Sequence record: OP557969.1
Reading direction: 5' to 3' (one strand)
Length of the DNA stretch: 64,000 nt
Shown: piece by piece, positions 1 to 64,000 of the stretch
Position numbering within the stretch: position 1 is the first letter of the stretch
How the letters are laid out: each line of letters begins with the position of its first letter
The notes under the pieces: generated by a model
The model's database searches: none
What the model saw: only the letters and a program-made list of their open reading frames with translations
Told to the model about the DNA's origin: nothing
Position numbers and translations under genes: made by a program

Positions 1-386
1 AAGTAACGTCGGTTAAATTACTTCCTACACAAAAGCCAACAATATCCAAAGCACAATATGGTAATTATTTTGAGGAAAGATATAGTAATAATTTAATAAG
101 TGTTAAGGCTCATATTATAAAAGGAGAACTAGAAGGAGAATATAGAAAATTCAATCCACAAGGAAAATGTGTTTGGGTTAAATACTTCAATTCAGGAAAT
201 GATGTAACATCTGAAATAATTGAGTTTTTAGGTTTAACATGTACCCCTGAAACTCTTCATGACTACAAATTTAATGCTGAAGAAGAGTTTAATCTGATGA
301 TGCGTTATGGAACACATTTTAAATTTTTATATGAATATAACATTGACAGTGGTGTTTTTGATAGGATAGTACAAAACTGTCTTTAA
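1..386 (+). CDS. 3' part of hypothetical protein with a MORN-variant-like repeat (5' end outside window)
   Basis: Frame open from position 3 to TAA 384-386; GELEGEYRKFNPQGKCVWVKYFNSG resembles a MORN-variant repeat; C-terminal AEEEFNLMM motif. Confidence 0.6.
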   Translation, partial: VTSVKLLPTQKPTISKAQYGNYFEERYSNNLISVKAHIIKGELEGEYRKFNPQGKCVWVKYFNSGNDVTSEIIEFLGLTCTPETLHDYKFNAEEEFNLMMRYGTHFKFLYEYNIDSGVFDRIVQNCL

Positions 387-402
387 CAAAAGGATTTATA
401 AC

Positions 403-927
403 ATGTCGAAGAAGGATACTTCGAAGAAAAAGCAATCAGTACATTTCAGTACTGGAAAAGATAACTGGACAACTCCAAAGGATTTCTTTGAAGAGTTGGA
501 TGAGTTATGGGGATTCACACTTGATGCTGCTTGTGTTGATGAGACGGCATTATGTGAAAATTATTTTACACCAAATGACGATTCTCTATCACAGGATTGG
601 GGAAAGAATATAGTTTGGTTAAACCCGCCATATAGTGATTTGAAAACATGGTTATCTAAAGCAGTAGATGCGTATAATAAAGGAGCAACAGTCGTAATTC
701 TAGTTCCATCACGAACTGATACAATAGCCTTCCATGAATATGCTGCAAAAGTTTGTGATTGTATTTGTTTCATTAAAGGAAGATTACGATTTGGTATCCC
801 AGAAGAACCAGAGAAGAAGACAGATTCAGCACCATTTCCTTCATGTCTTATAGTTCTTGATAATTACTTAACTACTGCTAAAATAAATTATCTTAAATCT
901 ATTGGGTTGGTAATGAAGAAACTATGA
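403..927 (+). CDS. Phage DNA N6-adenine methyltransferase (phage Dam-like family)
   Basis: DNWTTP, FTLDAA, VWLNPPYS (NPPY catalytic motif), LVPSRTDT, FIKGRLRF, APFPSCLIV. Confidence 0.9.
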   Translation: MSKKDTSKKKQSVHFSTGKDNWTTPKDFFEELDELWGFTLDAACVDETALCENYFTPNDDSLSQDWGKNIVWLNPPYSDLKTWLSKAVDAYNKGATVVILVPSRTDTIAFHEYAAKVCDCICFIKGRLRFGIPEEPEKKTDSAPFPSCLIVLDNYLTTAKINYLKSIGLVMKKL

Positions 928-1457
928 AAGAAACATGTATTTTATCATTTATGAGATGTAACCCTGTACATAATGGACATGGTTTAGTTTTTGAAAAGGC
1001 CAAAACATTACAAGAACAGTACAATGCTGATTTGAAAATATATCTAAGTACCAGTACTGACAATATAAAAAACCAACTCCCACCTGAACTAAAAATGTAT
1101 TATACAGAGGGATTTTATCCTTCAGTACAAGAGAACATCTACACCGAAGACAATCTATTTGATATAATGAGAGAACTGGATGGAAAATACTTAGATGTAT
1201 TTTTCATATGTGGTTCAGACCGTATTGAATCTTTTCAGAAAACTCTTGACAGTTACAATGGGAAATTATATAATTTTTGTAATATAAAAGCAATTCAAGC
1301 AGGTATTGATCGCCAATCAAGTCAATATAGTTCAACACAAATGCGTAACTTCGCAAAAAATGAAGATTTTGATAATTTTCGAGAATTTTTACCAGGTAAT
1401 GATGAGGACTTAAAAATTCAATTATTTGAAGATGTTATCAAATACATGAGGAAATAA
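924..1457 (+). CDS. HIGH-motif nucleotidyltransferase (cytidylyl/NMN-adenylyltransferase-like)
   Basis: RCNPVHNGH (HxGH), ICGSDR, YSSTQMRNFA. Confidence 0.8.
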   Translation: MKETCILSFMRCNPVHNGHGLVFEKAKTLQEQYNADLKIYLSTSTDNIKNQLPPELKMYYTEGFYPSVQENIYTEDNLFDIMRELDGKYLDVFFICGSDRIESFQKTLDSYNGKLYNFCNIKAIQAGIDRQSSQYSSTQMRNFAKNEDFDNFREFLPGNDEDLKIQLFEDVIKYMRK

Positions 1458-1459
1458 CT

Positions 1460-1753
1460 ATGACAGTACTGTTCAAAACTAATCCAGTTCTTTGGGAACA
1501 AAATGAGCAAGCAGGATTCCGTTCTATCCATGTTGAATACAAGGGTAACACGGTAGTTGCAATTATTGCTAATAAAACTTTAGGAAAATGGACTGCACAA
1601 GTTGTTCCTATGGGATATTCTTATACATCTGATGAGGTAGAATTTTTGGCTGATCTTTATCGTCAAATGCCTTTTATCATTAATGTTCTAGAACAAAGTG
1701 ATACATTAACACATGAAGATGTAATCAACTTTCTTGGAAACTTACATGTGTGA
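1460..1753 (+). CDS. Hypothetical protein
   Basis: ORF track; SD GAGGA; abuts neighbours. Confidence 0.75.
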   Translation: MTVLFKTNPVLWEQNEQAGFRSIHVEYKGNTVVAIIANKTLGKWTAQVVPMGYSYTSDEVEFLADLYRQMPFIINVLEQSDTLTHEDVINFLGNLHV

Positions 1754-2033
1754 TGTGATTAATCTTACTGGATATTTTTTACAAGAATCAATGATTAAAT
1801 TTAGTGAACACTTTCCAGTACTGGATGGTATAGAAATGTGGCATGTTAAGCCACTTTTCAACTCTTTCAGTAAAGAGCACAAAATGTTATTGACAGAAGC
1901 GAGTAAATCTAATAACATATGTGAAATCAAGATTGGTGTGAATGTCTATAAAGGGTTGGTAATCTTTTTTGACAATAACAGCAATTATTTTTATATTGTT
2001 AAGGAGCATTACGTTGACAAATACAAATACTAA
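1746..2033 (+). CDS. Hypothetical protein
   Basis: ORF track 1734-2033; ATG 1746 overlaps the upstream stop. Confidence 0.65.
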   Translation: MCDVINLTGYFLQESMIKFSEHFPVLDGIEMWHVKPLFNSFSKEHKMLLTEASKSNNICEIKIGVNVYKGLVIFFDNNSNYFYIVKEHYVDKYKY

Positions 2034-2625
2034 TACATACTTTAGATATCTTCGCCTTGGTCTTTCCCTACGTCCTATTCGTGGTAAGTGTGATTCGCTT
2101 ACAGATCTTGATTATGCATATGCATTACATCATGAAGGTGTACAGTATGTATTAGGTGATTATGGCGAATTTGAAGAAACAAATGACAGTACTGCTATTA
2201 ATGCAGGTGTTGAAAATCTTAACAACATTGCTAATAGTTCTCGTCATGATATTGTGTTACAAATCCAGAACTTTATTGAACAACACACAGGTAAACGTGT
2301 TTGGTGCTATGTAGGCACTGATGCACAAATGTCAATTTCCTTCGGGAACGATGAAGGATATGTTGCACAGCTTATTATGGATTTTGAATCTGAAGAGAAG
2401 TTTTTAGAATTTAAAGAGAAAATCATCCAGTCACTCGTTGATATGGGTATCCCAGAAGATAAAATGCCAGAAGTTCAAAACATCGATGAATTTGTTTTGA
2501 TTCCATCTGATGAAAAGTATGATGCAATGTTTACTGCTCTTAATATTCCCGGAGTTATTGTGGAGTACTTTGATGATGGTGATGATAGTATCTATATCGA
2601 CCTAGATGATGATGATGATGAATAA
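2014..2625 (+). CDS. Acidic hypothetical protein
   Basis: Likely TTG start 7 nt after AAGGAG (2001-2006); poly-Asp C-terminus; terminator follows. Confidence 0.75.
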   Translation: MTNTNTNTYFRYLRLGLSLRPIRGKCDSLTDLDYAYALHHEGVQYVLGDYGEFEETNDSTAINAGVENLNNIANSSRHDIVLQIQNFIEQHTGKRVWCYVGTDAQMSISFGNDEGYVAQLIMDFESEEKFLEFKEKIIQSLVDMGIPEDKMPEVQNIDEFVLIPSDEKYDAMFTALNIPGVIVEYFDDGDDSIYIDLDDDDDE

Positions 2626-2632
2626 TGCAAAC

Positions 2633-2659
2633 AGCCCGACATAAGTTCGGGCTATTTTT
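2633..2659 (+). terminator. Intrinsic terminator
   Basis: AGCCCGA/TCGGGCT stem followed by ATTTTT. Confidence 0.8.
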
Positions 2660-2671
2660 GTAAGGAAAAAT

Positions 2672-2941
2672 ATGAATTACAAAAATATACAATTCACTTA
2701 TATGGAATTATTTAAATTACACCATAAAAACAGAAGTTCTAACACAATTATTAAAAATGCGTTTACCCATAAACTATGGACAAATTACCTAGAAGAATTG
2801 CGTGAATATTTTGTTGATACTGAAATTTTCATTGGTGGTAAAAAACGAAAAATACTTAGAGTCGATAGTTTTGGTGGTCGATTAGTTCTTTCATATAAAC
2901 TTAATAACGATCTATGTTCTGTGAATTTGGTAGATTTATGA
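2672..2941 (+). CDS. Small paralogue, family A (IQFTY subfamily)
   Basis: MNYKNIQFTY; helical N-half, beta-rich C-half. Confidence 0.8.
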   Translation: MNYKNIQFTYMELFKLHHKNRSSNTIIKNAFTHKLWTNYLEELREYFVDTEIFIGGKKRKILRVDSFGGRLVLSYKLNNDLCSVNLVDL

Positions 2942-3198
2942 ATTATAAAGATTTCCAATTTACATTCAAATATATTCGTAGTATAGCAGATAAAAATAAT
3001 AGTGTGTTTTTAGAAGACACATGTTCTGAAATGATTAATACTGTTCGTGATAGGATTAAAGAAAAATTCAGTACTGTTATTATTAACGATGAACATGCAG
3101 AATTTTCAGATATAATAATTCGACGAGATGGTAAAGTTGAGGTTCAGTACTACACTGATTTTGGATTTACCAGTGTTACGTTGGAGATATTCCCTTGA
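2938..3198 (+). CDS. Small paralogue, family A (IQFTY subfamily)
   Basis: MNYKDFQFTF; ATGA overlap with previous gene. Confidence 0.8.
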   Translation: MNYKDFQFTFKYIRSIADKNNSVFLEDTCSEMINTVRDRIKEKFSTVIINDEHAEFSDIIIRRDGKVEVQYYTDFGFTSVTLEIFP

Positions 3199-3506
3199 GA
3201 TTAAATTTAAATGATATTCAATTTACATATAAAAATATATACGATTTGTATGATATGTATCTTTTTAGTGGGAAGATTGGTAACCATACTGAATCAAAAG
3301 AATCACCATTTATCCAAAATTACTTTGATTACTTAGATGCAGTTGGTGAATATATAAAAAAGAATTACAGTACTTACACTGATGGAGATGATATGTTTGA
3401 ATATTCAGGTATAAAATCTTATCAAGGAATTATCCATGTTGAGTTTCTTGAAAAAACTGATAGGGAGTTTATAGAGATCAAAGTGATGAAGTTAACGGAC
3501 CTGTAA
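3195..3506 (+). CDS. Small paralogue, family A (IQFTY subfamily)
   Basis: TTG start; LNLNDIQFTY. Confidence 0.8.
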   Translation: MRLNLNDIQFTYKNIYDLYDMYLFSGKIGNHTESKESPFIQNYFDYLDAVGEYIKKNYSTYTDGDDMFEYSGIKSYQGIIHVEFLEKTDREFIEIKVMKLTDL

Positions 3507-3516
3507 GGATTGACAT

Positions 3517-3807
3517 ATGATTCTTAATGATATACAATTCACATATAGAGTTTTATACATGGAGTACTCTCATACTGATCCTAAAGACTATCACTATTAT
3601 GAAACCTTTCGAACGATATGGATTGAATTTTTAGATGAATTAAAAGCGTATTACGGTAGTGTTCGTATTGTTCGTGATGGTAGAATTTACACTTGTAAAG
3701 ATGTTGTCAGTCATAGTGGTAAGCTACGATTAGAATTATATACAGAAGGACATGGTTGGATTGGTGTAAATTTACTGGATTTAGATAATGAAACACAACT
3801 TAAATGA
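3517..3807 (+). CDS. Small paralogue, family A (IQFTY subfamily)
   Basis: MILNDIQFTY; SD AAGGA. Confidence 0.8.
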   Translation: MILNDIQFTYRVLYMEYSHTDPKDYHYYETFRTIWIEFLDELKAYYGSVRIVRDGRIYTCKDVVSHSGKLRLELYTEGHGWIGVNLLDLDNETQLK

Positions 3808-4066
3808 CATACAAGTGTTCTATAGCTTCGTATATGAATCTTATGCATCAGAAGGTTACTATGAAAGTGTGTATTATTTTTTATGGCAACAATACCGTAC
3901 TATAGTACGAGATTTATATATAGGAAAATATATAACATACTGTGATAGTAGAATGATGTGCACAGATGTTCTTAGTTATCATGGTAGGTTGGTATTCCAG
4001 TTCGAAGACAGTGAAGGTAGTATGTCTTTAAATGTAAGAGATTTAAAAGGAGTGCATTTTGAATAA
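3788..4066 (+). CDS. Small paralogue, family A (IQFTY subfamily)
   Basis: HNLNDIQVFY ... DVLSYHGRLVFQF. Confidence 0.8.
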   Translation: MKHNLNDIQVFYSFVYESYASEGYYESVYYFLWQQYRTIVRDLYIGKYITYCDSRMMCTDVLSYHGRLVFQFEDSEGSMSLNVRDLKGVHFE

Positions 4067-4259
4067 GTGTCCATATTGTAACAGTACTCAATTAGCTCGT
4101 TTCCGTTTAGATTCAGACTGGGCCACTGGTGCTGGTGATTTCTTTCCTATCAATGATGATGCAGAATATACAGAAGAACAGCACAAAGATTTTGATAAAT
4201 CATGGCGACCTGACATTGAGTGCATTTATTGTCTTAATTGTGAGCGTATACATGACTAA
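4059..4259 (+). CDS. Small zinc-ribbon protein
   Basis: CPYC ... CLNC; TTG start after AAGGAG. Confidence 0.7.
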   Translation: MNKCPYCNSTQLARFRLDSDWATGAGDFFPINDDAEYTEEQHKDFDKSWRPDIECIYCLNCERIHD

Positions 4260-4515
4260 AGCTGAACTGATCGTACAAACACTGCGTTTATTGAGGGATT
4301 TAGATATCCCACGCATGGATGTGAAACTTGAAGATATCTACATTGAATCTCTTAGTGAAGATTACACCGATACCGTAATGATGCTGAATGACGTGCTTTA
4401 TCGTATAGATAGCATCAGTCGTCTTGGAAGTACTTTAAAAGTGAATATGGAAAGAGTTGATAAACTTTATGTACATATATATAGTCTACCTATTTCAATA
4501 TTAAACTATAGATGA
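4252..4515 (+). CDS. Hypothetical protein, probably family A
   Basis: ORF track 4129-4515; ATG 4252 overlaps upstream stop. Confidence 0.7.
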   Translation: MTKAELIVQTLRLLRDLDIPRMDVKLEDIYIESLSEDYTDTVMMLNDVLYRIDSISRLGSTLKVNMERVDKLYVHIYSLPISILNYR

Positions 4516-4802
4516 ATATTATATTGATACAAAAAACATATGCGTTATTGATGAAAGAATATACTAATACTTATGATGAAAAGTGCAGTGCAAATCATAA
4601 TATGTATAAATTCATTACCCAAGAGTACAGGGATTATATATATGCTGCGTTAGTGGGTAGATATTTCAGTACTAAAAAACGTAAAGAACTCAAAGTTGTA
4701 GATATTACTTTTTTCTACAACGGGCATATAACAATTCATGGTGTTGAACATAATTCACAAATATATCGTAACTATTCATTCAATGAGGTAACAATTATAT
4801 GA
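4512..4802 (+). CDS. Small paralogue, family A
   Basis: ALVGRYFS...KVVDITFFYNGHITIHG. Confidence 0.75.
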   Translation: MNIILIQKTYALLMKEYTNTYDEKCSANHNMYKFITQEYRDYIYAALVGRYFSTKKRKELKVVDITFFYNGHITIHGVEHNSQIYRNYSFNEVTII

Positions 4803-4981
4803 GAGTAGTATTTTTTATCTGGAGTCTTTTCTCACTAGCAGTACTGACAGTTTCAGGTGCTTATTCTTTTTTAACAATGAACACATGGTATGTTAATTTA
4901 CTATTCCCAATTGTTGGTGTCGGTTTAGGATTTACTTTACATAGTGTATGTAAGGATTACAATGACAAATACAACAAATGA
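4799..4981 (+). CDS. Small membrane protein
   Basis: Two hydrophobic segments; ATGA overlap. Confidence 0.7.
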   Translation: MRVVFFIWSLFSLAVLTVSGAYSFLTMNTWYVNLLFPIVGVGLGFTLHSVCKDYNDKYNK

Positions 4982-5240
4982 AGTTCTTATTGCTGAAACA
5001 ATGAATATGATTTATTTTATTACTACGGCACAGGATTTGTCTTATCCAGTGAAATCGTTACTTAGGTCAATGTATATTGATATTGTAAAAGAATATTATA
5101 AATCTAAACACAGAAGTATTATTAGTGTTTATCGTGATTATGAAAGGATTCGTATTTTATTCTGGAACAAGAACCGAGTTCGTGAGGAATGTGATCTAGT
5201 AGATTTTAAATTAGAGAATCTTTATTGTTACAAAATTTAA
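4962..5240 (+). CDS. Hypothetical protein
   Basis: ORF track 4944-5240; ATG 4962 after AAGGA. Confidence 0.7.
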   Translation: MTNTTNEVLIAETMNMIYFITTAQDLSYPVKSLLRSMYIDIVKEYYKSKHRSIISVYRDYERIRILFWNKNRVREECDLVDFKLENLYCYKI

Positions 5241-5245
5241 AAGAT

Positions 5246-5253
5246 GATAAATA
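5246..5253 (+). promoter_or_regulatory. Probable T4-type late promoter (GATAAATA, one mismatch)
   Basis: Near match to TATAAATA 44 nt upstream of a putative virion gene. Confidence 0.45.
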
Positions 5254-5296
5254 TTTTACAAAAGAATGTTTTTTTAGAAAAAAAAGGATTTTGTAA

Positions 5297-6781
5297 ATGA
5301 AAGTATGTACGAATTTAAATGTTACTGGTGATATAACGTCTAATGGGATGACGTTAAGCAAGAATCATAATTATGAGAATTTTAGTGACCTACAAGAAAG
5401 ATGTACTAAAATGCTTTTACAATTTGATAAACCTGAAGTATACGATCCTGATATTACTATTACAATAACTACTAAAAATGTAAATTATACATATAAAGGA
5501 CCAATTGATGGTATGTGTGATATAGAAAATCCTTCATTGTATAAAATTTCCATGTATGTATACACTGACAAAGAGTATTTTATAAACGATGTACAATTAT
5601 CAGATGATGGTAGTTTTCATTTTTCTAAAACGAATAATGGCTCAAAACAATTTAGACTAATTAGAATATCTGATAATAAATGGATTGATACATTAGAATA
5701 TGCATTATTGACTAGAAGTTATATAATACCAGAAACTGAAGATTCGCAAGTTAGAAATACAATGAAAGATCGTTGTTACACATATGATCAAGCGGCAGTT
5801 GCTATTGCATTAATGGTACAAAACCACCCAGAGATGGATAGATATGTATATGGTTTGTGTCAATTGGTTGAGGAAAATGGTGGAATAAAATTTTTTGTTA
5901 ATAGGATATCGGCATTTTCCAATAGAGCATACTATAGAATGGGTAATGCTGCATGGGTATTATATGGATTAGCTTTTTACTTATGGAAATTCCCAGATGG
6001 GGTATATGCGAATTTGGCCCGTGAAAAACTTTTGTTAGGGTTAGAATGGGTATCAACTTTTAAAGTAACTACACCCGGTGATAAAAGAGAAGGTTTATAT
6101 ATGGGTGGAAAAGGAAAATTTATCAATAATGGTTCTCAATTTGACCCGAATTACATTGCTAGTTGGTGTGCAATGGAACACAATTTAGATCTTTGGTTTT
6201 TATTTGATCTATGCTCTGTTATTGGAATTCAGAATTATGATACAATAGCAAAGGAATTACATAATAATATAAATGATAAATTGTGGATAGAAAGTGAAGG
6301 ACGTTTTCGTCAAGGTGTACATGAAACAACAGATGATAATGCTGCTGCATTAGATCAATCATCATGGGGTGGTTTGTATTCTTTATATGCAGATGGTAAT
6401 GATACAAAAGCAGTAAAATGTCACAAATATATGGAACGTTTTATGTTTGGTACGTTGGAATGTGAGGGATATACGCCTTATAATAAATTATTTGGTTATC
6501 CAAATGCAGTACAAGGTGTATGGACTGAAGGAACTGCTGGTGTGGCTTTGTTTGAACGTGCATTGGGTAATGACAGAACTGCCGCAAAATTAATTGCTAA
6601 TTTGAAGCCTATATGTGACCCAGTTTATGGATATCGTGACTCATGTGATGACCCAGATTACGATGTTCTTCCAGATTGGCCTTCCTCGTGTAATACAGCA
6701 TGGATTATTCTGGCTATTAACCCACAAGGTTTCTGGAAAGTTGAAGCCCCACTGATGGATATTGGGCTTGTGAAATATTAA
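5297..6781 (+). CDS. Putative virion protein with C-terminal six-hairpin (alpha/alpha)6 glycosidase-like domain
   Basis: YTYDQAAVAIAL, EHNLDLWFLF, ALDQSSWG, VWTEGTAGVAL, WPSSCNTAWIIL recall six-hairpin glycosidase-like proteins; N-terminus resembles the fibre-protein N-termini at 42168-48220. Confidence 0.6.
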   Translation: MKVCTNLNVTGDITSNGMTLSKNHNYENFSDLQERCTKMLLQFDKPEVYDPDITITITTKNVNYTYKGPIDGMCDIENPSLYKISMYVYTDKEYFINDVQLSDDGSFHFSKTNNGSKQFRLIRISDNKWIDTLEYALLTRSYIIPETEDSQVRNTMKDRCYTYDQAAVAIALMVQNHPEMDRYVYGLCQLVEENGGIKFFVNRISAFSNRAYYRMGNAAWVLYGLAFYLWKFPDGVYANLAREKLLLGLEWVSTFKVTTPGDKREGLYMGGKGKFINNGSQFDPNYIASWCAMEHNLDLWFLFDLCSVIGIQNYDTIAKELHNNINDKLWIESEGRFRQGVHETTDDNAAALDQSSWGGLYSLYADGNDTKAVKCHKYMERFMFGTLECEGYTPYNKLFGYPNAVQGVWTEGTAGVALFERALGNDRTAAKLIANLKPICDPVYGYRDSCDDPDYDVLPDWPSSCNTAWIILAINPQGFWKVEAPLMDIGLVKY

Positions 6782-6790
6782 TTATAATAA

Positions 6791-6825
6791 AAAATGAACA
6801 TATAAAAATATATGTTCATTTTTTT
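6791..6825. terminator. Intrinsic terminator (possibly bidirectional)
   Basis: AAAATGAACATATA/TATATGTTCATTTT 14-bp stem with T tract. Confidence 0.8.
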
Positions 6826-6826
6826 A

Positions 6827-6854
6827 TGGACATTATTAATATTTGTGATATAAT
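6827..6854 (+). promoter_or_regulatory. Sigma70-like early promoter with extended -10
   Basis: TGGACA-16 nt-TATAAT with TGTGA immediately 5' of -10. Confidence 0.7.
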
Positions 6855-6885
6855 ATTGGATAAGGAACAATAACTAACACAAGGA

Positions 6886-7623
6886 GTGTGGAAAGTGCTT
6901 GACCGTATCCGTTTTGCCACAGAGATGGCGAATGAATTAAACATGGCAAATTTTCAAATGTTAACATCAGTGATGGCTGAACATGCATGTGCTTATTCTG
7001 TAAGTGGTGTGCAGTGTGGTCAGGAGAATATGTTAGCAGATGTATATAGCGAAGTTCAAAGTAAACAATACAGTGTAAAGACGTACAAGGATAAGTTCGT
7101 TAGTCTTTATATGAATGAAGACATTTCAGAAGACCGCAAATATACTGATTTTATTATTGAACGAAGAGTATCAGGTGTATCTAATCCTAACGCACCAAGT
7201 GATGAAGTTTTTTCAGAAGTACTGAAAGATATATACGAAAATGAATTGAAAAGTAAGAATCATTACAATGTACGTGAAACTAACACTGTGCTCTTGGGAT
7301 ATGATGAAGACGATCAATATTATTATTTCCGTATGACAGAAGTCCCTTTTGAATACAAATCACCAAGTACTACTGCTGTAAAAGAATTTACCGAGAAAAG
7401 CAAGAACTACAAGAAACATGAAGGCAACCGTTGTAGTATAAATGGTTATAATGAAGATGGTGTTCATATATATGAATGGGTTCATCCTAATTGCCAGACA
7501 TATACCCGTTGCTTGAAGAAACGTTATAATTTAGAAGACAATGAATCCTTCTACTTTAAAGTTAAGAAACAAAGCTATACTCGCCCTGAAGATTCAGAAT
7601 TGATGGGTATGGTATATTTCTAA
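6886..7623 (+). CDS. Hypothetical protein
   Basis: 245-aa ORF after promoter; start probably GTG 6895 given AAGGAG at 6881-6886. Confidence 0.8.
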   Translation: MWKVLDRIRFATEMANELNMANFQMLTSVMAEHACAYSVSGVQCGQENMLADVYSEVQSKQYSVKTYKDKFVSLYMNEDISEDRKYTDFIIERRVSGVSNPNAPSDEVFSEVLKDIYENELKSKNHYNVRETNTVLLGYDEDDQYYYFRMTEVPFEYKSPSTTAVKEFTEKSKNYKKHEGNRCSINGYNEDGVHIYEWVHPNCQTYTRCLKKRYNLEDNESFYFKVKKQSYTRPEDSELMGMVYF

Positions 7624-7632
7624 GGAACTGTT

Positions 7633-7914
7633 ATGGATTTTTACCTACACACATGGTCATACGAACAATACATTACATTATATCTTGAGATTATTAATAC
7701 TGATCCCAGATATGGTTGTGATTTTGCTGATATTATAAAAGAGTATGCAGATGAGTTTGAGTTTGTATATCTTGGCTCTGACCTATTCGTGAAGAGTGTA
7801 GGTAAAACCGGACGCATCACTGAGATTGATTATGATACTGTTAGTGTGAATTTCTATGTTGATTTTCCTTGTGATGGCGTTGATGGTGTATATTGTCTAT
7901 ATGAAATAATTTAA
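7633..7914 (+). CDS. Small paralogue, family A
   Basis: VYLGSDLFVKSVGKTGRITEIDYD. Confidence 0.75.
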   Translation: MDFYLHTWSYEQYITLYLEIINTDPRYGCDFADIIKEYADEFEFVYLGSDLFVKSVGKTGRITEIDYDTVSVNFYVDFPCDGVDGVYCLYEII

Positions 7915-7920
7915 ATTTTT

Positions 7921-7945
7921 AGGCCAGCGTTTGCTGGTCTTTTTT
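7921..7945 (+). terminator. Intrinsic terminator
   Basis: AGGCCAGC/GCTGGTCT stem plus TTTTT. Confidence 0.8.
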
Positions 7946-7958
7946 CGCAGGTACAAAG

Positions 7959-8258
7959 ATGATTAGTATAGATTTAATTAACAGTACTATAAAGTTGTTG
8001 GCTGATGTAGTGAGAGAATCCAATGGAACTGTATACCCATCAATGTATAAAATCTTTGAACGATACATCAAGGATTGTAACATATCCTTATATGGACTGG
8101 CGGTTGATATAGACGACCACTATGAAATTAATACTTCATATAAAACAGGAATGTTAATTGGTATTAATATGATGGGATATTTTCCTTATTACTGTATAGG
8201 ATTACCAGATAGTACTATGGTAGATTACCCAGCCAGTACTATTAAATTAAGAGGATAA
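7959..8258 (+). CDS. Hypothetical protein, probably family A
   Basis: Helix then SLYGLAVDI beta region. Confidence 0.7.
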   Translation: MISIDLINSTIKLLADVVRESNGTVYPSMYKIFERYIKDCNISLYGLAVDIDDHYEINTSYKTGMLIGINMMGYFPYYCIGLPDSTMVDYPASTIKLRG

Positions 8259-8265
8259 AACTAAA

Positions 8266-8844
8266 ATGAATGTATTAGAATTAAGTACTAAGCTTATTAG
8301 TATGCGTAATGAGTGGTACGATTGGTTTTATAAAGGCACTGATATGGATTTTTCAAAATATCCATTTATGGAATCAGGATGTGATGCAAACTACCGCTGG
8401 TTGAGCAAAAGTGATTCTGGTTTATTCATTCGAATTGATGATAGTGGTCAAGGAATTTTAAAAGATTTAATTCGAGTTGAAGAACTCGTCCATGACAATT
8501 GGTGTGATAATGATCCATACCTTGGAAATATGATTTATGTAAGTGAAAATGATTGCATATTCGTTATCCAGCGTCATGGTGATTCTATGTTTTATGTAGC
8601 AGACAACAGTACACCTGACGGTGCGGCAGCCAGTGAACTTATGCCTAAGATTGGTATATTGGAATTTGGATTACCTGAGCACTTTCAGATTAGTACTTTA
8701 TACGATATTCCACCACTTGAGTTCTTTGAAGAATTTAAATTATACTACAATGATCTTCAAAAATTGAGTTCTGAACATCGAATTGAAATAATAGTCAAGT
8801 ACATGGATGGGACAAAATTAACCGATACGGGGATAGAATTTTGA
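8266..8844 (+). CDS. Hypothetical protein (family B, E-x-x-F-Q motif)
   Basis: GLPEHFQISTLYDIP. Confidence 0.75.
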   Translation: MNVLELSTKLISMRNEWYDWFYKGTDMDFSKYPFMESGCDANYRWLSKSDSGLFIRIDDSGQGILKDLIRVEELVHDNWCDNDPYLGNMIYVSENDCIFVIQRHGDSMFYVADNSTPDGAAASELMPKIGILEFGLPEHFQISTLYDIPPLEFFEEFKLYYNDLQKLSSEHRIEIIVKYMDGTKLTDTGIEF

Positions 8845-9530
8845 TTAAAGATTTAGATAGAATTTTATATGTACTAAGGGGTGTGATTACATTGCATCCA
8901 CAGATTAATCGCATGGAGCGTGTATTTGAATTAAAATCAATAGAAACTCCATATTCACATATATCAAATGTAGTTGGATCATTCAGTACTGAAGACTCTC
9001 CATATGATATTTGTGTATGTGAAGTACAACCAAGTTCGGATATTGGATTTGCTATTTTTGATAAAAATCGAAATCTTATTAGTATGTTTCAGTGCAATAA
9101 TCCTTTTTGGAAAACATGCCTGTATCCAGAGTGGGCTATGCTTGATCCAACAAAGAGTAACATTAAAGTGTACGACTCTAAAAACAAAGAAGTCGTTATT
9201 GATTTGGATGAGTCAATGACTGAGGAAGAACACTTTCAGTTAATGATGTTGCGAGCTATGCCTGAATACAATGCAATGATTAACACTGTGAAATATATTA
9301 ATGATACTATGCAATCATTGCGTACACATGAGTTTTGTCATCCAGTATTGTATGAAAATTTAGATTTAGACTTCAGTACTATTAAATTTAAAGATAATGT
9401 TGTAAATTACATTCAAGAGAATGTTAAATTTGATTTTATTAATACTATGAATAATAATCCAAAAACAAATTTCAGGCATCAGTATAATGAATCGCTCTCT
9501 AATGGACGCGATACCAGTTGGTGGAAATAA
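8841..9530 (+). CDS. Hypothetical protein (family B)
   Basis: TTG start; SMTEEEHFQLMML. Confidence 0.75.
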   Translation: MIKDLDRILYVLRGVITLHPQINRMERVFELKSIETPYSHISNVVGSFSTEDSPYDICVCEVQPSSDIGFAIFDKNRNLISMFQCNNPFWKTCLYPEWAMLDPTKSNIKVYDSKNKEVVIDLDESMTEEEHFQLMMLRAMPEYNAMINTVKYINDTMQSLRTHEFCHPVLYENLDLDFSTIKFKDNVVNYIQENVKFDFINTMNNNPKTNFRHQYNESLSNGRDTSWWK

Positions 9531-9531
9531 T

Positions 9532-9795
9532 ATGAATATCCAAGATAGATTACAATTGTTGTGCACACTTGAACAAGCTGCTTATGAACTTGTTAATAAA
9601 ATCTCTGAAGAACTTCCCAAAGGAACTAGAGTTCGTGTTCGTGAAATGGATTATGTAACGGGTGAAATTGAAGAAAAAGTTTTAACAGTGGTTAAAGTAA
9701 CATACTATGAGTCAGAGCTATCAATTCAATGTAAGTCAGATAATGGTTACATTTCCTACTATGGCACTGATATAGAGATGGAGGTAATCAAATGA
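9532..9795 (+). CDS. Small paralogue, family A
   Basis: LPKGTRVRVRE...KVTYYESELSIQC; ATG 9532 after GGA. Confidence 0.75.
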   Translation: MNIQDRLQLLCTLEQAAYELVNKISEELPKGTRVRVREMDYVTGEIEEKVLTVVKVTYYESELSIQCKSDNGYISYYGTDIEMEVIK

Positions 9796-10934
9796 CCCTT
9801 TTACAAATATATGAAGATTTGATGCACTTATGTAATACCCGTGAGGCTTTCTTTTATGTAGATCATAAAAGTCCTGCTGGTGGCACATATCGTGTATTCA
9901 GTTATCGACTAGCATCATATACTGATTTCATGCAACCGAATGCATTGGAAACCCGTGGTTCTATGTGGGAAATCGATGACGATGGCAACATGATACGTTG
10001 TGCATCACGTTGTATGAAAAAGTTCTTTAATGCTTACGAAAATCCTGCTACGATGTTCCCTGCTGATACCAAATGTGATGACATTGCAGTAGTGATGCCT
10101 AAGTTGGATGGTTCAATTATCAGTTCTTACCGTGATAATGATGGTATTATTCGTTGTAAATCACATACCTCATTGTATTCTGACCATGCAATTAACAGTA
10201 CTCGACTAATTAACGAGAACCAGAATTTGTATCAGTACATTGATGAAGCTGAACGTTTGGGTTACACGGTTAACATGGAGTACACAAGCCCAGAGTACCG
10301 AATCGTATTGCCATATCAGGTAGAACAACTATTTGTTCTAAACGTCCGTCATCGTGTAAGTGGTGAATTGTTGTGTGGTAAAGCATTACGCGAAAAGTTT
10401 CCTTGTCTTTCACAGTACAGCACCAATATGACAGGTAAAGATATTCATCACACGTTTCCGGTAAGAAATACATTTCGTGAAAGTGTTGAAGAAGTTCATA
10501 AAATGCTTGATATTGAGGGTTTTGTTTGTATTCTAAAAGATGGGACAATGTGTAAAATAAAGACGGATTGGTATAGTTCATTACATCTAACAAAAGACAG
10601 TATCATTATTGATTCACATTTGTTCGAAGCTGTGTTAAATGGTTCAAGTGACGACTTGAAACAATTATTCAGTACTGACGAATATGCTATGCAAAAGATA
10701 TTGAGAATGGAACAATTGGTATTTTCGTGCTATAATTCATTACAAGATGAGGTAGAAAACTTCGTCAATACACACAAGCACTTGGGACGAAAGGAATTCG
10801 CAATGAAGGTTCAGGAGTGTTTGACTAATGAACTAAATCGTCAGGGCTTGGCCTTTGCAATGTATAACAATAAGTATGTTGATTATAAAGAAACTCTTAT
10901 CAAATACATGAAAGTAGTACTAAAGGACTTTTAG
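9792..10934 (+). CDS. rnlA: RNA ligase 1 (T4 RnlA family)
   Basis: FSYRLASY, ETRG, MKKFFN, KLDGS (KxDG adenylation motif), TVNMEY, IEGFV, CKIKTDWY. Confidence 0.93.
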   Translation: MTLLQIYEDLMHLCNTREAFFYVDHKSPAGGTYRVFSYRLASYTDFMQPNALETRGSMWEIDDDGNMIRCASRCMKKFFNAYENPATMFPADTKCDDIAVVMPKLDGSIISSYRDNDGIIRCKSHTSLYSDHAINSTRLINENQNLYQYIDEAERLGYTVNMEYTSPEYRIVLPYQVEQLFVLNVRHRVSGELLCGKALREKFPCLSQYSTNMTGKDIHHTFPVRNTFRESVEEVHKMLDIEGFVCILKDGTMCKIKTDWYSSLHLTKDSIIIDSHLFEAVLNGSSDDLKQLFSTDEYAMQKILRMEQLVFSCYNSLQDEVENFVNTHKHLGRKEFAMKVQECLTNELNRQGLAFAMYNNKYVDYKETLIKYMKVVLKDF

Positions 10935-10963
10935 TATAATCTATAGCCTAAGCACAAGGAGAA

Positions 10964-11221
10964 GTGATGGCTAAACCTAAGTATAGAAATGACGGTTCCC
11001 TTTCTCCAACAGAGTTCAGGAAGATACAAGAAGAAATCGATACATTACAGCACAAACGCTCTAAGAAAGGTGTGAAGATTAGTAAGAAACGAATCGAGAA
11101 TACTTTCGGTTGTAGTAGTACTGAATATAAAAAGAAAAGGAAACCGAAAGATGTTAGACCGAGAATATATGATATTACTCGTTATACATCAAGACGTGAA
11201 AATAAGTTTGATCCACTATAA
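10964..11221 (+). CDS. Basic hypothetical protein
   Basis: Lys/Arg-rich 85 aa; SD AAGGAG. Confidence 0.75.
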   Translation: MMAKPKYRNDGSLSPTEFRKIQEEIDTLQHKRSKKGVKISKKRIENTFGCSSTEYKKKRKPKDVRPRIYDITRYTSRRENKFDPL

Positions 11222-11230
11222 GGAGTTCAT

Positions 11231-11461
11231 ATGAAAGTTGAAGTTCAGCATAGTATTGTTCAAGATATGTCGGTAGTGAAATTTCATTCTCTGAAAGATT
11301 ACTTCAGGTGTATCAAGTTTCTAGAAGAATCTCATTTACAGTGGACTCCATTGAAATACAGTTCATTTAATGATACAGCTAGTATTCGTTGTGATGAATC
11401 TGTACTTGTAAAAATTACAAAACGATTTGGGTTAGGTAAAATTAATGAGCACAGTAAATGA
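11231..11461 (+). CDS. Hypothetical protein
   Basis: ORF track; SD AAGGAG. Confidence 0.75.
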   Translation: MKVEVQHSIVQDMSVVKFHSLKDYFRCIKFLEESHLQWTPLKYSSFNDTASIRCDESVLVKITKRFGLGKINEHSK

Positions 11462-11699
11462 CCTAAAATACTACAACCAAACTGCGGATACCTTTATTAC
11501 CCATTTATATGAAGAATTCAGTCGTATCCGCAATGAATATACTGGTAAATGTATTTTATATAGCTTTTATCATAGTGGTGAAATTGAACTTGCTTACATT
11601 ACTAAAGTGAAGTTTTCAGATGACTATCAATTACTCTTTGAATTAGACAATAGTTTCGTTATTGAAGCTAATTTGATAGTTGATGTACTAGATAAGTGA
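11445..11699 (+). CDS. Small paralogue, family A
   Basis: IRNEYTGKCILY. Confidence 0.75.
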   Translation: MSTVNDLKYYNQTADTFITHLYEEFSRIRNEYTGKCILYSFYHSGEIELAYITKVKFSDDYQLLFELDNSFVIEANLIVDVLDK

Positions 11700-11705
11700 G
11701 GACAC

Positions 11706-12020
11706 ATGAATAAAGAACTTGCTCAAAAAGGCATTGATCAGTTAAAGTACATTGAAAAGGAACTAATAGAATCAGTTGAATTAATGGTCGAAGATTTCGT
11801 GTTTGATTTTAAGAAAACATTGATTGGATGTAAAGTCAAATGCTGGGACCATACTATCAGGGAATGGTTTAGTACTATAATCCTTGATGTTAAAGTATCG
11901 CGTACTGCTTTTGGTAACTTAGTAAATGGTGAATGCTTTGTATACACTGAATACAATAACGGAACAAGACACCTTTCAAAAGGATGGCACAGACTCGAAG
12001 ATGTAGAATTCATTGAGTAG
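11706..12020 (+). CDS. Small paralogue, family A
   Basis: FKKTLIGCKVKCWD; SD GAGGA. Confidence 0.75.
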   Translation: MNKELAQKGIDQLKYIEKELIESVELMVEDFVFDFKKTLIGCKVKCWDHTIREWFSTIILDVKVSRTAFGNLVNGECFVYTEYNNGTRHLSKGWHRLEDVEFIE

Positions 12021-12032
12021 TAAGGAGTAATA

Positions 12033-12965
12033 ATGCCGACTATCACACTAACAGTTGGTTTACCTGGATGTGGTAAAACAACATGGGCAGTACAAGAGAT
12101 TAAAAAAGCCAAATCCAAGACTATCAATATCAACCGTGATGATATTCGTGAATCGATGGCTGGGTCACATGATGCTTACAAATTCAATGATGCTAATGAG
12201 AAGTACGTAACTAATTTACAGTTCAGTGCAGCAAAATTAGCAGCAGAGAATGGTTGGAATATTATTGTATCCGACACAAACCTTAAACCACATTTCCGTG
12301 AACAATGGAAAATGTGGGCTAAAGATAATGGTTATGATTATAAAGAAAAGAACTTCTATGATGATTTTGTACCAAAGGAAGACCGTGGTGCAGATGTTCA
12401 TGAATTCTTTAAGATTAAAGAGTTTGTAAAACTTTGTAAGAAATATAACCTCCAGCGTGAGCGTTCAGTACAAGATAATATCATTGACACAATGGCAGAT
12501 ACGTACTATTATAGTAAGGCATTGCATATTGGTTACTATGGTAATTCTCGTGAAGAAGCGATTATCGTTGATATCGATGGAACTCTTGCTCATAAATGGA
12601 ACCGCAATCCATTTGATGAAAGTACAGTTCTCCAAGATACACCAGACGAAGAAGTTATTTTGTCTGTTATCGCCGAAGCAGTTTTTCATAAACGCAAGAT
12701 TATTGTCATGAGTGGTCGTACTGAAGGGTGTCGTGCTGACACAGAACAGTGGTTGAAGAATTGGGGTGTTCCCTACGATGCATTGTTTATGCGAGGCATT
12801 GATGATAAACGTCCCGATGATGTTGTTAAATTCGACCTGTACATGAAAAATGTGGTTGATCATTACGATGTTAAAAAAGTATATGATGACAGAGCACAAG
12901 TCGTATTCATGTGGCGTAAACTACTTGGATTGAAAGTGATGCAAGTTGCGGAAGGAAATTTTTAG
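12033..12965 (+). CDS. pseT: Polynucleotide 5'-kinase/3'-phosphatase
   Basis: P-loop GLPGCGKTT, NRDDIR, IIVSDTNL; HAD domain DIDGT, SGR, RPDDVVK, YDDR. Confidence 0.95.
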   Translation: MPTITLTVGLPGCGKTTWAVQEIKKAKSKTININRDDIRESMAGSHDAYKFNDANEKYVTNLQFSAAKLAAENGWNIIVSDTNLKPHFREQWKMWAKDNGYDYKEKNFYDDFVPKEDRGADVHEFFKIKEFVKLCKKYNLQRERSVQDNIIDTMADTYYYSKALHIGYYGNSREEAIIVDIDGTLAHKWNRNPFDESTVLQDTPDEEVILSVIAEAVFHKRKIIVMSGRTEGCRADTEQWLKNWGVPYDALFMRGIDDKRPDDVVKFDLYMKNVVDHYDVKKVYDDRAQVVFMWRKLLGLKVMQVAEGNF

Positions 12966-12969
12966 TACA

Positions 12970-13000
12970 AAAAGGGATCAGTATATGATCCCTTTTTCTT
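12970..13000 (+). terminator. Intrinsic terminator
   Basis: AAAAGGGATCA/TGATCCCTTTT stem plus T tract. Confidence 0.85.
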
Positions 13001-13015
13001 TTAAGGTACATTATA

Positions 13016-13192
13016 GTGAATGTAACAACACAAATGTTATTACGAAAAGATTATTTAGAAAATATAGAAAGATTCTATAGAATGTCTTTGTATGAAAATA
13101 AGCATAAAAATTATAATTTTGATAAACTGCTAAATTCCAGTACTGATGATTATTTATTTTCATCAATGTTTTATGTGAGAGGATTATTGTAA
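13016..13192 (+). CDS. Small hypothetical protein (58 aa, below ORF-track cutoff)
   Basis: GTG start after AAGGT; its stop overlaps the next ATG; fills an otherwise empty gap. Confidence 0.5.
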   Translation: MNVTTQMLLRKDYLENIERFYRMSLYENKHKNYNFDKLLNSSTDDYLFSSMFYVRGLL

Positions 13193-13452
13193 TGGATAAA
13201 TTTCATACAGATATAACACAGATAGGTAACCTTATCAATAGTCTAATTACTGATTTAGAAGAAAAGTACTTAGGGCGAAATGTATACGTAGAAATGTATG
13301 AAACATATGGTGTTATTGATATGATTTATTATAGTGCATTGAAATATGAAATACGTTTAACTGTATGTTTATATGAAAAAGGTACATTTAAAAGAAGTTC
13401 TGCAATCCGTCAAGTCGGAGTTGACGACATTGAATTATACGAGGAACAATGA
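13192..13452 (+). CDS. Small paralogue, family A
   Basis: LEEKYLGRNVYV. Confidence 0.75.
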   Translation: MDKFHTDITQIGNLINSLITDLEEKYLGRNVYVEMYETYGVIDMIYYSALKYEIRLTVCLYEKGTFKRSSAIRQVGVDDIELYEEQ

Positions 13453-13703
13453 TGTTTGAGCAGGACTTAGAGCTATTCAAAAGTTATATTGAGTACTTAG
13501 TTACTTTAGAAAAAGAGCTAACTGCAAAGTACAAGGGTGTTCGTGTTCAGTGCTGGTATGACGATTGTGATTATAAACGTGAACTTATTATTGACCGAAT
13601 ATATTTCATCGATGGTGTATTGAATGTACATGGTGTTAATGATTTTGGACATTCATATACTTATTCAAATAATGCAAAATTCAAGAGGATTGACAATGAA
13701 TGA
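13449..13703 (+). CDS. Small paralogue, family A
   Basis: LTAKYKGVRVQC...IDRIYFIDGVLNVHG. Confidence 0.75.
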   Translation: MMFEQDLELFKSYIEYLVTLEKELTAKYKGVRVQCWYDDCDYKRELIIDRIYFIDGVLNVHGVNDFGHSYTYSNNAKFKRIDNE

Positions 13704-13998
13704 GTATTATCAAAATTTATTCAAATACATAAAACTAATAGATGATCTTGCTTTTGATTTTCTTAGTACTGATAAAGTTGATGAGCCTTTATATTATGAT
13801 TGTATTGGTTCACTTTGTTCATATGAAAAAGAAATATTAGAAAACAATTTACCATCAACGCTCTGTATTATCAATGGTTCTAAAGCGGTGGTGGTAGATG
13901 TTAATTTTTATAAATCACTTAATACAATTGTTTACAAGTTTGATAACACTGGGTTTAATCATATAACAGGTAATATTAAATCTGTGAGGTTCTTATGA
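13696..13998 (+). CDS. Hypothetical protein, probably family A
   Basis: ORF track 13624-13998; ATG 13696 after GAGGA. Confidence 0.7.
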   Translation: MNEYYQNLFKYIKLIDDLAFDFLSTDKVDEPLYYDCIGSLCSYEKEILENNLPSTLCIINGSKAVVVDVNFYKSLNTIVYKFDNTGFNHITGNIKSVRFL

Positions 13999-14291
13999 AT
14001 TTAAAACATTTGTTAGAACAGGCTCATTTATTGTATAGCTGTGCTGATGGTTCTGGTAAGGAGTATAGTGAAGTTTATTTAGAACTGTTTAGAACGGAAA
14101 TACACATAATTAGAAGATACTTAATTGATAATAAAACTGAAGTAAAAGTTAGATACCATAATGGTACTTTAAAGAATGGTATAATTATTGGATTGATAGT
14201 TTCACGAATGTCTAGTAATATTAAAGTTGCAATTAGATTAATGACTGATGATGGTGTCTACACCATAGAAGTAAGTGAGATTATATATTAA
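13995..14291 (+). CDS. Small paralogue, family A
   Basis: TEVKVRYHNGTLKNGIIIGLIV. Confidence 0.7.
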   Translation: MNLKHLLEQAHLLYSCADGSGKEYSEVYLELFRTEIHIIRRYLIDNKTEVKVRYHNGTLKNGIIIGLIVSRMSSNIKVAIRLMTDDGVYTIEVSEIIY

Positions 14292-14597
14292 ATGGATATA
14301 CAAACATTCAATAAACTTAAGTACTACGACAATGGTTTTACTATTATTATTAATGAACTGGATGGGATACCATATGAGTATCATAATGGTGTAATGAAAA
14401 TATTAAAAAGTATTTGTGATGATTTAAAAACTATATTTGAAAATGAATATGTTTACGACTTAGGCATAAACAATAAAAAATTATACATAAAGAAATTCAG
14501 TGGGACGCATTGTGGGCTGATGGTTAATTTGGGTTTATGTGCTGACAATAATTTTGAAGCATGTAGTTTATATCTGGATGAAATGCGAATCTCATGA
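14292..14597 (+). CDS. Hypothetical protein, probably family A
   Basis: ORF track; abuts previous gene. Confidence 0.7.
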   Translation: MDIQTFNKLKYYDNGFTIIINELDGIPYEYHNGVMKILKSICDDLKTIFENEYVYDLGINNKKLYIKKFSGTHCGLMVNLGLCADNNFEACSLYLDEMRIS

Positions 14598-14623
14598 GAC
14601 ATATCTTGAATCGGTGATATAAT
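14596..14623 (+). promoter_or_regulatory. Sigma70-like early promoter
   Basis: GAGACA-16 nt-TATAAT with GTGA before -10. Confidence 0.6.
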
Positions 14624-14655
14624 TTCATTACAACACTGACAATGGAGTAGATGTT

Positions 14656-14985
14656 GTGGATGACGATTTTTTTAAAACGTTGGATAAAACGATAGTTATT
14701 CTATCTAGTTCATTAATGCACATTTTCAGTACTGATAATTCTTATAGTTCACATACATTTGATTTAATATGTAATAACTATGTAAATGGTATATCAGATG
14801 ATTTATGTCCATTTATTGCATATTTACTCGATGATAGTGAAGAATTTAATATATGCAACATTAGTTGTGGATTTGGTGATTGGATTGTGTTAAATGAACG
14901 TGGTGGGATCTGTTTATACACCGAAGATATTGGTAAATTTATATATAAAGGAGTAGAATATGTTAACAATCGCAGCAGTTATTAG
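14656..14985 (+). CDS. Hypothetical protein
   Basis: GTG start after GGAG. Confidence 0.7.
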   Translation: MDDDFFKTLDKTIVILSSSLMHIFSTDNSYSSHTFDLICNNYVNGISDDLCPFIAYLLDDSEEFNICNISCGFGDWIVLNERGGICLYTEDIGKFIYKGVEYVNNRSSY

Positions 14986-15550
14986 TGTACTAGGCGTAGC
15001 CATTACAGGTATGCTTGCTTACAATTACAACCGTAGTGTTATCGGTTATGTACTACTTAGTCTAGTACTAACACCAGTACTAGCCATCGTTACTTTATTA
15101 GTATTAGGTGAACGTAAAATCAACTTCATTATTAATGATAAACGTGATCAAGTTACACCCGAACCCGAAAAAGTTATCAATGAAGAACGAGAAGAGCAAA
15201 AAGTTGAAGTTCAAATGAAAGTGAATGTTCACAACGCACTTGATGAAACTGACCCTAAAGTTAATATTACTGTTGTTCCTAAAGTCAATGAAGTAAAGCC
15301 TAAAACAGCAACAAAAAGTTCTAAATCAAAGAAAAGCACCAAGACCACAAAGAAAGCTCGCAACACAAAAGGTAAGAATAAAAACAAAGTTCAAGATGAA
15401 CCACAACAAGACACACATGATCATACTTCCCATATTATTACAGCAGCTACAACCGCAGCAGTTGTGACACCATATATCTCTTCTGCTGATACTGGTTCAT
15501 ATGATAGCTCTAGCTGTGATTCAAACACTAGTTCTGGAAGCGGTGATTAA
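14960..15550 (+). CDS. Membrane protein with Lys-rich and Ser/Gly-rich C-terminal low-complexity regions
   Basis: Two N-terminal TM segments; KSSKSKKSTKTTKK; SSSCDSNTSSGSGD. Confidence 0.8.
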   Translation: MLTIAAVISVLGVAITGMLAYNYNRSVIGYVLLSLVLTPVLAIVTLLVLGERKINFIINDKRDQVTPEPEKVINEEREEQKVEVQMKVNVHNALDETDPKVNITVVPKVNEVKPKTATKSSKSKKSTKTTKKARNTKGKNKNKVQDEPQQDTHDHTSHIITAATTAAVVTPYISSADTGSYDSSSCDSNTSSGSGD

Positions 15551-15552
15551 CA

Positions 15553-15885
15553 ATGAAACATCTTGTACAATATAATCAGTACTTGATTTCATTACACAAA
15601 ATGAAAGATGATTTCTTTAGAAGTGCTGAGATTGAACTCGTTGGTAAGATAGTAAAATTTACTGACGAGTATATCAAAAGATACACTGACATAGATGATG
15701 ACCCAGAGTATGAATCATACTACCAGTACATAAATCAATATACTAGAATGCGAATTGTTGGAATTTTAAAATTCGGTATACGATTAGTTGCACATGTGGA
15801 ATTCATCAATTACGAAGCAATTGATGCAGCAGCCTTTGGGGATGAAATTAGTTTAGATCATCTTATACTAGTTGATGAGGAATAA
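15553..15885 (+). CDS. Small paralogue, family A
   Basis: AEIELVGKIVKF. Confidence 0.75.
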   Translation: MKHLVQYNQYLISLHKMKDDFFRSAEIELVGKIVKFTDEYIKRYTDIDDDPEYESYYQYINQYTRMRIVGILKFGIRLVAHVEFINYEAIDAAAFGDEISLDHLILVDEE

Positions 15886-15887
15886 TA

Positions 15888-16103
15888 ATGATTACATTTT
15901 TTGCAATATATGGGTTTGTTGCGTTTTGTTCATTTATATGTAACTTTCTAGTACTAAATTGGAATTGTTTCAAAGATGAAATCATAACTGCAATGAGTCT
16001 GCAATCAGCAGCACTAATGGCTATAATTTGGCCTGTAACTATGGTGTATCTTTTTATCTCAATAATAAAAGATATCACATCCCACTTCAAGAGAAAGAAA
16101 TAA
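15888..16103 (+). CDS. Small membrane protein
   Basis: Two hydrophobic segments; AIIWP; basic tail. Confidence 0.75.
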   Translation: MITFFAIYGFVAFCSFICNFLVLNWNCFKDEIITAMSLQSAALMAIIWPVTMVYLFISIIKDITSHFKRKK

Positions 16104-16354
16104 TGTTTAACACAGACTATTCACATTTACGATATCTTATGTCTTTGGCTGATGATTTTATTAATGATTTGAAGCCTAAGTATATTGGACAGGAAGTAAG
16201 TTTGATAAACTCTAGGGGTTATGGAAAGTACATTATTACTGATATGTATATTAGCGGTGGAGAATGGCGTTTCAAAGTTAATACGTATCTTAAAGATGGT
16301 TCTTTTGCAGGTACACAAGTTACAAAACACACTAACATTATATGGTTGAAATAA
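16103..16354 (+). CDS. Small paralogue, family A
   Basis: LKPKYIGQEVSL; ATG overlaps previous stop. Confidence 0.75.
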   Translation: MFNTDYSHLRYLMSLADDFINDLKPKYIGQEVSLINSRGYGKYIITDMYISGGEWRFKVNTYLKDGSFAGTQVTKHTNIIWLK

Positions 16355-16356
16355 TA

Positions 16357-17100
16357 ATGAAACATTTCTTAGAAGTTACAGTACCGGATGATAAAGATTT
16401 ATATATTGTTGGTGATTTACATGGTAATGGAAAACTGTGGGACGCGACTAAGAAAGAGTTCGGTGTCACCAACGAAGATTACGTGTTTTCTGTTGGTGAT
16501 GTTATTGACCGTGGTGACCAGAACTCTAAGCTTCTATTTGAATTCCTTTTCGGTGAAAACCGTTTTATGATTACTGGGAACCACGAGATGATGTGTGTTG
16601 ATTCTGAAACTCATCGTGACTGGTATCACTGTTGGGTCCAAAATGGTGGAGATAAGTTCATTGATGAAGTTGGGGTAACAGGCATTCAATTCTTTCGTCA
16701 GTACTTAAATGATCTCCCTATGATTATCCAAATCAATCACCGAGGATTGAAGATTGGGTTAGTTCATGCAGGTGTTCCATTGGAATATACAACATGGGAA
16801 CGTTTCGTTAATGGGACAAAATCACTTAGTGCTGATATAATTGAGAAGTGCTTGTGGGAACGTGATACATTTGACTACTGCAAGAAAAATAACACATATT
16901 ACGCCCCTAGACTTGATGGTATCCATTGCGTATTTAGTGGTCATACCGCAGTATCTGACCCACTCATTTATGGTAATCGTATTTGGATTGATAGTCAGTT
17001 TTTAACAGGTGATTTGACTCTTGCAACTCCACAAAGCGGTGGGATGAGATACTTACGTAAAGAAAAAGATGAGTACTCATTCAATCGTTTCAAAAGGTAA
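16357..17100 (+). CDS. Ser/Thr protein phosphatase (lambda NinI/PphA-like)
   Basis: GDLHG, GDVIDRG, GNHE, NGG, LVHAG, SGHT motifs. Confidence 0.9.
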   Translation: MKHFLEVTVPDDKDLYIVGDLHGNGKLWDATKKEFGVTNEDYVFSVGDVIDRGDQNSKLLFEFLFGENRFMITGNHEMMCVDSETHRDWYHCWVQNGGDKFIDEVGVTGIQFFRQYLNDLPMIIQINHRGLKIGLVHAGVPLEYTTWERFVNGTKSLSADIIEKCLWERDTFDYCKKNNTYYAPRLDGIHCVFSGHTAVSDPLIYGNRIWIDSQFLTGDLTLATPQSGGMRYLRKEKDEYSFNRFKR

Positions 17101-17105
17101 TAATT

Positions 17106-17366
17106 ATGCATGACGTAATTAAAAAATACTTAAATGATAGATATGTCCTGACAAAATCTATTAATTCTATACTAAAAGACCATGCTAATCAAATACATGA
17201 GATTCTATCCGAGAAACTTATTGGTTGTTCAGTTGAATTTGACTACAAAAAGAATATCGGAGTTATTCGACGTGTAGTTGATGTTTATGAACAAAATGTA
17301 TATGTTGAAATTGTATATGATGGTAAATTATTACAACTAAGTACTGAAGATTTGACATTTTTATAA
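17106..17366 (+). CDS. Small paralogue, family A
   Basis: LSEKLIGCSVEF. Confidence 0.75.
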   Translation: MHDVIKKYLNDRYVLTKSINSILKDHANQIHEILSEKLIGCSVEFDYKKNIGVIRRVVDVYEQNVYVEIVYDGKLLQLSTEDLTFL

Positions 17367-17376
17367 GGAAATAGAA

Positions 17377-17604
17377 ATGAAAGTAATTCAAGTTATGGTA
17401 GAAAAATACCAAACTGAAGATGGTCGCATTTTTGATTCAGCAAAACAAGCTGAACATCATGAACGTATTATTTCTGGTACACGTAAAGTGTGTCCTACAT
17501 GTAATGGAACACAACAAGTACCGTCAGAGGATTACCGCAGCTTTTATGCTTGTCCACAGTGTGACGGTAAAGGTTACGTAGAAAAACAAGAGGTATGGAA
17601 ATGA
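17377..17604 (+). CDS. Small protein with DnaJ-type zinc-finger motifs
   Basis: CPTCNG...CPQCDGKG. Confidence 0.75.
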   Translation: MKVIQVMVEKYQTEDGRIFDSAKQAEHHERIISGTRKVCPTCNGTQQVPSEDYRSFYACPQCDGKGYVEKQEVWK

Positions 17605-18014
17605 AATTATATTGCTTAACTAATATGTATTGTCAAGGTGTCCAAGCTGGTATTCAAGCATTTCATGCTGGAGTTAAACTAATCAAAGAATATGAAGGTT
17701 CTTCGTTCAGTACTATGATTGATGAATGGTACAATGAGCATGAAACTATTGTAGTACTAAATGCGGGTGGACATGATAAATTAAATTCTTATTATAAAGA
17801 CCTTAACAAACAGGGAACAGTTCCGTTTGCCAAATTCAATGAAGCTGGATTGAATGATGCTATTACATGTATAGCAGTACTGTGTACATCTGAAATGGTT
17901 GAAGATATGTCTATTATGCGTATGAATCTTCCTGCTGGTGATCAGTTAATGCAGGTGAAATATGGATCATTATTTGACACATTAAAAGCAATTAGTACTA
18001 TGAGGACTATTTGA
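17601..18014 (+). CDS. Peptidyl-tRNA hydrolase type 2-like protein
   Basis: GVQAGIQAFHA, TIVVLNAGG, KFNEAGLNDAITCIAV match the PTH2 pattern. Confidence 0.7.
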   Translation: MKLYCLTNMYCQGVQAGIQAFHAGVKLIKEYEGSSFSTMIDEWYNEHETIVVLNAGGHDKLNSYYKDLNKQGTVPFAKFNEAGLNDAITCIAVLCTSEMVEDMSIMRMNLPAGDQLMQVKYGSLFDTLKAISTMRTI

Positions 18015-19213
18015 TGGATTTTCCAGAGAAGTTATTTGTTGCACGTTCCTATATAAACCACAACCAAGTTAATGGTTATATTATCGATGCAACAAAATCA
18101 CACACAAAAGCATTCGAAACAAAGAAAGAAAGAGCTGAGTACTGGGCCAACAAGAACAAACTCCCATCGTTGTATATTGATAATGTACCAACTACAGGTT
18201 TTTGTGTAGTTGATAAATTGACAATTCATGCACGTGAAACATATTTCACTATCCGACATCCTGAAGGATTTGAATTTATGATTAGTTCCAAAAACATGAA
18301 TGATTTGATTATTAATAATGATATAATTAAAGGTGTTTTTGTTGACCCAATGTTTTTCAATAATAACTTAGAGTTGATCAATGGTAAAACAAAAGCATTT
18401 GCTAAGTTGGTTGATAAAGAAAATAAAAAAGAAAAACAAAAAGAAATTGTAGCAGGACTCAAAGTTGGTGATGGCTTCACTTATAACAAAGAAGATTACT
18501 ATTACTGTGGTAAAGTACATGCAATTTGTATAAAGAAAACTAAAGAATTTGCATACCCAGATAAAAGTTCAGTATATCATTTAGTGTTTAATAGTTCTCG
18601 TGGAACTTATGCTTTGAATCAACGTTTGGATAATTACAAACTGGAACCTCGTGCTCTTTTGAATAAGAAGACTACAACAGATGAAGAAATTAAACTTGCT
18701 AATGAATTTTGGCAAAGCTATAGAACAAACAGACATAACCCATTAGGTGAATCTAACATTCCAGTACTGGTACACAATAAATCATTTAAAGCAAAAGACC
18801 TTAAAATTAAATACGAAGAAATAAATGTTGATGATCTTATGAACAATGGACGTTTCAACGAAAACGTACCATTCATGACTAAAGATAATGAACAATCTTA
18901 TCGCGTATTTTTTGGTGTAAGTAATAATACAACACGTAGTTATTACGGGCGTAGTGGAGATTACACTATCCATTACAATGATAAATTTGAACGATTTAGT
19001 GCATATCCAGTTCAAATAGATGATAATGGAATTATGGTAATGGATGTTGATATTAACACACACTCTTCATTCAGTACATGGAATGGTCATCGTTCTCCAT
19101 TCTTTCCACCAAATGAACGCAAAACATCAAGTACTCGTTACTATCAAGATAAGCCGTGTCACGTACAACTAGCAATCAGCAATCCACTTTACATTGGAAA
19201 GTATTATCTATAA
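18011..19213 (+). CDS. Hypothetical protein (400 aa)
   Basis: Long ORF; no motif I can assign. Confidence 0.8.
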   Translation: MMDFPEKLFVARSYINHNQVNGYIIDATKSHTKAFETKKERAEYWANKNKLPSLYIDNVPTTGFCVVDKLTIHARETYFTIRHPEGFEFMISSKNMNDLIINNDIIKGVFVDPMFFNNNLELINGKTKAFAKLVDKENKKEKQKEIVAGLKVGDGFTYNKEDYYYCGKVHAICIKKTKEFAYPDKSSVYHLVFNSSRGTYALNQRLDNYKLEPRALLNKKTTTDEEIKLANEFWQSYRTNRHNPLGESNIPVLVHNKSFKAKDLKIKYEEINVDDLMNNGRFNENVPFMTKDNEQSYRVFFGVSNNTTRSYYGRSGDYTIHYNDKFERFSAYPVQIDDNGIMVMDVDINTHSSFSTWNGHRSPFFPPNERKTSSTRYYQDKPCHVQLAISNPLYIGKYYL

Positions 19214-19224
19214 AGGAATATACA

Positions 19225-20643
19225 ATGAGCATTTTAGCAATTATTGAAAGCATTAAAAATACTAGTAGTACACTAGGCAAAAAAGCTATCCTTGAACAAA
19301 ATAAAGATAACTTAACTTTACAAAAAGTACTGAAATATACTCTCGACCCTTCAATTGTAAGTGGCTATAAGAAACTCCCTGCCGCTGATGACGTAGATCA
19401 ACATATGACGTTAGATGAAGCAATTGATAAGCTAGAATGCATTTACAAGCGTAGCTTGACAGGAAATGCGGGGCGTGATTTCATTGCTTCAGTACTGGGT
19501 TCAGTATCAGAAGATGATCAGGAAGTTCTCCGTAAAATGCTCACTAAGAACCTTGATTGTGGTATCCAAGAAAAGAACTGCAATGATGTGTTTGGTAAAG
19601 GATTCATCAAAGACGAACCATATATGCGTTGTTCTTTGATTGACAAAAAGACTGCAAAGAACATTAACTTCAAAGACTATGGCTATGCAGTCTCTGAGGT
19701 GAAAATGGATGGTCAGTACTTGAACCACGTTGTCATTAATGGTTCATTAACTTCTACATCCCGTAATGGTAAACTCTACGACTTCCTGGGTTGTCGTGAT
19801 GGTGAGATGGCAGGTCTTGCTCACATCATCCAAAGTAAAGATGAACGTTTTAGTAGTGGTGTAGTCTTTATGGGTGAAGGTGTAGTACTGGATACTGATG
19901 GAGAAACCATTCTCCCGCGTACTACAGGTAATGGTATTATTCAGAAAGCTGGAAAAGATTCAATCACTCAAAGTGAAGCAATGCGTACTGTATTCGTTCT
20001 ATGGGATGTTGTTCCATATGATGCATTCAGTGAAGGTGTATGGAATGTAAAACGTAAAGAACGCCGCGAGATCTTAGTTGGTGCAATCAATGAACTCGGT
20101 AGTGAATTTGTTCGTATGGTTGGGTTCCGTAAAGTTAACAACATCAAAGAAGCATTTGAGTACAACAGTGAACTGATGAACAAAGGTGAAGAAGGTTCAG
20201 TACTGAAATGTGAAGATGGTATCTGGAAATCTCATACTTCTCCTAAGCAGTTGAAAATGAAACTTAAGATGCAATTGGATTTGCGTATTGTTGGTTTCAA
20301 TGAAGGTGAAGGTAAGCGTAAAGGTAGCCTTGGTTCTTTACAACTGGAAAGTGCATGTGGTACACTAAAAGTAAATGTAGGTACAGGTATCCGTGAAAAA
20401 GATGCCGAATGGACGTTTAAAACCATTTGGGAAAGAATGCAAGAACTCATTGGTAAAGTAGTAACCGTGGAGTGCAATGATATAGTACAAGATAAGCGTA
20501 CTGGCGAACCATCACTATTTTTACCTGTGTTTATTGAATTTAGATTTGACAAAAACACTTGCGACGATTATACTCGTATCTTAGAAATTCGTGATAGTGC
20601 AGTTGAAGTGTTTTCAAACAGTATTATTGAAGTTTTAGGTTAA
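19225..20643 (+). CDS. lig: ATP-dependent DNA ligase (T4 gp30-like)
   Basis: SEVKMDG, FMGEG, WDVVP, EEGSVLK, LKMK, OB-fold with PVFIEFRFDK; ATG 19225 after AAGGA. Confidence 0.95.
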   Translation: MSILAIIESIKNTSSTLGKKAILEQNKDNLTLQKVLKYTLDPSIVSGYKKLPAADDVDQHMTLDEAIDKLECIYKRSLTGNAGRDFIASVLGSVSEDDQEVLRKMLTKNLDCGIQEKNCNDVFGKGFIKDEPYMRCSLIDKKTAKNINFKDYGYAVSEVKMDGQYLNHVVINGSLTSTSRNGKLYDFLGCRDGEMAGLAHIIQSKDERFSSGVVFMGEGVVLDTDGETILPRTTGNGIIQKAGKDSITQSEAMRTVFVLWDVVPYDAFSEGVWNVKRKERREILVGAINELGSEFVRMVGFRKVNNIKEAFEYNSELMNKGEEGSVLKCEDGIWKSHTSPKQLKMKLKMQLDLRIVGFNEGEGKRKGSLGSLQLESACGTLKVNVGTGIREKDAEWTFKTIWERMQELIGKVVTVECNDIVQDKRTGEPSLFLPVFIEFRFDKNTCDDYTRILEIRDSAVEVFSNSIIEVLG

Positions 20644-20662
20644 CCATTTATTGGAGGTAATT

Positions 20663-21454
20663 ATGAAATTTGTCGTAACATCTGATGTACACGGTAGTAC
20701 TGATTACCTCCATAGTGGGGATTACAGCGATACAGTACTGATTATTGCGGGAGACTTCGATGAAGTTAAACGAAGTCGTTATCGTACTGGTATTGAATCA
20801 CTGTGTAAGCAGTTCAAGAATGTAGTTCTGGTTCCAGGAAACCATGAGTATTATGGTTCAAACATTCACAAAACGCATCGAGTACTGTCCGATATGCAAG
20901 ATGAGATTCCAAATTTCATCTTTTTGCAAAACAAATTTGTATGGCTGGATGGTGTACTGCTCGTTGGTAGCACACTATGGACTGACTTTGATAAAGGCAA
21001 TGCACTGGTTAAGTTTGATGCTCAACAAAAGATGAATGATTATAAACACATTCGTCATGGAACAACATCAGAACCGTGGAAACGTAAACTCAAACCTGAT
21101 GATGTTGAGTTCATGCATTATCAGGATAAACAATTTATCAAAAATTCAGTTGATACAGTTCGTCTAATGAATGATAATGATATCAAGGTTGTGGTGGTAA
21201 CACATCATGCACCAAGTTATCAGAGTGTATCTCCGAGATACAAGAATGACTCACTGAATGGATGTTATTGTTCTGATATGGACCAGTACATCGAAGATTT
21301 GGGTGCTGATGTTTGGATTCATGGTCACGTTCATAGTAGCTTTGACTACCACATTGGTAAGACACGTATCATTTGTAATCCACGAGGCTATGAATCGTAC
21401 AGTGGTGCTTGTGAGAATTTTGATTACAATCCAAAATTTGTAGTTGAAATCTAA
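20663..21454 (+). CDS. Calcineurin-like metallophosphoesterase
   Basis: SDVHG, AGDF, GNHEYY, THHAP, WIHGHVH, NPRGY. Confidence 0.9.
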   Translation: MKFVVTSDVHGSTDYLHSGDYSDTVLIIAGDFDEVKRSRYRTGIESLCKQFKNVVLVPGNHEYYGSNIHKTHRVLSDMQDEIPNFIFLQNKFVWLDGVLLVGSTLWTDFDKGNALVKFDAQQKMNDYKHIRHGTTSEPWKRKLKPDDVEFMHYQDKQFIKNSVDTVRLMNDNDIKVVVVTHHAPSYQSVSPRYKNDSLNGCYCSDMDQYIEDLGADVWIHGHVHSSFDYHIGKTRIICNPRGYESYSGACENFDYNPKFVVEI

Positions 21455-21463
21455 GGTAAGGTT

Positions 21464-21859
21464 ATGATACATACATTTCACATTGATGATAAGATGCTTG
21501 TTATATTGAGTTGCTGTCATATGTTTCAACGATTGGGTATGCGTATGCTATACTCTTGTGACAAAATCCAATACTACAATCCTGATGGTACTGGTACAGT
21601 GATGAAAGATAGATATAACTTCACCCGTGATGTAAAACGAGCAGACGATTTAGATTCATTTGTGGGAAAGGCGTATGTTCTTGTTCATGATGACAGTCGT
21701 GGTGATGTGTTACCATTCAGCACTTTATCAATTAATATGTTCTTTAAATATGAACAATTTTCAAATACACTAAGAATGATTGAGATTGATTTTGATAACA
21801 TTCCTGTTGGTACACGTTATGAATTTCTTTATGCCCTTACCACAATAGGGGTGTACTGA
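21464..21859 (+). CDS. Hypothetical protein
   Basis: ORF track; SD AAGG. Confidence 0.75.
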   Translation: MIHTFHIDDKMLVILSCCHMFQRLGMRMLYSCDKIQYYNPDGTGTVMKDRYNFTRDVKRADDLDSFVGKAYVLVHDDSRGDVLPFSTLSINMFFKYEQFSNTLRMIEIDFDNIPVGTRYEFLYALTTIGVY

Positions 21860-22242
21860 TGGAAAATGTCGTTGTATATGTATTTGAGATCAATAATGAA
21901 ATCAAGTACGTAATTAATGGTTATAAACATTACACAAGAGCAGACCGAAAGCTGGAAATATATTCAAAAGAAGCAAGAAACTACTGCTTAGGTGATGATT
22001 CAGTTGAGGTTTGGATTGATGGAAATGCAGAGTATTTTGATGCTGACTTCTATGATGATCTTGACAAATCAAATGACTTGTACATTTATGTAGAAAATGA
22101 ACATTATTACACAAATTCTTTGTTTGACATTACCGACAGTACAGTATATGATACTGCTATGGTTAAGTTACTAAAGATTGACCACGATATGTTTAATAAA
22201 CATACAATTTGTGGTTTATTAGATTTTTTCAGAAACTTGTAG
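21859..22242 (+). CDS. Hypothetical protein
   Basis: ORF track; TGATG overlap; weak resemblance to upstream ORF. Confidence 0.75.
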   Translation: MENVVVYVFEINNEIKYVINGYKHYTRADRKLEIYSKEARNYCLGDDSVEVWIDGNAEYFDADFYDDLDKSNDLYIYVENEHYYTNSLFDITDSTVYDTAMVKLLKIDHDMFNKHTICGLLDFFRNL

Positions 22243-22267
22243 ACAAATACGATCACTGTGATATAAT
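22240..22267 (+). promoter_or_regulatory. Sigma70-like promoter of clpP
   Basis: TAGACA-16 nt-TATAAT with TGTGA before -10. Confidence 0.7.
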
Positions 22268-22301
22268 ACTCACATAAATGAAACAATAGAGGAAAATAAC
22301 A

Positions 22302-22997
22302 ATGGTTGAACAATTCAATTTTGGTGGTTATGCTAATGGTGAAGTAAGTAACATTTCTATTCCATATGTAGTTGAGAAAGTTAATGGTTCAGAACGTACA
22401 TATGATCTAGCATCTCGTATGATGCAAGACCGTATCATTTTCCTTGATACTGACTTCAATGACCAAATGGCACATATCATCAAACAACAATTGGTGTGGT
22501 TAGACTCACAAGGTGATTCCCCTATTACATTCTATATTAGCTCACCGGGCGGTTCAGTACACGCAGGATTGGGTATTGCAGATGTTGCCAAGTCTTGTGT
22601 TTCACCAATTCGTACTGTAGTAATGGGTTATGCAGCTTCAATGGGGTGTTATACTCAATCGGTAATTGGTACTAAAGGTTTTCGTTTAGGTGGTAAGCGT
22701 TCTTACTTTATGTGTCATCAAGTAAGTTCTGGCACACAAGGTTTAATTACCGACCAGAAGATTTCACTTAAACATTCTGATGAATTGAATACACTATTGA
22801 CCAAAGAAATCGCAGAAGCAGTAGGTGTTTCTCATGAACAACTACTGAAAGATGCAGACCGTGATTTGTGGTTGAATGCTGAAGAAGCACTCGAATATGG
22901 TGAAAAAGGATTTATCGATGGTATTATCCTTGGACCACGCAACGAGAAAGGTCAATACCTAGTCAAGCGTCGTGGTGGTGTTGAAGAGTGGGTGTAA
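22302..22997 (+). CDS. clpP: ClpP protease proteolytic subunit
   Basis: RIIFL, SPGGSV, AASMG (Ser), MCHQ (His), DRDLWLNAEEALEYG (Asp). Confidence 0.93.
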   Translation: MVEQFNFGGYANGEVSNISIPYVVEKVNGSERTYDLASRMMQDRIIFLDTDFNDQMAHIIKQQLVWLDSQGDSPITFYISSPGGSVHAGLGIADVAKSCVSPIRTVVMGYAASMGCYTQSVIGTKGFRLGGKRSYFMCHQVSSGTQGLITDQKISLKHSDELNTLLTKEIAEAVGVSHEQLLKDADRDLWLNAEEALEYGEKGFIDGIILGPRNEKGQYLVKRRGGVEEWV

Positions 22998-23008
22998 AAT
23001 AGTTTTAT

Positions 23009-23036
23009 TGATACCCCAAATGGGGTATCATCTTTT
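23009..23036 (+). terminator. Intrinsic terminator
   Basis: TGATACCCCA/TGGGGTATCA stem plus TCTTTT. Confidence 0.75.
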
Positions 23037-23045
23037 GGAGATTAT

Positions 23046-23336
23046 ATGAAAGTTCTAGTTCGTAATAATACTGAAGTGGAAAGTGTATTAGATGATTCCG
23101 ATTTTATTAATGTTGCATTCGACCAAATGAGCACAGTAGTGCTTGAATTAAAAAATATAGATGAAGCCGAACGTGTACTGAATGGATTTGCAATTGTGCT
23201 TGAATTAATGAAAGAAGTATTAATTAAAAAGAACATGAATCCAGGTGATGTGGTTAAACATGCAGAAGCTGAGCGTAAAGAACACGGGTCATTCTCTGAT
23301 AAAAAATACATTCAAACTGATGAGGTAAAAGAATAA
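23046..23336 (+). CDS. Hypothetical protein
   Basis: ORF track; SD GGAG. Confidence 0.75.
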   Translation: MKVLVRNNTEVESVLDDSDFINVAFDQMSTVVLELKNIDEAERVLNGFAIVLELMKEVLIKKNMNPGDVVKHAEAERKEHGSFSDKKYIQTDEVKE

Positions 23337-23337
23337 T

Positions 23338-23784
23338 ATGTCCAATGCACAATATAAAGATGGTTATGACGCATACAAAGCAAAAGTAGTTCTAAGTGCT
23401 GAACAACTAAAAATGCAGCACCCATTGTATCGTCAGGGTTATCGTGCAGCACAAGCAGAATCGATGAAGAAAAATAATGTAACTTTCCCTACGACGTTAT
23501 ATGATATTCCAAAACGCCCACACATTTTTAAAGCAGAATGGACTGATATTATGGCAGCAACTAAACGTCCTCGTTTTGCTAAACTTCACACTGATGAAGG
23601 TCGATGGCTACTAATGGGTATTATGAAAGCAGTTGAGAATCAATCTCACAAAATCGTTCGTTATAAAGATGTTGTGGCTATGGTTGATAAAGCATTTGAT
23701 CTCGTGCTACAATACGGCTATGAAGAAGGCGTATTAACTGTTGCAGATTGTGAACAATATCAGTACACACCTTTTCAAAAATAG
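23338..23784 (+). CDS. Hypothetical protein
   Basis: ORF track; SD GAGG. Confidence 0.8.
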   Translation: MSNAQYKDGYDAYKAKVVLSAEQLKMQHPLYRQGYRAAQAESMKKNNVTFPTTLYDIPKRPHIFKAEWTDIMAATKRPRFAKLHTDEGRWLLMGIMKAVENQSHKIVRYKDVVAMVDKAFDLVLQYGYEEGVLTVADCEQYQYTPFQK

Positions 23785-23791
23785 TATAACA

Positions 23792-23822
23792 AAAAGGAAT
23801 CCAGATCTGGATTCCTTTTCTT
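23792..23822 (+). terminator. Intrinsic terminator
   Basis: AAAAGGAATCCAG/CTGGATTCCTTTT stem. Confidence 0.85.
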
Positions 23823-23875
23823 ATTACTGTATACTTAAATGAATATATGAAATTAGTTCTGGTTTAGAGGACATA

Positions 23876-24400
23876 ATGAAATATACACAACTAAACAACA
23901 ATGATACTAATATATGGTTAGGAAATATATCTAAAACACTTGAATTGGTTAAATTCACACTACAAAAATCGGTCGATATTGAAATTAATATTAAGAAAGA
24001 AATATTAAAACATTATCATAAAAATAAATTTTACAAGTTTATTTCTAAATTAATCTATGGGTTATATGATATTGAAGATATTTGTATTGGGTACAGTACT
24101 GGTATTTGTTTCACTACTGATGGTATAATGAATGATTTAAATTTTCGACTAACCCGCGAAGAACAAGATTTTCGTATATTTTGTGATAATATCATGAATG
24201 AAGATAAAATCCAATTTGTGATTGAATTGAGTCAGATATGGTCTGTATATGCAGACAAACCATTCGAAATTAATGAATCAGATATATTAAACTATATTCG
24301 AATAATGAAAATTCATGATTTATGTAAAAACGCATTACTAAGTATTGGAGCCTATGATGAAGCATACGACGTGGTTAAAGATAGCAGAAGTGGTTGCTGA
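23876..24400 (+). CDS. Hypothetical protein
   Basis: ORF track; SD GAGGA. Confidence 0.75.
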   Translation: MKYTQLNNNDTNIWLGNISKTLELVKFTLQKSVDIEINIKKEILKHYHKNKFYKFISKLIYGLYDIEDICIGYSTGICFTTDGIMNDLNFRLTREEQDFRIFCDNIMNEDKIQFVIELSQIWSVYADKPFEINESDILNYIRIMKIHDLCKNALLSIGAYDEAYDVVKDSRSGC

Positions 24401-24836
24401 AGAAAGTAAATGTCTTTCTCAAAAAGTTGGGTGTGTGATTGTTAAAAATAACCGAGTATTGAGTACTGGTTATAATGGTACTCCATCTAAACAACCTAAT
24501 TGTTGTGATGTTAATCAACATTTAGTTAAGAATGGTCGTTTTCAAGACTGGATTAGTGATGAAGCAAAGCATGAACACCATGAGTGGAGTAATATTCATG
24601 AAATACATGCAGAAATGAATGCACTGTTATATAGTTCTCCGACTGAGCGTCAAGGTTCAACACTTTACACAACACTCCAACCGTGTTATACTTGTTCTAA
24701 ATTGATAGCGGGGAGTGGTGTTTCTCGTGTAATTTATCAAAAAAGTTATCCTCGTACTCCACCAGAGGCTATTAAAGTACTGGAAGATGCTGGGATTATT
24801 GTAAATTGCATTTATGATAAGGATCTTGACAAATGA
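24354..24836 (+). CDS. cd: dCMP deaminase
   Basis: KVGCVIV, STGYNGTP, HAEMNAL, PCYTCSK. Confidence 0.92.
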   Translation: MMKHTTWLKIAEVVAEESKCLSQKVGCVIVKNNRVLSTGYNGTPSKQPNCCDVNQHLVKNGRFQDWISDEAKHEHHEWSNIHEIHAEMNALLYSSPTERQGSTLYTTLQPCYTCSKLIAGSGVSRVIYQKSYPRTPPEAIKVLEDAGIIVNCIYDKDLDK

Positions 24837-25090
24837 CATTATTGGCAATCGCTGGTTTTTTGTTTATATTAGTTTTCTTGTTATTATTGGTAATGTTTGT
24901 TATTGATGATAACGATGGATATTTCAGAAATTATAAAGTACGCTTTTCTGCACAAAATAATAAGTATTATATTGTGAATTGTATTAAACATCGTGAAAAG
25001 AATGTAACAAATAGATTTGGATTTACAATTTATTACAAAGACCGCGTAGAGGCTGATATGATTTGTCAAAAACTTAACACAGTAGAATAA
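24833..25090 (+). CDS. Membrane-anchored hypothetical protein
   Basis: N-terminal TM segment. Confidence 0.7.
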   Translation: MTLLAIAGFLFILVFLLLLVMFVIDDNDGYFRNYKVRFSAQNNKYYIVNCIKHREKNVTNRFGFTIYYKDRVEADMICQKLNTVE

Positions 25091-25326
25091 AAAAAGGAGC
25101 CATATGGCTCCTTTTTTATGTTTTTACGTAAGATGTATAGATCATTATTCAATTTGATTTTGTGAATCATATACATAGAACAAAAACCTCCAACACCTGC
25201 TTTTTCATCTTTTAATTTAATGAAGAAAGTATCATCTCTTAGACTTTCATCTGAATTTTCGATACTATCAATAGAAAAAGGAAGTCTTCCGGTTAATGCA
25301 ATTATGCTACTCTAAGGAAAGTGCAT
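25066..25326 (-). pseudogene. Cryptic or degenerate ORF homologous to the N-terminal domain of the adjacent Ig-repeat protein
   Basis: Open frame 25305-25066: TGRLPFSIDSI and DDTFFIKLKD...GFCSMYMIHKIKLNND align to EGKLPFGIGGI and DNSFMIYVDD...GYATLYMGRIIKLNNG; nearest in-frame ATG (25326) is followed by TAG at 25314. Confidence 0.5.
25091..25117. terminator. Bidirectional terminator between convergent units
   Basis: A-tract, GGAGCC-ATAT-GGCTCC, T-tract. Confidence 0.85.
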
Positions 25327-25343
25327 GATAATTATCATGCACT
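25320..25343. repeat. Perfect 24-bp palindrome, probably terminator of the Ig-repeat gene
   Basis: AGTGCATGATAA|TTATCATGCACT. Confidence 0.75.
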
Positions 25344-25356
25344 ATATTATTAAAAA

Positions 25357-28029
25357 TTAAGCACTGATTGTTACAGTTGCAGTATCTTTTTTATTACCAT
25401 CCACTGTAGTCACTGTAATGATTACAGAACCTTCTTCTAGAGCAGTTACTAATCCATCATCACTAATAGATACTTTAGTAGGTTTATCTGCACTATAAGT
25501 TACTGATTTGTTAGTTGCTTTAGCTGGTAGAACTTCTGGAACTAGTTGAACTGTTTTAGTTCCTGATAGTGAAAGTTCAGTAGTTTTAGGTGTTAAACTA
25601 ACACTGGATACTGGAACTGGAATATTAACGATTACTGATGTTTGACCAGTAACATCACTACCATCAGCGGCAGTAGCGATAATATTTGCAGTACCATTAG
25701 TTAGTGCAGTTACGATACCAGTATTAGCATCTACTTTAGCAATTTCTGGAGCACTGGATGACCAAATTACATTTTTATTGGTTGCATCACTTGGGGTAAT
25801 TGCAGCAGCCATTTGTTTAGTTGCATTCAATGTAGTCAAAGTTTGATCTTTAGGAGTTACATCAATTGCAGTTACTGGCACTGGAATATTAACAGTAATA
25901 ACACCTTGACCTGTTTTACCACTTCCATCAGCAGCAGTTGCGATAATGTTTGCAGAACCGTTAGTTAACGCAGTTACAACACCAGTACTAGCATCTACTT
26001 TCGCTACAGCAGGTTTACTGGAAGACCATGTTACAGATTTATTTGTTGCGTTAGTTGGAAGAACTTCAGCAGCCATTGCTTGAGTTGCGTTAACAGCAGT
26101 CAATGTTTTAGTTGCTGGAGTAACATTAATAGATGCGACTGGAACTGGAATTGCTACAGTTACCGCACATTTTGCAGTTTTTGCTCCATCAGCAGTTGTT
26201 ACTGTGATATCAGCAGTGCCATTTGCTACAGCAGTGATTAAACCAGTTGGACTAACAGTTGCCACTCCATCAGCAGAAGTACTATAAGTTACTGCTTTGT
26301 TGGTAGCATTAGGTGGTAGTACAGTTGGTGTTAGTTGTTGAGTATCACCGACTGAAGTTAATTTAGCACTTGTTGGAGATACTGATACACTTGCAACAGG
26401 AACTGGAATGTTAACAGTTACCACGCAAACTTTAGAAAATCCACCATCAGATGTGGTTGCTGTAATATTTGCAGTACCGTTTGCAACAGCAGTGATTAAA
26501 CCAGTTGGACTTACCGTTGCGACACCCTCAGCAGAAGTAGTGTATGAAATATCTTTACGACGAGCGTTATCTGGAATAACAGATGCAGTTAGTTGTTGAG
26601 TAGCACCTACAGAAGTTAGGGTTGCTGTCAACGGAGTCATATTAATTCCAGTTACTGGGATCGTTACATCAATCACTGATTCAGCAGTTTTAGCACCATC
26701 ATCAGTGGTAACAGTAATAGTTGTAGTACCGTTATCAACCGAAGTTACTAGACCAGTATTACTAACTTTTGCTACGTCTGGATATGAAGAAACATATGAA
26801 ACTGCTTTATTGGATGCAGTTGCAGGAGCAACGGTTGTTTCTAATTGTTTAGTATCACCTAATGTTGAGAATGTATAAGTACTAGGAGTCATTGTGACAC
26901 CAGATACTGGTGTTTTCACTGTGATTGTAGTAGTGTCCGTTTTAGCACCATCTTCGGTTGTAGCTGTAATCACCACTGTGCCGTTAGCCACACCAGTTAC
27001 TAGACCAGAAGTAGGGTTAACAGTTGCTATATCAGGTGTTGCTGAAGACCACGTGACGTTTTTATTAGTTGCATCATCAGGAGATATTGTAGCAGTTAAT
27101 TGTTGAGTACTGCCAACGTTAATTGATGCAGTTTTAGGAGAAACAACAACACCACTAACTGGAGTTGTTACAGTAACAGTACATTTTGAAACAAATGAAC
27201 CATCAACTGTAGTTGCAATTACATCAGTACTGCCATCTGCAATACCAGTTACCATACCAGTTGGACTTACAGTTGCGAAGCGTGGTATACTGGATGACCA
27301 AATAACACTTTTATCACTTGCATCATCGGGTGATACGGTAGCTGTTAGTTGATGAGTTTTACCAACACCAAGAGATAGAGTTGAAGGAGAAACAACAACA
27401 CCACTAACTGGAGTTGTTACAGTAAATGCACAAACATCGGTGAAACCACCATCATGAGTAGTAACTGTTACATTTGCATTACCATTAGCACGGGCAATTG
27501 CTAAACCAGTTTGAGCATCAACTTCAACTATTGTTGGAGCAGAGGAACTATAACTTACTGTTGGATCATTTGCATAATCTGGATTAATTGTAGCTGATAG
27601 TTGTTGTGTGCTACCAACTTTAAGTGCTACTACTTTGGGTGAAATAATAACACCATTAACTGGTGTAGTATAATCACGTTTAACCACACGACCATTGTTC
27701 AATTTAATAATACGACCCATATAAAGAGTAGCATATCCCTTACTAATCCCATCATCTACATAAATCATAAATGAATTGTCTTGAACCATATTAATTGCGT
27801 CTACTGGCTTAACAGTATTTGGAATGTCGATACCACGGGTATCATACCAACACATGGAAACTTTGTAATATATATCACCATTATCATTGATGAGATCATA
27901 CACGTTACTGGAACGTTGACGGTTAATATATAAAGTTTCGGTTAATACCTTACCATCGATTTTAGCGACAGAAACTTTAATACCACCAATACCAAATGGC
28001 AATTTACCTTCACTAGATATTGCTTTCAT
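25357..28029 (-). CDS. Virion-type protein with nine tandem Ig-like (Big_2) domains
   Basis: Nine PV-x-x-V-x-x-x-P ... W/Y-SSS-x-P-x-VA-x-V-x-x-x-G-x-VT repeats after a ~120-aa unique N-domain; late promoter upstream. Confidence 0.9.
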   Translation of the reverse strand: MKAISSEGKLPFGIGGIKVSVAKIDGKVLTETLYINRQRSSNVYDLINDNGDIYYKVSMCWYDTRGIDIPNTVKPVDAINMVQDNSFMIYVDDGISKGYATLYMGRIIKLNNGRVVKRDYTTPVNGVIISPKVVALKVGSTQQLSATINPDYANDPTVSYSSSAPTIVEVDAQTGLAIARANGNANVTVTTHDGGFTDVCAFTVTTPVSGVVVSPSTLSLGVGKTHQLTATVSPDDASDKSVIWSSSIPRFATVSPTGMVTGIADGSTDVIATTVDGSFVSKCTVTVTTPVSGVVVSPKTASINVGSTQQLTATISPDDATNKNVTWSSATPDIATVNPTSGLVTGVANGTVVITATTEDGAKTDTTTITVKTPVSGVTMTPSTYTFSTLGDTKQLETTVAPATASNKAVSYVSSYPDVAKVSNTGLVTSVDNGTTTITVTTDDGAKTAESVIDVTIPVTGINMTPLTATLTSVGATQQLTASVIPDNARRKDISYTTSAEGVATVSPTGLITAVANGTANITATTSDGGFSKVCVVTVNIPVPVASVSVSPTSAKLTSVGDTQQLTPTVLPPNATNKAVTYSTSADGVATVSPTGLITAVANGTADITVTTADGAKTAKCAVTVAIPVPVASINVTPATKTLTAVNATQAMAAEVLPTNATNKSVTWSSSKPAVAKVDASTGVVTALTNGSANIIATAADGSGKTGQGVITVNIPVPVTAIDVTPKDQTLTTLNATKQMAAAITPSDATNKNVIWSSSAPEIAKVDANTGIVTALTNGTANIIATAADGSDVTGQTSVIVNIPVPVSSVSLTPKTTELSLSGTKTVQLVPEVLPAKATNKSVTYSADKPTKVSISDDGLVTALEEGSVIITVTTVDGNKKDTATVTISA

Positions 28030-28066
28030 ATACTTTCCTTTATAAAATTGTATTGTATTGTTATAT

Positions 28067-28074
28067 TATTTATA
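28067..28074 (-). promoter_or_regulatory. T4-type late promoter TATAAATA
   Basis: Exact match on minus strand, 38 nt upstream of the Ig gene. Confidence 0.7.
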
Positions 28075-28265
28075 TTATAACAAAATTATTTTAGTATTAA
28101 AAAGGTGTTCGAATGCTTCTTGAAATCTGGCTTGGACAGGTCAATCTTTGCTTTTAAAATGGAATTGTAAACTGCCTCCTGATATGATATCATAGTTTAA
28201 ATGGTAAATCAATAAACTTAACAAAAAAAACTTGCTACTACAGTCATAATTGTTCAATTTTGTAC

Positions 28266-28294
28266 TTGACATAATTAATCAATTATTGTACTAT
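28266..28294 (+). promoter_or_regulatory. Sigma70-like promoter
   Basis: TTGACA-17 nt-TACTAT. Confidence 0.55.
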
Positions 28295-28329
28295 TGTTAA
28301 TGTTCCTTAACTCAAATCCGAGGTAATCA

Positions 28330-28935
28330 ATGAAACTATTCTTGAAAGAGATTGTACAAACCGTTGTTTTAATCGCTGCATTAAATTTTCCAGCAGCGGC
28401 AGAAGTTTCAAAAAAAGCATCTGTTCTTCTATTAAATGAACAGGTTGTATCAATGGATGGTGAACTAAATGATAATACGGTACAAGAAGTAGAGCAGTTG
28501 TGGAAAGAAAAAAGATTTAAAATTTTAACAATTACATCACCTGGGGGTGATTTTGATGCTGGTATTAAAATGGCAAATTTTGTTAGAGACAATGGTATAA
28601 ATTTAATTGTTTCTAAATATTGCAATTCGGCATGTACTGTGGTATTCTTTAGTGTATCCCCAGAAAAGCGATATATGACAAATCAATCAGTACTGGGATT
28701 GCATAATATTTCAATCAAAAGTAACGTTAAAGATATGGATCATACTTTCGTATCTGTTAGACAACTATCATCATTTACTGAAGAAATGGCAACAAAAGTA
28801 GGATTTTTATTTACACTATATTCAGCTAATGGTATTCCACCTAGCATTCTATATAAAGTTAGTCGTTCACGTGGTGAAGATGTTGTTATCTTAACAAAAA
28901 CAGACCTAATAAATTACGGTTCAGTCAATCCATGA
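28330..28935 (+). CDS. Exported ClpP/crotonase-fold protein
   Basis: Signal peptide (VVLIAALNFPAAA); ITSPGG, CNSACTVVF, LGLHN. Confidence 0.7.
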   Translation: MKLFLKEIVQTVVLIAALNFPAAAEVSKKASVLLLNEQVVSMDGELNDNTVQEVEQLWKEKRFKILTITSPGGDFDAGIKMANFVRDNGINLIVSKYCNSACTVVFFSVSPEKRYMTNQSVLGLHNISIKSNVKDMDHTFVSVRQLSSFTEEMATKVGFLFTLYSANGIPPSILYKVSRSRGEDVVILTKTDLINYGSVNP

Positions 28936-29003
28936 AAATAATTATAATAACAGGATGATTATGTTGTTCTTCCTTTGTTATTAACTATATCGGAAATATA
29001 ACC

Positions 29004-29264
29004 ATGACAAACATCCAGAATTTGACATCTATTATTTTTTATGCTACAGTGGTGATATATGCTATTGTACTTATTTTAACAGTTTTTATATACAAAGATT
29101 ACAAAAAAGGCTTTATTAATAGCACAACAATCAAGTTCAATTCTAAATTTAAAGAAATTATATTTTATGTTTTGACAACATCATATTTGTTGTGTATATT
29201 GTTACTAGGGCCATTGATTTATATTTTATATACAACATTATTTGCAATTGGAGCTATTTTATGA
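29004..29264 (+). CDS. Membrane protein
   Basis: Two TM segments. Confidence 0.7.
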   Translation: MTNIQNLTSIIFYATVVIYAIVLILTVFIYKDYKKGFINSTTIKFNSKFKEIIFYVLTTSYLLCILLLGPLIYILYTTLFAIGAIL

Positions 29265-29857
29265 CATGTATTATTGCACACACTAACGGTGTAACTTCAT
29301 TTATTGCAGGGGACAAGATGGGGAGTGATGGTTTTACGAAATCAATCCAAACAGAGCCGAAAGTGTTTGAGAAAGAATTCGTAAAGATTAGTGGTGATGA
29401 CGGCTTGACTCGTACAAAAGATGTTATGACTTTTGGATTCACTACATCATTTCGTATGGGGCAACTGCTAACTTACAATTTAAATTTACCAGACCAAAAT
29501 TCAAATGAGACGTTTCTACAGTACTTAGTACTGAAAGTTATTCCTATTATTCGCCAAATGTTTAAAGACGAATGGGGTGCACGTGATACATCACAAGATG
29601 TTGGTGGTGGTCAATTTATTATTTTACACAATCATAAGATTTATGAAATTCAGGAAGATTTTTCAGTTCTCCAGTCAAAATCAAGTATTGCATCAGTTGG
29701 TAGTGGTACATATCATGCAATTGCAGCGATGCAAGCATACATTGAACTCGAAAAAGAAACTAACGTACAACTTCATGAACGTATCAAATCTATTTTCAAA
29801 ATTGTCAGTGATAATGTGTCGAGTGTAAGTGAAGAGTTTGATGTATTAAAATATTAA
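29261..29857 (+). CDS. HslV/proteasome-like N-terminal nucleophile peptidase
   Basis: MTCIIA (Thr1 after Met removal), IAGDKMGS, ASVGSG; ATG 29261 after GGAG. Confidence 0.7.
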   Translation: MTCIIAHTNGVTSFIAGDKMGSDGFTKSIQTEPKVFEKEFVKISGDDGLTRTKDVMTFGFTTSFRMGQLLTYNLNLPDQNSNETFLQYLVLKVIPIIRQMFKDEWGARDTSQDVGGGQFIILHNHKIYEIQEDFSVLQSKSSIASVGSGTYHAIAAMQAYIELEKETNVQLHERIKSIFKIVSDNVSSVSEEFDVLKY

Positions 29858-29872
29858 AATTATAAGAGAGAA

Positions 29873-30067
29873 ATGATGGCATACACAATTTATGAATGGA
29901 TTTTGAGTTTTATTATAGTATTTTTTATGGTTGTAATTTACAATAATGCTAAATGCTTATATAGAGATTTAAAATCCAATGGTTATCATGCAAACAATAA
30001 TTTAATGTATGCCTATCATATTGGAATCATTCTATTATTATCAATATATTTAATTGGCTTTATATAA
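29873..30067 (+). CDS. Small membrane protein
   Basis: Two TM segments. Confidence 0.65.
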   Translation: MMAYTIYEWILSFIIVFFMVVIYNNAKCLYRDLKSNGYHANNNLMYAYHIGIILLLSIYLIGFI

Positions 30068-30076
30068 GGATTACGT

Positions 30077-30829
30077 ATGATATCAGAAAAATTCATAAGT
30101 AATGAGGGAAACAAGAGATTACTTATCATCTCAGGAGCAGGTCTTTCCGTTGAAAGTGGTATGGACCCATTTCGTTTCGATGATGGCCTATGGGATACAT
30201 TTAAAATTAATGATGTATGTAATATTGCAAATTTAGATACAAAATATCATATTGTTCATTCGTTTTATAACACGCTGCGTGTTAAACTGGGTCAATGTGA
30301 ACCAAATGCAATGCATTATTTTATAAAATCATTAGAGGAACAATATGGTGATTGTTTCCTTCATATGACTTCAAATATGGATGATCTTTACACCCGTATT
30401 GGCGGTAAAGAACTTAAACTTCATGGTAATTTATGTGAAGTGATAGAAAATTATAGTATTAATGGTGATGATTACAACATTGTTAACTGTGGTTATGAGC
30501 CATATATCCCAAAACATGATATTTTTGCTAAACCAAATGTAGTGATGATTGGTGAGTATCATCGTTATGTAGATGGTGTACGCCTACCAATATATGAAGA
30601 ACGAAATAATGTCTTGAAATCCCTTGATGAAAATGATACAGTTATTGTTATTGGTAGCAGCGATACTGTTCTTGTATGGTCCCGATTGGTAGCATCATTG
30701 CCATGTTATAGTGTCAATGTTAATATTAGAAAGAATGATAATGATTTTTTGTTTAATGAAAAAATTATCAAGCCAGCAACCAAAGCAATACCACAACTAG
30801 AGACTATAATTAAGGAACGTATGAAATGA
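30077..30829 (+). CDS. Sir2-family NAD+-dependent deacylase
   Basis: SGAGLSVESG, TSNMDDL, LHGNL, KPNVVMIGE, VIGSS. Confidence 0.9.
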   Translation: MISEKFISNEGNKRLLIISGAGLSVESGMDPFRFDDGLWDTFKINDVCNIANLDTKYHIVHSFYNTLRVKLGQCEPNAMHYFIKSLEEQYGDCFLHMTSNMDDLYTRIGGKELKLHGNLCEVIENYSINGDDYNIVNCGYEPYIPKHDIFAKPNVVMIGEYHRYVDGVRLPIYEERNNVLKSLDENDTVIVIGSSDTVLVWSRLVASLPCYSVNVNIRKNDNDFLFNEKIIKPATKAIPQLETIIKERMK

Positions 30830-31377
30830 GTGTTAAAGAAGTTCCCTTTGGTGAATATGGTTCACGTGCAAATTTTGTATTCTGCTATTTCTTTGCAAGA
30901 GGATGTAATCCCTACGAAAACTATGAGTTGAATGATATACCAGAAGTAAATTTAGTATTACTTCAACTACGATGGGATGGCCTTCTGGGTGGATGTGGTG
31001 GTACAGTTGAAAGTACTGATATCTCATTAGAAGATGCGTTGCGTCGTGAAATACAAGAAGAAATGAACTACTATATTTTTGTTTCTCACCTAAAACCACT
31101 TAAAACGTTTGAAATTTACCCAGGTGCAAACAGTCATAGTTTCAGTTATGAAGTAACATATGATGAGTTAAAATACATTCGTGATGGGTATACAACTGCC
31201 AAACATGCAAGTGCCGAAGTTGCTGGTGTAAATTTATGTCACATTTCTCGTTATTCTAAGGGACAAAATCGAGAAGCGGGATATAATAATCTTATGACAC
31301 AGAACTTCATCGGTACAGCAAAACACGAATTAGCGTATCTGGTACAAAAAGAGAACTTACTAATTAGCTATCTATAG
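30826..31377 (+). CDS. Nudix hydrolase, NUDT16 (U8-decapping)-like
   Basis: QLRWDGLLGGCGGTVE plus Nudix box ALRREIQEE; C-terminal NFIGTAKHEL. Confidence 0.8.
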   Translation: MSVKEVPFGEYGSRANFVFCYFFARGCNPYENYELNDIPEVNLVLLQLRWDGLLGGCGGTVESTDISLEDALRREIQEEMNYYIFVSHLKPLKTFEIYPGANSHSFSYEVTYDELKYIRDGYTTAKHASAEVAGVNLCHISRYSKGQNREAGYNNLMTQNFIGTAKHELAYLVQKENLLISYL

Positions 31378-31387
31378 GAGTTTAAAA

Positions 31388-31708
31388 ATGTCTTACTCTA
31401 TGTTTTTGGATGACATTCGTGATGCAAAACAATATTACCCTAATCAAGATATGGTAGTATGTCGTGATTTTAACAGTGCGTGTGAATATGTTGTTAAAAA
31501 TGGAATTCCAGCATTTGTATCATTTGACCATGACTTGGGTGATATGAGTGGAGACGAAAAAACTGGATATTCTTTTGCTAAATTTCTTATTGATTATATG
31601 TTTGATAATAATATTAAAGAACCGTTTGAGTACTTTGTGCACAGTAGTAACCCAGTTGGTAAAGTTAACATTGAAACATACTTAAACAATGGATTTAATG
31701 CATTATGA
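31388..31708 (+). CDS. Cyclic-phosphate-processing receiver-like domain protein
   Basis: MFLDDIR, VSFDHDLG, TGYSFAKFL, VHSSNPVG. Confidence 0.75.
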   Translation: MSYSMFLDDIRDAKQYYPNQDMVVCRDFNSACEYVVKNGIPAFVSFDHDLGDMSGDEKTGYSFAKFLIDYMFDNNIKEPFEYFVHSSNPVGKVNIETYLNNGFNAL

Positions 31709-32007
31709 TTCAAACACATATTAAAAGTATCATTTGCACTATACTACTAGGTGTAGGAGTTCTATGGTTCAGTAATTATCACGAGAACACTAAGCGTACA
31801 AATATTCACTATAATACCGCAGAAGTTGTAAGTTTAGGACAATGTAGTGAGTACAAATGTTCGTTTATGTACAAAACCAGTAATGGTGAAGTACGTAATG
31901 GACTATCTAGTGAACCAGTTTCGATTGGTCAAATTGTTTACCAGGAGTGCTGGGAAGAAAAGGTTCGAGGTTCACGATGTTATGTTGAATACGAACCAAA
32001 AATGTAA
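31705..32007 (+). CDS. Membrane-anchored hypothetical protein
   Basis: N-terminal TM; four Cys in the external part. Confidence 0.75.
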   Translation: MIQTHIKSIICTILLGVGVLWFSNYHENTKRTNIHYNTAEVVSLGQCSEYKCSFMYKTSNGEVRNGLSSEPVSIGQIVYQECWEEKVRGSRCYVEYEPKM

Positions 32008-32070
32008 TAATAACATGAGTCAATAATAATAGCCGAGTACAAGGATGTACTCACAATTCAAGGATGTTTT

Positions 32071-33510
32071 ATGAAAAAATATACAATTGACACAAACGTA
32101 CTACTATCTGATCCAAATGCATCTGTTGCTTTTGATGGTGCTGCAATCATTCTACCATTTACAGTACTGGAAGAATTGGATTCGATTAAGAGTCGCAATG
32201 TTGATGTTTCACGTGATGCTCGTGTTGCGATTCGTAACATTGAAGCAATTATTGCAGAGGCATCACATAATGAGATTAGTTGTACTGGTGTTAATATTGC
32301 TGATGTTCATACCAATATGAGTCCTGAAAGCAAATTGTTTGTTATTACAAACGAAGAAGCTGAAGCACTAATTCGTACTAAGGCAATTGAAGATAAAGTT
32401 CAAACACTTCTCAAAAGTTCTGTACCAGATGATAAAATTATCTTAGTCGCTTTAGCAACTGATTCAGTACTGGTTACCCGTGATATCAATATGCGTATCA
32501 AGGCTCTTAGTTATGGAGTTGAAGTACAGGATTATCGTCATGATGTGGTTATCGGTGATAGCGATCTAATGCACGTAGGTCAACATCATCTCGATATCGA
32601 TTTCTGGGCAGAATTCAGTGGGATTGAAAATGCTGAAATTAAATCTGAAAAAACAGGTCGCCGCCTGTATCATTATATCCCAACACATCTAATCAAAGAT
32701 CTTCTTCCACAAAATCTTTGTATTGGTGACTATCTATATGATAATGCTGATGTGCTCTTTGTTTACGAAGGTCAGTCTGCAATCGAAGAAGATGATGGTA
32801 GTCTAACACCAGAAGATATTTTGGTCTTCCAAGATATTGGTCAATCTGTTGCATTACGTGCTAATGTATGGGATATTAAAGCTAAGAATGTCAAACAAGC
32901 ACTAGCTATTAATAGTATTCTCGATCCCGATGTACATCTAACAGTTCTACTAGGTTCTGCTGGGACAGGAAAAACACTAATTACGATTGCTACTGCACTA
33001 GAGTTAGTTCTGGAAAAACGTAAATACGACCGTATTATCTTCTCTAAAACACAAGATTCACAGTTTGAAGATATCGGATTCTTGCCTGGTTCAGAGGCCG
33101 AGAAAGTGATTCCATTTTGTGGTCCAGCGATTGACGCACTAGAGTACCTACATAAAGATGATGCAAATCCACAAGGTAGCATTGAGGAAATCATGAAACG
33201 TAATGTTATCCAGTTCAAAGCATTGAACTTTATTCGTGGTCGTTCTTTTGCCAATACAATTCTAATTGTGGATGAAGCACAGAACTTAACACCAGCCCAG
33301 CTAAAAACTGTCTTGACAAGAGCCGGAGAAAACTGTAAAGTAATCATACTTGGTAACCTAGCACAGATCGATAACAAGTTTATCAGTCCAGTAAACAGCG
33401 GTCTAACTTATGTAACTGAGAAATTTAAAAATTGGTCTGGTTGTCGTATCATTGAATTGGAAGGTGTTGTTCGTTCACCACTTGCTGAATTTGCTGAAGA
33501 AAATATGTAA
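32071..33510 (+). CDS. phoH: PIN-domain plus PhoH ATPase
   Basis: IDTNVLL, PDDKI, TRDINMRIKA (PIN); GSAGTGKT, FIRGRSF, IVDEAQN, VRSPLA (PhoH). Confidence 0.93.
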   Translation: MKKYTIDTNVLLSDPNASVAFDGAAIILPFTVLEELDSIKSRNVDVSRDARVAIRNIEAIIAEASHNEISCTGVNIADVHTNMSPESKLFVITNEEAEALIRTKAIEDKVQTLLKSSVPDDKIILVALATDSVLVTRDINMRIKALSYGVEVQDYRHDVVIGDSDLMHVGQHHLDIDFWAEFSGIENAEIKSEKTGRRLYHYIPTHLIKDLLPQNLCIGDYLYDNADVLFVYEGQSAIEEDDGSLTPEDILVFQDIGQSVALRANVWDIKAKNVKQALAINSILDPDVHLTVLLGSAGTGKTLITIATALELVLEKRKYDRIIFSKTQDSQFEDIGFLPGSEAEKVIPFCGPAIDALEYLHKDDANPQGSIEEIMKRNVIQFKALNFIRGRSFANTILIVDEAQNLTPAQLKTVLTRAGENCKVIILGNLAQIDNKFISPVNSGLTYVTEKFKNWSGCRIIELEGVVRSPLAEFAEENM

Positions 33511-33513
33511 TAT

Positions 33514-33547
33514 TGTATGGGACAATATGTCCCATACATGATATAAT
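33514..33547 (+). promoter_or_regulatory. Promoter overlapped by a perfect 11-bp inverted repeat
   Basis: GGGACA-17 nt-TATAAT; TGTATGGGACA-ATA-TGTCCCATACA at 33514-33538. Confidence 0.7.
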
Positions 33548-33579
33548 GCTGTTATCATAATACAGAAGGAGATAGTAAA

Positions 33580-33768
33580 ATGGCTAAACAACCTAAGAAA
33601 AAAGAACCAGTAGCTAAAGTTAAAAAAGCAAAAGTTATTACATCCACAGAACAACGTATGTACGAACAACGTAAGAGTGAAACACTTTCTGGTCTACAAG
33701 CTCTTCGCAAACAAGGAGTCCTAACTCGTGCACAATATCGTAAGTTGGTAACACAAAAAGGTTATTGA
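33580..33768 (+). CDS. Small very basic protein (62 aa)
   Basis: SD AAGGAG; Lys/Arg-rich. Confidence 0.8.
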   Translation: MAKQPKKKEPVAKVKKAKVITSTEQRMYEQRKSETLSGLQALRKQGVLTRAQYRKLVTQKGY

Positions 33769-33775
33769 TACATTT

Positions 33776-33863
33776 GAAGTAATATTATGGGGTTCTTAAT
33801 AAATAACCTTATAAGAATAATAATACTTTTTATTAAATTAAAAAGAACTCCATGTGTTATTTC
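33776..33863 (+). other. Long 3'-UTR RNA hairpin
   Basis: 33776-33797 pairs with 33843-33863: 21 bp including 4 G-U pairs and one bulge. Confidence 0.65.
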
Positions 33864-33870
33864 AGTTTTT

Positions 33871-33897
33871 ATCCCTGTCGGTTGGCAGGGATTTTTT
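33871..33897 (+). terminator. Intrinsic terminator
   Basis: ATCCCTGTC/GGCAGGGAT stem plus TTTTT. Confidence 0.85.
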
Positions 33898-33994
33898 CTA
33901 TCTATGTATTGACAAAAGGATTAATTTATGAGAACATGTATAAAAGGCCGTATGACATTCCATTAGGTTAGTTTTTAACTTAAAGGAGATATAT

Positions 33995-34552
33995 ATGTTT
34001 TTTGACCAAACATTTACGTTGTACCATGATTCTGGTAAAGTTGAGATTATTGAAAATCTATTACAGTACATTGCAGATCATGATGGTGTTGAACGTTTCC
34101 ATAGTAAGATGAAATTCGATTTAGCTGAATTCAACAAAAAGAATCGTGAAACTTTTTGGAAGAACCGATTCTATTATGAAATGTTTCCAGAAAGGTTTGT
34201 TGGTTATTATCTTTGTACTGAGAAAGGTTTATTAGTATCTCCAGATTTACTTATGGGTGAATACATGGTTCTCTATAATGAGTACTGGAAAAATAAACGT
34301 AACGCTCGTGACATTGAGTGGAGACATAAGCGTTCGTACATGTACAAACACAACCACTCCCGATACAAACGTCCTAAGACTCAACAAGAGCGTCGTATGG
34401 CGTGTGCAGTACTGAAGGACGAGGGGGAACCTGAAATACGTGGAAGACGTAAGATGCGTTCATTACCATCGTATTGGAACGATATCAGAACAAGACATAG
34501 TACCGGATGGAAATACAGTACTAAGCGTAAAAAACAATACAAAGGGGGCTAA
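33995..34552 (+). CDS. Hypothetical protein with basic C-terminal domain
   Basis: RPKTQQERR...LPSYWND...GWKYSTKRKKQY; SD AAGGAG. Confidence 0.8.
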   Translation: MFFDQTFTLYHDSGKVEIIENLLQYIADHDGVERFHSKMKFDLAEFNKKNRETFWKNRFYYEMFPERFVGYYLCTEKGLLVSPDLLMGEYMVLYNEYWKNKRNARDIEWRHKRSYMYKHNHSRYKRPKTQQERRMACAVLKDEGEPEIRGRRKMRSLPSYWNDIRTRHSTGWKYSTKRKKQYKGG

Positions 34553-34579
34553 TGCTCCCTATTTTATAGGTTAAACGTT

Positions 34580-34909
34580 ATGAGCAAAATTAATGTTGAT
34601 GTAGATATTGGTTATATTGAAATTGAACCGTGTAGTATTGATACAATGATTGACACTCTTAGTAAGTACCGTGCAGAGTACAGGGGGCATATTAGTATTT
34701 CACCAGACGGTGGTTACGGTGGATTCCATGGATACAATGTGATTTGGTCCAGAGAAGAAACAGACGAAGAATATAATACACGAATTGAAGCTGAATCTAA
34801 AAGACGTGAAGAAATTGAACGTCAAGAAATGAAACACTTAATGAACAAGAAATCATTAAGTACCGAAGAGAAATCTAAACTGCTAAAATACATCAAGGAT
34901 TACATGTAA
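34580..34909 (+). CDS. Hypothetical protein
   Basis: REETDEEYNTRIE motif common in small phage proteins. Confidence 0.8.
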   Translation: MSKINVDVDIGYIEIEPCSIDTMIDTLSKYRAEYRGHISISPDGGYGGFHGYNVIWSREETDEEYNTRIEAESKRREEIERQEMKHLMNKKSLSTEEKSKLLKYIKDYM

Positions 34910-35559
34910 TGAAAAATGTAACACAAGAAAAGATTTTATACCTTGCAAAATATAATGGTGGTTTCAATATCATTAGCCGTGAGTACCATGGTAATTTGGC
35001 TAAGTTGATTGACAGTTTGTTAGAATTTGATTTCATTAAATGGGAAACTAATGAACTTTGGTACGAATATGCTGGACAGCAATGGGAAAGTGACTACGAA
35101 CATGCAATTCATACGTATACAATTACTAAAAGTGGTGAAGTATGTTTAGCTATCATGCGTTGTGCATATACTTACAAACATCACAAAGGTGAAGAAAAGC
35201 ATATTCGCAGAAACGAAGAATTACTTCACCTAATGGGTGAAGCTGGTATTACAATGCATGACTTGTTCAATGAACCAAGATGGACTAGAACTCTTACTAA
35301 AGCTGAATATAAATCATTACGATACATTGATGAACAAAGCAACACCCCAGATGAAATTGATGATGTTAGTGATGATGAACTAAGCCTAAAAAATGTATTT
35401 GAAAGTACCAGCACTGAAAGTATTACTGATATTTCAGTACAGATGGCACTAAAAGCAATGGAACTTTTCAAGACACAATATGAAGGACACAGTGCTGAAG
35501 AAGTAGAGCGTGAGTTCATTACACGTGTACAGATTGCATTGTTCCAATCGAAAAAGTAG
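34909..35559 (+). CDS. Hypothetical protein
   Basis: ORF track; TAATG overlap. Confidence 0.8.
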   Translation: MKNVTQEKILYLAKYNGGFNIISREYHGNLAKLIDSLLEFDFIKWETNELWYEYAGQQWESDYEHAIHTYTITKSGEVCLAIMRCAYTYKHHKGEEKHIRRNEELLHLMGEAGITMHDLFNEPRWTRTLTKAEYKSLRYIDEQSNTPDEIDDVSDDELSLKNVFESTSTESITDISVQMALKAMELFKTQYEGHSAEEVEREFITRVQIALFQSKK

Positions 35560-35565
35560 GATGAT

Positions 35566-35652
35566 ATGAAATTTTTACTTGTACTAATCGCAGTTCTTAT
35601 GGTATTATCTTGTTTAGTTAGTAATGGTAAACCATCAATTGAGAACTTATGA
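35566..35652 (+). CDS. Very small hydrophobic peptide (28 aa)
   Basis: MKFLLVLIAVLMVLSC; SD AGGA; fills gap. Confidence 0.45.
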   Translation: MKFLLVLIAVLMVLSCLVSNGKPSIENL

Positions 35653-35667
35653 ATAGGTGATTAAATT

Positions 35668-35901
35668 ATGAAATTTATTTCTATAGCAATTATTTCAGCA
35701 CTCATGATGTTAGTAACAGGATGTGCACCTAAAGTTGATGAGATGGATGCTGAAATCATCCGTCAAGGTTTAACAAAACTAAATCACCAAGGAACACTAT
35801 ACGCATGTCATACTATGCGTCATGGGCAAGATCTTAATCTCATGTGCAGGAAGATTGTGAACCGCAAACGTCTTAATACTGTTCCGAAGGATGCACAATG
35901 A
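35668..35901 (+). CDS. Small lipoprotein
   Basis: Signal peptide ending LVTGC (lipobox). Confidence 0.75.
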   Translation: MKFISIAIISALMMLVTGCAPKVDEMDAEIIRQGLTKLNHQGTLYACHTMRHGQDLNLMCRKIVNRKRLNTVPKDAQ

Positions 35902-36068
35902 AAGAAATAATTGGCTACAAATGTAAAAATTGTGGCAAAGATCAGGGTAAGCATTCAGTACAAGGAATGGCTTGTCCAAATCCAGGGCGTGGTAATTTCA
36001 GAGGATTCAGTACTGAAAAGTCTTATGAACCTGATTATTCAAAACCAGTGATGGGCTATAAGTTATGA
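35898..36068 (+). CDS. Small hypothetical protein (56 aa, CxxC)
   Basis: ATGA overlaps at both ends; CKNC..H..C. Confidence 0.65.
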   Translation: MKEIIGYKCKNCGKDQGKHSVQGMACPNPGRGNFRGFSTEKSYEPDYSKPVMGYKL

Positions 36069-36427
36069 GTGATTATGTAGCATTTCTTCATCGATATGGT
36101 GAAGCTAAAGAAAAACATATTATTCGTATGCCAGTATATGGTGAAAAAGACTGGTACAAAAGCACTATCAGTGTAGGTGCATTTCGTAACCGTGAATCTG
36201 AATTCTTTCTTGGTAAGCAACATGAACGACCTGTTCTTTGTTCACTGTGGCGTTTAGATGAATGGGATAGTGAAAATTCCAGAACGGCTGAATCAATGAT
36301 GGTAGTTGTTGGTATTGCGAACTATCAGCACCCATATGACATGTTGCCTACATTTGAACATGCTTCTTTGTTTGACTTTTACAAAGCAGTAGGGTATGAT
36401 TATAAAAAGAAGCGTTACATTAAATAA
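36065..36427 (+). CDS. Hypothetical protein
   Basis: ORF track. Confidence 0.8.
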   Translation: MSDYVAFLHRYGEAKEKHIIRMPVYGEKDWYKSTISVGAFRNRESEFFLGKQHERPVLCSLWRLDEWDSENSRTAESMMVVVGIANYQHPYDMLPTFEHASLFDFYKAVGYDYKKKRYIK

Positions 36428-36453
36428 CAGCACCTTTTAAATTGGAGAAAATC

Positions 36454-37068
36454 ATGACTACATCTGAAAAGTACTGGTGGATTATGGGCCATCCTAAATT
36501 CATCAACGGAGATATGGTTCCCCCAAGGATTGATATCGAACCACATGATGTGTGTCCAATCACAAACCGCATTGAATCATTTAAAGCTCTGAATACAAAG
36601 ACACAATTTTGGGTAGAATTCATCTCACCTATGTACGTTGAGCAAGATGATGAATGGGTACAAGCACATGATTATGAGTTAGATTGCGGTGGTGATACTT
36701 ATGATGAGGCAATTGATGCACTATACAAAAATGTACTAAACACTTATGGTGATTACACCCAACAAGAAGCAGACGATACGTTTAATAAGATCCATGCAGC
36801 CATTTCTACATCATCAATTTACAATTCTGCAAAAACAGTTTGGGAAGAACGTCACGGGTGGAGTTCATCTGTAATTGATGCAGAAGCCAAAGAAACAATT
36901 CTCGAAGACATAAAAAATATAAAAAGTACAATAGAAGCCTTGCGTGAATTTATAAAGTCTTGTACAATAGAACAACAGAAAGAGGCAAAGATGCATTTGG
37001 AGAGTGAAGAATGTAAACTTTGGGTTCTAGAGAAATCTATTGAAAAGGGTATAGACTTAGACTTATGA
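36454..37068 (+). CDS. Hypothetical protein
   Basis: ORF track 36442-37068; ATG 36454 after GGAG. Confidence 0.8.
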   Translation: MTTSEKYWWIMGHPKFINGDMVPPRIDIEPHDVCPITNRIESFKALNTKTQFWVEFISPMYVEQDDEWVQAHDYELDCGGDTYDEAIDALYKNVLNTYGDYTQQEADDTFNKIHAAISTSSIYNSAKTVWEERHGWSSSVIDAEAKETILEDIKNIKSTIEALREFIKSCTIEQQKEAKMHLESEECKLWVLEKSIEKGIDLDL

Positions 37069-37433
37069 ATCGTAAACTTGAGAAACTAATTGAAGAACTA
37101 CGCCGGATGCCACCCATCGAGCAAGTGGGGAGTTACAAACGTTATCGTGTGATTGCTCGTGCACTAGATAAGAAAGGTCGTGTATTGGCAACACGTACTA
37201 ATTCTTACACACATACTCACCCAGTACAGAAAGGTTTTGCAATCCGTGCTGGAAGACCACAAGGTGAGTTTCTTCATGCTGAAATTTCATGTTTATTAGC
37301 TTCACGTGCTGAAGTTCATACTTTGTTGATTGCACGGATAAGTAAAGATGGTATTCCAGTTCCAGCCAAGCCTTGTGAGATTTGTACGTTGGCAATTATG
37401 GAATATGGGGTCAAAGAAATTATTCACACATGA
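37065..37433 (+). CDS. Second zinc-dependent cytidine/dCMP-deaminase-fold protein
   Basis: LHAEISCL ... AKPCEICT (HxE / PCxxC). Confidence 0.8.
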   Translation: MNRKLEKLIEELRRMPPIEQVGSYKRYRVIARALDKKGRVLATRTNSYTHTHPVQKGFAIRAGRPQGEFLHAEISCLLASRAEVHTLLIARISKDGIPVPAKPCEICTLAIMEYGVKEIIHT

Positions 37434-37654
37434 AAAAAATTGAACGCTACAAAAACCATACAGTTGTGACTGAAGATGATATATTTTATTATTATATTTT
37501 CAGACCCACACACTGTTTACAAATAACGACATTTGAGAATGATAATTTCAAAGATGTCAACTTCCATATAACAGATTTAGCTAAATATTCCAGAACTGAA
37601 CACTTTAGTAATCTAGTATTTGTGTACTGTATTCCAAACTCAAATAATAAGTAG
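37430..37654 (+). CDS. Hypothetical protein
   Basis: ATGA overlap; ORF track 37382-37654. Confidence 0.65.
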   Translation: MKKIERYKNHTVVTEDDIFYYYIFRPTHCLQITTFENDNFKDVNFHITDLAKYSRTEHFSNLVFVYCIPNSNNK

Positions 37655-37663
37655 GAGATCAAA

Positions 37664-38023
37664 ATGGCTAAAACAATTTCTTTAAAAAATGAAAAGGTAG
37701 GACAACGAAAAGATGGTTTCTATGGTTTTTCTTGGACTACATTATTTTTTGGACCTTTCCCTGCATTGTTTCGTGGTGACTTTATTACGTTCATCGGTGC
37801 ATTTGTAATTTACTTCATCCTCAACGCAGTGTCTTTTTGGATTGTGGGTACAATTGCAATGGTCGTGTGGGCGTTTATTTACAATAAGTACTACACGGTG
37901 AATCTCATCAAGAATGGGTATAAATTCAATGGTACACATGAAGAAAATGCTGAAGCTGCAATGGCTTTGCAAATTGATTTGAATAAAAACAACACAGTTG
38001 ATAAAAATAAAGATCCTGAGTAA
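37664..38023 (+). CDS. Membrane protein (DUF2628/HrgC-like)
   Basis: GFSWTTLFFGPFPALFRGD ... YNKYY...GY. Confidence 0.7.
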   Translation: MAKTISLKNEKVGQRKDGFYGFSWTTLFFGPFPALFRGDFITFIGAFVIYFILNAVSFWIVGTIAMVVWAFIYNKYYTVNLIKNGYKFNGTHEENAEAAMALQIDLNKNNTVDKNKDPE

Positions 38024-38242
38024 ATGGAAAAATATGATATAATTTACGATTATTACGGTAAGGCTTATATGAAGTGTGGACGTTATGTTGAACTCTCTAA
38101 TAGAGAATCAATAGATCCCCACACTCTTATAACAATTCATAACTCGTACTATAAAAAAGTTACAATAGCTAATTTCGCTACCTACGTAAATAATCCGTTA
38201 TTTCCTTACATTATTCAGTACTACTGTCGAGTTATAAAATAA
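38024..38242 (+). CDS. Hypothetical protein
   Basis: ORF track. Confidence 0.65.
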   Translation: MEKYDIIYDYYGKAYMKCGRYVELSNRESIDPHTLITIHNSYYKKVTIANFATYVNNPLFPYIIQYYCRVIK

Positions 38243-38253
38243 GGTAAAAAGAC

Positions 38254-38664
38254 ATGTTAGCCGATGATTTTATGTCTCTAAGTACCAAAATATTTGATAT
38301 ATTAGGGGATGAAATAGATTTTCATCTAAATGATACAACTATACCATTCGAAGATGGTGGTTATTTTTTCGCAATTGGTTATAAGTACAATGTTGATTTT
38401 TCAATTCCGGTTCCTGATGGAAGTGATTATGCAGAATCAACATATTTTGAATTTCAGTTCAGTGGGCATACTGAGCGTTTACTAACATATAGACGTAAAG
38501 GAAATTTCAGTAGGCCAGAGATCATATTAATGGATTTTGAAAAACGCATAGAACTTGCAAAGAATAATCCATTTATTAGTACTTACGCGTTAAACCAACT
38601 TATTGAACTATTTGATGGCTATCCAGACAGAATACGAGGGTCGTTACGTATAAATGCAGAATGA
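38254..38664 (+). CDS. Hypothetical protein
   Basis: ORF track; SD AAGGT. Confidence 0.75.
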   Translation: MLADDFMSLSTKIFDILGDEIDFHLNDTTIPFEDGGYFFAIGYKYNVDFSIPVPDGSDYAESTYFEFQFSGHTERLLTYRRKGNFSRPEIILMDFEKRIELAKNNPFISTYALNQLIELFDGYPDRIRGSLRINAE

Positions 38665-38839
38665 AATCTTTAAAAAAGAATACGATGGTGAAAGCCTTTA
38701 TGATATTCAGAGAGATGTTCATGAAGCCTTTGATTCAAAATTTAACCCATTAGCTGAACAAATCCCACAAGATGAATTTGGTTTTCAGGAAGGCACTTTC
38801 ACAGTGACTATTACATGGAGTCCAGATGAGACTAGCTAA
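38654..38839 (+). CDS. Small acidic hypothetical protein
   Basis: ORF track. Confidence 0.7.
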   Translation: MQNEIFKKEYDGESLYDIQRDVHEAFDSKFNPLAEQIPQDEFGFQEGTFTVTITWSPDETS

Positions 38840-38942
38840 ACTTGTCATAGGGTGTAGTGCAATTGCTGCATATATGATTTTTTCACCTCCAACCAATGTA
38901 TTACTGCTAATTTGGGCGGTTGTTATATTAGCAGTACTTTAA
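38826..38942 (+). CDS. Small membrane peptide (38 aa)
   Basis: MRLAKLVIGCSAIAAYMIFSPPTNVLLLIWAVVILAVL; SD GGAG. Confidence 0.55.
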   Translation: MRLAKLVIGCSAIAAYMIFSPPTNVLLLIWAVVILAVL

Positions 38943-38973
38943 AGCACCCCATAGTGGGTGTTTTTCTTTTTTT
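38941..38973 (+). terminator. Intrinsic terminator
   Basis: AAAGCACCC/GGGTGTTTT plus long T tract. Confidence 0.85.
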
Positions 38974-39002
38974 GTACAAATAAAAAGCAATGTCTCAATT
39001 CC

Positions 39003-39044
39003 TTGATATAGGTCAAGAGAAATAACCAGCTATTACGCTATAAT
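39003..39044 (+). promoter_or_regulatory. Putative FNR-dependent class II promoter of the nrdD operon
   Basis: TTGAT-ATAG-GTCAA (9/10 match to TTGAT-N4-ATCAA) ending 22 nt before TATAAT (39039-39044). Confidence 0.6.
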
Positions 39045-39106
39045 GCTTTCTGTTGTTGTTAAATAACTTCACCCCCAGATGATTTCAAAAATACAAGGAG
39101 TGTACT

Positions 39107-40912
39107 GTGCAATTGAATAAATTATACACGGACGTAACGAATTTTCTAAACCAGAGTAATACTGATCTTACAAATGAAAACGCAAATAAAGATGCCAAAT
39201 GTGTAAATACACACAGAGATTTACTTGCTGGTATCTTATCTAAACATTATTCACAAGATGTTATTCCAAAGGATCTAATGCAGTGGCACAATGATGGATA
39301 TGGTCACATTCATGATTTGGACTACTATATTAGTCCATTAACAAACTGTTGTTTGGTTAATTATCCAGATATGCTTAAACATGGGTTTACTATCGGGTGT
39401 GCTAAAATCGAAGAACCAAAGAGTTTTAGTGTAGCATGTACGGTGCTAACACAGATTGTACAAGCTGTTGCAAGTTCCCAATATGGTGGTCAATCGTTGG
39501 CTCACATTGATGTCGGATTGGAACCTTATGTACAAAAGTCTTGGGAAAAGTTATTAGAAAAACAAAAGAAATATAATCTAAGCGATGATTTTATTGAAGA
39601 AGAATTACGAAAAGAAGTATATGATGGGTGTCAAACATTACTATATCAGACCAATTCAATGATTAGCACTAATGGACAAGCTGCATTCATTTCTCTTAGT
39701 TTAGGACTTAATACTTCCAAATTTGGAAAATTAATCACTGAACAGTACTTGAAAGTTCACGAGAATGGTTTAGGTAAAGATAAGATTACACCAGTGTTTC
39801 CTAAAGTTATTTTCTTTCTACAAGATGGTATTAACATGAATGTCAATGATAGTAATTATGATCTTAAACAGTTAGCTATGCGTTGTGCATCAAAAAGAAT
39901 CTATCCAGATTTTGTTTCAGTACCATTAAATCATAAAGTGACGGGAAGTAGTAGCACTGCGGTAACACCGATGGGCTGTCGTTCATTCTTAGGAAAATGG
40001 GAAGATTCAAATGGAAATGAACAATACAACGGTCGCTTCAATTTAGGTGTAGTTTCTATCAATTTACCACTAATTGCTCTTGAAAGTGCCTCAGATGGAG
40101 AGTTTTTTGATAAAATAGACGAGCATATGAATATTGCATATCGTGCTCAGATGAACCGCGTAGAGCGTTTAAAAGGTACAAAAGCGAAACAGAATCCAAT
40201 TTTGTTTATGGAAGGTGCATTAACACGTTTAAGTGCAGAAGAAACTATTGACAAGCTATTTTACAATGGTTATGCTAGTATTAGTATTGGTTATGTTGGA
40301 CTTGTTGAATGTTCGGAAATCCTCACTGGTTCTATCAGTAAGGAGTTTTGTATGTCAGTACTGAATTATATGAAAGTAAAATGCGATGAGTTCAAAAAAG
40401 AAAGTAATATTGCTTTTAGTCTATATGGAACTCCAGCAGAGTCGCTTTGTTATAAATTTGCACGTTGCATTGAAGCAAAATATCCTTCAGTTCTCAAACG
40501 AGATTTCATTACAAATTCATTCCATCAACCAGTATGGGTTGAAAGTTCCGCTTTTGAAAAGTGGGATTATGAGGAAAACTTTGCGTATCTAAGCAATGGT
40601 GGGAATATTAGCTATGTTGAAACACCAAACCTGGCTAATAATATACAAGCACTTGAAACATTGATCAATTATGCATATGATAAAATTCCATATTTTGGAA
40701 TTAATCAGAAAGTAGATAAGTGTTTTGAATGTAATTTTGAGGGAGAATTTAGTGTAGATAAAAATGGTTTTCATTGCCCTGTATGTAATAACAGAAATGA
40801 GCGAACAATGTCTGTTATACGTAGGGTATCTGGATATCTTAGTGCACCAAATAGTCGCCCGTTTAATAAAGGTAAACAAGCTGAAGTAATTCAGCGTATA
40901 CAGCATATGTAA
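39107..40912 (+). CDS. nrdD: Anaerobic (class III) ribonucleotide reductase, large subunit
   Basis: NENANKD, HIHDLDY, NCC, PMGCRS, TPAESLC, C-terminal CxxC..CxxC and RRVSGYL glycyl-radical motif; GTG start. Confidence 0.96.
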
Positions 40913-40923
40913 GGAGATATATT

Positions 40924-41286
40924 ATGTCAATTCAAGGTAAACAAGTAATGTCAGGTGAGCACATCGGAACCATCATGCTGGTGGATAATGATATTGCACG
41001 TATTATTGTATCTAAAACATTTTCAGAAAATGATGAAGTACTTTTGAGTACTTTTGACGGCGAAGAACTTCGTGACGTTCAGGTTAAACATGAACCTGGT
41101 ATTGAAGGTGGTCAGCATTTGAATGTAAATGTTCTATCTAAAGAACAACTCATTGATGCACAAAATAACCCTGAAAAGTATCCACAGCTTACTATTCGTG
41201 TTAGTGGTTATGCAGTACGTTTCAATTCACTAACAAAAGAACAACAAGATGATGTAATTTCTCGTACATTCACAAAAGAACTATGA
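40924..41286 (+). CDS. grcA: Autonomous glycyl radical cofactor
   Basis: [32 protein letters not shown]. Confidence 0.95.
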
Positions 41287-41612
41287 TGGATTTAAAACCA
41301 ATTGTAGTGAACAAATACAAAGAACCGTATGATGTGTACATTGGTCGTGGGTCTAAATGGGGTAACCCATTTACCCATATCAATGATAAACAGACAAAAG
41401 CCGAATTCATTGTTGCTACAAGGGAAGAATCAATTGAAAAATTCCGAGAATACATTATTGACCGTATTTCTAATGGCGAAATTAAAATTGATGATTTACT
41501 TGAATTAGCAGGTAAACGTCTTGGATGTTTCTGCAAACCAAAATCATGTCACGGCGATGTTCTTGTTGAAATAGTGAGTGCAATATTAGATGAATTACCA
41601 GACGATAATTAA
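41283..41612 (+). CDS. DUF4326-family protein
   Basis: [14 protein letters not shown] ... [20 protein letters not shown]. Confidence 0.85.
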
Positions 41613-42069
41613 AGATGACCTTATTAATGGTGAGGGGGTGAGGTGCTCCCTTTTTGTTAGTGGGTGTAGCCATTGTTGTGCCAAATGCTTCAACGAAAAG
41701 GCATGGGATTATAGAAGTGGCCAAGAGTTCAGTACTGAAACAATTGATATAATTTTAGCTGAACTCAGTAAACCGTACATTAGTGGGTTATCACTACTTG
41801 GTGGAGATCCACTAATGAAAAAGAACATCGAAACAATTTTAGAACTATGTAAAATTGTAAAAGATACTTATCCAAATAAAACTATTTGGTGCTGGAGTGG
41901 GTATACTTTAGAAGAGATTATGGATAATCATGCATCTCCAATACTGGAGTACATAGATGTATTGGTTGATGGTAAATTCATAGAAGCAGAAAAGAATTTA
42001 GAATTACCATTTAGAGGCTCTAATAATCAACGTATTCTTCGCAAAGGCGTAGATTATGCATTATCTTGA
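41590..42069 (+). CDS. nrdG: Anaerobic RNR activase (radical SAM)
   Basis: NGEGVRCSLFVSGCSHCCAKCFN, LGGDP, LVDGKF, FRGSNNQR. Confidence 0.95.
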   Translation: MNYQTIIKDDLINGEGVRCSLFVSGCSHCCAKCFNEKAWDYRSGQEFSTETIDIILAELSKPYISGLSLLGGDPLMKKNIETILELCKIVKDTYPNKTIWCWSGYTLEEIMDNHASPILEYIDVLVDGKFIEAEKNLELPFRGSNNQRILRKGVDYALS

Positions 42070-42097
42070 TATTACAGAAATGTGGAAATATATGAAG

Positions 42098-42121
42098 AAG
42101 CACCCTTTGGGTGCTTTTTTT
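42098..42121 (+). terminator. Intrinsic terminator
   Basis: AAGCACCC/GGGTGCTT plus T tract. Confidence 0.85.
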
Positions 42122-42128
42122 ATAATAT

Positions 42129-42136
42129 TATAAATA
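42129..42136 (+). promoter_or_regulatory. T4-type late promoter TATAAATA
   Basis: Exact match just after terminator, before the fibre-like cluster. Confidence 0.75.
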
Positions 42137-42167
42137 CACTATGAATATCTAGATAGAAGGGATATAT

Positions 42168-44867
42168 ATGGCAAATAAAATATATGGTGGTATTGATGTT
42201 ACACACAATGTCACAGTAAAAGGTAAGAGAAGTGCTCAGAGCATCAATGATGACGTATTTGATGAAAACGGCAATCTCACAATAGATGCATATACACAAA
42301 ATGATATGTTAGAAATGGTTGGTATGTTACCAATTTCTCGTTATGGTACACAAAACTATCTACCTGCTGGGGTTAATGGTACAACAGTTGGTTCTTCAGA
42401 AAATATTAATTCCAGAAATACAAAATTATTTTTGGAAGATGATAACACTTTAGTAATGTTACGTCCAGGTACTAATGGTAGTACTCAAGGTGTTTATTAT
42501 AGTTATATGACCCAAGCAGTAGGTACAACAAATACAAGTCGTATGGTTAATACTACTCGTGCATATAAACCCAATTACTTTGGTGCAGCATACGCAGTTT
42601 ATTTGTACCCAAGTAGTAATGATATTACTTGCGGTTTAGTGAGAATGGAGAATACCGATGGTACATATGTTGATAAAGTTTTTGTGTCAGATAATAATGG
42701 TACATTGAATGATGCAATGCACACTGGTATTATTCTATCAGATCATACAGCAGTACAACCTTTTGGTGCAATACAATTTGTTATTCGTGCAGAAGATGGT
42801 GCATTATATTTTTTTAGTTTAGACACACCAAATAATACTCTTAAAATATCCGTTACTAAAGTTACTTTTAGTCCAAGTAATAACCCAGGTGGTGGTACTT
42901 ATAGTATTACTAGAATTACTGGTTGGACTACAAGAACTTTTTATAATGCAATGATAGCTGATGAGAACATTGTTCCTACGATGAAAATAAATTCAACAAA
43001 TACCAATGATACTCCATACGTTTTAATTCCAAGCGGTATTATTGGGTTTGGTGTTTATATGACAGATCCAGATTTATATGTTGCACAGAGATCAGGTACA
43101 TCTACATTCAAATTTAGATTATGTGGTGATATGTGGATGAGTAATGGTAGATATGACATACGACCACAACATAGTTTTAGTATGACTTTTGATGTTGCAA
43201 CGAAGCAATGTGCACTCGATAATATGACAACGACTACACCAGTTGCTGTTTATGACAATGGTTCTAGCATGAATGCAACTGGACCTTGCTTGACAACTGA
43301 CCCATTTTATCTTCATGCAGGTGCACGTAATATTTTCAGTAATTATTGCTATATTCCATCAACAGGGGATGCGTTTTGTTCATTTTCACCAAACCTAGCA
43401 GAACCATTGAATTTATCATATGCAAAATACCCACCAAAATCTTTATTTGATTTGATGGATGTTAGAAGTGTGTCAGCAACTAATTTTATTAATGGTGTAG
43501 TAACACCAAGATTTGGTTCAGCAGTTGGGTCATACCAAGTAGGTGTAGAGTTATTACCAAATAACAGTACTAAACAATATTCAAGACGTTCTGGTGATGG
43601 TCGTTTTTTTCCATCCTATGCTGTTCATAAATCTACACCAAACTTTACATTCAAGTCGTTGAATTATGGTACAGTACCTGGTTATGAACCAACACCTGAC
43701 AGAAATTTCATAACCACACCAGAATCACGCATTTTTATAAGTTCAATATCTGGTTCAAACGTCACTACTAATGGTGGTGTTTTGGTTGCTGACATTAGAA
43801 CATCAACACCAATTAGTTTTGATTATAAAGGTAATGTACTGAATAATGGTACAATCAGTATGTCTCAAGATATAATGAATGCTATTAGGAATTCAGAATT
43901 TGCTAAAGTTGCTGGTTCTTGGGATATATCCCCAGCATCAGTAAAAACATTATCAGTTTTCGTTCCACAACAAACTGATATTCCTGTTTTCGCGGTTCTT
44001 GCTGCAACAACTAATTCCAGAGGACTATATATTCGTATGATTGAATTAGGTGTTAATACAAGAACAGGAGATATTACAACGTGGGCATTTAAACGTTTAG
44101 TACATGAAAGTGTTCAAGCTCTGGATTACAAAACTGATGCCGGATATTATCTTGATAGTGGAAGTATTGGTATTACTATATATGATGCTGGTTCTTTTTA
44201 CTTCATTGGTGGTGGTATTCCAGGTTTCTTTCCTACAGTTGGTAATACAGCTTCACCTTTTTTTCGTGCTACTGTAGATAAAGCAAGTAAGCAATTTAAT
44301 AATTTCCATATAGCTGGTAATCGACCTATCTATGCATTAGACGGTCAACCATTTGCTTTACCTGGTATTGGATTTGGTATTCTTCAAAGTATAGATCTTC
44401 AAAACAAAACTATTTTTAGAAAGTATGGAACTACATTAGAAGATTATAATGCATGGACTGATAAAGGAGATCCATTCATTTGCGTTGTTTCACAAGACGT
44501 TGCTCAAGGTTTTATTATATACTTCACTGAAGAGACACCAGTACTGATATCAGGTAAGCACTATACATTACCAATATCAAATATTGATTTAACAAAAGTG
44601 AAAGCAAATCCTGCGAATACTACATTTTATGTGTATATTAAATTAGTGCAGGGTATTGCAAAGTATCATATATCAACAACTGAATTAGCTGAAACTCAGT
44701 CAATATTCTGGATTGGTACAGTGAAAACTAATGATTTACAAATAACCGAAATTAATATCGTTAAACGTTCTCGTTTAGATCTGTTTGGTGCATCCTATGA
44801 CGCTGCCGGAAGTTCATTCCCAGTTAGTTCTGGTTTCCCTTCAGGTTCTGGTAATGTGAATTGGTAA
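42168..44867 (+). CDS. Putative virion fibre/appendage protein (long paralogue 1)
   Basis: 899 aa, Gly/Ser/Thr/aromatic-rich; shares N- and C-terminal domains with the next two ORFs; late promoter. Confidence 0.7.
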   Translation: MANKIYGGIDVTHNVTVKGKRSAQSINDDVFDENGNLTIDAYTQNDMLEMVGMLPISRYGTQNYLPAGVNGTTVGSSENINSRNTKLFLEDDNTLVMLRPGTNGSTQGVYYSYMTQAVGTTNTSRMVNTTRAYKPNYFGAAYAVYLYPSSNDITCGLVRMENTDGTYVDKVFVSDNNGTLNDAMHTGIILSDHTAVQPFGAIQFVIRAEDGALYFFSLDTPNNTLKISVTKVTFSPSNNPGGGTYSITRITGWTTRTFYNAMIADENIVPTMKINSTNTNDTPYVLIPSGIIGFGVYMTDPDLYVAQRSGTSTFKFRLCGDMWMSNGRYDIRPQHSFSMTFDVATKQCALDNMTTTTPVAVYDNGSSMNATGPCLTTDPFYLHAGARNIFSNYCYIPSTGDAFCSFSPNLAEPLNLSYAKYPPKSLFDLMDVRSVSATNFINGVVTPRFGSAVGSYQVGVELLPNNSTKQYSRRSGDGRFFPSYAVHKSTPNFTFKSLNYGTVPGYEPTPDRNFITTPESRIFISSISGSNVTTNGGVLVADIRTSTPISFDYKGNVLNNGTISMSQDIMNAIRNSEFAKVAGSWDISPASVKTLSVFVPQQTDIPVFAVLAATTNSRGLYIRMIELGVNTRTGDITTWAFKRLVHESVQALDYKTDAGYYLDSGSIGITIYDAGSFYFIGGGIPGFFPTVGNTASPFFRATVDKASKQFNNFHIAGNRPIYALDGQPFALPGIGFGILQSIDLQNKTIFRKYGTTLEDYNAWTDKGDPFICVVSQDVAQGFIIYFTEETPVLISGKHYTLPISNIDLTKVKANPANTTFYVYIKLVQGIAKYHISTTELAETQSIFWIGTVKTNDLQITEINIVKRSRLDLFGASYDAAGSSFPVSSGFPSGSGNVNW

Positions 44868-44877
44868 TGGAGAGAAT

Positions 44878-45468
44878 ATGTCTTATAAATTTAGAGCAGA
44901 TGTGGAAGCTTATGCTTCCGTTAAATCACAAGGAAAAAATACTGGGACCACGATAACTGTTCGTTCTGGTAATGTGTATCAAGCTGATGCAAATGGGAAT
45001 ATTGATATACCAGTCATGAGTACAGATGATGTGAATTACATTACCAGTTCGTTTCCGTTATCACAATTTGGACCACTTTACAGTGATGAACCATTAGGTA
45101 TTACTTCTGCGGGTTTCAATTTAACTTTCAGCAAAGAATTACCGTTATTCATGGCGGGAGCGGCGTATACCCTCCCAGCAAAAACAATAACAGATCCTGG
45201 TGTTTCTGGTACTAATATTGAAACACATTATGTATATGTTATATTAGATGTTGGGGTAGCTGACTACCTCATTTCTAAAACTCAACGACCTGAAAGTAGT
45301 GTTAATATGTACATCGGAAAACTAACAGTTTTCCCAGATGGCATTACAGGGGTCAGTATAAATAAAGTGTCAAGATTTGACAACTTCAGAGTAAGTTCTA
45401 CAAAAATTGGTTCAGCTATCCCTATCAGTTCTGGTTCACCAGATGTGAATGGTATGATAGAATGGTAA
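44878..45468 (+). CDS. Short paralogue of the fibre-like proteins (N- and C-domains only)
   Basis: PLSQFG joined almost directly to GFNLTF...GSAIPISSGSP...W. Confidence 0.75.
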   Translation: MSYKFRADVEAYASVKSQGKNTGTTITVRSGNVYQADANGNIDIPVMSTDDVNYITSSFPLSQFGPLYSDEPLGITSAGFNLTFSKELPLFMAGAAYTLPAKTITDPGVSGTNIETHYVYVILDVGVADYLISKTQRPESSVNMYIGKLTVFPDGITGVSINKVSRFDNFRVSSTKIGSAIPISSGSPDVNGMIEW

Positions 45469-45478
45469 AGGAATATAT

Positions 45479-48220
45479 ATGGCTTCTAGACGAATTATAG
45501 GAAACGCAGATATACTAGGGAATTTAAAAATTAATGGAAAGTATGCATTACGTTCCCTTAATGGTGTTCCTGCTGACTCTGCTGGTAAAATCACTTATCA
45601 ATATTATGACAAAGCGGAAGTAAATCAGATATTTGATATGCTTCCAGTTTCAAGGGTAGGTGATCAAGATTACCTACCAATGAGTATTAACGGTACTTTT
45701 GAAGGTGCTTCTTCCTTTTCATTTGCAAAAATAATGCAACCTTGTATCATTGAAAATGATGGAACTGGTGTAATTTTACGTGCAGGTACAAATGGAAGTT
45801 CTTATGGTTACTATTATACTTATATTAAAAATATAAGAGATATAGAAACACTAACTCAAGATAATATAATTACAACCAATACGATGTATAGACCGTCTGT
45901 GCTACCAAGTACTGATTACATTTATGAATTTTATGGGTCAAATGCATATGAATTACTATTTTGGGAATCAACTGATAGAACATCATATTACCTTACATTA
46001 ACAAATGAAACATTGAATGAATCAGCACACAAGCATTGCAGAATTCCAAAAACAGCAATAACAAATAAACCAATATATGCACACATCGTAAATGATTCAG
46101 TTTATATATGGTGTATGGATTCAAGTGTATTTAGTAGTGTTCGCGGGTGTGCATTTATTATATACACAGTACCTTTAACTGCATTTAATACTGGTTCAGT
46201 TTCTACCGTAACACAGATTGGTGGTTATTCAGGAAGAACTATAAGAGATGCAACATATACTGCATCTAATAATATTCGCGTTTATGATAGCTATTCTATT
46301 TTAGGTTCAGGTGGTGATGCACTAATAGTATATGATAATGGTATTTCCAGAATAGATTATTGGGAAAATAACGTATTTAATACCCAAGCAGTTCTTAGCC
46401 CAGATGGTACAAAAATAAGAGTTGCGATCTATCCAGGATTCCGTGTTTTCACTGAAACAAAAACATCTAGTGTATATGCACTTGGTATTAGCTTTACATA
46501 TGATATCAGTACTAAAACAATGACACTTGACGGTTCTGAACGTGGTCCAATCAGAGTATCAGCTAATACATCAACTGGTAGTATAACAGTAAGAAACCCG
46601 TTTTCAATCAATATGGAAAACTTTACAGGGTTTTATGACGGTGCACTTGGCAACTATGGTTCAATCTGTCAAACTTCTGATGGTTTTGTTTTCACCACCA
46701 AAGCAAGATGGACATCCACACCAACATATGCAGTACAAACATACAAAGTTTCTGGTACACCTTATGATAGTTGGGTCGCTAAAACACGTACTGCTAGTAA
46801 TTTAAAACGTGTCGAAGTAATGCCAGTTTATGGTTCCCCTGTCGGTGAAAACTTAATAGGTGTTCGTTTCGTAGATAAACGTAAGATACTTGTTGCATGT
46901 TCTGGCACTGCTGATGGAATTTCTTATGGTTATGATAGTACAGTTTTTACTGAAATAGGTGAGAATCCGACTTATGTTTATAAAAACTTGGAACAAAATA
47001 CCACAATGAATGGTTTTGCACCATCAAGTAATAGACACTATTTAAGTACTGATTACAAATATGCAGGTATGATAACATTGGTTGATGCAAATGGAAATGT
47101 CAGCACTTATGGTTCTTCGTTAATAGAAGACATCGATAAACCAGCGTATGGAAAATTCGACCCAGTTACAATGGACTTCGACAGTAATAGATATGAAATT
47201 TCAGGAACAACATTATCAAGTATAGGTGATAATGCAATCGCTAAAGCTGGATTGTCTGGAATAACTGATCATAAAACTGTTTTTTATTATGTACCTGATA
47301 CTACATATTCTAAATCGATTGCAGTCACTTCTGCATTAAACGGTACTACCAATGTGTGTTATATTATTTTTTCCGAAATATCATGTAGTGCAGTTGGTAC
47401 AAGTGGTACTATAATTTTACGTGATATTAATGTTGATACAGCAAGATATACATCAATGACGAATACATTCCAAATTTCACCAAATGAAATGGTCAAACGT
47501 TGGGCTGGTATGACGGTTTCTAAGTTTAGTGGTTTTAACTACTTAGGTGTGAACATTTTATATGGCATTGATACCCCAGGTTGGACTCGTTATCCTAACA
47601 TGATTGCTAAAGTGAAAAATGGTATTATTTCAAGTCAACGATATATGGAAACAACTTATATTTCAAACGCACAATTTGATATAGGTACAATTCCAGGGAT
47701 TGGGTTTGGATATTACCAAATGAACAAAAACGATTATCAAACTAAATCAGTTTTTGCTGTATGTGGTACTACTGAAGCAGATATGGATAAACTAATATCT
47801 GGTAATGAAACGATATCACAGTACTTAGTTATTGCTTCACAGGACGTGGCACAAGGGTTTCATGTATACTTTTCACAAGAAGTACCAGTTTTCTTGGGTG
47901 GAAAGTTTGCAAAGATACCACCGACTATGATAGACTTATCTACTATAAGTACTACACCAGAGAATTCAACATTCTACATATATGCGGTGATGGATAGAGA
48001 TACATCCACAGCATCGTATCAGATATCACTACATCAATTATCAGAAACTATGACATCAACATACATTGGTAAGATAGTAACTAATAATAATGGTATTGCA
48101 TCAATCGAGTCTGAAAAAGTTTCCAGATTCTTGCTATACCGTCCAAGTACCTACAATCGTGGTTCTGCGATCCCAGCAAGTTCTGGTGTTCCGTCAGGAA
48201 CAGGTACACGTTGGAATTAA
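45479..48220 (+). CDS. Putative virion fibre/appendage protein (long paralogue 2)
   Basis: 913 aa; LPVSRVG, LRAGTNGS, SQDVAQGF, GSAIPASSGVPSGTG..W as in paralogue 1. Confidence 0.7.
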   Translation: MASRRIIGNADILGNLKINGKYALRSLNGVPADSAGKITYQYYDKAEVNQIFDMLPVSRVGDQDYLPMSINGTFEGASSFSFAKIMQPCIIENDGTGVILRAGTNGSSYGYYYTYIKNIRDIETLTQDNIITTNTMYRPSVLPSTDYIYEFYGSNAYELLFWESTDRTSYYLTLTNETLNESAHKHCRIPKTAITNKPIYAHIVNDSVYIWCMDSSVFSSVRGCAFIIYTVPLTAFNTGSVSTVTQIGGYSGRTIRDATYTASNNIRVYDSYSILGSGGDALIVYDNGISRIDYWENNVFNTQAVLSPDGTKIRVAIYPGFRVFTETKTSSVYALGISFTYDISTKTMTLDGSERGPIRVSANTSTGSITVRNPFSINMENFTGFYDGALGNYGSICQTSDGFVFTTKARWTSTPTYAVQTYKVSGTPYDSWVAKTRTASNLKRVEVMPVYGSPVGENLIGVRFVDKRKILVACSGTADGISYGYDSTVFTEIGENPTYVYKNLEQNTTMNGFAPSSNRHYLSTDYKYAGMITLVDANGNVSTYGSSLIEDIDKPAYGKFDPVTMDFDSNRYEISGTTLSSIGDNAIAKAGLSGITDHKTVFYYVPDTTYSKSIAVTSALNGTTNVCYIIFSEISCSAVGTSGTIILRDINVDTARYTSMTNTFQISPNEMVKRWAGMTVSKFSGFNYLGVNILYGIDTPGWTRYPNMIAKVKNGIISSQRYMETTYISNAQFDIGTIPGIGFGYYQMNKNDYQTKSVFAVCGTTEADMDKLISGNETISQYLVIASQDVAQGFHVYFSQEVPVFLGGKFAKIPPTMIDLSTISTTPENSTFYIYAVMDRDTSTASYQISLHQLSETMTSTYIGKIVTNNNGIASIESEKVSRFLLYRPSTYNRGSAIPASSGVPSGTGTRWN

Positions 48221-48224
48221 TTTT

Positions 48225-48254
48225 AAAGCTCGTCTATTGACGGGCTTTTCTTTT
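48225..48254 (+). terminator. Intrinsic terminator overlapping the next promoter
   Basis: AAAGCTCGTC/GACGGGCTTT plus T tract. Confidence 0.85.
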
Positions 48255-48265
48255 GTGTGTATAAT
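48237..48265 (+). promoter_or_regulatory. Sigma70-like promoter
   Basis: TTGACG-17 nt-TATAAT with TG upstream of -10. Confidence 0.65.
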
Positions 48266-48288
48266 ACAAAGAAATATAGGAGGAAATT

Positions 48289-48855
48289 ATGGTCAAATCA
48301 TTACTACCACCACCAAAACGACATAAAATTAAAGAAATGAAAGAACAACGTACATTAAAGATGTACAACAATTTAGTTAATTTACTTTGCAAAAGTCCAT
48401 CACTCAAAGAAATATTCACCACAGATGATGATCGTAATGCACTTATTGAGATGAAGTATATGCTCAGTAAAATGTCCTTTTACAAATTTGTCAAAGAATA
48501 CTCAACTGAACCATTCAGTCCTCGTTGGCGAGTCAAACCAAGAGAGTATTTTTTCGGTGGTTCATATACTGATATCATTCAAGATACGGTGATAGGCGTA
48601 GAGTTCGAGATTGATTATGAGCCTAATGGTGTGGAAAACTGGCAGATTGACAAACATTTACCAAGTGAAGATGAAATTTATGTTTATGCAAGAAAACAGT
48701 CAACTTTCAGTTCAAAAATTGCTCTTAATAATTTAGATTCATTTATTATTTTCTATACATTTGTCGGTGTAGATAAAATGGCAACTAAACTCAATGAATT
48801 ATCATTGCAACAAAAACAGATTAATGCATACAAAGACATTACAGATTTATACTAA
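48289..48855 (+). CDS. Hypothetical protein, tandem family C copy 1
   Basis: KSPSLKEIFTTDDDRNALIEMKYMLSK. Confidence 0.8.
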   Translation: MVKSLLPPPKRHKIKEMKEQRTLKMYNNLVNLLCKSPSLKEIFTTDDDRNALIEMKYMLSKMSFYKFVKEYSTEPFSPRWRVKPREYFFGGSYTDIIQDTVIGVEFEIDYEPNGVENWQIDKHLPSEDEIYVYARKQSTFSSKIALNNLDSFIIFYTFVGVDKMATKLNELSLQQKQINAYKDITDLY

Positions 48856-48861
48856 TGAGGA

Positions 48862-49383
48862 TTGGATATGTTTTTTGGACAGTTTAAAAAACCTGACAGT
48901 ACTTTAATTTGGCATGAAATCATCTTTAAAATTATATCTAAAAGCTACTCACTAAAAGATATTATCAAAACAGATCATGATCGACGTGTTCTGTTAGAAG
49001 CAAAATATAAATTGAGCAAACACCCGTTACTTTCTTTAATCATTGATTACGTTAATGATTATGAATCCAGTCGTTGGAAGTGGGAAGACGGAGGTTTATT
49101 TCGTGGAAAAACATTCTACGGTGCAGAACGATATGTATTCAGTGATACAGCAAATGGTGTTAAGTTTGCTATTAGAAACTTTAACTCCAAAGAAAATGAT
49201 TATCTTGAAAGTGGAGTTAAGGTGTATATAGATAATAATAACAATGTACTTACATATGACGAATCACTAATTATGTTACAAATAATGCGTGGAGTTGAAA
49301 GTGTAAGACACAATCTTACTAAGTTGAAAATCCAGCAAAATGATATACATAATAGACAGAAAATTAAGGGTTTATATAAATGA
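48862..49383 (+). CDS. Hypothetical protein, tandem family C copy 2
   Basis: KSYSLKDIIKTDHDRRVLLEAKYKLSK. Confidence 0.8.
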   Translation: MDMFFGQFKKPDSTLIWHEIIFKIISKSYSLKDIIKTDHDRRVLLEAKYKLSKHPLLSLIIDYVNDYESSRWKWEDGGLFRGKTFYGAERYVFSDTANGVKFAIRNFNSKENDYLESGVKVYIDNNNNVLTYDESLIMLQIMRGVESVRHNLTKLKIQQNDIHNRQKIKGLYK

Positions 49384-49889
49384 TTTCATTTTTCAAAAAG
49401 AAAGAAAAAGTTGATGAAACTGGATTAGAATCGTTTCTATGGACTCTTATCATTAAAAAAAGTCCATTAATGAAAGAATATGCTATCAATGATGCTAATA
49501 GAAAAACTATCATTGAATACAAATACGAATTATCAAAATGTGATCCAATAGTTTATCACTTTGCGAAGTACTGTTCTAAAAATTTATCGGATATCACGAT
49601 TGAACACGAGTCAGTACCAATGAGTTTTCCTTATGGTGATTGGGTAAATACTTTTGATATTTTCGATGGGTCTAATGGATTCCGTTTCTTTTACTCGTCA
49701 AATAAAGCAAATGTTCGTATTAAAACTGAGATAGGTTGGGCACAGCATAGCACAAATAAAGAAGATTATAATTTACTAGCTGACGTATACCGAAGTGTGA
49801 AGAATTCAAAGGATATTGATGAAAGAATTAAAAAGCAAAATCGTATTTCTTTATCACTTGAAACATACAAGTCAAAGTATGGTGGTTAA
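49380..49889 (+). CDS. Hypothetical protein, tandem family C copy 3
   Basis: KSPLMKEYAINDANRKTIIEYKYELSK. Confidence 0.8.
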   Translation: MISFFKKKEKVDETGLESFLWTLIIKKSPLMKEYAINDANRKTIIEYKYELSKCDPIVYHFAKYCSKNLSDITIEHESVPMSFPYGDWVNTFDIFDGSNGFRFFYSSNKANVRIKTEIGWAQHSTNKEDYNLLADVYRSVKNSKDIDERIKKQNRISLSLETYKSKYGG

Positions 49890-49891
49890 CT

Positions 49892-50293
49892 ATGACTACA
49901 GTTGATGATATCTATAGTACTATACGCAATATGAGCACAGATAGAAAAGTATTTGGTGATAAAGAAAAATCTAAGTGTTATGGTATTGATTCTTTTGATA
50001 TAATTTCGTATGAGTACAATACGAATGGAAATAGTTCACTGAATATTGTCTGCCCTCGTGACCCAGAAAATAATTTTATGTATGTTGAAATTAATAATGA
50101 TGGAATGTTTTTTACAAAAGTTTTTAAAGGTGGAATTAATTACGAAACAATTGAATGTATGAATGAAGAAACTTTCTTTCAAGAAGATACAATTATCAAT
50201 TTAGGTTTTAGTTTTGATGATTATAAAACATTAGAACATGACTTTAATCGTTATTATAACGGTTTCTTAAAGGAGTTAACAATTTATCTATGA
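49892..50293 (+). CDS. Hypothetical protein (family B)
   Basis: MNEETFFQEDTIINL. Confidence 0.75.
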   Translation: MTTVDDIYSTIRNMSTDRKVFGDKEKSKCYGIDSFDIISYEYNTNGNSSLNIVCPRDPENNFMYVEINNDGMFFTKVFKGGINYETIECMNEETFFQEDTIINLGFSFDDYKTLEHDFNRYYNGFLKELTIYL

Positions 50294-51522
50294 ATAACCA
50301 ATATGTTGAACAAACAATAGTGAAACACTTGGCTGGGTCACAAGCCTACGGAACCAGTACACCTGAAAGTGATACTGATTATCGTGGTATTTTTCTTGCT
50401 AATAAAGAATTTATTCTTACGCCATTCTATAAGGTTAAAGAAGTAGCTGATAAAAATGAAGAAGATACCAAATTCTATGAGTTAAATCAGTATTTAAAAT
50501 TATACACTGATGCTAACCCTAATATTCTGGAATCACTATGGGTTGAACCAGAACACATTGTAGAAAGTACTGAGATTTATGACTATCTTCGTTCATTTAA
50601 CCAAAAACTTCTTAGTTCCAAGATTGCATTTTCATACACTGGATATGCATATAATCAAATTAAACGTATGACAAATCACCACGGTTGGATGGATAAAGAG
50701 CGTATTGCTGAAAAACGTTTAAATGAGATTTTAGAAGAACACCCAGTCGATGAGGTTCTTGTGTGGATGTATGATTCATTCCCACAATATCTTGTTGACC
50801 GTTTAGATACATCCAAATTACATCCATTTAATGCTAAAAAGATTGATTTTGAAAAATACATGCGTGATACGTCATTGCAGTTAGTTTCGAAAAATCCATT
50901 AAAGCAATATCATTTTGTAAGATTAGTGCATAACTACACTACTGATAAAATTCTAGATCGTGATTTCAATTTATTGAATTTTAACAATGGGTATGAACTA
51001 ATTCATTACGGAGAAAACATTTTTGCGATTATTAAAAATCCAAATGAAAGTACAATCAACGGTGATGGTTCATTGCGACATTTTTCAAAAGAGCGTAGTA
51101 CTGAAGAGTTGAAAACCAAACCAGAACTAATTGTCAAATTTAACGAAAAAGAATATCAGGAAAATAGTGAGAATAGAAAAAGTTATCATAAATGGAAAGA
51201 AAATCGTAATGCCAAACGTGCTATTTTAGAATCACTACACGGCTATGATTGCAAAAGTGCAATGCATACCATTAGACTATTGAATAGTGCAGAAGATGCA
51301 TTACAAAGTGGGATTATTCAAGTTAAACGCCCAGATGCACAGATGTTGATGGATATTCGTAATGGTAAATGGAAGTATGAAGAAGTTTTAGAATATTTCG
51401 ATGATAAAGTAAAATATATCCGTGATGTTCTATATAAGAAATCAGAACTTCCAAAAAAACCAGATATTAAATTAGCATCGAAAATTATCATTGATATCCG
51501 AGAGATGCAATGGTATAAGTAA
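50290..51522 (+). CDS. Pol-beta-like nucleotidyltransferase (RlaP-like)
   Basis: AGSQAYGTSTPESDTDYRGIF, NPNILESLW, GYDCKSAMHTIRLL, LMDIRNG. Confidence 0.85.
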   Translation: MNNQYVEQTIVKHLAGSQAYGTSTPESDTDYRGIFLANKEFILTPFYKVKEVADKNEEDTKFYELNQYLKLYTDANPNILESLWVEPEHIVESTEIYDYLRSFNQKLLSSKIAFSYTGYAYNQIKRMTNHHGWMDKERIAEKRLNEILEEHPVDEVLVWMYDSFPQYLVDRLDTSKLHPFNAKKIDFEKYMRDTSLQLVSKNPLKQYHFVRLVHNYTTDKILDRDFNLLNFNNGYELIHYGENIFAIIKNPNESTINGDGSLRHFSKERSTEELKTKPELIVKFNEKEYQENSENRKSYHKWKENRNAKRAILESLHGYDCKSAMHTIRLLNSAEDALQSGIIQVKRPDAQMLMDIRNGKWKYEEVLEYFDDKVKYIRDVLYKKSELPKKPDIKLASKIIIDIREMQWYK

Positions 51523-51585
51523 TATATGGGTGTAATAGTTATAAAAAATTCCATTACACACCAAATCACTTCAGTGATTTATATC

Positions 51586-51615
51586 TTGACATTGAAAAAA
51601 ATAATTATGTATAGT
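51586..51615 (+). promoter_or_regulatory. Sigma70-like promoter
   Basis: TTGACA-18 nt-TATAGT. Confidence 0.5.
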
Positions 51616-51616
51616 T

Positions 51617-51646
51617 AGAGAACTTCATATGGAGTTCTCTTTTTTT
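51617..51646 (+). terminator. Terminator-like hairpin overlapping the expected start site
   Basis: AGAGAACTTC/GGAGTTCTCT plus TTTTTT. Confidence 0.7.
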
Positions 51647-51660
51647 ATAAGGGTGATTAA

Positions 51661-52062
51661 ATGTTAAATGAACGTATTAAAAATGCACTATATGTATTGA
51701 ACCAAGAAGTTAATTCTATTAATAAAAGTACTGAGCGATATAAAGTATTACATGAAATTAGACAAGAATTGGAATCTATTAATAAGGGAAAATGGGTTCT
51801 TGAACGCGAACGAACTATTGTTGAAAAAGCAATTGCAAAATTCATCTCTGAACGTTATGGTAAAATTTCAGAGGAAGATGTACTAATGAACTTACATCTT
51901 TCACAAACGGAAGTGATGGAGAAATTTCATTTTGATTCATTAGACTGGTTGGAAATGATCATGGAATTGGAAGAAGAATTCAATGTAGAAGTAGATTTAT
52001 ATTATGAAAAACAAGAAACCAAACTATATGAACTAGCAGAACATATTAAACTAATGATGTAA
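51661..52062 (+). CDS. Acyl-carrier-protein-like protein with N-terminal extension
   Basis: FDSLDWLEMIMELEEEFNVEV matches ACP DSLD + E-x-x-x-x-LEEEF. Confidence 0.8.
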   Translation: MLNERIKNALYVLNQEVNSINKSTERYKVLHEIRQELESINKGKWVLERERTIVEKAIAKFISERYGKISEEDVLMNLHLSQTEVMEKFHFDSLDWLEMIMELEEEFNVEVDLYYEKQETKLYELAEHIKLMM

Positions 52063-52080
52063 ACATATACCATTATATAC

Positions 52081-52088
52081 TCTAAATA
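52081..52088 (+). promoter_or_regulatory. Probable late promoter (TCTAAATA)
   Basis: One mismatch to TATAAATA; upstream of spanins. Confidence 0.45.
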
Positions 52089-52115
52089 ATATCATCAACT
52101 ACAGGAGATGATATT

Positions 52116-52490
52116 ATGAGTGTACTAGAAATTATTGTTTCAAAAATTTTAATTCCATATTGGAAGCCGATTTCTTTTGCGTTATTACTCGGTGGTGCGG
52201 CATTATCAGGTTGGAAAGCTAATACTTATTATACTGGTTATCAGCAAAGTATCGAGCAACAAATAGCCAAACAGGTTGATGTCGCACTTGATAAAATGCA
52301 ACAGGAAAATGCAAAAAATTACATTGAAACAAAAAAAATCATGGAAGATAATGCTAAAGTTATTGAAACGAAAGTTCCTTATATAGTAGAACGCAAAGTT
52401 TATAAGAATGTGTGTTTAGATGAAGATGGCGTGAAAATTCTAAATGATCTAAAACAAAATTCACAAGCAATGAGGAATAAGTTAAAATGA
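52116..52490 (+). CDS. Inner-membrane spanin (Rz-like)
   Basis: N-terminal TM, coiled-coil periplasmic part, VYKNVCLDEDGVKILN. Confidence 0.8.
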   Translation: MSVLEIIVSKILIPYWKPISFALLLGGAALSGWKANTYYTGYQQSIEQQIAKQVDVALDKMQQENAKNYIETKKIMEDNAKVIETKVPYIVERKVYKNVCLDEDGVKILNDLKQNSQAMRNKLK

Positions 52491-52795
52491 AAAAAATATT
52501 AGTCCCAATGATTTCTTTTTTAATTATAAGTGGTTGTGCTGAACAAGCAAAACTACAATCACCTGCACCTATTAAACAAGAAATTCTATTAGAAAGATGT
52601 GATGATGATACACCTCTGCCACAAAAAATCATGATTGACAATAATGGTTTTAAAGGTTATGATGGTGCAGAAATTCTTAAAGTACTTACTCGTTGGGATG
52701 CAATCTATAATGAGTGTGCTTTAAAACATGATGCCTTGATTAAAACTATTCGCGATTTACAAGGCAAAGATATTAAAATTAATATCAAGGAATAA
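52487..52795 (+). CDS. Outer-membrane spanin lipoprotein (Rz1-like)
   Basis: Lipobox IISGC, Pro-rich, YNECALKHDAL; ATGA overlap with i-spanin. Confidence 0.8.
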   Translation: MKKILVPMISFLIISGCAEQAKLQSPAPIKQEILLERCDDDTPLPQKIMIDNNGFKGYDGAEILKVLTRWDAIYNECALKHDALIKTIRDLQGKDIKINIKE

Positions 52796-52796
52796 A

Positions 52797-53414
52797 ATGA
52801 ACAAATATCATGTTTACTATAAGACTAATTTATCACTACTGGAAAAATTAAACCATAAAAGTACTAAGATTAAACACTACACATTAAATGGAATTACTTT
52901 TAAGTATTTTCCACAAAAAGTTCTTACATTTATTAAGAATCCAAAATGCATAGCATGTGGTATTGAAGCAACAGAAGTACGTATTGAACGTACATTTAGT
53001 TCTGACCCAATTTTCGGTAAACCACATTTAAATCTATATGCAGTATGTGGTCTTTATGAAGTTTTAATGACAGTTGACCATAATAATCTAGCATCAAAAG
53101 GTGGTCCAGATTTAGAGTCGAACTTTAATACTATGTGCTCCAGATGCAATCAACTACGTTCAAATAAAACTGAATCAGTTGATGAGTTTCTTGTGAAAGT
53201 TAAAGGTCGTAATCTTCTACAAGAACATATGAATAATTTCTTTAATGTGCAAAATGGACAAAAGAAAAATAGTATTGATAAATCAAAACTACTAGAAGAA
53301 CGTAGATTACAACAAGAATTATGGGAAACTGATCATTTATGGCATGTTCGAGAATTTGGTCGCCATATGAAAGCGTTAAAAAAAGAACAAAAGAAATTGA
53401 ACAATCACAATTAA
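52797..53414 (+). CDS. HNH endonuclease-domain protein
   Basis: CIACG ... TVDH...SKGG...NFNTMCSRCNQLRS. Confidence 0.85.
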   Translation: MNKYHVYYKTNLSLLEKLNHKSTKIKHYTLNGITFKYFPQKVLTFIKNPKCIACGIEATEVRIERTFSSDPIFGKPHLNLYAVCGLYEVLMTVDHNNLASKGGPDLESNFNTMCSRCNQLRSNKTESVDEFLVKVKGRNLLQEHMNNFFNVQNGQKKNSIDKSKLLEERRLQQELWETDHLWHVREFGRHMKALKKEQKKLNNHN

Positions 53415-53424
53415 TATGCTATGA

Positions 53425-53456
53425 TAGGGACTTGAGAAATCGAGTCCCTATTTTTT
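53425..53456 (+). terminator. Intrinsic terminator overlapping a probable -10 (TATGAT 53420-53425)
   Basis: TAGGGACTTGA-GAAA-TCGAGTCCCTA plus TTTTTT. Confidence 0.85.
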
Positions 53457-53467
53457 GGAGAAAATAA

Positions 53468-53824
53468 ATGAAATCGAAAATCTTTTTACCACAATTAATG
53501 TGGCATCTGGCAGAGTTAGATGAAGATGATGAATACACTGACTATGGTACATGGGATGACAGTACTGAAACTTTCAAACCAGATATGAAATACAAAATCA
53601 TTTGCAACGAAAGTAAAGGGCACAGAAGGTGGACTGAAGAATTTGATCTCGTATTTCTTGACATGAGTACAAACAAGTTTTATCATTGTACATATGAACG
53701 AGGTTTAACAGAAGACAGACCAGTACAACCATTCAGTAATGAAACTGATGGTGTTAAGTGCAATGAAGTTTCTGTTATAAGAGAAGAAATTATCACTTAT
53801 CGAACTTTGTGGAAATATTTGTAA
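53468..53824 (+). CDS. Hypothetical protein
   Basis: ORF track; SD GGAG; HRRW...YERGLTE. Confidence 0.8.
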   Translation: MKSKIFLPQLMWHLAELDEDDEYTDYGTWDDSTETFKPDMKYKIICNESKGHRRWTEEFDLVFLDMSTNKFYHCTYERGLTEDRPVQPFSNETDGVKCNEVSVIREEIITYRTLWKYL

Positions 53825-53825
53825 A

Positions 53826-54224
53826 ATGCTTAAAGAATTAGATTTTTCAAACTTAGAAATTATCAGTGCTGTTAAAAACATCTCCGACATGGGAGATGAG
53901 AAATCAGTGCTTGTTACTATTACTTTTGTAAAAGAAGAAGATAGTTATAGTCATTTGACTGGTATTGAAGAACTAATTCATAAAACCAATCTTGAAAATA
54001 ATGGTAAACTCATCAAACTTCAGGCATCCTATATCCAAAAAACATCAAATTTTATAGACATAAATAATATAGTCAAGGTGGTATATAATCATCCTGACCA
54101 CAAATATAGGAATACATCAAGAAATGAAAATATTGCGAAAGATACTAACATCATAGAAGATGTTGACTTTATCAATACTATTTTTGATCGTTGCTCTATT
54201 GATTTGAAAAAAGTATACATGTAA
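53826..54224 (+). CDS. Hypothetical protein
   Basis: ORF track. Confidence 0.75.
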   Translation: MLKELDFSNLEIISAVKNISDMGDEKSVLVTITFVKEEDSYSHLTGIEELIHKTNLENNGKLIKLQASYIQKTSNFIDINNIVKVVYNHPDHKYRNTSRNENIAKDTNIIEDVDFINTIFDRCSIDLKKVYM

Positions 54225-54225
54225 T

Positions 54226-54253
54226 GGGACAATAATTGAACCTGTGATATAAT
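54226..54253 (+). promoter_or_regulatory. Early-type promoter with no long downstream ORF
   Basis: GGGACA-16 nt-TATAAT with TGTGA; same pattern as 6827 and 22240. Confidence 0.7.
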
Positions 54254-54546
54254 GTATATTGTAAAATGACAACGGACATTGTAAAAAATGGACACTGAAA
54301 ACCTAATTCACTTGAAAATGTAAAGGATAGATGAGCTTTACCGTTGTAGCGAACAGCAGAAGAAACCCGTTAGAGTACTGGCATTCAAACAAACACGATG
54401 TAAGACCACGAATCACGGCGACACGGCTGTATAAAGAACTCCGATAAGCATACAGAGAGTTCCTAGATAGATGTATAAGGTTCGCACCTTACCAGATTTG
54501 CTAAGGGAGTTTAAGAATGGCGAACGCAATTTTTACAAGAAAGTTG

Positions 54547-54716
54547 CGTCCAAAATTTGAGAACAAGTACTACTTTGATCGAATAGAGTTAGTACTGAGT
54601 GCTGTTGATGAAAAGACCAGCGACCGTTGCATATGACTGCGATAGAGAGAAACCGAGCAACCCGCTTTCGCTCTCTAAATCTTTGGTACGAGAAAGATCC
54701 GTCCAAAATTTGAGAA
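54547..54716 (+). repeat. Direct repeat CGTCCAAAATTTGAGAA x2 (54547-54563, 54700-54716)
   Basis: Exact 17-mer duplication 153 nt apart, extending imperfectly about 20 nt 5'. Confidence 0.9.
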
Positions 54717-54755
54717 ATTCGCAATTCGATAATATCCGATGCCATCAGCGTCAAG

Positions 54756-54779
54756 AAGAGACTTAATTGTCTCTTTTTT
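54756..54779 (+). terminator. Intrinsic terminator
   Basis: AAGAGAC/GTCTCTT plus TTTT. Confidence 0.75.
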
Positions 54780-54784
54780 ATTAC

Positions 54785-54918
54785 TTTCATTCCCCTGTGG
54801 GGGATGAAATAGTCCTCAACAAATCCCGTCAAGTTATTAAAATACATTATCATTATTCAGAAGTAACAAGTTTACGAAGTAAACGAAGTGACTTCTTGGG
54901 TTGCGAGAGAACGAAGTG
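54785..54918. other. Cluster of DNA hairpins and ACGAAGT repeats (origin-like)
   Basis: TTTCATTCCCC/GGGGGATGAAA; nested AGAAGTAAC..GTTTAC-GAA-GTAAAC..GTGACTTCT; ACGAAGT at 54874, 54883, 54911. Confidence 0.5.
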
Positions 54919-54919
54919 A

Positions 54920-55348
54920 ATGAGTAACACAACGAAAATATATAATAAATCTGAATTAACACAATTGTTATTCAAAGAATATTTTGAGTTTCAGATAAAA
55001 GACGAACATCAATTACCACAACAATACTTGAAAAGAATTAAAGATACGTCAGTAATTACTAAAGAAACTAATTTTTATAATAGTATTTTGGATTTCGTTA
55101 AATCAGTTCATACGACAAGACCTATTGTAGTTTTGTTTTTTGATAAATCTATCCCTTTAGTAGTTCCCGAAAATGTATTTTTTATCTCAGAAACTGATTT
55201 AAATAACCAAAGTACTATAAGTAGATTAAGAAATTGCTTACTTGTAGTATGTGATTCTTATTTGTATAATAACAGAATACTATGGGATAGAAGCAAACGC
55301 AATGCAATTTCGGAAATGAACCCTGAACTTACATTTATTATTAACTAA
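54920..55348 (+). CDS. Hypothetical protein
   Basis: ORF track. Confidence 0.7.
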   Translation: MSNTTKIYNKSELTQLLFKEYFEFQIKDEHQLPQQYLKRIKDTSVITKETNFYNSILDFVKSVHTTRPIVVLFFDKSIPLVVPENVFFISETDLNNQSTISRLRNCLLVVCDSYLYNNRILWDRSKRNAISEMNPELTFIIN

Positions 55349-55354
55349 ATACCA

Positions 55355-55362
55355 TATAAATA
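55355..55362 (+). promoter_or_regulatory. T4-type late promoter TATAAATA
   Basis: Exact match 18 nt before the ATG; SD AAGGAG in between. Confidence 0.7.
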
Positions 55363-55380
55363 ACTCTAAGGAGAGATTTT

Positions 55381-55821
55381 ATGGAAAATATTGAAAATTT
55401 GAGACATGTTATGGATTTTATCATTGATACTGAAGAAGATAGTGCTTATGATGAAATCCTACTAACTTTTATTGAAAATAGTTTGTTTTTAAGTTCTGCT
55501 GCACATAACTGGCATTTACAAAGCCGATTCTATACTAAGCATCTTCAACTGGATGAACTATACAAAGAGTTACCTGAGTATGTTGATGCATTTGTAGAGG
55601 GTATTATGAACACACGCGGTGCATTACAGGTAGGAACTGGTAACAGTTATCGTTTTACCCCTATCGAAGATTGTGTACCAATTCTTGAAGAATATGCGAG
55701 TCAATGTAAAGCCATTCATGCTATGCTTGAGGAAGCTGAAGACTATGGCAGTACTAACACATTAGAAGATATTATTAGTTTTGTAGACGGTGTGCTTTAC
55801 AAACTTAAAGTTTTACAATAA
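55381..55821 (+). CDS. Ferritin/Dps-like protein (DUF5856-type)
   Basis: AAHNWHLQSRFYTKHLQLDELYKELPEYVDAFVEG ... LEDII...LYKLKVL. Confidence 0.75.
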   Translation: MENIENLRHVMDFIIDTEEDSAYDEILLTFIENSLFLSSAAHNWHLQSRFYTKHLQLDELYKELPEYVDAFVEGIMNTRGALQVGTGNSYRFTPIEDCVPILEEYASQCKAIHAMLEEAEDYGSTNTLEDIISFVDGVLYKLKVLQ

Positions 55822-55826
55822 AATAT

Positions 55827-55858
55827 ATGGAGAGTCATTATGACTCTCCATTTCTTTT
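55827..55858 (+). terminator. Intrinsic terminator
   Basis: ATGGAGAGTCA/TGACTCTCCAT plus TTCTTTT. Confidence 0.85.
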
Positions 55859-55869
55859 GGAGGATATAT

Positions 55870-56223
55870 ATGAGTGATTACCGAGTAACATCTGGACTAA
55901 TGGCCCGACTTATTGAAGCAGTTCCTAAAGAGGATTATGAAGCTATTTCAGATCGTCTTTTTGACGCAGATTCTAAACTCCATATTACATATGATGGTAC
56001 ATTAATTTACAGTACTGATATTGATATTCCTAGCTATGAATTTGAGATTTCTTTTGGTAGCAAACTAAGTACTGAAGAATTCGCTCGAAAATGTGAGCGT
56101 GAAGGGCTGTGTATTGATATCAGTTCAGTTCAGCCATACACGTCACTGTGGTATGATGGTGCTGATAGTCCAATGTCTACTACAACTTTACAGGATTTTC
56201 TAAATGCAAATAAAAAAGATTAA
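55870..56223 (+). CDS. Hypothetical protein
   Basis: ORF track 55840-56223; ATG 55870 after GGAGGA. Confidence 0.8.
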   Translation: MSDYRVTSGLMARLIEAVPKEDYEAISDRLFDADSKLHITYDGTLIYSTDIDIPSYEFEISFGSKLSTEEFARKCEREGLCIDISSVQPYTSLWYDGADSPMSTTTLQDFLNANKKD

Positions 56224-56596
56224 ATTCCACCAGCATTGTTCTATACATGAATGTGATGATTGTGGTATGAACATGAGTGACATTTATACAGTTTCCTGTA
56301 AAGGATTCAAATTCACACACGGTGAACCTGCTTATTGTTATGGGACAGAAGAAGGTGATATCGAAGTAGTACTGAAAGAATTGTTCCAGTACTTGCAAAG
56401 TGCTGGTTATGATGTTACAATGCCCACATATTACGAAGATGATTATGACTCACATGTAGAAGAAAATACATATTATAATCAATTTGTTCATGGTAATGGA
56501 TTTATCACATACCTTCATGAGAATGGTATTGAGGTAAAAACTAAGTACACAAGTGATGATTACGAAAGTGATGACTCTATGGAGATTGAAGATTGA
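56204..56596 (+). CDS. Acidic hypothetical protein (CxxC)
   Basis: HECDDCG. Confidence 0.75.
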   Translation: MQIKKIKFHQHCSIHECDDCGMNMSDIYTVSCKGFKFTHGEPAYCYGTEEGDIEVVLKELFQYLQSAGYDVTMPTYYEDDYDSHVEENTYYNQFVHGNGFITYLHENGIEVKTKYTSDDYESDDSMEIED

Positions 56597-57177
56597 AAGC
56601 AAAAGACCTAGCAGCACTGTTGATGCAGAATCCTGAAATGGAAGTTTATCATGAGCATATGCATATTGATGATATGTATGAAGCGTACTATTCACCAGAA
56701 AATGTATCTGGTATTGAAATCACACCAAGTGGTGTATTCATCAGTACTGAACGTATTGATTACAATTCCCAGCAAGAAATCAAAACTCCACATAAAAAAC
56801 CTCGCATTGGTGCTATTGAACTTGTATTTCAACAGGATCGTCTGGTTGAGTACAACGAAGACGATGGTTCTACTCGAACTGATGTTGAGAATGTTGTTTT
56901 TCGTTTTTATAATGCATATGAAGACCCAACAACAGGTGAAGATTTCTTCCGTGAACTATTAAATGATGGGGAAGTTTATGGTGAAGATGGAACTGTGTTT
57001 GTATTGGACCCTAATTATGATCCAGATCACAACACATGGCAATTCTATACACCACAAGATGTAATGGAGGTTAAAGTACTTACTGACATTGACGATATGT
57101 GGAATCCAGTATATACTTCGATGACATTTGACGAAGCAAAGAAATACTTCGTTTCTAAACTAAACATTAAACAATAG
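56593..57177 (+). CDS. Acidic hypothetical protein
   Basis: TTG start, TTGA overlap; MKAKDLAALL. Confidence 0.8.
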   Translation: MKAKDLAALLMQNPEMEVYHEHMHIDDMYEAYYSPENVSGIEITPSGVFISTERIDYNSQQEIKTPHKKPRIGAIELVFQQDRLVEYNEDDGSTRTDVENVVFRFYNAYEDPTTGEDFFRELLNDGEVYGEDGTVFVLDPNYDPDHNTWQFYTPQDVMEVKVLTDIDDMWNPVYTSMTFDEAKKYFVSKLNIKQ

Positions 57178-57191
57178 GGATTCTCGAATTT

Positions 57192-57473
57192 ATGAAAATT
57201 GTTGCAAGTGCATGGATGAAACAATCAGATGGTACAAGTGCTTTTGAAGAGTATGGTTTTGTTGAAAGTGTAGAAGAATTAAATCGTTTCAAAAGTGAAA
57301 ATGATGATGATGTATTTGATATTGTATTCACCTATCACCATATTCCAAATGATACCGATTATGAACATTATTATTACAATCCTGACCTATTGGAAATTCT
57401 AGTGTGCGACAATCAACATGAAATTGATGAAAACACTGCTCTACTAATGTTGAGCACTGTGTCTCCGGTATAA
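57192..57473 (+). CDS. Acidic hypothetical protein
   Basis: ORF track. Confidence 0.75.
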   Translation: MKIVASAWMKQSDGTSAFEEYGFVESVEELNRFKSENDDDVFDIVFTYHHIPNDTDYEHYYYNPDLLEILVCDNQHEIDENTALLMLSTVSPV

Positions 57474-57481
57474 GGAGTTAT

Positions 57482-57961
57482 ATGTATAACCTTACAATTA
57501 TCCGCGAACCAAATGAATATGATGGTGATACGACATATGGTGAAGTTTTGGTATTTCAAAGTGCTGAACAAAGTGAAATTGAACGTGAATTAAAAGATTA
57601 TTTACGTGAACATTTATATCTATACCGTACTGATGCAAATTGTCATTATGGTGATATAATGTTTATTGTAACACACAATGGTGTAGTAATTGAATATGTG
57701 AATATGACAAATGCTATGGATTTTCTTAATTACACTGATACTTCTACACCATTGGATAATTATTTCAGTACTGTTTTTGATGAATTACGTAAGAACGTTT
57801 CTAGAAATGATAGATTCTGCACTAATGTTGGATTATTAGAATCAAATACAAGAAAGAATCTTTCTAAAAAGTATGATGAAGAACGTAAGAAAAATTTGGA
57901 AATTAAACATTTGCATGAGTTAATGAAGAAATATCCCAACGAGGTCAAATATGGCTCTTAG
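57482..57961 (+). CDS. Hypothetical protein
   Basis: ORF track; SD AAGGAG. Confidence 0.8.
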   Translation: MYNLTIIREPNEYDGDTTYGEVLVFQSAEQSEIERELKDYLREHLYLYRTDANCHYGDIMFIVTHNGVVIEYVNMTNAMDFLNYTDTSTPLDNYFSTVFDELRKNVSRNDRFCTNVGLLESNTRKNLSKKYDEERKKNLEIKHLHELMKKYPNEVKYGS

Positions 57962-58289
57962 AGGACAAACTCAATATAAGTGTATTGAAGAAATAAGAAA
58001 GAAAGACGGAACACTTTTTGACAGGAAATTAAAACAAGAATATAAAGACCTAAGAGATGTTATACGAAATGAAAGTTTCGGTGGGAAGCGTAGACAGAAG
58101 ATTTATGAATTTCTGAAGAATGGTTTAGAAATTCAAGTCAATGGACTTCATTGTGTACAAACTAAAAACGATCCAGATATTTTACGTCTTTTAAAAGAGG
58201 GTAAAATAGAAATGTTCAATACCCCAATTTCATCCTATGGTAATAGATTAAAATGTAAGCACACATACTTAAGGATTAAAAATGGGTAA
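57951..58289 (+). CDS. Basic hypothetical protein
   Basis: ORF track; SD GAGG. Confidence 0.75.
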   Translation: MALRGQTQYKCIEEIRKKDGTLFDRKLKQEYKDLRDVIRNESFGGKRRQKIYEFLKNGLEIQVNGLHCVQTKNDPDILRLLKEGKIEMFNTPISSYGNRLKCKHTYLRIKNG

Positions 58290-58866
58290 ATTAGTATATT
58301 ACTATGGTAGTATGTCTAGTGGTAAAAGTACTCATCTTTTGCAAAAAGCATATAACCATAAGAAAAATGGAATGAAGGTAATTTACTTAACCAGTGCACT
58401 TGATGATCGTTATGGAACTGGAAAGATTACTTCAAGGATTGGCATCGAAGCTGAGGCTGAAGTAATTCCAAAAAATGACATTAGTGTTCTTCTTAAAGTT
58501 AAAGAAACTCTCAATAATGATGTTGACATTAACAGTATCTATGTTGATGAATGTCAATTTTTAAACAGGGAACAGATTGACCATTTAGCTGATATCGCAG
58601 ATAATTATGGTGTTGATGTTTCTTGTTATGGAATCCGAACAGATTTTGAATCCAACCTATTTGAAGGTTCACAAAGACTGTTTGAAATAGCTGATGACAT
58701 ACACGAACTTAAGAACGTGTGTGAGAATAAGAAGTGTGGTAAAGAAGCTACCATGAATGCTCGTATAGTTGAAAGTACGGAGAAAGTGTTTATTGGTGGT
58801 GACGAATCATATAAAAGCCTATGCAGAAAATGTTACAAAGACTATATGAGGAATAAAAATGGTTGA
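58282..58866 (+). CDS. tdk: Thymidine kinase (type II)
   Basis: GSMSSGKST, SRIG, YVDECQF, YGIRTDF, FEGS, GGDESYKSLCRKCY. Confidence 0.95.
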   Translation: MGKLVYYYGSMSSGKSTHLLQKAYNHKKNGMKVIYLTSALDDRYGTGKITSRIGIEAEAEVIPKNDISVLLKVKETLNNDVDINSIYVDECQFLNREQIDHLADIADNYGVDVSCYGIRTDFESNLFEGSQRLFEIADDIHELKNVCENKKCGKEATMNARIVESTEKVFIGGDESYKSLCRKCYKDYMRNKNG

Positions 58867-59080
58867 TACATTATTGAAACGCGTTTTGAATAACGTACTA
58901 TATGGATTAAAAAAAGCAACAAATCTTATTTTTAGTTCAGTAGAAATGATTATTACAGTGCTGGTATTTTCACTTGTGCTACATTTTGTACCATTCTGGT
59001 TAGTTTTCATTGCACTCATTATTACACTTGGTGTACATGTTTATAATGTTTACTTAGAATTAATGAAAGATGGTGATTAA
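58859..59080 (+). CDS. Small membrane protein
   Basis: Two TM segments. Confidence 0.7.
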   Translation: MVDTLLKRVLNNVLYGLKKATNLIFSSVEMIITVLVFSLVLHFVPFWLVFIALIITLGVHVYNVYLELMKDGD

Positions 59081-59088
59081 ATTTAGTT

Positions 59089-59115
59089 AGACCTCACTAT
59101 GTGGGGTCTTTTTTT
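59089..59115 (+). terminator. Intrinsic terminator
   Basis: AGACCTCAC/GTGGGGTCT plus TTTTTT. Confidence 0.85.
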
Positions 59116-59127
59116 AAGGTAAATGAT

Positions 59128-59571
59128 ATGCATATTGAGGTAGAGACATTCAAACGTTTTATCGACATTTGTCGTCATACGAGTCTTGTATATTTGGGTC
59201 CAGGTGCAAACTTCAGAACATTATCTTCAATTTTAGGATATACTGAGCCATCATGTATATATTATGATGGTAATATGATTCATCTCACTGATGGTGATTT
59301 TAATGTTCAGTACATTTCCCAATGTGATATGTATGTGTTTAATACACCAGAATATAATATTATTATTGAAGAACGTACTAAAGATAATTACCCAACCAAA
59401 TATGTAAGTTGGGATAGAACAGACTGTGTATATGCTACTGGACCAGTACAGAAACCTATGAATTATCCTACTATTCATTTGAATTTTATCCATGATGAAA
59501 TAAAAGATTACTGTAACAGTATTTCTGATTCAGAAACAAAATACTTTCCTATTATATTTTTTAAGGTTTGA
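59128..59571 (+). CDS. Hypothetical protein
   Basis: ORF track 59101-59571; ATG 59128 after AAGGT. Confidence 0.7.
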   Translation: MHIEVETFKRFIDICRHTSLVYLGPGANFRTLSSILGYTEPSCIYYDGNMIHLTDGDFNVQYISQCDMYVFNTPEYNIIIEERTKDNYPTKYVSWDRTDCVYATGPVQKPMNYPTIHLNFIHDEIKDYCNSISDSETKYFPIIFFKV

Positions 59572-59963
59572 TTATGAGATGGCGTAAACGACACGTAAAA
59601 AGATTTGATAAAATAATCAAAAAGTATTTCTCGCACAAGATAGATCCAATGGTCCTTCAGATAAGGAATAGTATCTTTGACCGACGTTACCCACAGTGTT
59701 TAGAATCATTAGGTCGTAAGCGTTCCAAGAATGAATATCAGGTATATCGTTATGATTTATCAGAATTCTTTTTGAATACTCGTGTATCTGTTCCAATCCG
59801 AGTGTACTCAAGGGTAAAACGAAGTAGAATTCAAGATATCACGTATGGTTATCTTATGCTTGAAATTAGCGAACTCAATGAAAAAATGGGTAGAAATTTC
59901 AGTACTTTATGCCTAGAAAACCATGATACGATCAAAAGAATAATAGAAGAGATGGGAAAGTAG
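59568..59963 (+). CDS. Basic hypothetical protein
   Basis: ORF track. Confidence 0.7.
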   Translation: MIMRWRKRHVKRFDKIIKKYFSHKIDPMVLQIRNSIFDRRYPQCLESLGRKRSKNEYQVYRYDLSEFFLNTRVSVPIRVYSRVKRSRIQDITYGYLMLEISELNEKMGRNFSTLCLENHDTIKRIIEEMGK

Positions 59964-59981
59964 GATTTTTAGTGCTATAAT
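59954..59981 (+). promoter_or_regulatory. Probable early promoter
   Basis: GGGAAA-16 nt-TATAAT with TGC before -10. Confidence 0.5.
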
Positions 59982-59992
59982 TGGAGATGTGT

Positions 59993-60337
59993 ATGAAATA
60001 TATTGATAAAGGTACAGTTGAGACGCAGTACTGGAATATTCATATGGCTGGTGATATCCAAACAGCAAGGGAGTACACAAGAAAATTTGCATTCAATCAT
60101 GGTTTTTGTGTACAATTGACCCCATGTGAATACATCTATACTGGTGGTCTTGAAAGTGGAATATGTGCTCGTATTATTCAGTACCCACGCTTCCCAAAAG
60201 AAGAAGTATATCTCAACAGAGATGTATTAAACTATGCTAAGGGTTTAGCTGAAGAGATGTGTCAAAAGAGTTTTACTATTGAGCGAAACAATGATACAAT
60301 CTATTATGAAAGCGATGAACCTTTACACAAGAAATAA
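59993..60337 (+). CDS. Hypothetical protein (YPRFP motif)
   Basis: YIYTGGLESG...IIQYPRFP; SD GGAG. Confidence 0.8.
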   Translation: MKYIDKGTVETQYWNIHMAGDIQTAREYTRKFAFNHGFCVQLTPCEYIYTGGLESGICARIIQYPRFPKEEVYLNRDVLNYAKGLAEEMCQKSFTIERNNDTIYYESDEPLHKK

Positions 60338-60348
60338 AAGGAAAATAT

Positions 60349-60480
60349 ATGAATGGACTAAAGAAGTTTGGTAAAGATTTTCTAAAATGTATACGTTATA
60401 CATATGATGCAAATCCAGAAATGACTGCTATTGTAGGTGTGTTTATTGCACTCGTTGTATTAAGTTTTATTATGGTGTAA
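60349..60480 (+). CDS. Small membrane peptide (43 aa)
   Basis: SD AAGGA; C-terminal TM. Confidence 0.6.
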   Translation: MNGLKKFGKDFLKCIRYTYDANPEMTAIVGVFIALVVLSFIMV

Positions 60481-60484
60481 AAAT

Positions 60485-60688
60485 ATGATTGAAATTAATG
60501 CTGATATATATTGTAGTGCTTTTCCAAATTACTTCATTTATGCATTAAGTACATTTGGTGAAACTGAAGGTGAAACGTTTGTTCTAGTAGACAATACTAC
60601 ATGGTATAAAACAAGTAATAAAATTCCCGAAGATGTATTAAAAACATACACTCGTATTGAAAATAAGAATCTGTACGTGAATTTATAG
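60485..60688 (+). CDS. Hypothetical protein
   Basis: ORF track. Confidence 0.7.
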   Translation: MIEINADIYCSAFPNYFIYALSTFGETEGETFVLVDNTTWYKTSNKIPEDVLKTYTRIENKNLYVNL

Positions 60689-60696
60689 GTAATAAT

Positions 60697-61107
60697 ATGA
60701 TTGAAATGGAAGGAACTCTGGTGTATGATCCAGATCGTGGCACTATGAAAAAGAAGAAGGACTTCTGGTTAGTACTACAACTTCCGTTACAGTTGGCTAG
60801 ATACTATCAGTACTTCATTCGAACTGACTTACATATTGACATTAAAGACCCACAATGGGGGGCACATGTCAGTATCGTTCGTGGTGAAGTGCCACCAAAT
60901 CCAGAGTACTGGAAAAAGTACGATGGTAAAAAAATAAAAATACGATTTAACCCTGATATTGTCCAAGTCAAAGATAAAAAGAATCCAGGTTCGTTCTTCA
61001 TTATTGAGTTTGATGATGAATTTATTGGGAATATTCGAAAAGAATTAGGATTACATTCTAAGTATTTACGATACCACATCACTGTAGGAAGAACGTACTA
61101 CGATTAG
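60697..61107 (+). CDS. 2H phosphoesterase
   Basis: Two H-x-[ST]-hydrophobic motifs: GAHVSIV and YHITVG. Confidence 0.75.
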   Translation: MIEMEGTLVYDPDRGTMKKKKDFWLVLQLPLQLARYYQYFIRTDLHIDIKDPQWGAHVSIVRGEVPPNPEYWKKYDGKKIKIRFNPDIVQVKDKKNPGSFFIIEFDDEFIGNIRKELGLHSKYLRYHITVGRTYYD

Positions 61108-61125
61108 TTTTGTAGTAAATATTTC

Positions 61126-61153
61126 TTGACATAAAACAAAAACATGCTATAAT
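61126..61153 (+). promoter_or_regulatory. Sigma70-like promoter
   Basis: TTGACA-16 nt-TATAAT with TGC before -10. Confidence 0.75.
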
Positions 61154-61270
61154 ACTTAAACATTTGAAAAGAACGTTTTTGTACTGTAGAAAGTCCGATG
61201 AGGCTTTTGCAAAATGGCCTCTTTGCCATCTTTGTGATTGCCCATCTTAACAATCAACAAAGGAGGCGTT

Positions 61271-62197
61271 TTGAAACAAGCGAAAAAAGCACTGAAAACT
61301 AAAATTGCCGTAGGCGTATTAGTTTCATCAGCCCTATTCGCTGCTATTGGATTTTATGGTTTTTCACGACATGATCATGCACCATCATTAGACGAAAGTC
61401 AGGTGCATAATTTGAAACCACAGTTGACTCAAATTCAAAAGCAGGAACTACCACAGGTATCAGTACCGAAAACAGTTCCAAGCAGCGAGAAACATTATAC
61501 GGTTCAACCTGGTGATAGTTATTATTCTATTGCTAAAAAGTTTAAACCTAAAAATGTACAACTTGAAGAGTATGTTATTTTGTTGAAAAATATCAATTTA
61601 AATGCTACACTTCATACTTCTCAGGGTATCTTTATCCCAACAAAAGAGGATTTGAAGAACATATTATTACCAGATGTGACTGTTCTGTTTGATTACACTG
61701 ATCCAGAAATTATCAATCACATTAAAGAAGCTGAAGGTTCAATAGAATACCAGTCCAAGAATAAACGACGTTTACTGGGTGGTCAGGTTGGTGTTTCATA
61801 TCGTAATTCTAAATTTTATCCATACCGTGATGTAAAAGGTAACTATACGATTGGGTACGGTCACTACCTTGGTAAGAATGCTTCTGATGCAAGTAAGTAC
61901 CGTAACGGAATTACCAAATCACAAGCACATAAACTTTTATTGGATGACATGGAACGAATTAATAATGATTTAATTTTATTATTGAAGAAGCGAAATGCGA
62001 CAAACCTTACGGTCGAACAACAACGAATTTTATTTGAGATGGCATTTACTCTAGGAGTTGACAAGTTAAACACTTTCAATAAACTATGGAAAAGCGTTGA
62101 AAATCAAAATTACAACAAGTTCAAAAAAGAAATTAAGAATTCTCTATGGTATCGTCAAGTAGGAAACCGTGCAGAATTGTTGTTAAGCTCACTCTAA
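61271..62197 (+). CDS. Membrane-anchored LysM + T4-lysozyme-type (GH24) muramidase
   Basis: TTG after AGGAGG; N-terminal TM; LysM YTVQPGDSYYSIAKK; IKEAEG...YRDVKGNYTIGYGH; SLWYRQVGNRA. Confidence 0.85.
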   Translation: MKQAKKALKTKIAVGVLVSSALFAAIGFYGFSRHDHAPSLDESQVHNLKPQLTQIQKQELPQVSVPKTVPSSEKHYTVQPGDSYYSIAKKFKPKNVQLEEYVILLKNINLNATLHTSQGIFIPTKEDLKNILLPDVTVLFDYTDPEIINHIKEAEGSIEYQSKNKRRLLGGQVGVSYRNSKFYPYRDVKGNYTIGYGHYLGKNASDASKYRNGITKSQAHKLLLDDMERINNDLILLLKKRNATNLTVEQQRILFEMAFTLGVDKLNTFNKLWKSVENQNYNKFKKEIKNSLWYRQVGNRAELLLSSL

Positions 62198-62213
62198 AAA
62201 AGGTAGGTAAATT

Positions 62214-62546
62214 ATGCTAAATCTAAACATTCAAGGCAACATTGATATCACTCCAGCAATCCAAGATGCTATTTACAATGAAGCAAAAAGTCTGGATAAG
62301 TACCGTACTTCTTCAGTACTAGACATTGGTGTTCATGTTAAGAAAGAGCATAAAACTCAATATGCTGTAACTTTAACTGCTGGTAGTAAATCAGTGACTG
62401 CTGATGATGCTGATTTGTATAAAGCAATTGTTGAATCTTTTGATAAGATGGAAACTGTATTCAGTAAAGACAAAAGCATTAAATTGCACCGCCGAAACCA
62501 CCCAGAACATCCAGTTCTTGATGATTTGACAGAAAACGAAGAGTAA
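62214..62546 (+). CDS. hpf: Ribosome hibernation promoting factor / RaiA-like protein
   Basis: MLNLNIQGNIDITPAIQDAI...ADDADLYKAIVESFDKME. Confidence 0.8.
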   Translation: MLNLNIQGNIDITPAIQDAIYNEAKSLDKYRTSSVLDIGVHVKKEHKTQYAVTLTAGSKSVTADDADLYKAIVESFDKMETVFSKDKSIKLHRRNHPEHPVLDDLTENEE

Positions 62547-62554
62547 TATATACT

Positions 62555-62585
62555 AAAGGGACAGAATTAATCTGTCCCTTTTCTT
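62555..62585 (+). terminator. Intrinsic terminator
   Basis: AAAGGGACAGA/TCTGTCCCTTT plus T tract. Confidence 0.85.
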
Positions 62586-62599
62586 ATGGAGTTTTAATT

Positions 62600-62995
62600 A
62601 TGAATTGTTCCTGGATGGAAATTGTAAAATCTCTAATATCAACACATGATATGGACTTACCTGAACACCTAGTTATTAATAGATGGTTCTATCCATATCC
62701 AGATAACCGTTGTGTTGGAATTGGATTTTTTATTAATGAAAAATCTCAATATATTGTATTAATTGAAGATTATACAAAAACCAATATTGCGTTCTCAATT
62801 GAGTTGAATGTAGATCACATAAAATACTACACCAATAAAATGGATGAAGACGATGGTGATGTTATAATTCCAGCAGAAATAGACGAAGCTTCATTTTTTC
62901 AGTTATCATTAATTCATAATGTATCTGATATTACTTATGATAATGTGAAAGACCTTTTTATATTGTACAATAAACTGTATAATTACTTTATATGA
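62600..62995 (+). CDS. Hypothetical protein (family B)
   Basis: EIDEASFFQLSLIHN. Confidence 0.75.
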   Translation: MNCSWMEIVKSLISTHDMDLPEHLVINRWFYPYPDNRCVGIGFFINEKSQYIVLIEDYTKTNIAFSIELNVDHIKYYTNKMDEDDGDVIIPAEIDEASFFQLSLIHNVSDITYDNVKDLFILYNKLYNYFI

Positions 62996-63379
62996 TTGAG
63001 GTGTAAGTTGAGAAATACATTAATTAAAGTTAATTTATCACATTTCGACCCATATCAGAAATATGAAGAAAGTCGAAGATATAATATTAATGAATATTTC
63101 ACAATATATTTCAATAGAACATATAGCATGATCATCATTACTATTTGTAATCATATAAAAATTTGTATAACAAAAGACACAATAACTTTATACATTCAAG
63201 GCAAAGAAACTGATATTCCAACAGATTTGGATGAAGATGGATATGCTCAAGACGAATTCTTGAGAGATCACTTGTTGATTGAGTACAGCACTTATGCATT
63301 GATTAATTTCTACAAAGTAAATTACATTAAGTGGTTGTCTGGTGAATGTGATGATGGTATAATAGAGTATAATATATAA
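62996..63379 (+). CDS. Hypothetical protein (family B-like)
   Basis: DLDEDGYAQDEFL; start uncertain. Confidence 0.65.
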   Translation: MRCKLRNTLIKVNLSHFDPYQKYEESRRYNINEYFTIYFNRTYSMIIITICNHIKICITKDTITLYIQGKETDIPTDLDEDGYAQDEFLRDHLLIEYSTYALINFYKVNYIKWLSGECDDGIIEYNI

Positions 63380-63510
63380 TATATAATGAATACAATTATG
63401 CTTGAAGAAGATTAGGGTGTTTATTAACAAGAAATCGACGTGAACAAAGAACCAAAATACAAGCCTAATGGCTTCTGGGAACGTCTCTTTGATTGGCTGA
63501 TGGGGGAGTG

Positions 63511-63696
63511 ATGGAATATACAATATGTGCTATTATTTGTATCTTAGCTTTAATCTGTGGTGTTGGTGTGATGGTTTATTGTGATGTAGAACCCAGTACT
63601 GAAGTAGGTACAACCATCACATTTAAACCTGGTGTTAAAATTAATGATACCTATTGCTACAATCCAAACACAAACCGCTATGAGATTTGTTTATGA
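63511..63696 (+). CDS. Small membrane-anchored protein
   Basis: ATG after GGGGAG; N-terminal TM. Confidence 0.7.
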   Translation: MEYTICAIICILALICGVGVMVYCDVEPSTEVGTTITFKPGVKINDTYCYNPNTNRYEICL

Positions 63697-64000
63697 GAAC
63701 ATTCAACATTGTTCATATAATTGAACCGATTGCAGAACATATGAAAAACATAAGTAATAACGAGTCAGGTTTTTACTTCAATTTAGATAAACTTCATCGT
63801 TATACCAATGTATCTAGTTTTAATCGTGCTAAGAGACTTTATATCCGTATACACAACCTATGGTACAGTGATGATACGTTGATGATAGATATCACTGTTG
63901 ATGAAGACATAAAATTAAGATATATTGACGATTTTAAATCAGATGATATTCGTTCTGGTTCATTACCAATTGATGCTTCATATGAAGAATATCTGCAATA
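63693..64000 (+). CDS. 5' part of hypothetical protein (family B-like; runs off window)
   Basis: ATGA overlap; open to the end of the window; IDASYEEYLQ. Confidence 0.65.
   Translation, partial: MRTFNIVHIIEPIAEHMKNISNNESGFYFNLDKLHRYTNVSSFNRAKRLYIRIHNLWYSDDTLMIDITVDEDIKLRYIDDFKSDDIRSGSLPIDASYEEYLQ

Follow-up and report, generated by a model that had tools for sequence, protein, structure and literature searches.

AGTACT in enterobacterial RaK2/121Q-like jumbo phages: an over-represented palindrome and possible recognition site for a lineage-specific DNA-binding protein

Several described systems share features with the AGTACT palindrome of Escherichia phage ph0011 (Asteriusvirus, 348 kb). Sites for the nucleoid-occlusion factor SlmA (SBS, consensus GTGAGTACTCAC) are, like the phage motif, short palindromes with the same core that lie dispersed in coding DNA, and their reader is a symmetric protein, as is proposed for the phage; however, about 50 SBS lie on the 4.6-Mb E. 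coli chromosome, compared with 748 AGTACT copies in the 348-kb phage genome, and SBS are not found in promoters, whereas the phage motif is. The GATC/Dam/SeqA/MutH system offers a palindrome that is likewise solitary, near-random genome-wide, clustered in regulatory DNA and read on double-stranded DNA, but GATC is a 4-mer needing no enrichment, while conservation of AGTACT is flank-dependent. With RK2 KorA/KorB, phi29 p6 with p4, and SPO1 TF1, an element recurs next to −35/−10 and the protein also binds away from promoters, phi29 favouring genome ends; KorA/KorB have about a dozen operators and p6 and TF1 no discrete sequence motif, whereas the phage has a discrete hexamer with hundreds of copies within genes. 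Chi, KOPS, DUS and USS resemble AGTACT in occurring far above chance, with coding copies in all frames, an influence on peptide content, and a density that is kept while sites turn over. The properties typical of uptake sequences (high copy number in genes, all frames and a peptide effect) are thus present in AGTACT, although it has no known receptor of an uptake or packaging type. Finally, the hexamer is the target of ScaI and Eco255I; phages avoid targets of this type, whereas in ph0011 AGTACT is enriched 8-fold and only its flanked copies are conserved.

The window analysed here is a 64,000-nt stretch covering positions 62001–126000 of ph0011 (record OP557969.1). Direct counting returned 122 AGTACT hexamers (448..63600, no strand assigned), 116 within annotated genes and six intergenic, with near-Poisson inter-site distances (mean 522 bp, CV 0.94); genome-wide, there is one site per ~465 bp on average. 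The DNA of ph0011 is ~13 times richer in the motif than sampled host DNA. The densest part of the window (1..21000, plus strand) is a run of ~45 small genes, mostly of unknown function, and holds 56 of the sites (2.7 per kb). Thirty-two sites extend to the octamer CAGTACTG (447..63601, no strand assigned), the class with the strongest enrichment and best conservation of any, with first bases at 447, 1052, 1464, 1816, 2187, 3069, 4839, 8984, 10670, 13138, 14727, 17875, 18762, 19490, 20198, 20733, 24094, 27225, 28688, 32162, 32465, 34407, 36008, 40356, 41730, 44539, 53560, 56010, 56742, 57766, 60026 and 63594. The 12-bp palindrome TTCAGTACTGAA is perfect at 8982..8993, 20196..20207, 36006..36017 and 41728..41739 (no strand assigned). 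These values bear out the hand counts of the original prediction (about 120 sites, about 55 of them in the first 21 kb, at least 30 octamers and the same four perfect palindromes), but its GC estimate of ~31 % was too low, the measured value for the window being 33.4 %. A 2.4-kb stretch without AGTACT (4846..7217, plus strand) includes a gene at 5297–6781 that is missing from phage 121Q, as might be seen if that gene had been acquired recently and had yet to gain sites, although a single gap is not significant alone.

Base composition (order 0) predicts 21.5 AGTACT in the window and dinucleotide shuffles yielded 16.5 ± 3.6 (maximum 29), so composition nulls place the expectation at about 17–21, close to the ~20 estimated originally. 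Markov expectations were 29 at order 2, 47 at order 3 and 100.6 at order 4. The last of these, a null named in the original prediction, approaches the observed count; however, the comparison is circular, since AGTAC (214 vs 68 expected) and GTACT (180 vs 61 expected), from which the order-4 value is computed, themselves carry the signal. Under codon-preserving nulls the excess persists, with 42.8 ± 5.0 sites after synonymous shuffling within genes (z ~16) and 29.9 after shuffling of codon order, and the octamer CAGTACTG stands at 32 against 4.5 under the synonymous null. The claim that amino-acid usage does not explain the sites also holds, as all three reading frames exceed the null 3–4 fold (AGT-ACT, 61 vs 20.2; xAG-TAC-Txx, 23 vs 5.4; xxA-GTA-CTx, 32 vs 11.6), and two dipeptides are themselves in excess, Ser-Thr with 128 against 88 and Val-Leu with 149 against 102. 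Nor does a GTAC bias account for the motif, since the 383 GTAC of the window with base-frequency flanks predict 42 AGTACT. Words derived from AGTACT head both the 7-mer and the 8-mer ranking of the window, none of the one-mismatch neighbours of the hexamer is depleted, and 21 of the 64 hexamer palindromes are missing from ph0011. The AGTACT excess is real and lies beyond what composition, codon usage or amino-acid sequence permit.

The flanks of the window sites are mirror images of each other despite nearly all window genes lying on one strand: C precedes 60 and G follows 59 of the 122 hexamers, positions −2 to −4 are T-rich and positions +2 to +4 are A-rich. The sequence preference spans 12 bp, and the best form in Asteriusvirus is TTC-AGTACT-GAA. 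Sites that a symmetric protein recognises on double-stranded DNA would be expected to show such a pattern. Genome-wide, 241 sites lack both flanking bases (nn), 153 have C only (Cn), 186 have G only (nG) and 168 have both (CG), compared with composition expectations of ~73, ~17, ~23 and ~5; the enrichment per flank is roughly multiplicative, as expected for additive binding energy. In a comparison of ph0011 with 121Q (85.7 % identity), the hexamer was retained in 24/25 CAGTACTG sites and in 34/41 one-flank sites (classes 18/21 and 16/20), but in only 9/24 bare sites, against 46 % of control hexamers (flanked sites vs controls, p = 1e-12), showing that, between the species, a C and/or G flank goes with conservation and a bare hexamer with drift. 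Turnover is also evident, with 58 aligned sites unique to 121Q and 23 unique to ph0011. AGTACT is the top hexamer in 121Q, RaK2, GAP32, CBB and an Erwinia Eneladusvirus as well, giving enrichment in four genera (Asteriusvirus, Alcyoneusvirus, Mimasvirus and Eneladusvirus) whose motif-bearing members all infect Enterobacterales; it is neither the top hexamer nor enriched in PA5oct, XacN1 or the unrelated E. coli phage rV5 (10 observed vs 10.1 expected in the latter). The core is constant over the four genera, whereas the flank preference varies by genus. The predicted graded palindromic consensus within coding DNA, kept there by selection, is therefore supported by the symmetric flanks, the flank-graded conservation, the all-frame enrichment and the conservation in four genera.

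Beyond the view from a single window, the motif proved to be genome-wide, with a density peak in the presumed terminal repeat, two fixed positions in early promoters and an accompanying absence of GCGC. The density rises steeply in the presumed terminal repeat, which lies outside the window, and early sigma70-type promoters there carry AGTACT at two fixed sites. In ph0011, it stands exactly at offset −27 from TATAAT in 21 promoters (26 for offsets −26 to −29) and at offset −7 in 17, with both positions occupied in four; these counts partly reflect duplicated promoter cassettes, and all such promoters are outside the window. One position adjoins the −35 element (centre ~−36.5) and the other the −10 element (centre ~−16.5), so the members of a pair, ~20 bp apart, lie on the same helix face. 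This promoter arrangement is also found in GAP32, a phage of another genus. A site that recurs at fixed −35/−10 positions in many promoters has the layout expected of a global regulator's operator, and this recurrence is seen outside the window; among the window sites, none lies at either fixed offset from a perfect TATAAT. No preferred pairing distance was detected outside promoters, with 87 pairs within 80 bp in the genome beyond its first 25 kb against ~87 in a Poisson estimate made by hand from site density. Cooperative binding is therefore not indicated outside promoters, where the sites are solitary, and we can only infer why sites are selected within genes. The motif is always accompanied by a complete lack of GCGC.

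On balance, we judge the chances to be about even that AGTACT is a selected recognition site for a two-fold symmetric DNA-binding protein of the phage lineage in enterobacterial RaK2/121Q-like jumbo phages. The putative reader would be a sequence-specific, symmetric protein encoded by that lineage which, when bound at the −35- and −10-adjacent sites, would act as a block to RNA polymerase and thereby end early transcription. The solitary, randomly placed intragenic sites, essentially all of those in the window, may be selected for number or density and would load the same protein along the entire phage chromosome, possibly as a phage-specific coat or tag, as a protein reservoir or as transcription roadblocks. 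That a phage otherwise purging palindromes should keep hundreds of copies of this one by selection points to a chromosome-wide reader. A 12-bp footprint and genus-varying flanks around a constant core fit a DNA-binding protein under co-evolution more readily than an enzyme of the restriction type, and occurrence in four genera, with PA5oct, XacN1 and rV5 lacking enrichment, is a lineage-specific pattern in favour of the phage-encoded reader, the most likely one. A spacerless 8-bp palindrome is compact for a helix-turn-helix dimer and more typical of ribbon-helix-helix proteins or restriction/modification enzymes, which counts against this reading. Pfam and PHROGs scans of ~80 proteins returned no DNA-binding domain and no AGTACT binder, and the model of one conserved early candidate was uninformative. 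The original prediction had named a dimeric phage or host protein, or a methylation mark; the two-fold symmetric site stands, whereas the host part is unlikely, given that the SlmA site definition is unmet and rV5 is unenriched.

Other explanations have to account for the same body of evidence. That AGTACT has no function and owes its excess to codon or dipeptide usage, GTAC bias, palindrome avoidance or repeated promoter cassettes is scarcely credible: the order-4 expectation is near the observed count, AGT and ACT are frequently used (35 % of Ser codons and 42 % of Thr codons) and early promoters resemble each other, but the order-4 null is circular, the shuffles leave an excess in every frame, the flanks are symmetric and determine conservation, neighbouring words are not depleted and the window sites occupy neither promoter offset. 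A methylation site used in the manner of GATC in E. coli, written by a phage methyltransferase and with dispersed copies used by readers of full and hemi-methylation, is a rather unlikely but serious alternative, in which the paired copies would couple early-promoter activity to replication. The hexamer is palindromic and of restriction-modification type, its solitary, Poisson-spaced and regulatory-DNA-clustered layout is GATC-like, and the ~20-bp promoter pairs on one helix face recall the spacing that SeqA prefers for GATC pairs. The window also encodes a PF05869 Dam-family adenine methyltransferase (403..927, plus strand), the sole candidate writer because no other adenine methyltransferase was found conserved clade-wide; the second such enzyme of ph0011 matches only three records at ≥60 % identity. 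A methyltransferase would treat all copies alike regardless of flanks, whereas bare sites fare no better than controls and CAGTACTG sites are nearly all kept, and a 12-bp preference varying by genus is equally unusual for such a target. We know of no case of selection for more 6-bp methylation sites. RaK2 DNA has been stated to be methylated, with data not shown there, and CpG methylation by bisulfite was reported for it (PMC3622015); AGTACT contains no CpG, and the finding would fit the C5 enzyme, whose best solved relatives are DNMT3-type methyltransferases, an assignment not made in that paper. Moreover, EcoRI and HindIII cut fEgEco12 DNA in the predicted patterns, so that its adenines are not broadly methylated. 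No AGTACT-specific enzyme was identified among the phage methyltransferases examined, the ph0011 annotation lists no MutH- or SeqA-type reader, and the literature yielded no published ScaI digest. We are more doubtful still of a private epigenetic mark of this phage lineage, its counterpart of GATC, written by a phage methyltransferase on ~750 selected sites, whereby hemimethylated −36/−16 pairs would switch early promoters off after replication and dispersed copies would distinguish old from new strands, or phage from host DNA, across an otherwise unmodified 350-kb genome.

Similarly improbable is service to an enzyme of limited reach that needs a site every few hundred bases, such as a primase start, a site-specific nickase serving clamp loading or recombination-dependent replication, or a strong topoisomerase II site. 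The ~465-bp spacing, the conservation of density instead of position (turnover 58 vs 23) and a palindrome functional on both strands agree with this, as do a T4-type primase, a topoisomerase II and several HNH or homing nucleases encoded by the phage; however, it predicts neither the two promoter positions conserved across genera nor the steep terminal-repeat peak, the fEgEco12 restriction patterns give no sign of nicks, and the primase sites known to us are trinucleotides. Binding of an Enterobacterales host protein such as SlmA, with filamentation caused by a cell filled with sites, is very unlikely. The SlmA consensus has the identical central hexamer, all motif-bearing phages infect Enterobacterales, and infection by phage Sharanji, which shares ~87 % identity with the window's first 20 kb, leads to filamentation, no division inhibitor having been identified for it. 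The 12-bp SlmA site, however, requires G and T at positions 1–2 and a purine at 3 according to binding data from mutated sites, whereas the phage prefers C at position 3, where G is disfavoured in every genus, and shows no G at position 1; the phage motif thus matches SlmA sites in its core but failed at the outer positions, with 0 matches to GTRAGYRCTYAC in 348 kb and GTRAGTACT half-sites at 21/1496 in ph0011. The absence of enrichment in rV5 argues against a general host-driven pressure, and tblastn detected no SlmA homologue in the phage. An RNA or single-strand signal, in which self-complementary 8–12-mers pair between copies in phage transcripts, is more improbable again: it too would yield mirror-symmetric flanks, and nearly all window sites are transcribed on one strand, but nearby pairs are not in excess, fixed copies upstream of transcription starts in two genera argue for reading at the DNA level, and the known double-strand RNA enzymes require, to our knowledge, more than 8 bp.

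A polarity of the kind displayed by the oriented Chi and KOPS was considered and rejected, as AGTACT is palindromic and its one-flank forms lack genome polarity, Cn and nG being evenly mixed in every 25-kb bin. Separately, the true E. coli Chi sequence is itself enriched in ph0011.

The window matches positions 62001–126000 of Escherichia phage ph0011 (OP557969.1; 348,217 bp) at 100 % identity; ph0011 is a RaK2/121Q-like jumbo myovirus of the genus Asteriusvirus. The window is 93 % coding, with ~118 genes, the majority small and of unknown function, and all but one on the + strand. The original prediction held that the hexamer AGTACT occurs about 120 times here, including about 55 before position 21,000; we counted 122 and 56, respectively. 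At least 30 sites had been reported to extend to the octamer CAGTACTG, in which AGTACT is preceded by C and followed by G, and 32 do so, while the full 12-bp palindrome TTCAGTACTGAA was found at all four positions proposed for it (8982, 20196, 36006 and 41728). All leading 7-mers and 8-mers of the window are derivatives of TTCAGTACTGAA.

This abundance was compared with a series of null models. An order-0 model predicts 21.5 sites, dinucleotide shuffles of the window returned 16.5 ± 3.6 and analytically computed Markov expectations were 29 (order 2), 47 (order 3) and 100.6 (order 4), the last being circular because it is composed of the over-represented 5-mers themselves. The excess survived both codon-preserving nulls, with 122 sites observed versus 42.8 ± 5.0 after within-gene synonymous-codon shuffling and 29.9 after codon-order shuffling. 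GTAC bias alone would yield only 42 sites, and a preference at the flanking bases is present. All three reading frames are enriched (61 vs 20.2, 23 vs 5.4 and 32 vs 11.6 under the null), in line with the proposal that amino-acid usage does not explain the sites; the window proteins also carry an excess of the dipeptides Ser-Thr (128, with 88 expected) and Val-Leu (149, with 102 expected). The shuffles rule out a codon or dipeptide artefact and, with it, the artefact reading as a whole. From the shuffle, frame and GTAC results, it follows that the enrichment neither vanishes under a codon-preserving or the circular order-4 model nor reduces to 4-mer bias, the outcomes against which the original prediction had staked itself.

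The flanks of the 122 sites are mirror images: 60 sites have C at −1 and 59 have G at +1, positions −2 to −4 are rich in T and positions +2 to +4 are rich in A. This symmetry is present despite one-directional transcription, which argues for a signal read on double-stranded DNA or via self-complementarity rather than via codons. Relative to the synonymous null, bare sites with neither flank number 35 versus 21.5, the two one-flank forms 28 versus 7.9 and 27 versus 9.5, and two-flank sites 32 versus 4.5. Spacing is near-Poisson (CV 0.94), no preferred pair distance was found outside promoters and any positional preference within genes is weak at most, density being slightly higher near gene starts. 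The one-flank forms showed no polarity along the ph0011 genome, and one-mismatch neighbours of the motif are not depleted. A Vsr-type, repair-driven origin was rejected, as the deamination neighbours AGTATT and AATACT occur at expectation.

Alignment of the window to phage 121Q (85.7 % identity over 43 kb) revealed that the hexamer is kept at 67 of 90 sites, versus 46 % for control hexamers matched for codon phase. Retention was 24/25 for CAGTACTG, 18/21 for C-only, 16/20 for G-only and 9/24 for bare sites, with control 8-mers kept in 38 % of cases; flanked sites differed from controls (p = 1e-12), and bare sites did not differ from them in conservation. Both the abundance, which rises with each flank, and this flank-dependent conservation bear out the graded palindromic consensus that had been predicted. 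Sites also turn over, 58 aligned sites in 121Q having no counterpart in ph0011 and 23 in ph0011 none in 121Q. Together with the class-graded conservation, this indicates that strong sites are fixed in place and that overall density is maintained too. The most frequent single difference between the two phages is A/T at position 4 (15/36), which in our frame reading is the least costly protein change in every frame (Ser/Thr, Val/Val or Phe/Tyr). The gene at 5297–6781, absent from 121Q, sits in an AGTACT-free gap (4846–7217) that ranks second in size within the window.

Genome-wide, ph0011 carries 748 AGTACT sites versus 91 expected (order 1, z = 69), ~8 times expectation; CAGTACTG is present 168 times, against an expectation of 3.4, and the perfect 12-mer 19 times. 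The sites are densest at 0–20 kb, with 6 per kb, fall to 2–4 per kb as far as 130 kb and again past 280 kb, and thin out to 1–1.5 per kb across the block of structural and replication genes. The related phage fEgEco12 has a direct terminal repeat of 20,993 bp and about the same start point as ph0011; hence, the 0–20 kb peak is presumably the terminal repeat. Related genomes share the enrichment, AGTACT ranking first among hexamers in 121Q (145 per 50 kb), RaK2 (119), GAP32 (253), CBB (112) and Erwinia phage pEa_SNUABM_50 (175 per 40.5 kb). Enrichment was not found in the distant relatives PA5oct (3 sites) and XacN1 (0) or in the unrelated E. coli phage rV5 (10 vs 10.1). Across the enriched phages the hexamer core is invariant. 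At −1, Asteriusvirus and RaK2 favour C and the remaining phages favour A or C, with G disfavoured in all. A first 50-kb E. coli sample held three sites, suggesting a sharp self/non-self contrast through host depletion, but 100 kb of E. coli K-12 held 16 versus 24 expected; the host is thus only mildly low, and site density is ~13-fold higher in phage DNA.

In the first 25 kb of ph0011, outside the window, AGTACT lies at two fixed offsets from TATAAT in intergenic sigma70-type promoters. Copies at −27 overlap a TTGCAA-type −35 element at its upstream edge; 21 promoters have exactly this offset, and 26 fall within −26 to −29. Copies at −7 directly adjoin the −10 element (17 promoters). Four promoters carry both copies, ~20 bp apart, an early promoter with both sites lying for example at genome 8371–8400. 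GAP32, of another genus and host, has the same double promoter arrangement with different flanking bases. No window site lies at either offset from a perfect TATAAT, and no promoter context was seen at the six intergenic window sites. A 2-kb stretch without annotated genes (L003:3080–5076; genome 3.1–5.1 kb) holds ~17 AGTACT sites, many as TTCAGTACTGA, and a GGCTAGA(C/T)GG-like repeat block at ~4150–4290; this stretch might serve as an origin or as a signal for packaging or injection.

The mirror symmetry, the additive flank effects on abundance and conservation, the 12-bp footprint, the lineage-varying flanks and the operator-like promoter positions all fit recognition by a sequence-specific protein with two-fold symmetry that belongs to the phage lineage, a putative reader to which we give about even odds. 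At −36.5 and −16.5 in promoters, such a protein would exclude RNA polymerase, and early shut-off may thus be inferred. Within genes, selection on the number and density of the copies is all that the data show; these copies might serve to place that protein all along the phage chromosome. A distance-limited enzyme (primase, nickase or topoisomerase) acting at the sites would not predict the promoter positions, and RNA pairing between copies fits poorly with the lack of nearby pairs; both are weak or rejected. A Chi-like role was dismissed, polarity being absent and genuine Chi being enriched independently. The binding site of SlmA, the host nucleoid-occlusion factor, shares the core hexamer, but SlmA was rejected as the reader: its published base requirements returned 0 matches in the phage genome, and no SlmA homologue was found in the phage; filamentation has been reported for phage Sharanji.

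The main rival, a methylation mark read in the manner of GATC, is considered less likely than the symmetric reader. The hexamer is of restriction type, the site layout is GATC-like, a clade-wide Dam-family adenine methyltransferase (PF05869) is encoded at 403–927 of the window and RaK2 DNA methylation has been reported (PMC3622015). However, bare sites are neutral, a second adenine methyltransferase is not clade-wide and fEgEco12 DNA is cut normally by EcoRI and HindIII. [quoted passage not shown] A third methyltransferase was discarded as the writer, being unconserved in the clade and having a homologue in rV5, which lacks AGTACT enrichment.

Pfam and PHROGs scans of the methyltransferases, sigma-factor gene neighbours, conserved early genes and 40 small window ORFs detected no DNA-binding domain for the proposed symmetric reader, most of the genes scanned being orphans. 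The early region encodes a ParE-like toxin-domain gene with an upstream partner, phrog_8127, and a second partner copy (L003:18547–19258 and L003:5861–6127). GAP32 and the Erwinia phage each retain the pair. The promoters of the two partner genes carry AGTACT pairs, and the predicted partner structure (moderate confidence, pLDDT 74) returned no PDB fold match at E < 0.001. In the alignment of the 40 small hypothetical ORFs (A3; window 1460–23336), one member weakly matched T4 Gene 33, a late-transcription co-activator (Pfam, E = 0.007); the CBB paper reports a gp33 homologue to be absent from this clade.

AGTACT is akin to known genome-wide recognition motifs and global operators, yet identical to none. 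No mention of it was found in the papers searched on CBB, RaK2, Sharanji, fEgEco12 and PA5oct, and text searches that paired phage terms with either AGTACT or CAGTACTG returned nothing relevant. Phage genomes are known to purge short palindromes. ph0011 lacks 21 of the 64 hexamer palindromes, one third, and every GCGC (0 in 348,217 bp vs 173–282 expected), yet retains this one palindrome, even altering protein sequence, and the same pattern runs throughout four genera of 350-kb phages. [quoted passage not shown] Another possible link is to the persistence reported for Asterius-like phages in E. coli isolates (PMC12768965; bioRxiv 10.1101/2024.12.31.630880).

GCGC is also missing from all sampled 40–50 kb of 121Q, RaK2, GAP32, CBB and the Erwinia phage (L010, L011, L012, L015 and L016), is normal in PA5oct and rV5, and is about halved in XacN1 (73 vs 164.5 expected), so that among the sampled phages its absence coincides exactly with AGTACT enrichment; E. 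coli has ~7 GCGC per kb. A GCGC-specific nuclease of phage or host, or a clash with phage CpG methylation, is a possible cause. XacN1 at 150–200 kb (L017) displays an analogous pattern in other words (GATC 0 vs 221 expected; GATATC 38 vs 9.9). ph0011 has 18 copies of the Chi sequence of E. coli, GCTGGTGG, on its + strand (~1.5 expected) and six on its − strand (~0.9). Nine + strand copies lie at 3.9–23.3 kb (genome 3978–23321), in or beside the presumed terminal repeat, which suggests protection from RecBCD entry at one end. Finally, among listed matches, the large terminase (L006:47509–49854) aligns with T4-type terminases only from residue ~305 to 781, and the tblastn match of the near-identical fEgEco12 is limited to residues 315–781. 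A few listed records, e.g. FL15 and mycobacteriophage Dallas, instead match its N-terminal part. The N-terminal third may be an insertion or intein-like element.

Follow-up and report, generated by a model that had tools for sequence, protein, structure and literature searches.

Sequence evidence for a predicted FNR-dependent promoter upstream of the anaerobic ribonucleotide reductase operon in jumbo phage ph0011 and other virulent phages

In Escherichia coli, 19 of the 23 promoters that are directly activated by FNR carry the FNR site at −41.5 ± 4, and at yfiD (grcA) it lies at −40.5 (PMC3688515). E. coli nrdD is also an FNR target (Boston and Atlung 2003 and Roca et al. 2008, as cited in PMC4009431). 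Among viruses, the pho boxes of cyanophages, recognized by the host PhoBR system, provide a case in which a lytic phage bears a site for a host global regulator in front of an auxiliary metabolic gene (PMC10976474). A literature search retrieved no published report of FNR control of a phage nrdD gene. The usual picture of a lytic phage is that of an unvarying temporal programme.

Here we describe the region upstream of nrdD in Escherichia phage ph0011 (OP557969.1), a 348-kb Rak2-like jumbo phage of the genus Asteriusvirus, as it appears in a 64,000-nt stretch of that record (the window). We consider it likely that the nrdD operon is transcribed from a sigma-70-type promoter with no −35 element, whose activity requires FNR, the oxygen sensor of the host.

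The nrdD operon and its predicted promoter

The operon consists of four genes (Table 1). In Pfam searches, the nrdD product matched PF13597 at 1.4e-164 as well as the Gly_radical domain (PF01228), in agreement with the annotation of OP557969.1, and the nrdG product matched Fer4_12 (PF13353) at 2.6e-52 and Radical_SAM (PF04055). An NrdD with a C-terminal glycyl-radical domain encoded together with a radical-SAM activase identifies the locus as a class III ribonucleotide reductase operon. The grcA-like product aligns with E. coli GrcA over 123 aa at 54% identity (E 9e-40) and contains the glycine motif RVSGYAV, so that size, homology and motif all place it with GrcA/YfiD. The upstream terminator closes the preceding gene block, and its hairpin is retained in Asteriusvirus and in 7t3-like relatives; at the other end of the operon, phage UE-S1 has an annotated terminator at the matching place. 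As read from the sequence, nrdD, the grcA-like gene, the DUF4326 gene and nrdG are predicted to be an insulated transcription unit with terminators on both sides. A class Ia nrdA is encoded elsewhere in the ph0011 genome, so that a switch between the two reductases would make sense.

Table 1. Features of the nrdD operon of ph0011 (positions in the window)
Feature	Coordinates	Strand	Remarks
Intrinsic terminator, G+C-rich stem-loop and T run	38941..38973	+	9-pair stem, 4 G-C pairs
FNR-type inverted repeat TTGATATAGGTCAA	39003..39016	+	9/10 consensus positions
−10 hexamer, perfect TATAAT	39039..39044	+	22 nt (39017-39038) past the box
Predicted transcription start	39051..39052	+	Arithmetic from the −10 position
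TAAATAA, candidate late-type promoter or 5'UTR element	39060..39066	+	Invariant in the jumbo group
Shine-Dalgarno sequence AAGGAG of nrdD	39095..39100	+	GGAG core invariant in relatives
nrdD, class III (anaerobic) ribonucleotide reductase	39107..40912	+	601 aa, GTG start
grcA-like, autonomous glycyl-radical protein	40924..41286	+	120 aa; Pfam Gly_radical 1e-17
DUF4326 protein	41283..41612	+	109 aa; Pfam PF14216 at 3.2e-24; overlaps both neighbours
nrdG, radical-SAM activase of NrdD	41590..42069	+	159 aa
Operon-end terminator	42098..42121	+	AAGCACCC-TTT-GGGTGCTT and T run

Compared with the FNR consensus TTGAT-N4-ATCAA, TTGATATAGGTCAA has a single mismatch, at the innermost base of the right half-site, which leaves the TTGA-N6-TCAA core intact. 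The −35 position is occupied by AGAGAA or AAGAGA (1–3 of 6 matches), and a sigma-70 scan of the + strand from 38537 to 39303 found no canonical promoter; a good −10 combined with a poor −35 is the core of an activator-dependent promoter. The box is centred on 39009.5, that is at −41.5 to −42.5 relative to the predicted start. Public sequencing runs with related sequence proved to be DNA or metagenome contigs, a single possible RNA run among them being probably DNA as well; their contigs span the intergenic region and reveal no transcript ends. The TTGATA of the box was considered as a −35 element for TATAAT and discarded, since the spacer would be 30 nt. NrdR control of the phage gene was likewise ruled out, as no NrdR boxes (acaCwAtATaTwGtgt) were found between 38951 and 39110, the best match having 6 mismatches in 14 positions. 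The first-pass annotation of this DNA had described a one-mismatch box, a 22-nt gap, a perfect TATAAT, a weak −35, an insulating terminator upstream and the gene order nrdD-grcA-DUF4326-nrdG, and each of these is borne out by the sequence, the scan, the hairpin with its T run and the Pfam matches. Its premises, that class II FNR sites lie near −41.5 and that host nrdD and grcA (yfiD) are FNR-activated, agree with the published record for most FNR-activated E. coli promoters (PMC3688515) and for the two host genes (PMC4009431; PMC3688515, with yfiD/grcA at −40.5).

In the proposed mechanism, the pre-existing [4Fe-4S] FNR dimer of an anoxic or microoxic host would bind the box about 41.5 bp upstream of the start, in class II fashion, and would recruit host RNA polymerase to TATAAT through contacts with sigma-70 region 4 and alpha. 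In an aerated host, FNR would be monomeric and the promoter weak, and the phage would rely on its separate class Ia NrdAB. An FNR-dependent promoter would thus restrict synthesis of the oxygen-labile glycyl-radical enzymes and their activase to conditions in which they can function. We infer that FNR binds and activates this promoter, that transcription starts at the predicted position and that expression depends on oxygen. The presence of a sigma-70-family protein encoded by ph0011 itself counts against a model built on host sigma-70 and FNR.

Rarity, conservation and recurrence of the box

Boxes with at most one mismatch are by themselves no commoner in the window than chance predicts (14 observed, 10.3 ± 2.9 expected). 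The box was therefore also scored as a composite, defined as a box with at most one mismatch followed after 21–23 nt by a perfect TATAAT on either strand, which was seen once in the window against 0.08 expected. A relaxed form of the composite matched twice in the entire 348-kb genome, at nrdD and at one poor site, while the reversed-pattern control gave no match. A pattern scan of IMG/VR for the perfect composite returned at least 118 matches, none of them adjoining nrdD, nrdG or grcA among the matches listed, and these show no more than that so large a collection contains the pattern by chance. Enrichment was seen when nrdD loci were surveyed directly: at 80 IMG/VR loci, upstream stretches totalling 29.6 kb contained 14 composites versus 4 in 728 kb elsewhere, and a second survey yielded 3 near nrdD compared with 9 across 652 kb of other sequence. 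Counted by one uniform rule, background composites numbered 11 across 870 kb, which corresponds to 0.0019 per 150 nt. In all, 2,925 phage records encode an NrdD.

The first-pass annotation had named the persistence of this box before nrdD in related phages as a test of its proposal, and the outcome is in its favour. In an alignment of 14 distinct nrdD upstream regions from jumbo-phage relatives, nine of the ten specified box positions are invariant while the flanks drift; the ten columns average 1.91 of 2 bits, compared with 1.05 for the remaining region, and the box is the top-scoring window and most conserved island of the intergenic region. The consensus is matched exactly in UE-S1 (TTGATATATATCAA) and in 7t3, fENko-Kae01 and the Eneladusvirus group (TTGATCTAGATCAA). 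Relatives retain a −10-like hexamer 22 or 23 nt past the box, which in the 7t3 group is extended by TGn. Within the jumbo group, however, the hexamer is less conserved than the TAAATA downstream of it, which we count against the preferred model; in the Eneladusvirus-like contigs L134, L136 and L145 it has degenerated to TATTTT or TTTTTT.

The same geometry, a box and a −10 separated by 21–23 nt, was found upstream of nrdD in five further phage lineages whose flanks cannot be aligned (anchored identity 0.09–0.43): Stephanstirmvirinae (represented by nepoznato and the muut-like L140), Aeromonas phage PAc, contig L153, Vibrio phage ICP1 and contig L258. In the muut-like lineage, a terminator-like hairpin stands between the box/−10 pair and nrdD, which again counts against the main model. 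The surveyed T4-like, Felix O1-like and Vequintavirinae phages have no such box upstream of nrdD, and T5-like phages have a consensus TTGACA-17-TATAAT in its place. The named hosts of the surveyed carriers are E. coli, Salmonella, Klebsiella, Erwinia and Aeromonas, with ICP1 being a Vibrio phage; these genera are taken to be facultative anaerobes that possess FNR. Since nrdD cassettes move between phages, the lineages are not strictly independent.

Because an identical layout recurs in several unrelated phages, the carriers probably read the oxygen state of their host, and do so through FNR. On balance, we lean towards a broader reading in which several unrelated virulent lineages have each placed a class II FNR site before their class III reductase genes, or kept one there under selection. 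This reading would cover the Rak2-like jumbo phages, Stephanstirmvirinae, an Aeromonas Plateaulakevirus, Vibrio phage ICP1 and two uncultured lineages, all on facultatively anaerobic gamma-proteobacterial hosts, and would include a two-promoter design (FNR plus late-type) in the jumbo phages.

A second element and alternative readings of the box

Downstream of the predicted start lies TAAATAA, a conserved element that the first-pass annotation did not mention. In the jumbo relatives it always stands 43 nt past the box; in ph0011 it lies 17 nt downstream of the −10. TAAATAA is enriched in intergenic DNA, with 7 of 17 copies there versus 3 of 33 for the reversed control, and nTAAATA copies are found 25–50 nt before other gene starts in the window. 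Two late-promoter motifs were used for comparison, the T4-type TATAAATA and the Rak2-type (A/C)TAAATA, the latter reported for the Rak2-like phage CBB, which has a gp55-like sigma factor (PMC5259590). At nrdD, the element reads TTAAATAA, with the TAAATA core invariant and a first base that differs from the published A/C. It was not found in the muut-like phage, PAc, L153, ICP1 or L258, and outside the jumbo group only L143 and nepoznato show (T/A)AAATAA at a similar distance. Since TAAATAA resembles a late-promoter motif, FNR control may not be exclusive; the element may be a second, late-type promoter giving FNR-independent transcription late in infection.

This second element also gives rise to an alternative in which FNR binds the box but serves TAAATA (39060-39065) from about −62.5, in a class I-like manner, or modulates or represses a late promoter read by a gp55-like phage sigma factor. 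In its favour are the fixed 43-nt distance to an invariant TAAATA, whereas TATAAT shifts its position by 1 nt among jumbo relatives and decays in a few of them, the recurrence of nTAAATA before other genes, and the match to the late motif of CBB, a phage with a gp55-like sigma factor (PMC5259590). We regard it as unlikely, because sigma-70 requires a T at −7 that is missing from TAAATA and the known route of FNR action is through the sigma-70 holoenzyme, because few FNR promoters are of class I (1 of 23; PMC3688515), and because the element is mostly absent outside the jumbo group whereas the 21–23-nt gap to a sigma-70 −10 is kept throughout. Alternatively, the palindrome could serve as operator for a protein other than FNR, whether phage-encoded or not, its likeness to an FNR site being incidental. 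Two points favour this reading: numerous phage proteins have no assigned function, and in Asteriusvirus and 7t3-like phages the palindrome continues for another one or two bases (CTTGA...TCAAG). These extra bases, however, are not conserved in the Eneladusvirus group. ph0011 encodes no Crp/Fnr-type helix-turn-helix protein by a search that detected the domain in 14 of 14 control genomes, and unrelated lineages that differ in gene content have nothing in common here beyond the FNR-consensus positions and the class II spacing. Together with the presumed possession of FNR by the named host genera, this makes a non-FNR operator distinctly improbable.

The two remaining explanations are given less weight still. 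The box might be a CRP site, with the operon responding to carbon status instead of oxygen: CRP recognizes a palindrome akin to that of FNR and equally spaced, and like FNR it activates from −41.5. Every box in every lineage, however, reads TTGA/TCAA and never GTGA/TCAC, with T and not G at the discriminating position and with no TGTGA/TCACA pentamers, which identifies the boxes as FNR-type; since the genes served are also specific to anaerobic conditions, control by CRP appears highly improbable. Least probable of all is that the box is a functionless chance match and that nrdD is transcribed solely by read-through or from phage-specific promoters. The chance frequency of one-mismatch boxes in the A+T-rich ph0011 genome and the perfect composites found in the viral collection, away from nrdD among those listed, are in its favour. 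Against it stand the conservation of the box, its correction to consensus in relatives, its enrichment upstream of nrdD and its recurrence across lineages; by a rough binomial estimate, at least 5 positives among about 11 lineages at the background rate would have a probability near 1e-11.

Comparison with known systems

If the FNR-dependent reading holds, the supply of nucleotides in these phages follows the oxygen state of the cell they infect, through a sensor that the host already contains and that calls for no expression of host genes, and oxygen would join the few documented examples of phage genes under host global regulators, such as the cyanophage pho boxes. On the broader reading, oxygen sensing through FNR would amount to a general form of gene control in lytic phages that had not been described before. 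Oxygen-responsive nucleotide supply would bear on phage replication in the gut and at other low-oxygen sites, where phages of E. coli, Salmonella, Klebsiella and Vibrio are considered for therapy. Natural contrasts are offered by T5-like phages, with their constitutive consensus promoter, and by T4-like phages, with neither the box nor such a promoter.

The ph0011 promoter resembles the class II FNR promoters of E. coli (yfiD/grcA at −40.5; dmsA, narG and nirB at −41.5) in its box of the TTGAT-N4-ATCAA type, a site predicted near −41.5, a poor −35 and a good −10. The E. coli grcA promoter consists of TTGATTTAAATCAA followed after 22 nt by TATATA, and its gap is thus identical to that of ph0011. 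It differs in that yfiD has a second FNR site at −93.5, whereas ph0011 has a single site, in a virulent jumbo phage and not in a chromosome. Outside the box, no DNA similarity to the host FNR promoters was found, and FNR function in the phage is a prediction. Acquisition of the promoter along with a host gene was ruled out for the same reason, the DNA upstream of E. coli nrdD and grcA being dissimilar beyond the box.

E. coli nrdDG encodes the same enzyme pair, and the same regulator is proposed for ph0011. Upstream of E. coli nrdD, two FNR-like sites lie about 31 bp apart, at −249 and −218 from the ATG; the host sites are reportedly placed at −64.5 and −33.5 by Boston and Atlung in 2003 and by Roca and colleagues in 2008. 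The host gene has in addition two NrdR boxes with 3 mismatches each, whereas ph0011 has one site at the class II position and no NrdR box, so that the phage architecture was not copied from the host. T4 likewise has a short (about 600 aa) NrdD together with NrdG and a GrcA-type protein, said to be the glycyl-radical protein Y06I described by Wagner and co-workers in 2001. Unlike ph0011, the T4-like phages surveyed carry no FNR box in front of nrdD; T4 employs middle and late promoter systems of its own. The cyanophage pho boxes differ from the ph0011 box in signal (phosphate), regulator family, hosts and genes, and they come with expression data whereas the ph0011 promoter is known from its sequence. 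What the two would have in common is that a host-regulator site in front of an auxiliary gene makes its expression follow the environmental state of the host.

Promoter geometry upstream of nrdD and operon structure

The sequence shows 100% identity to Escherichia phage ph0011 (OP557969.1), a 348-kb Rak2-like jumbo myovirus of the genus Asteriusvirus with E. coli as isolation host; adding 62,000 to a window coordinate gives the record coordinate. Four closely packed genes (nrdD, a grcA-like gene, a DUF4326 gene and nrdG) lie downstream of the promoter region. The first-pass annotation had proposed that this anaerobic ribonucleotide reductase operon is wired to the host oxygen sensor FNR through a class II promoter, and its description of the sequence (box, gap, TATAAT, weak −35, upstream terminator and four-gene order) was accurate throughout.

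Features of the nrdD operon and its surroundings (window coordinates)
Feature	Position	Strand	Remarks
Terminator-type hairpin and T run	38941–38973	+	Closes upstream gene block
FNR-type box TTGATATAGGTCAA	39003–39016	+	Sequence read directly
−10 hexamer TATAAT	39039–39044	+	22 nt after box
TAAATAA element	39060–39066		Exactly 43 nt past box
nrdD	39107–40912	+	GTG start
grcA-like glycyl-radical protein gene	40924–41286	+	120 aa; 54% identity to E. coli GrcA; RVSGYAV motif
DUF4326 protein gene	41283–41612	+	
nrdG	41590–42069	+	
Second terminator	42098–42121	+	End of operon
Late-promoter octamer TATAAATA	42129–42136		T4-type, perfect
T5orf172-domain gene	42168–44867		899 aa
Another FNR-type palindrome TTGATGAATGTCAA	58544–58557		One mismatch

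The box departs from the consensus TTGAT-N4-ATCAA only at the innermost position of its right half-site, leaving the TTGA-N6-TCAA core intact. Transcription is predicted to start at 39051–39052, 7–8 nt past the −10, which would center the box at −41.5 to −42.5. At the −35 position 1–3 of 6 bases match TTGACA, and a consensus sigma-70 scan of the + strand from 38537 to 39303 called no promoter. Boxes with at most one mismatch are not enriched in the window (14 versus 10.3 ± 2.9 in shuffles). Such a box followed at 21–23 nt by a perfect TATAAT was observed once, whereas chance would give 0.08 per 64 kb with both strands counted. A relaxed composite (TTGA-N6-TCAA, 21–23 nt, TANNAT) occurs twice in the 348-kb genome, at nrdD and at one poor site, while the reversed-pattern control gave none across the whole genome. 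Another such palindrome, TTGATGAATGTCAA, has the same GTCAA variant as the nrdD box and no well-spaced good −10, only a minus-strand CATCAT at a distance of 21 nt.

The nrdD start codon, GTG in ph0011, is an identically placed ATG in 121Q, A4, UE-S1 and more distant relatives. The middle of the operon (40924–41612) also differs between relatives. Both grcA and DUF4326 are present in ph0011, A4 and UE-S1, and 7t3 (locus L008, 3754–4116) and fENko-Kae01 have grcA without DUF4326. In 121Q (locus L006, 3818–4150) and most Asteriusvirus, grcA is apparently absent and a single 110-aa ORF, which looks like the DUF4326 gene by size and position, separates nrdD from nrdG.

Conservation in jumbo relatives and recurrence in other phages

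Regions upstream of nrdD were taken from GenBank relatives and IMG/VR contigs. Conservation of the box in relatives, named by the first-pass annotation as a check on its proposal, is borne out by 14 distinct jumbo-phage sequences (Asteriusvirus, the 7t3/fENko-Kae01 group and the Eneladusvirus-like group), in which NrdD identity is 73–94% and the intergenic DNA has largely diverged. All but one of the ten specified box columns are invariant, the specified columns averaging 1.91 of 2 bits versus 1.05 over the other 87 columns, and no stretch of the region scores higher than the box. The lone ph0011 mismatch is ‘repaired’ in UE-S1 (TTGATATATATCAA) and likewise in 7t3, fENko-Kae01 and the Eneladusvirus-like phages (TTGATCTAGATCAA). 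The gap between box and −10 is 22 nt in Asteriusvirus and 23 nt in the other jumbo relatives; in the 7t3 group the −10 is extended by TGn, and in three Eneladusvirus-like contigs it is degenerate. In the Eneladusvirus-like group, this space is filled by an inverted repeat, ATACCCC-N6-GGGGTAT (locus L010, ∼1422–1445; also L133, L134, L136 and L145), which may serve as a further operator or have a structural role and is not present in ph0011.

In a first survey of 80 IMG/VR nrdD loci, 14 composites fell within 29.6 kb of nrdD-upstream DNA versus 4 in 728 kb elsewhere. Under a survey rule calling for an intact core, a −10-like hexamer at 21–23 nt and a distance of at most 150 nt from the nrdD start, the background is 11 composites over 870 kb, equal to 0.0019 per 150 nt. 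Composites were found in Phapecoctavirus nepoznato (immediately 3′ of a terminator), a muut-like Justusliebigvirus contig (L140), Aeromonas phage PAc, an unclassified 128-kb contig (L153), Vibrio phage ICP1 and a 117-kb contig (L258) with an NrdD that shares 59% identity with the ICP1 enzyme. Box-anchored flanks of these non-jumbo carriers show identities of 0.09–0.43 to the window, a random level, and the carriers share with it only the FNR consensus and its −10 distance. As phages exchange nrdD cassettes, the carrier lineages do not count as fully independent; even so, retention of the composite in a fully diverged background implies selection. In three other lineages a stem-loop separates the box/−10 pair from the nrdD ribosome-binding site: L140 (∼1450–1480), L014 (∼1160–1185) and L258 (1152–1175). 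The one in muut-like L140 looks like a complete intrinsic terminator; it may be an attenuator or 5′ stabilizer, or the L140 promoter may be unproductive.

Several other phages lack this arrangement. No FNR box precedes nrdD in the T5-like phages (L217 and L218), where a consensus sigma-70 promoter, TTGACA-17-TATAAT, lies 60–130 nt upstream, a natural constitutive contrast to the promoter in the window. No box was found upstream of nrdD in T4-like, Felix O1-like or Aeromonas AP1 phages, and in Vequintavirinae a glutaredoxin gene directly precedes nrdD with zero spacer. Vibrio phage Gary (L220, ∼819–847) has a perfect palindrome, TTGATCTATATCAA, upstream of nrdD and only 9 nt before TATAAT, so the spacing criterion matters. 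Its left half, TTGATC, also supplies a −35, spaced 17 nt from the −10, and FNR, if bound there, would more likely repress than activate.

Candidate regulators and a possible tandem promoter

Every box of every lineage has TTGA/TCAA and none shows the GTGA/TCAC of a CRP site, which argues against CRP. A Crp/Fnr-type HTH protein is not encoded by ph0011, as judged by a search that was positive in 14 of 14 control genomes. Named hosts of the surveyed carriers are E. coli, Salmonella, Klebsiella, Erwinia and Aeromonas, ICP1 being a Vibrio phage; we take these genera to be facultative anaerobes with FNR. Host FNR is the most economical reading for the protein binding the box.

The TAAATAA element, which the first-pass annotation does not mention, forms a second invariant island (14 of 14 jumbo upstream regions), more conserved than the −10; a semi-conserved TTCACC follows it. 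In the window, TAAATAA is enriched between genes, with 7 of 17 copies intergenic compared with 3 of 33 when the reversed pattern is used as control, and nTAAATA copies lie 25–50 nt upstream of several gene starts. By sequence, the element resembles (A/C)TAAATA, described as a late motif in CBB, a Rak2-like phage that likewise carries a gp55-like sigma (PMC5259590). A sigma-70-family protein is encoded by ph0011 outside the window (Sigma70_r2 match at record 314003–314188, 321-aa ORF). Given this conservation, intergenic enrichment, motif likeness and phage sigma, an FNR-dependent sigma-70 promoter followed in tandem by a late-type promoter is likely. A class I-like arrangement, with FNR at −62.5 relative to the TAAATA element, is a minor alternative. 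The TATAAATA octamer lies immediately past the operon terminator, 31 nt upstream of the T5orf172-domain gene, and further copies precede gene starts at 55355 (+) and 28074 (−).

Proposed mechanism and comparison with known systems

FNR protein is in the cell with or without oxygen; its dimerization and DNA binding need an intact [4Fe-4S] cluster. Since FNR is already there, the phage could sense oxygen at once on infection, without host gene expression. FNR at −41.5 would recruit sigma-70 holoenzyme to the −35-less promoter. The operon products are oxygen-labile, NrdD and GrcA through their glycyl radicals and NrdG through its cluster. Besides the anaerobic reductase, ph0011 carries an aerobic one, a class Ia nrdA far from nrdD and outside the window (record 249101–250627, 773-aa ORF), so switching from one reductase to the other would be sensible. 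NrdD of E. coli and T4 uses formate as reductant, pyruvate formate-lyase is the formate source and GrcA repairs this enzyme; grcA within the operon would suit an ‘anaerobic dNTP supply’ module. AsiA of T4-like phages remodels sigma-70 region 4, which we infer to be incompatible with class II activation, matching the absence of the box in T4-like phages.

In E. coli K-12, grcA has the geometry of the phage promoter (TTGATTTAAATCAA, 22 nt, TATATA). The architecture of E. coli nrdD differs: its two FNR-like sites are spaced by ∼31 bp and accompanied by two NrdR boxes; no NrdR box was found in the phage nrdD promoter. Beyond the box, the DNA of the phage promoter resembles neither of these host promoters, and it did not arrive along with a host gene. 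Myers et al. (PMC3688515) give the FNR consensus, place the yfiD site at −40.5 and report sites at −41.5 ± 4 in 19 of 23 directly FNR-activated promoters. They also list nrdD as an FNR target (see also PMC4009431), so the class II position near −41.5 and FNR control of host nrdD, both given as background in the first-pass annotation, are upheld. The predicted FNR control of the phage operon is well supported by sequence comparison. It would be a standard mechanism, class II FNR activation, in a new setting, the genomes of virulent phages, where it appears to recur. Literature searches pairing FNR with nrdD of phages, with jumbo phages or with virulent phages returned nothing relevant; among described systems, the nearest analogue is the cyanophage pho box driven by host PhoB (PMC10976474).

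Follow-up and report, generated by a model that had tools for sequence, protein, structure and literature searches.

The window analysed here is a stretch of 64,000 nucleotides from sequence record OP557969.1, which belongs to Escherichia phage ph0011, a RaK2-like jumbo phage of the genus Asteriusvirus. Its largest truly intergenic gap lies between positions 54225 and 54919 (695 nt), a region that contains no plus-strand ORF of 70 aa or more. An earlier note, made from the letters of this DNA, had singled out the interval as the only large break in coding density, and this description is accurate; the wider plus-strand gaps at 25091-28329 are occupied by a minus-strand ORF of 890 aa. The raised G+C content described in the same place is also real (0.405-0.42 over 54300-54800, versus 0.26-0.30 in the flanks). 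The predicted folding energy of the plus strand at the locus has a z-score of -4.16, and no tRNA or tmRNA genes were identified by ARAGORN in the whole window. The gap opens with the following element:

54225-54253, + strand: promoter, with a TGGGACA box replacing the -35 hexamer, a 16-nt spacer with TG, and TATAAT at 54248-54253

This promoter has 10 of 12 matches along with the TG, and the RNA is predicted to start near 54258-54262. The pattern TGRRACR-N14-17-TATAAT is represented by five examples in the window, all on the plus strand (0.6 expected), and downstream of at least one of the others come a ribosome-binding site and a start codon, in line with the note's remark that protein genes use this pattern too. 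Upstream of other family members there is a box of the TGAAACG, TGGGACA or TGAGACA type together with a -10 hexamer. A promoter class with this box has already been described for phages CBB and GAP32 (PMC5259590).

Homologues of the region are found at 253 places in all, in 72 phage records, and at each locus that was fetched the match falls within a gap of 600-900 nt in which ORFs are absent or tiny. The family is present in all RaK2-like phages examined (Asteriusvirus, Mimasvirus, Eneladusvirus, Alcyoneusvirus and unclassified relatives), where it occurs as two to four dispersed, divergent paralogous loci per genome, located in unannotated gaps, and its members fall into 13 clusters when grouped at 75% identity. 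In IMG/VR, a pattern scan gave two to four loci per contig of 350-380 kb, and further genome and metagenome scans produced nothing but additional members of the same kind. Twelve GC-rich IMG/VR pattern matches (L018, L020, L023, L026, L028, L030, L035, L048, L054, L059, L063 and L065) were rejected as chance, because they share nothing beyond the search pattern. At the paralogue locus of the 121Q L061 type the flanking genes are constant across four genera; no protein gene shared by every paralogue locus was found, and in Hallingskeid and 7t3 the annotated neighbours on both sides lie on the strand opposite to the RNA. Compared with phages A4 and JNE01, the RNA core in the window shows 84-88% identity and the flanking genes only 69-79%, which we read as selection on the RNA.

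Covariation was evaluated with 38 distinct members, 21 helices and 105 base pairs. Of all cells, 89.0% are paired, versus 73.0% in column shuffles (the observed level was reached in none of 500) and 34-42% when the partners are slid. Double-sided changes are seen in 67 of the 105 pairs, for a total of 616 cells (184 in shuffles), and the covariation score is 0.426 (0.159 in shuffles). Phylogeny is corrected for by the slid-partner control and not by the shuffle control, and the two agree. The compensatory pairs beyond both controls are those of a structured non-coding RNA in the generic sense, and the signal is the same for intramolecular and intermolecular pairing. Five of the 21 helices are pseudoknots or long-range pairings, with the pseudoknot helices 97-100% paired, and an independent MI-APC scan to which no structure was supplied recovered the long-range pairs. 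Approximately 118 positions (about a fifth) are invariant, and these are located mainly in junctions and loops. We assign the RNA to the plus strand because one-sided C/U changes occur opposite invariant G, and because many G-U pairs fit that strand only.

We therefore have high confidence that 54225-54919 is the gene for a large structured non-coding RNA, encoded on the plus strand and belonging to an undescribed family. Covariation shows the predicted RNA to be built of two domains, which are tied together by the five pseudoknots and long-range pairings. We infer its ends, abundance and stability; the size would be roughly 500-600 bases, with a core from about 54260 to 54752, followed by conserved 3' sequence that reaches 54833 or beyond. 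The 5' domain and the insert that follows it contain these features:

54262-54509, + strand: 5' domain (covariation helices 1-11, MI-APC, invariant columns)
54269-75 with 54341-47, + strand: P1, a pseudoknot (covariation)
54277-90, + strand: P2, a hairpin identified by eye alone
54303-30, + strand: P3, a hairpin with the conserved loop GAAAAYGUA
54335-37 with 54348-50, + strand: P4, 100% paired, closing the loop that bears the 3' strand of P1
54353-57 with 54426-30, + strand: P5, 100% paired
54367-76 with 54412-18, + strand: P6
54436-41 with 54457-62, + strand: P7, 94.7% paired, six of six pairs covarying
54476-81 with 54486-91, + strand: P8
54421-23 with 54472-74, + strand: long-range pairs, 97.4% paired
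54447-50 with 54499-502, + strand: long-range pairs made by the P7 loop
54510-54565, + strand: variable peripheral insert 1, the hairpin ACGCAA/TTGCGT and then CCAAAATTTGAG

The invariant single strands of the 5' domain include GAUGAG, GAAACCCG, AUAAA, GAUAGA and UAAGGGAG (54502-09). Insert 1 is missing from Mimasvirus and from some Eneladusvirus orthologues and is present in many paralogues (columns 310-385 of alignment A2), and together with 54687-54716 it makes up a direct repeat of 30 nt within the RNA. The 3' domain, and the elements that continue beyond it toward the next gene, are as follows:

54566-54752, + strand: 3' domain (covariation helices 12-19, MI-APC)
54567-74 with 54587-95, + strand: P9 hairpin
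54578-83 with 54725-30, + strand: P9 loop AUCGAA with UUCGAU, 99.6% paired, six of six pairs covarying
54601-04 with 54618-21, + strand: P10 hairpin
54626-30 with 54657-61, + strand: GUUGC with GCAAC of the P12 loop, 100% paired
54638-42 with 54719-23, + strand: P11, 99.5% paired
54645-49 with 54665-69, + strand: P12, 100% paired
54672-75 with 54712-15, + strand: P13, which bears insert 2
54676-54711, + strand: insert 2, in which the peripheral module recurs
54738-42 with 54748-52, + strand: hairpin, then CGUCAAG; 41.6% paired, covariation by eye
54753-54779, + strand: terminator-like hairpin with a T-run, core GAGAC (54758-62) with GTCTC (54769-73)
54786-54833, + strand: 3' module, kept in 38 of 38 members, a hairpin and then CCUCAACAAAUCCCGUCAAG
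54787-54807, + strand: hairpin of the 3' module, UCAUUCCCC-UGU-GGGGGAUGA, 89.7% paired
54836-54928, + strand: A/U-rich linker and trailer hairpins, reaching into the ATG of the next ORF (54920)
54876-54890, + strand: trailer hairpin GUUUA-CGAAG-UAAAC
54900-04 with 54924-28, + strand: trailer hairpin GUUGC/GUAAC, whose loop has the motif GAACGAAGUGA (54909-19)

In the 3' domain, P11, P12 and P13 form a three-way junction. The GUUGC strand lies within the invariant GACCGUUG, and one pair of the GUUGC/GCAAC helix is altered on both sides in 11 sequences. The hairpin at 54738-42/54748-52 is only 41.6% paired because the alignment register shifts there. Neither RNAalifold nor MI-APC supports a helix that would join the two ends of the RNA. 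A long-range helix proposed by RNAalifold, in which GGGA (within UAAGGGAG) and GAC pair with UCCC-GUC at 54826-30, was rejected, as it shows no compensatory changes, is broken in RaK2 and XaC1, and lacks MI-APC support. A shorter combination, GAUG (54803-06) with CGUC (54827-30), has one compensatory change (in L071), and its fourth pair fails in L069, L070 and L078.

Of the nine pairings that had been picked out by hand in the earlier note, covariation supports five, leaves one plausible and contradicts three. The segments ACAGC/GCTGT, GAACTC/GAGTTC and TAAGGT/ACCTTA, and the hairpin AGTACTA/TAGTACT, pair as proposed. The partners ACAACGG and CCGTTGT were also matched correctly, but they form a pseudoknot rather than a nested helix. 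Pairing of ACGCAA with TTGCGT is plausible, and falls in a variable insert that is found in part of the family. The incorrect ones are TAAAG/CTTTA, GTTGATG/CATCAGC (many members lack the variable loop in which its first arm lies) and AGAGAG/CTCTCT, in whose place covariation pairs GAGAG (54645-49) with CTTTC (54665-69), and CTCT (54672-75) with AGAG (54712-15). The note contained neither the pseudoknots nor the paralogues (two to four per genome).

The 3' limit of the RNA differs from the one first drawn. The unit had been closed at 54779 by a terminator, and a hairpin with a T-run does occur at this position, but the unit does not end there: the hairpin is present in 20 of the 38 members and absent from 18, and conserved, strand-specific structure extends to at least 54833, so that the limit of 54779 is too short. 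Where it is present, the hairpin is 95% paired and four of its five pairs covary, with the 18 other sequences gapped. Because conserved RNA structure continues 3' of the hairpin, we do not regard the unit as bounded by a terminator. Half of the members have a good intrinsic terminator upstream of the conserved module, an arrangement that does not favour a single defined transcript. In the hairpin of the 3' module, eight of nine pairs vary one-sidedly, with C/U opposite invariant G. The CGUCAAG of the module repeats the copy at 54749-55, and the two CGUCAR sites vary in concert, such that the same letter changes in both. The module occurs once in the window; the alternative that it is a promoter was rejected, as the spacing of the candidate boxes is wrong and the conservation is far beyond what a promoter needs. 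Most paralogues have a comparable trailer after the RNA, with the recurrent loop GAACGWAGUGA and a covarying terminal hairpin in which four of eight pairs are altered on both sides. The trailer in the window is less conserved than the core (75-80% versus 84-88% identity to A4 and JNE01), and is probably part of the same RNA to about 54928.

The earlier reading of the locus as a stand-alone, large structured phage RNA is thus sustained by the covariation and by the lack of conserved ORFs, and its statement that hallmarks of tRNA, tmRNA, RNase P RNA and group I/II introns are missing agrees with the negative Rfam and ARAGORN results. The roles that it suggested (scaffold, sponge or replication primer) are conjectures. 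The Rfam comparison that it had proposed was run, and matched no known family: with Rfam 15 there are no matches at the gathering score in the whole window, matches at E <= 10 in 54100-54950 are at chance level only (<=18 bits), and at E <= 5 a set of 11 divergent members gave four unrelated matches, none of them on the RNA and none recurring. By these searches the RNA belongs neither to ROOL, GOLLD, OLE or HEARO nor to any other Rfam 15 family. A tmRNA or tRNA-like identity was rejected on the negative ARAGORN result and the lack of a conserved frame and of 5'-3' end pairing. RNase P RNA was rejected in the same manner, as no RNase P model matches at E <= 10 at the locus or at E <= 5 in the 11 members. 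The motifs GAAACCCG, AGAGAGAAACCG and CCUAGAU, which recall RNase P conserved regions, occur in a different order and have no covariance-model match. RNase P RNA has the regions CR-I to CR-V in order, a P4 pseudoknot that joins CR-I and CR-V, and a P1 helix that closes the molecule; the family has no equivalent of that P4, because no helix closes the molecule as P1 does and no strand near the 5' end pairs with the 3' end. A group I/II intron was rejected since no Rfam intron model matches and exon context is lacking, the flanking ORFs being complete and unrelated from one locus to another. A hammerhead or k-turn reading of GAUGAG...CGAA was dropped, as the C-U of the hammerhead core is lacking. 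No description of this RNA was found in the full-text literature, in a search that most subscription journals lie outside. Because it matches no described family, is conserved across the RaK2-like phages and has a knotted fold, the family is a strong candidate for a hitherto undescribed class among the large functional RNAs.

The internal short ORFs are not conserved, and we therefore consider the RNA itself to be the product. The RNA, read from the phage's TGRRACR-box promoter, would be made at middle times of infection (a timing of low certainty) and would most likely fold to a compact particle that acts in trans. This particle could serve as the RNA component of an RNP, assemble from RNA alone in the way of other ornate phage RNAs, or be a ribozyme, with the invariant junction nucleotides forming a binding or active site. 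The peripheral hairpin modules would be swapped between two insertion points among paralogues, as peripheral elements are in large ribozymes. The T-run hairpin inside the RNA would probably be a leaky terminator or a peripheral helix, and not an obligatory 3' end. We judge the folded RNA gene and the trans-acting particle, taken together, to be the probable account; to the compact trans-acting particle considered by itself we give slightly less than an even chance. A position-dependent role in cis, linked to the DNA, would likewise account for the persistence of two to four paralogues at constant sites in the genome.

Such a role is basically what the main rival explanation proposes, and we consider it rather unlikely. 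T4-type phages begin replication from R-loops made at middle promoters, and by analogy each locus would be a replication origin, where a middle-type promoter yields a folded pre-primer of the ColE1 RNA II or T4 oriF/oriG kind, and where this RNA stays hybridised to the DNA close to the invariant G-run and CGUCA, beside an A/T-rich stretch, and primes the leading strand. The number of loci (two to four per 350-kb genome, one of them with constant flanks in four genera) is in agreement with this, and a conserved module past the terminator would be tolerable for an RNA that acts on its own DNA. The distance from the start to the invariant G5-6 run and CGUCA is ~570 nt, and the following 40 nt are 78% A+T, although this enrichment over the 63% of the extracted regions is modest. 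Furthermore, in phage CBB the promoter class precedes genes of DNA synthesis (PMC5259590). However, five covarying pseudoknots and ~118 invariant positions far exceed what known primer RNAs need, covarying hairpins persist past the supposed transition point, and the cumulative GC skew takes a straight run through the locus with no change there. Control of the downstream genes by a long cis-acting 5' leader, acting either as a giant riboswitch or through processive antitermination of the kind mediated by HK022 put RNA or by EAR, and using the hairpin and T-run as a regulated terminator, appears quite improbable. The order of elements in the window (promoter, structured RNA, intrinsic terminator, same-strand genes) is that of a leader, the start codon at 54920 is overlapped by a trailer hairpin, and multiple copies per genome are also known in HK022, which has several put copies (putL and putR). 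Against this, 18 of 38 members lack a terminator at that place, the genes next to the RNA in Hallingskeid, 7t3 and related loci run the other way, the downstream genes vary between paralogue loci, and the element is ~4-8 times larger than known antitermination RNAs. A constant site before regulated same-strand genes, as a riboswitch, cis-leader or antitermination element would occupy, was not observed at these loci.

The two remaining explanations concern what the transcript would encode or imitate. A small-protein mRNA or dual-role RNA, whose product would be one or more frames of 38-55 codons, is extremely improbable, and we regard this reading as close to refuted. The two ATG-started frames noticed earlier do exist, an invariant AAGGGAG lies 8 nt ahead of the ATG of ORF2 (54517-54636), several other members also have an ATG after this motif, and hypothetical proteins are annotated at the interval in some GenBank records. 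Nevertheless, in 121Q, at 96% identity, ORF2 has lost its start and gained three stops, JNE01 and A4 carry a frameshift or a stop in ORF1, and in other genera six of six frames fail, with non-triplet length changes and deleted segments. All ORFs of 37-106 aa on either strand are broken by stops or frameshifts, some already in same-genus orthologues (79-96% identity) and the others once different genera are compared, and for none of the six candidate frames is an open frame kept in relatives. Substitutions follow base pairs rather than codons. The dual-function or small-peptide option was accordingly set aside with these non-conserved frames; across homologues the pairings are kept and the short ORFs are not. 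It is also very unlikely that the RNA, or its CCCC...GGGGGAUGAAA hairpin, is a decoy that mimics a host CRISPR repeat or tRNA-like element and titrates a nuclease or binding protein. Some phages make RNA anti-CRISPRs that consist of solitary repeats, both CGUCAR sites vary together as if read by one partner, and the minus strand of 54777-54810 weakly resembles a CRISPR repeat model (18 bits versus a gathering score of 40, E = 2.8); but this match lies on the wrong strand and scores no better than chance, the hairpin is near-identical in phages whose hosts carry different CRISPR types, and the 500-nt invariant core would be left unexplained.

The trans-acting particle also has a more specific version, and covarying loop-strand pairings (helices 7, 9, 13 and 15) are present in the RNA. 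Possibly, though we hold this as tentative and somewhat doubtful, the family is a new ornate RNA class limited to RaK2-like phages, whose core is a new ribozyme or the unit of an RNA-only or RNA-scaffolded assembly, each of the two to four ancient paralogues having a private loop-strand pairing code (AUCGAA/UUCGAU, AUUGUA/UACAAU and UCAUAU/AUAUGA in the three 121Q copies). We know of only a handful of natural RNAs larger than 400 nt with intricate conserved tertiary structure, and to our knowledge those with a solved role are almost all ribozymes or the cores of major RNPs. GOLLD, ROOL, OLE and raiA are large RNAs of unsolved role under active research. To these the family adds a well-sampled example, with 38 distinct sequences and five pseudoknots or long-range pairings, in cultivable phages of E. 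coli, Klebsiella, Salmonella and Erwinia that are open to genetics in laboratory strains. Since the sequences are in hand and the phages are cultivable and genetically tractable, function, cryo-EM structure and partners are all directly testable. With two to four loci per genome, at least one of which is fixed across genera, the RNA may matter for phage replication or for the gene-expression programme. The result also corrects the annotation of ~70 deposited jumbo-phage genomes, in which the interval is now blank or holds spurious small ORFs, entered in some GenBank records as small hypothetical proteins.

Long non-coding RNAs have been detected in a relative of these phages. PA5oct, a jumbo phage distantly related to the RaK2-like phages, has four highly transcribed non-coding regions of 236-619 nt (ncRNA001-004), which were found by RNA-seq and, like the loci described here, are unannotated (PMC7318152); from these, relatives of RaK2 do make abundant long non-coding RNAs. 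As distant homologues of the family, ncRNA001 and ncRNA002 were rejected, as they lack its invariant motifs. In its size, multi-pseudoknot layout, invariant junctions and peripheral modules that are gained and lost, the RNA is like RNase P RNA, tmRNA and the introns. It is also like ColE1 RNA II and the T4 oriF/oriG transcripts, in that a folded RNA extends for ~550 nt from the promoter to a G-rich or A/T-rich transition, and like the T4 origin transcripts in its several sites per genome and its promoter, which is middle-type in T4; unlike here, those RNAs are not known to have comparable covarying pseudoknots or invariant cores, and no skew change marks the present locus. There is a further likeness in kind to ROOL and GOLLD, the large “ornate” RNAs of phages and prophages that are known as Rfam families and from cryo-EM (PMC12286853). 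These are likewise phage-encoded (500-800 nt), with many helices and pseudoknots, strongly conserved unpaired nucleotides, and a stand-alone gene with no partner protein gene. In contrast to them, the present family belongs to jumbo myoviruses of Enterobacterales, has several paralogues per genome and no tRNA gene in the window, and matches no Rfam model in sequence or structure, even at E <= 5-10 for the window locus and the 11 divergent members. The ROOL and GOLLD multimers are held together by loop-strand pairings that resemble the covarying ones of this RNA.

The gap at 54225-54919 has an RNA as its product, and selection on the fold of this RNA is strong. The gap (695 nt) is the largest truly non-coding one in the window, with zero plus-strand ORFs of ≥70 aa, and the OP557969.1 record of ph0011, a 348-kb RaK2-like jumbo phage of the genus Asteriusvirus, carries no annotation between the CDS end at 54224 and the next CDS start at 54920. 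Bigger plus-strand gaps lie at 25091-28329, but these are occupied by an 890-aa minus-strand ORF. The break in coding density described in the earlier note is therefore real, as is the raised G+C (0.405-0.42 over 54300-54800 versus 0.26-0.30 on both flanks), and the promoter that it placed at the start of the unit is present.

Features of the locus, and further promoters of the same class
54226-54779 (OP557969.1 116226-116779), plus strand: RNA element as first delimited, 100% identity
54225-54253, plus strand: promoter TGGGACA-N16-(TG)TATAAT, a sequence pattern
10708, 14595, 16812 and 33518, plus strand: further TGRRACR-N14-17-TATAAT promoters
54753-54778: terminator-like hairpin and T-run
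54787-54807: C-rich/G-rich hairpin, then CCUCAACAAAUCYCGUCAR, ending at 54833
54876-54928: trailer hairpins, with loop motif GAACGAAGUGA at 54909-19

The window has five matches to TGRRACR-N14-17-TATAAT, every one on the plus strand, versus 0.6 expected, and at least one of the other four promoters has a ribosome-binding site and start codon downstream. The class matches the "divergent RpoD-like" promoter of the related phages CBB and GAP32, a TGAAACG box plus -10 hexamer that tends to stand before DNA-synthesis genes (PMC5259590). In some paralogues (two of the Eneladusvirus BF group, L012 and L013, and L061 of 121Q), a hairpin and T-run, for example GGACAGCAAGATAGCTGTCCTTTTTT, separates the -10 hexamer from the first conserved RNA nucleotides, and may be the upstream gene's terminator overlapping the promoter region. 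Two more stretches of 440-480 nt without a plus-strand ORF of ≥70 aa (38665-39106 and 33511-33994) contain small ORFs only; the latter opens with a TGGGACA promoter. An annotated HNH-domain endonuclease gene (52797-53414, ~0.8 kb upstream of the RNA) is also found at the orthologous position in the relative A4, and is probably unrelated to the RNA, because other genera lack it there.

MAFFT alignments of 15 (A1) and 38 (A2) distinct members show invariant sequence blocks between stems that change on both sides. RNAalifold and MI-APC over all column pairs, given no prior structure, returned the helices and four long-range pairings listed below. In the structure scored on A2 (21 helices, 105 pairs), 89.0% of cells form a standard pair, versus 73.0 ± 0.4% when columns are shuffled (none of 500 shuffles gets as high) and 34-42% when the 3' partner is slid by 1-3 columns. 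Cells changed on both sides number 616 (control, 184), and the covariation score is 0.426, compared with 0.159 for shuffles and 0.05-0.09 for slid partners. The comparative sequence evidence for the predicted fold is ample.

Predicted helices and long-range pairings
54269-75 / 54341-47: P1, 5' domain, H-type pseudoknot with P4
54335-37 / 54348-50: P4 (3 bp), 5' domain
54277-90: P2, 5' domain
54303-30: P3, 5' domain
54353-57 / 54426-30: P5, 5' domain
54367-76 / 54412-18: P6, 5' domain
54436-41 / 54457-62: P7, 5' domain
54476-91: P8, 5' domain
54567-95: P9, 3' domain
54601-21: P10, 3' domain
54638-42 / 54719-23: P11, 3' domain, three-way junction
54645-49 / 54665-69: P12, 3' domain, three-way junction
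54672-75 / 54712-15: P13, 3' domain, three-way junction
54738-52: hairpin, 3' domain
54447-50 (P7 loop) / 54499-502: long-range pairing
54421-23 / 54472-74: long-range pairing
54578-83 (AUCGAA, P9 loop) / 54725-30 (UUCGAU): long-range pairing, 99.6% paired, 6 of 6 pairs covary
54626-30 (GUUGC) / 54657-61 (GCAAC, P12 loop): long-range pairing, 100% paired

In the GUUGC/GCAAC pairing, C-G becomes U-A in ten sequences and G-C in one. Roughly 118 of the 575 window positions do not vary among the 38 sequences, and most of these fall in junctions and loops. Nine pairings had earlier been picked out by eye, and covariation upholds five: ACAACGG/CCGTTGT (as a pseudoknot), ACAGC/GCTGT, GAACTC/GAGTTC, TAAGGT/ACCTTA and the AGTACTA hairpin. 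ACGCAA/TTGCGT is located in a variable insert and is plausible only, while TAAAG/CTTTA, GTTGATG/CATCAGC and AGAGAG/CTCTCT are wrong. Relative to shuffled sequence, the plus strand folds better (z = -4.16); z is -3.05 for the minus strand. G-U pairs are many, and helix 21, the hairpin of the conserved 3' module, has one-sided C/U variation opposite an invariant G-run; both features fit an RNA read from the plus strand only.

The periphery of the fold is variable. A 30-nt direct repeat, AAAGWTSCGTCCAAAATTTGAGAA, at 54534-63 and 54687-716 is part of a duplicated peripheral hairpin module, which in A2 follows UAAGGGAG in some members and lies within P13 in others; the window copy has it at both insertion points, the other members at one. 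Sub-hairpins within P6 and in the P10 loop are likewise present or absent by member.

Conservation begins within a few bases of the predicted RNA start (~54260). At the other end, the hairpin taken earlier for a terminator is real (it covaries, with 95% of cells paired), but only 20 of the 38 members have it; it is a leaky terminator or else a peripheral helix. The module ending at 54833 is found in every member, with or without that hairpin. Its CGUCAR (CGUCAAG at 54827-33 in the window) repeats a site at 54749-55, and across the family a letter changed in one site is changed in the other as well (CGUCAA, CGUCAG, and CGACA at both sites in L071). Covariation of this same-letter kind is not base pairing, and a common partner is the only explanation we can offer. 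An A/U-rich linker follows (78% A+T in the first 40 nt), and then, in most members, a trailer of hairpins in which the loop GAACGWAGUGA recurs and the terminal hairpin covaries; most paralogues and genera have this loop motif after the RNA. In the window, the hairpin with the 54909-19 loop takes in the start codon (ATG, 54920) of the annotated ORF that follows. Because the conserved module and trailer hairpins follow the terminator-like hairpin, the functional unit probably spans the whole gap.

The family is old, multi-copy and restricted to one jumbo-phage clade. By blastn, the element occurs at 253 places in 72 phage records (~3.5 per record), with identities that fall from 96% (other Asteriusviruses) to 66-72% (other phages, among them those of Erwinia, Yersinia, Cronobacter, Pectobacterium, Serratia and Salmonella, and a pair listed under Xanthomonas); in RaK2 and K64-1 the match is limited to a 50-nt core. 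All 14 fetched loci have the match within a gap of 600-900 nt, which is either blank in the annotation or given tiny ORFs, and their flanking genes vary from genus to genus. An exact-pattern scan with two invariant blocks (ACCGTTG...GATA...CAACCCGC) found 53 loci in IMG/VR, about 41 of them true members; where the contig is full-length, it is always RaK2-like and 345-380 kb long, and has 2-4 dispersed copies. It also found three dispersed copies in 121Q. Scans of the same type gave three loci in 185,579 prokaryotic genomes and eight in a metagenome collection, all true members, on contigs 1.3-349 kb long. True members with a phage-type promoter lie on three "bacterial" assembly contigs (L070, Silvania hatchlandensis NZ_JAMGZK010000045.1, 185 kb; L071, Serratia sp. 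2723 NZ_JBNDIN010000009.1, 199 kb; L069, an Enterobacteriaceae MAG, 213 kb), which are probably jumbo-phage contigs inside bacterial assemblies. The window holds a single copy. A second paralogue is expected a few hundred bases upstream of position 1 by synteny with L061 of 121Q, since window 1-40 aligns ~420 nt downstream of the CGTCAA of that paralogue. The neighbours of the L061-type locus do not differ between Asteriusvirus, Mimasvirus, Eneladusvirus and RaK2, and therefore the paralogues are older than the genera.

The RNA belongs to no known family; it is a real feature for which we found no description. Rfam 15 (4227 families) gave no match at gathering score over the whole window, nothing real at E ≤ 10 for the RNA locus and nothing recurrent at E ≤ 5 for 11 divergent members, and ARAGORN found nothing, in line with the earlier statement that hallmarks of tRNA, tmRNA, RNase P or group I/II introns could not be matched. 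No helix joins the RNA ends, and the loci have no exon context. Literature searches on these phages and on large phage RNAs turned up no mention of such an RNA; they covered the genome papers of CBB, fEgEco12 and PA5oct, the cryo-EM study of ROOL/GOLLD and a survey of 10,006 viral RNA candidates. The distant relative PA5oct makes abundant unannotated ncRNAs (PMC7318152); ncRNA001 and ncRNA002 lack the family motifs and were ruled out as relatives.

As to function, we tentatively favor a compact particle that would act through its three-dimensional shape, whether as an RNP core, a ROOL/GOLLD-like RNA-only assembly or a ribozyme. The main rival, an RNA that serves as origin or primer like ColE1 RNA II or T4 oriF/oriG, would account for the fixed positions and several copies, the middle-type promoter, the A/T-rich stretch and the invariant G-run, but would not need so elaborate a fold, and we regard it as rather improbable.

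A cis leader or antiterminator is a long shot: the loci have no constant downstream gene, an all-against-all comparison of flanking ORFs found no protein gene common to all of them, and the RNA is flanked on both sides by annotated opposite-strand genes in Hallingskeid and 7t3, which makes it a unit of its own. A defence decoy is a longer shot. The small-peptide or dual-function mRNA once suggested by two ATG frames is very improbable, as both are broken in relatives: 54331-54447 has a frameshift in JNE01 and a stop in A4, and 54517-54636 has lost its start and gained three stops in 121Q (96% identical). Six frames were traced through the alignment (these two, a GTG frame of 55 codons and three on the minus strand, one of which is 106 aa long), and all six fail in other genera. 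Length differences among members are not divisible by three, and nucleotide identity to A4 and JNE01 is 84-88% in the RNA core versus 69-79% in flanking protein genes. The leftover probability goes to an explanation outside those named here.

The compact particle is suggested by the five long-range pairings, the invariant junction nucleotides, the swappable peripheral modules and the lack of a partner gene in cis. The coming and going of modules in this family resembles the behavior of peripheral elements in large ribozymes.
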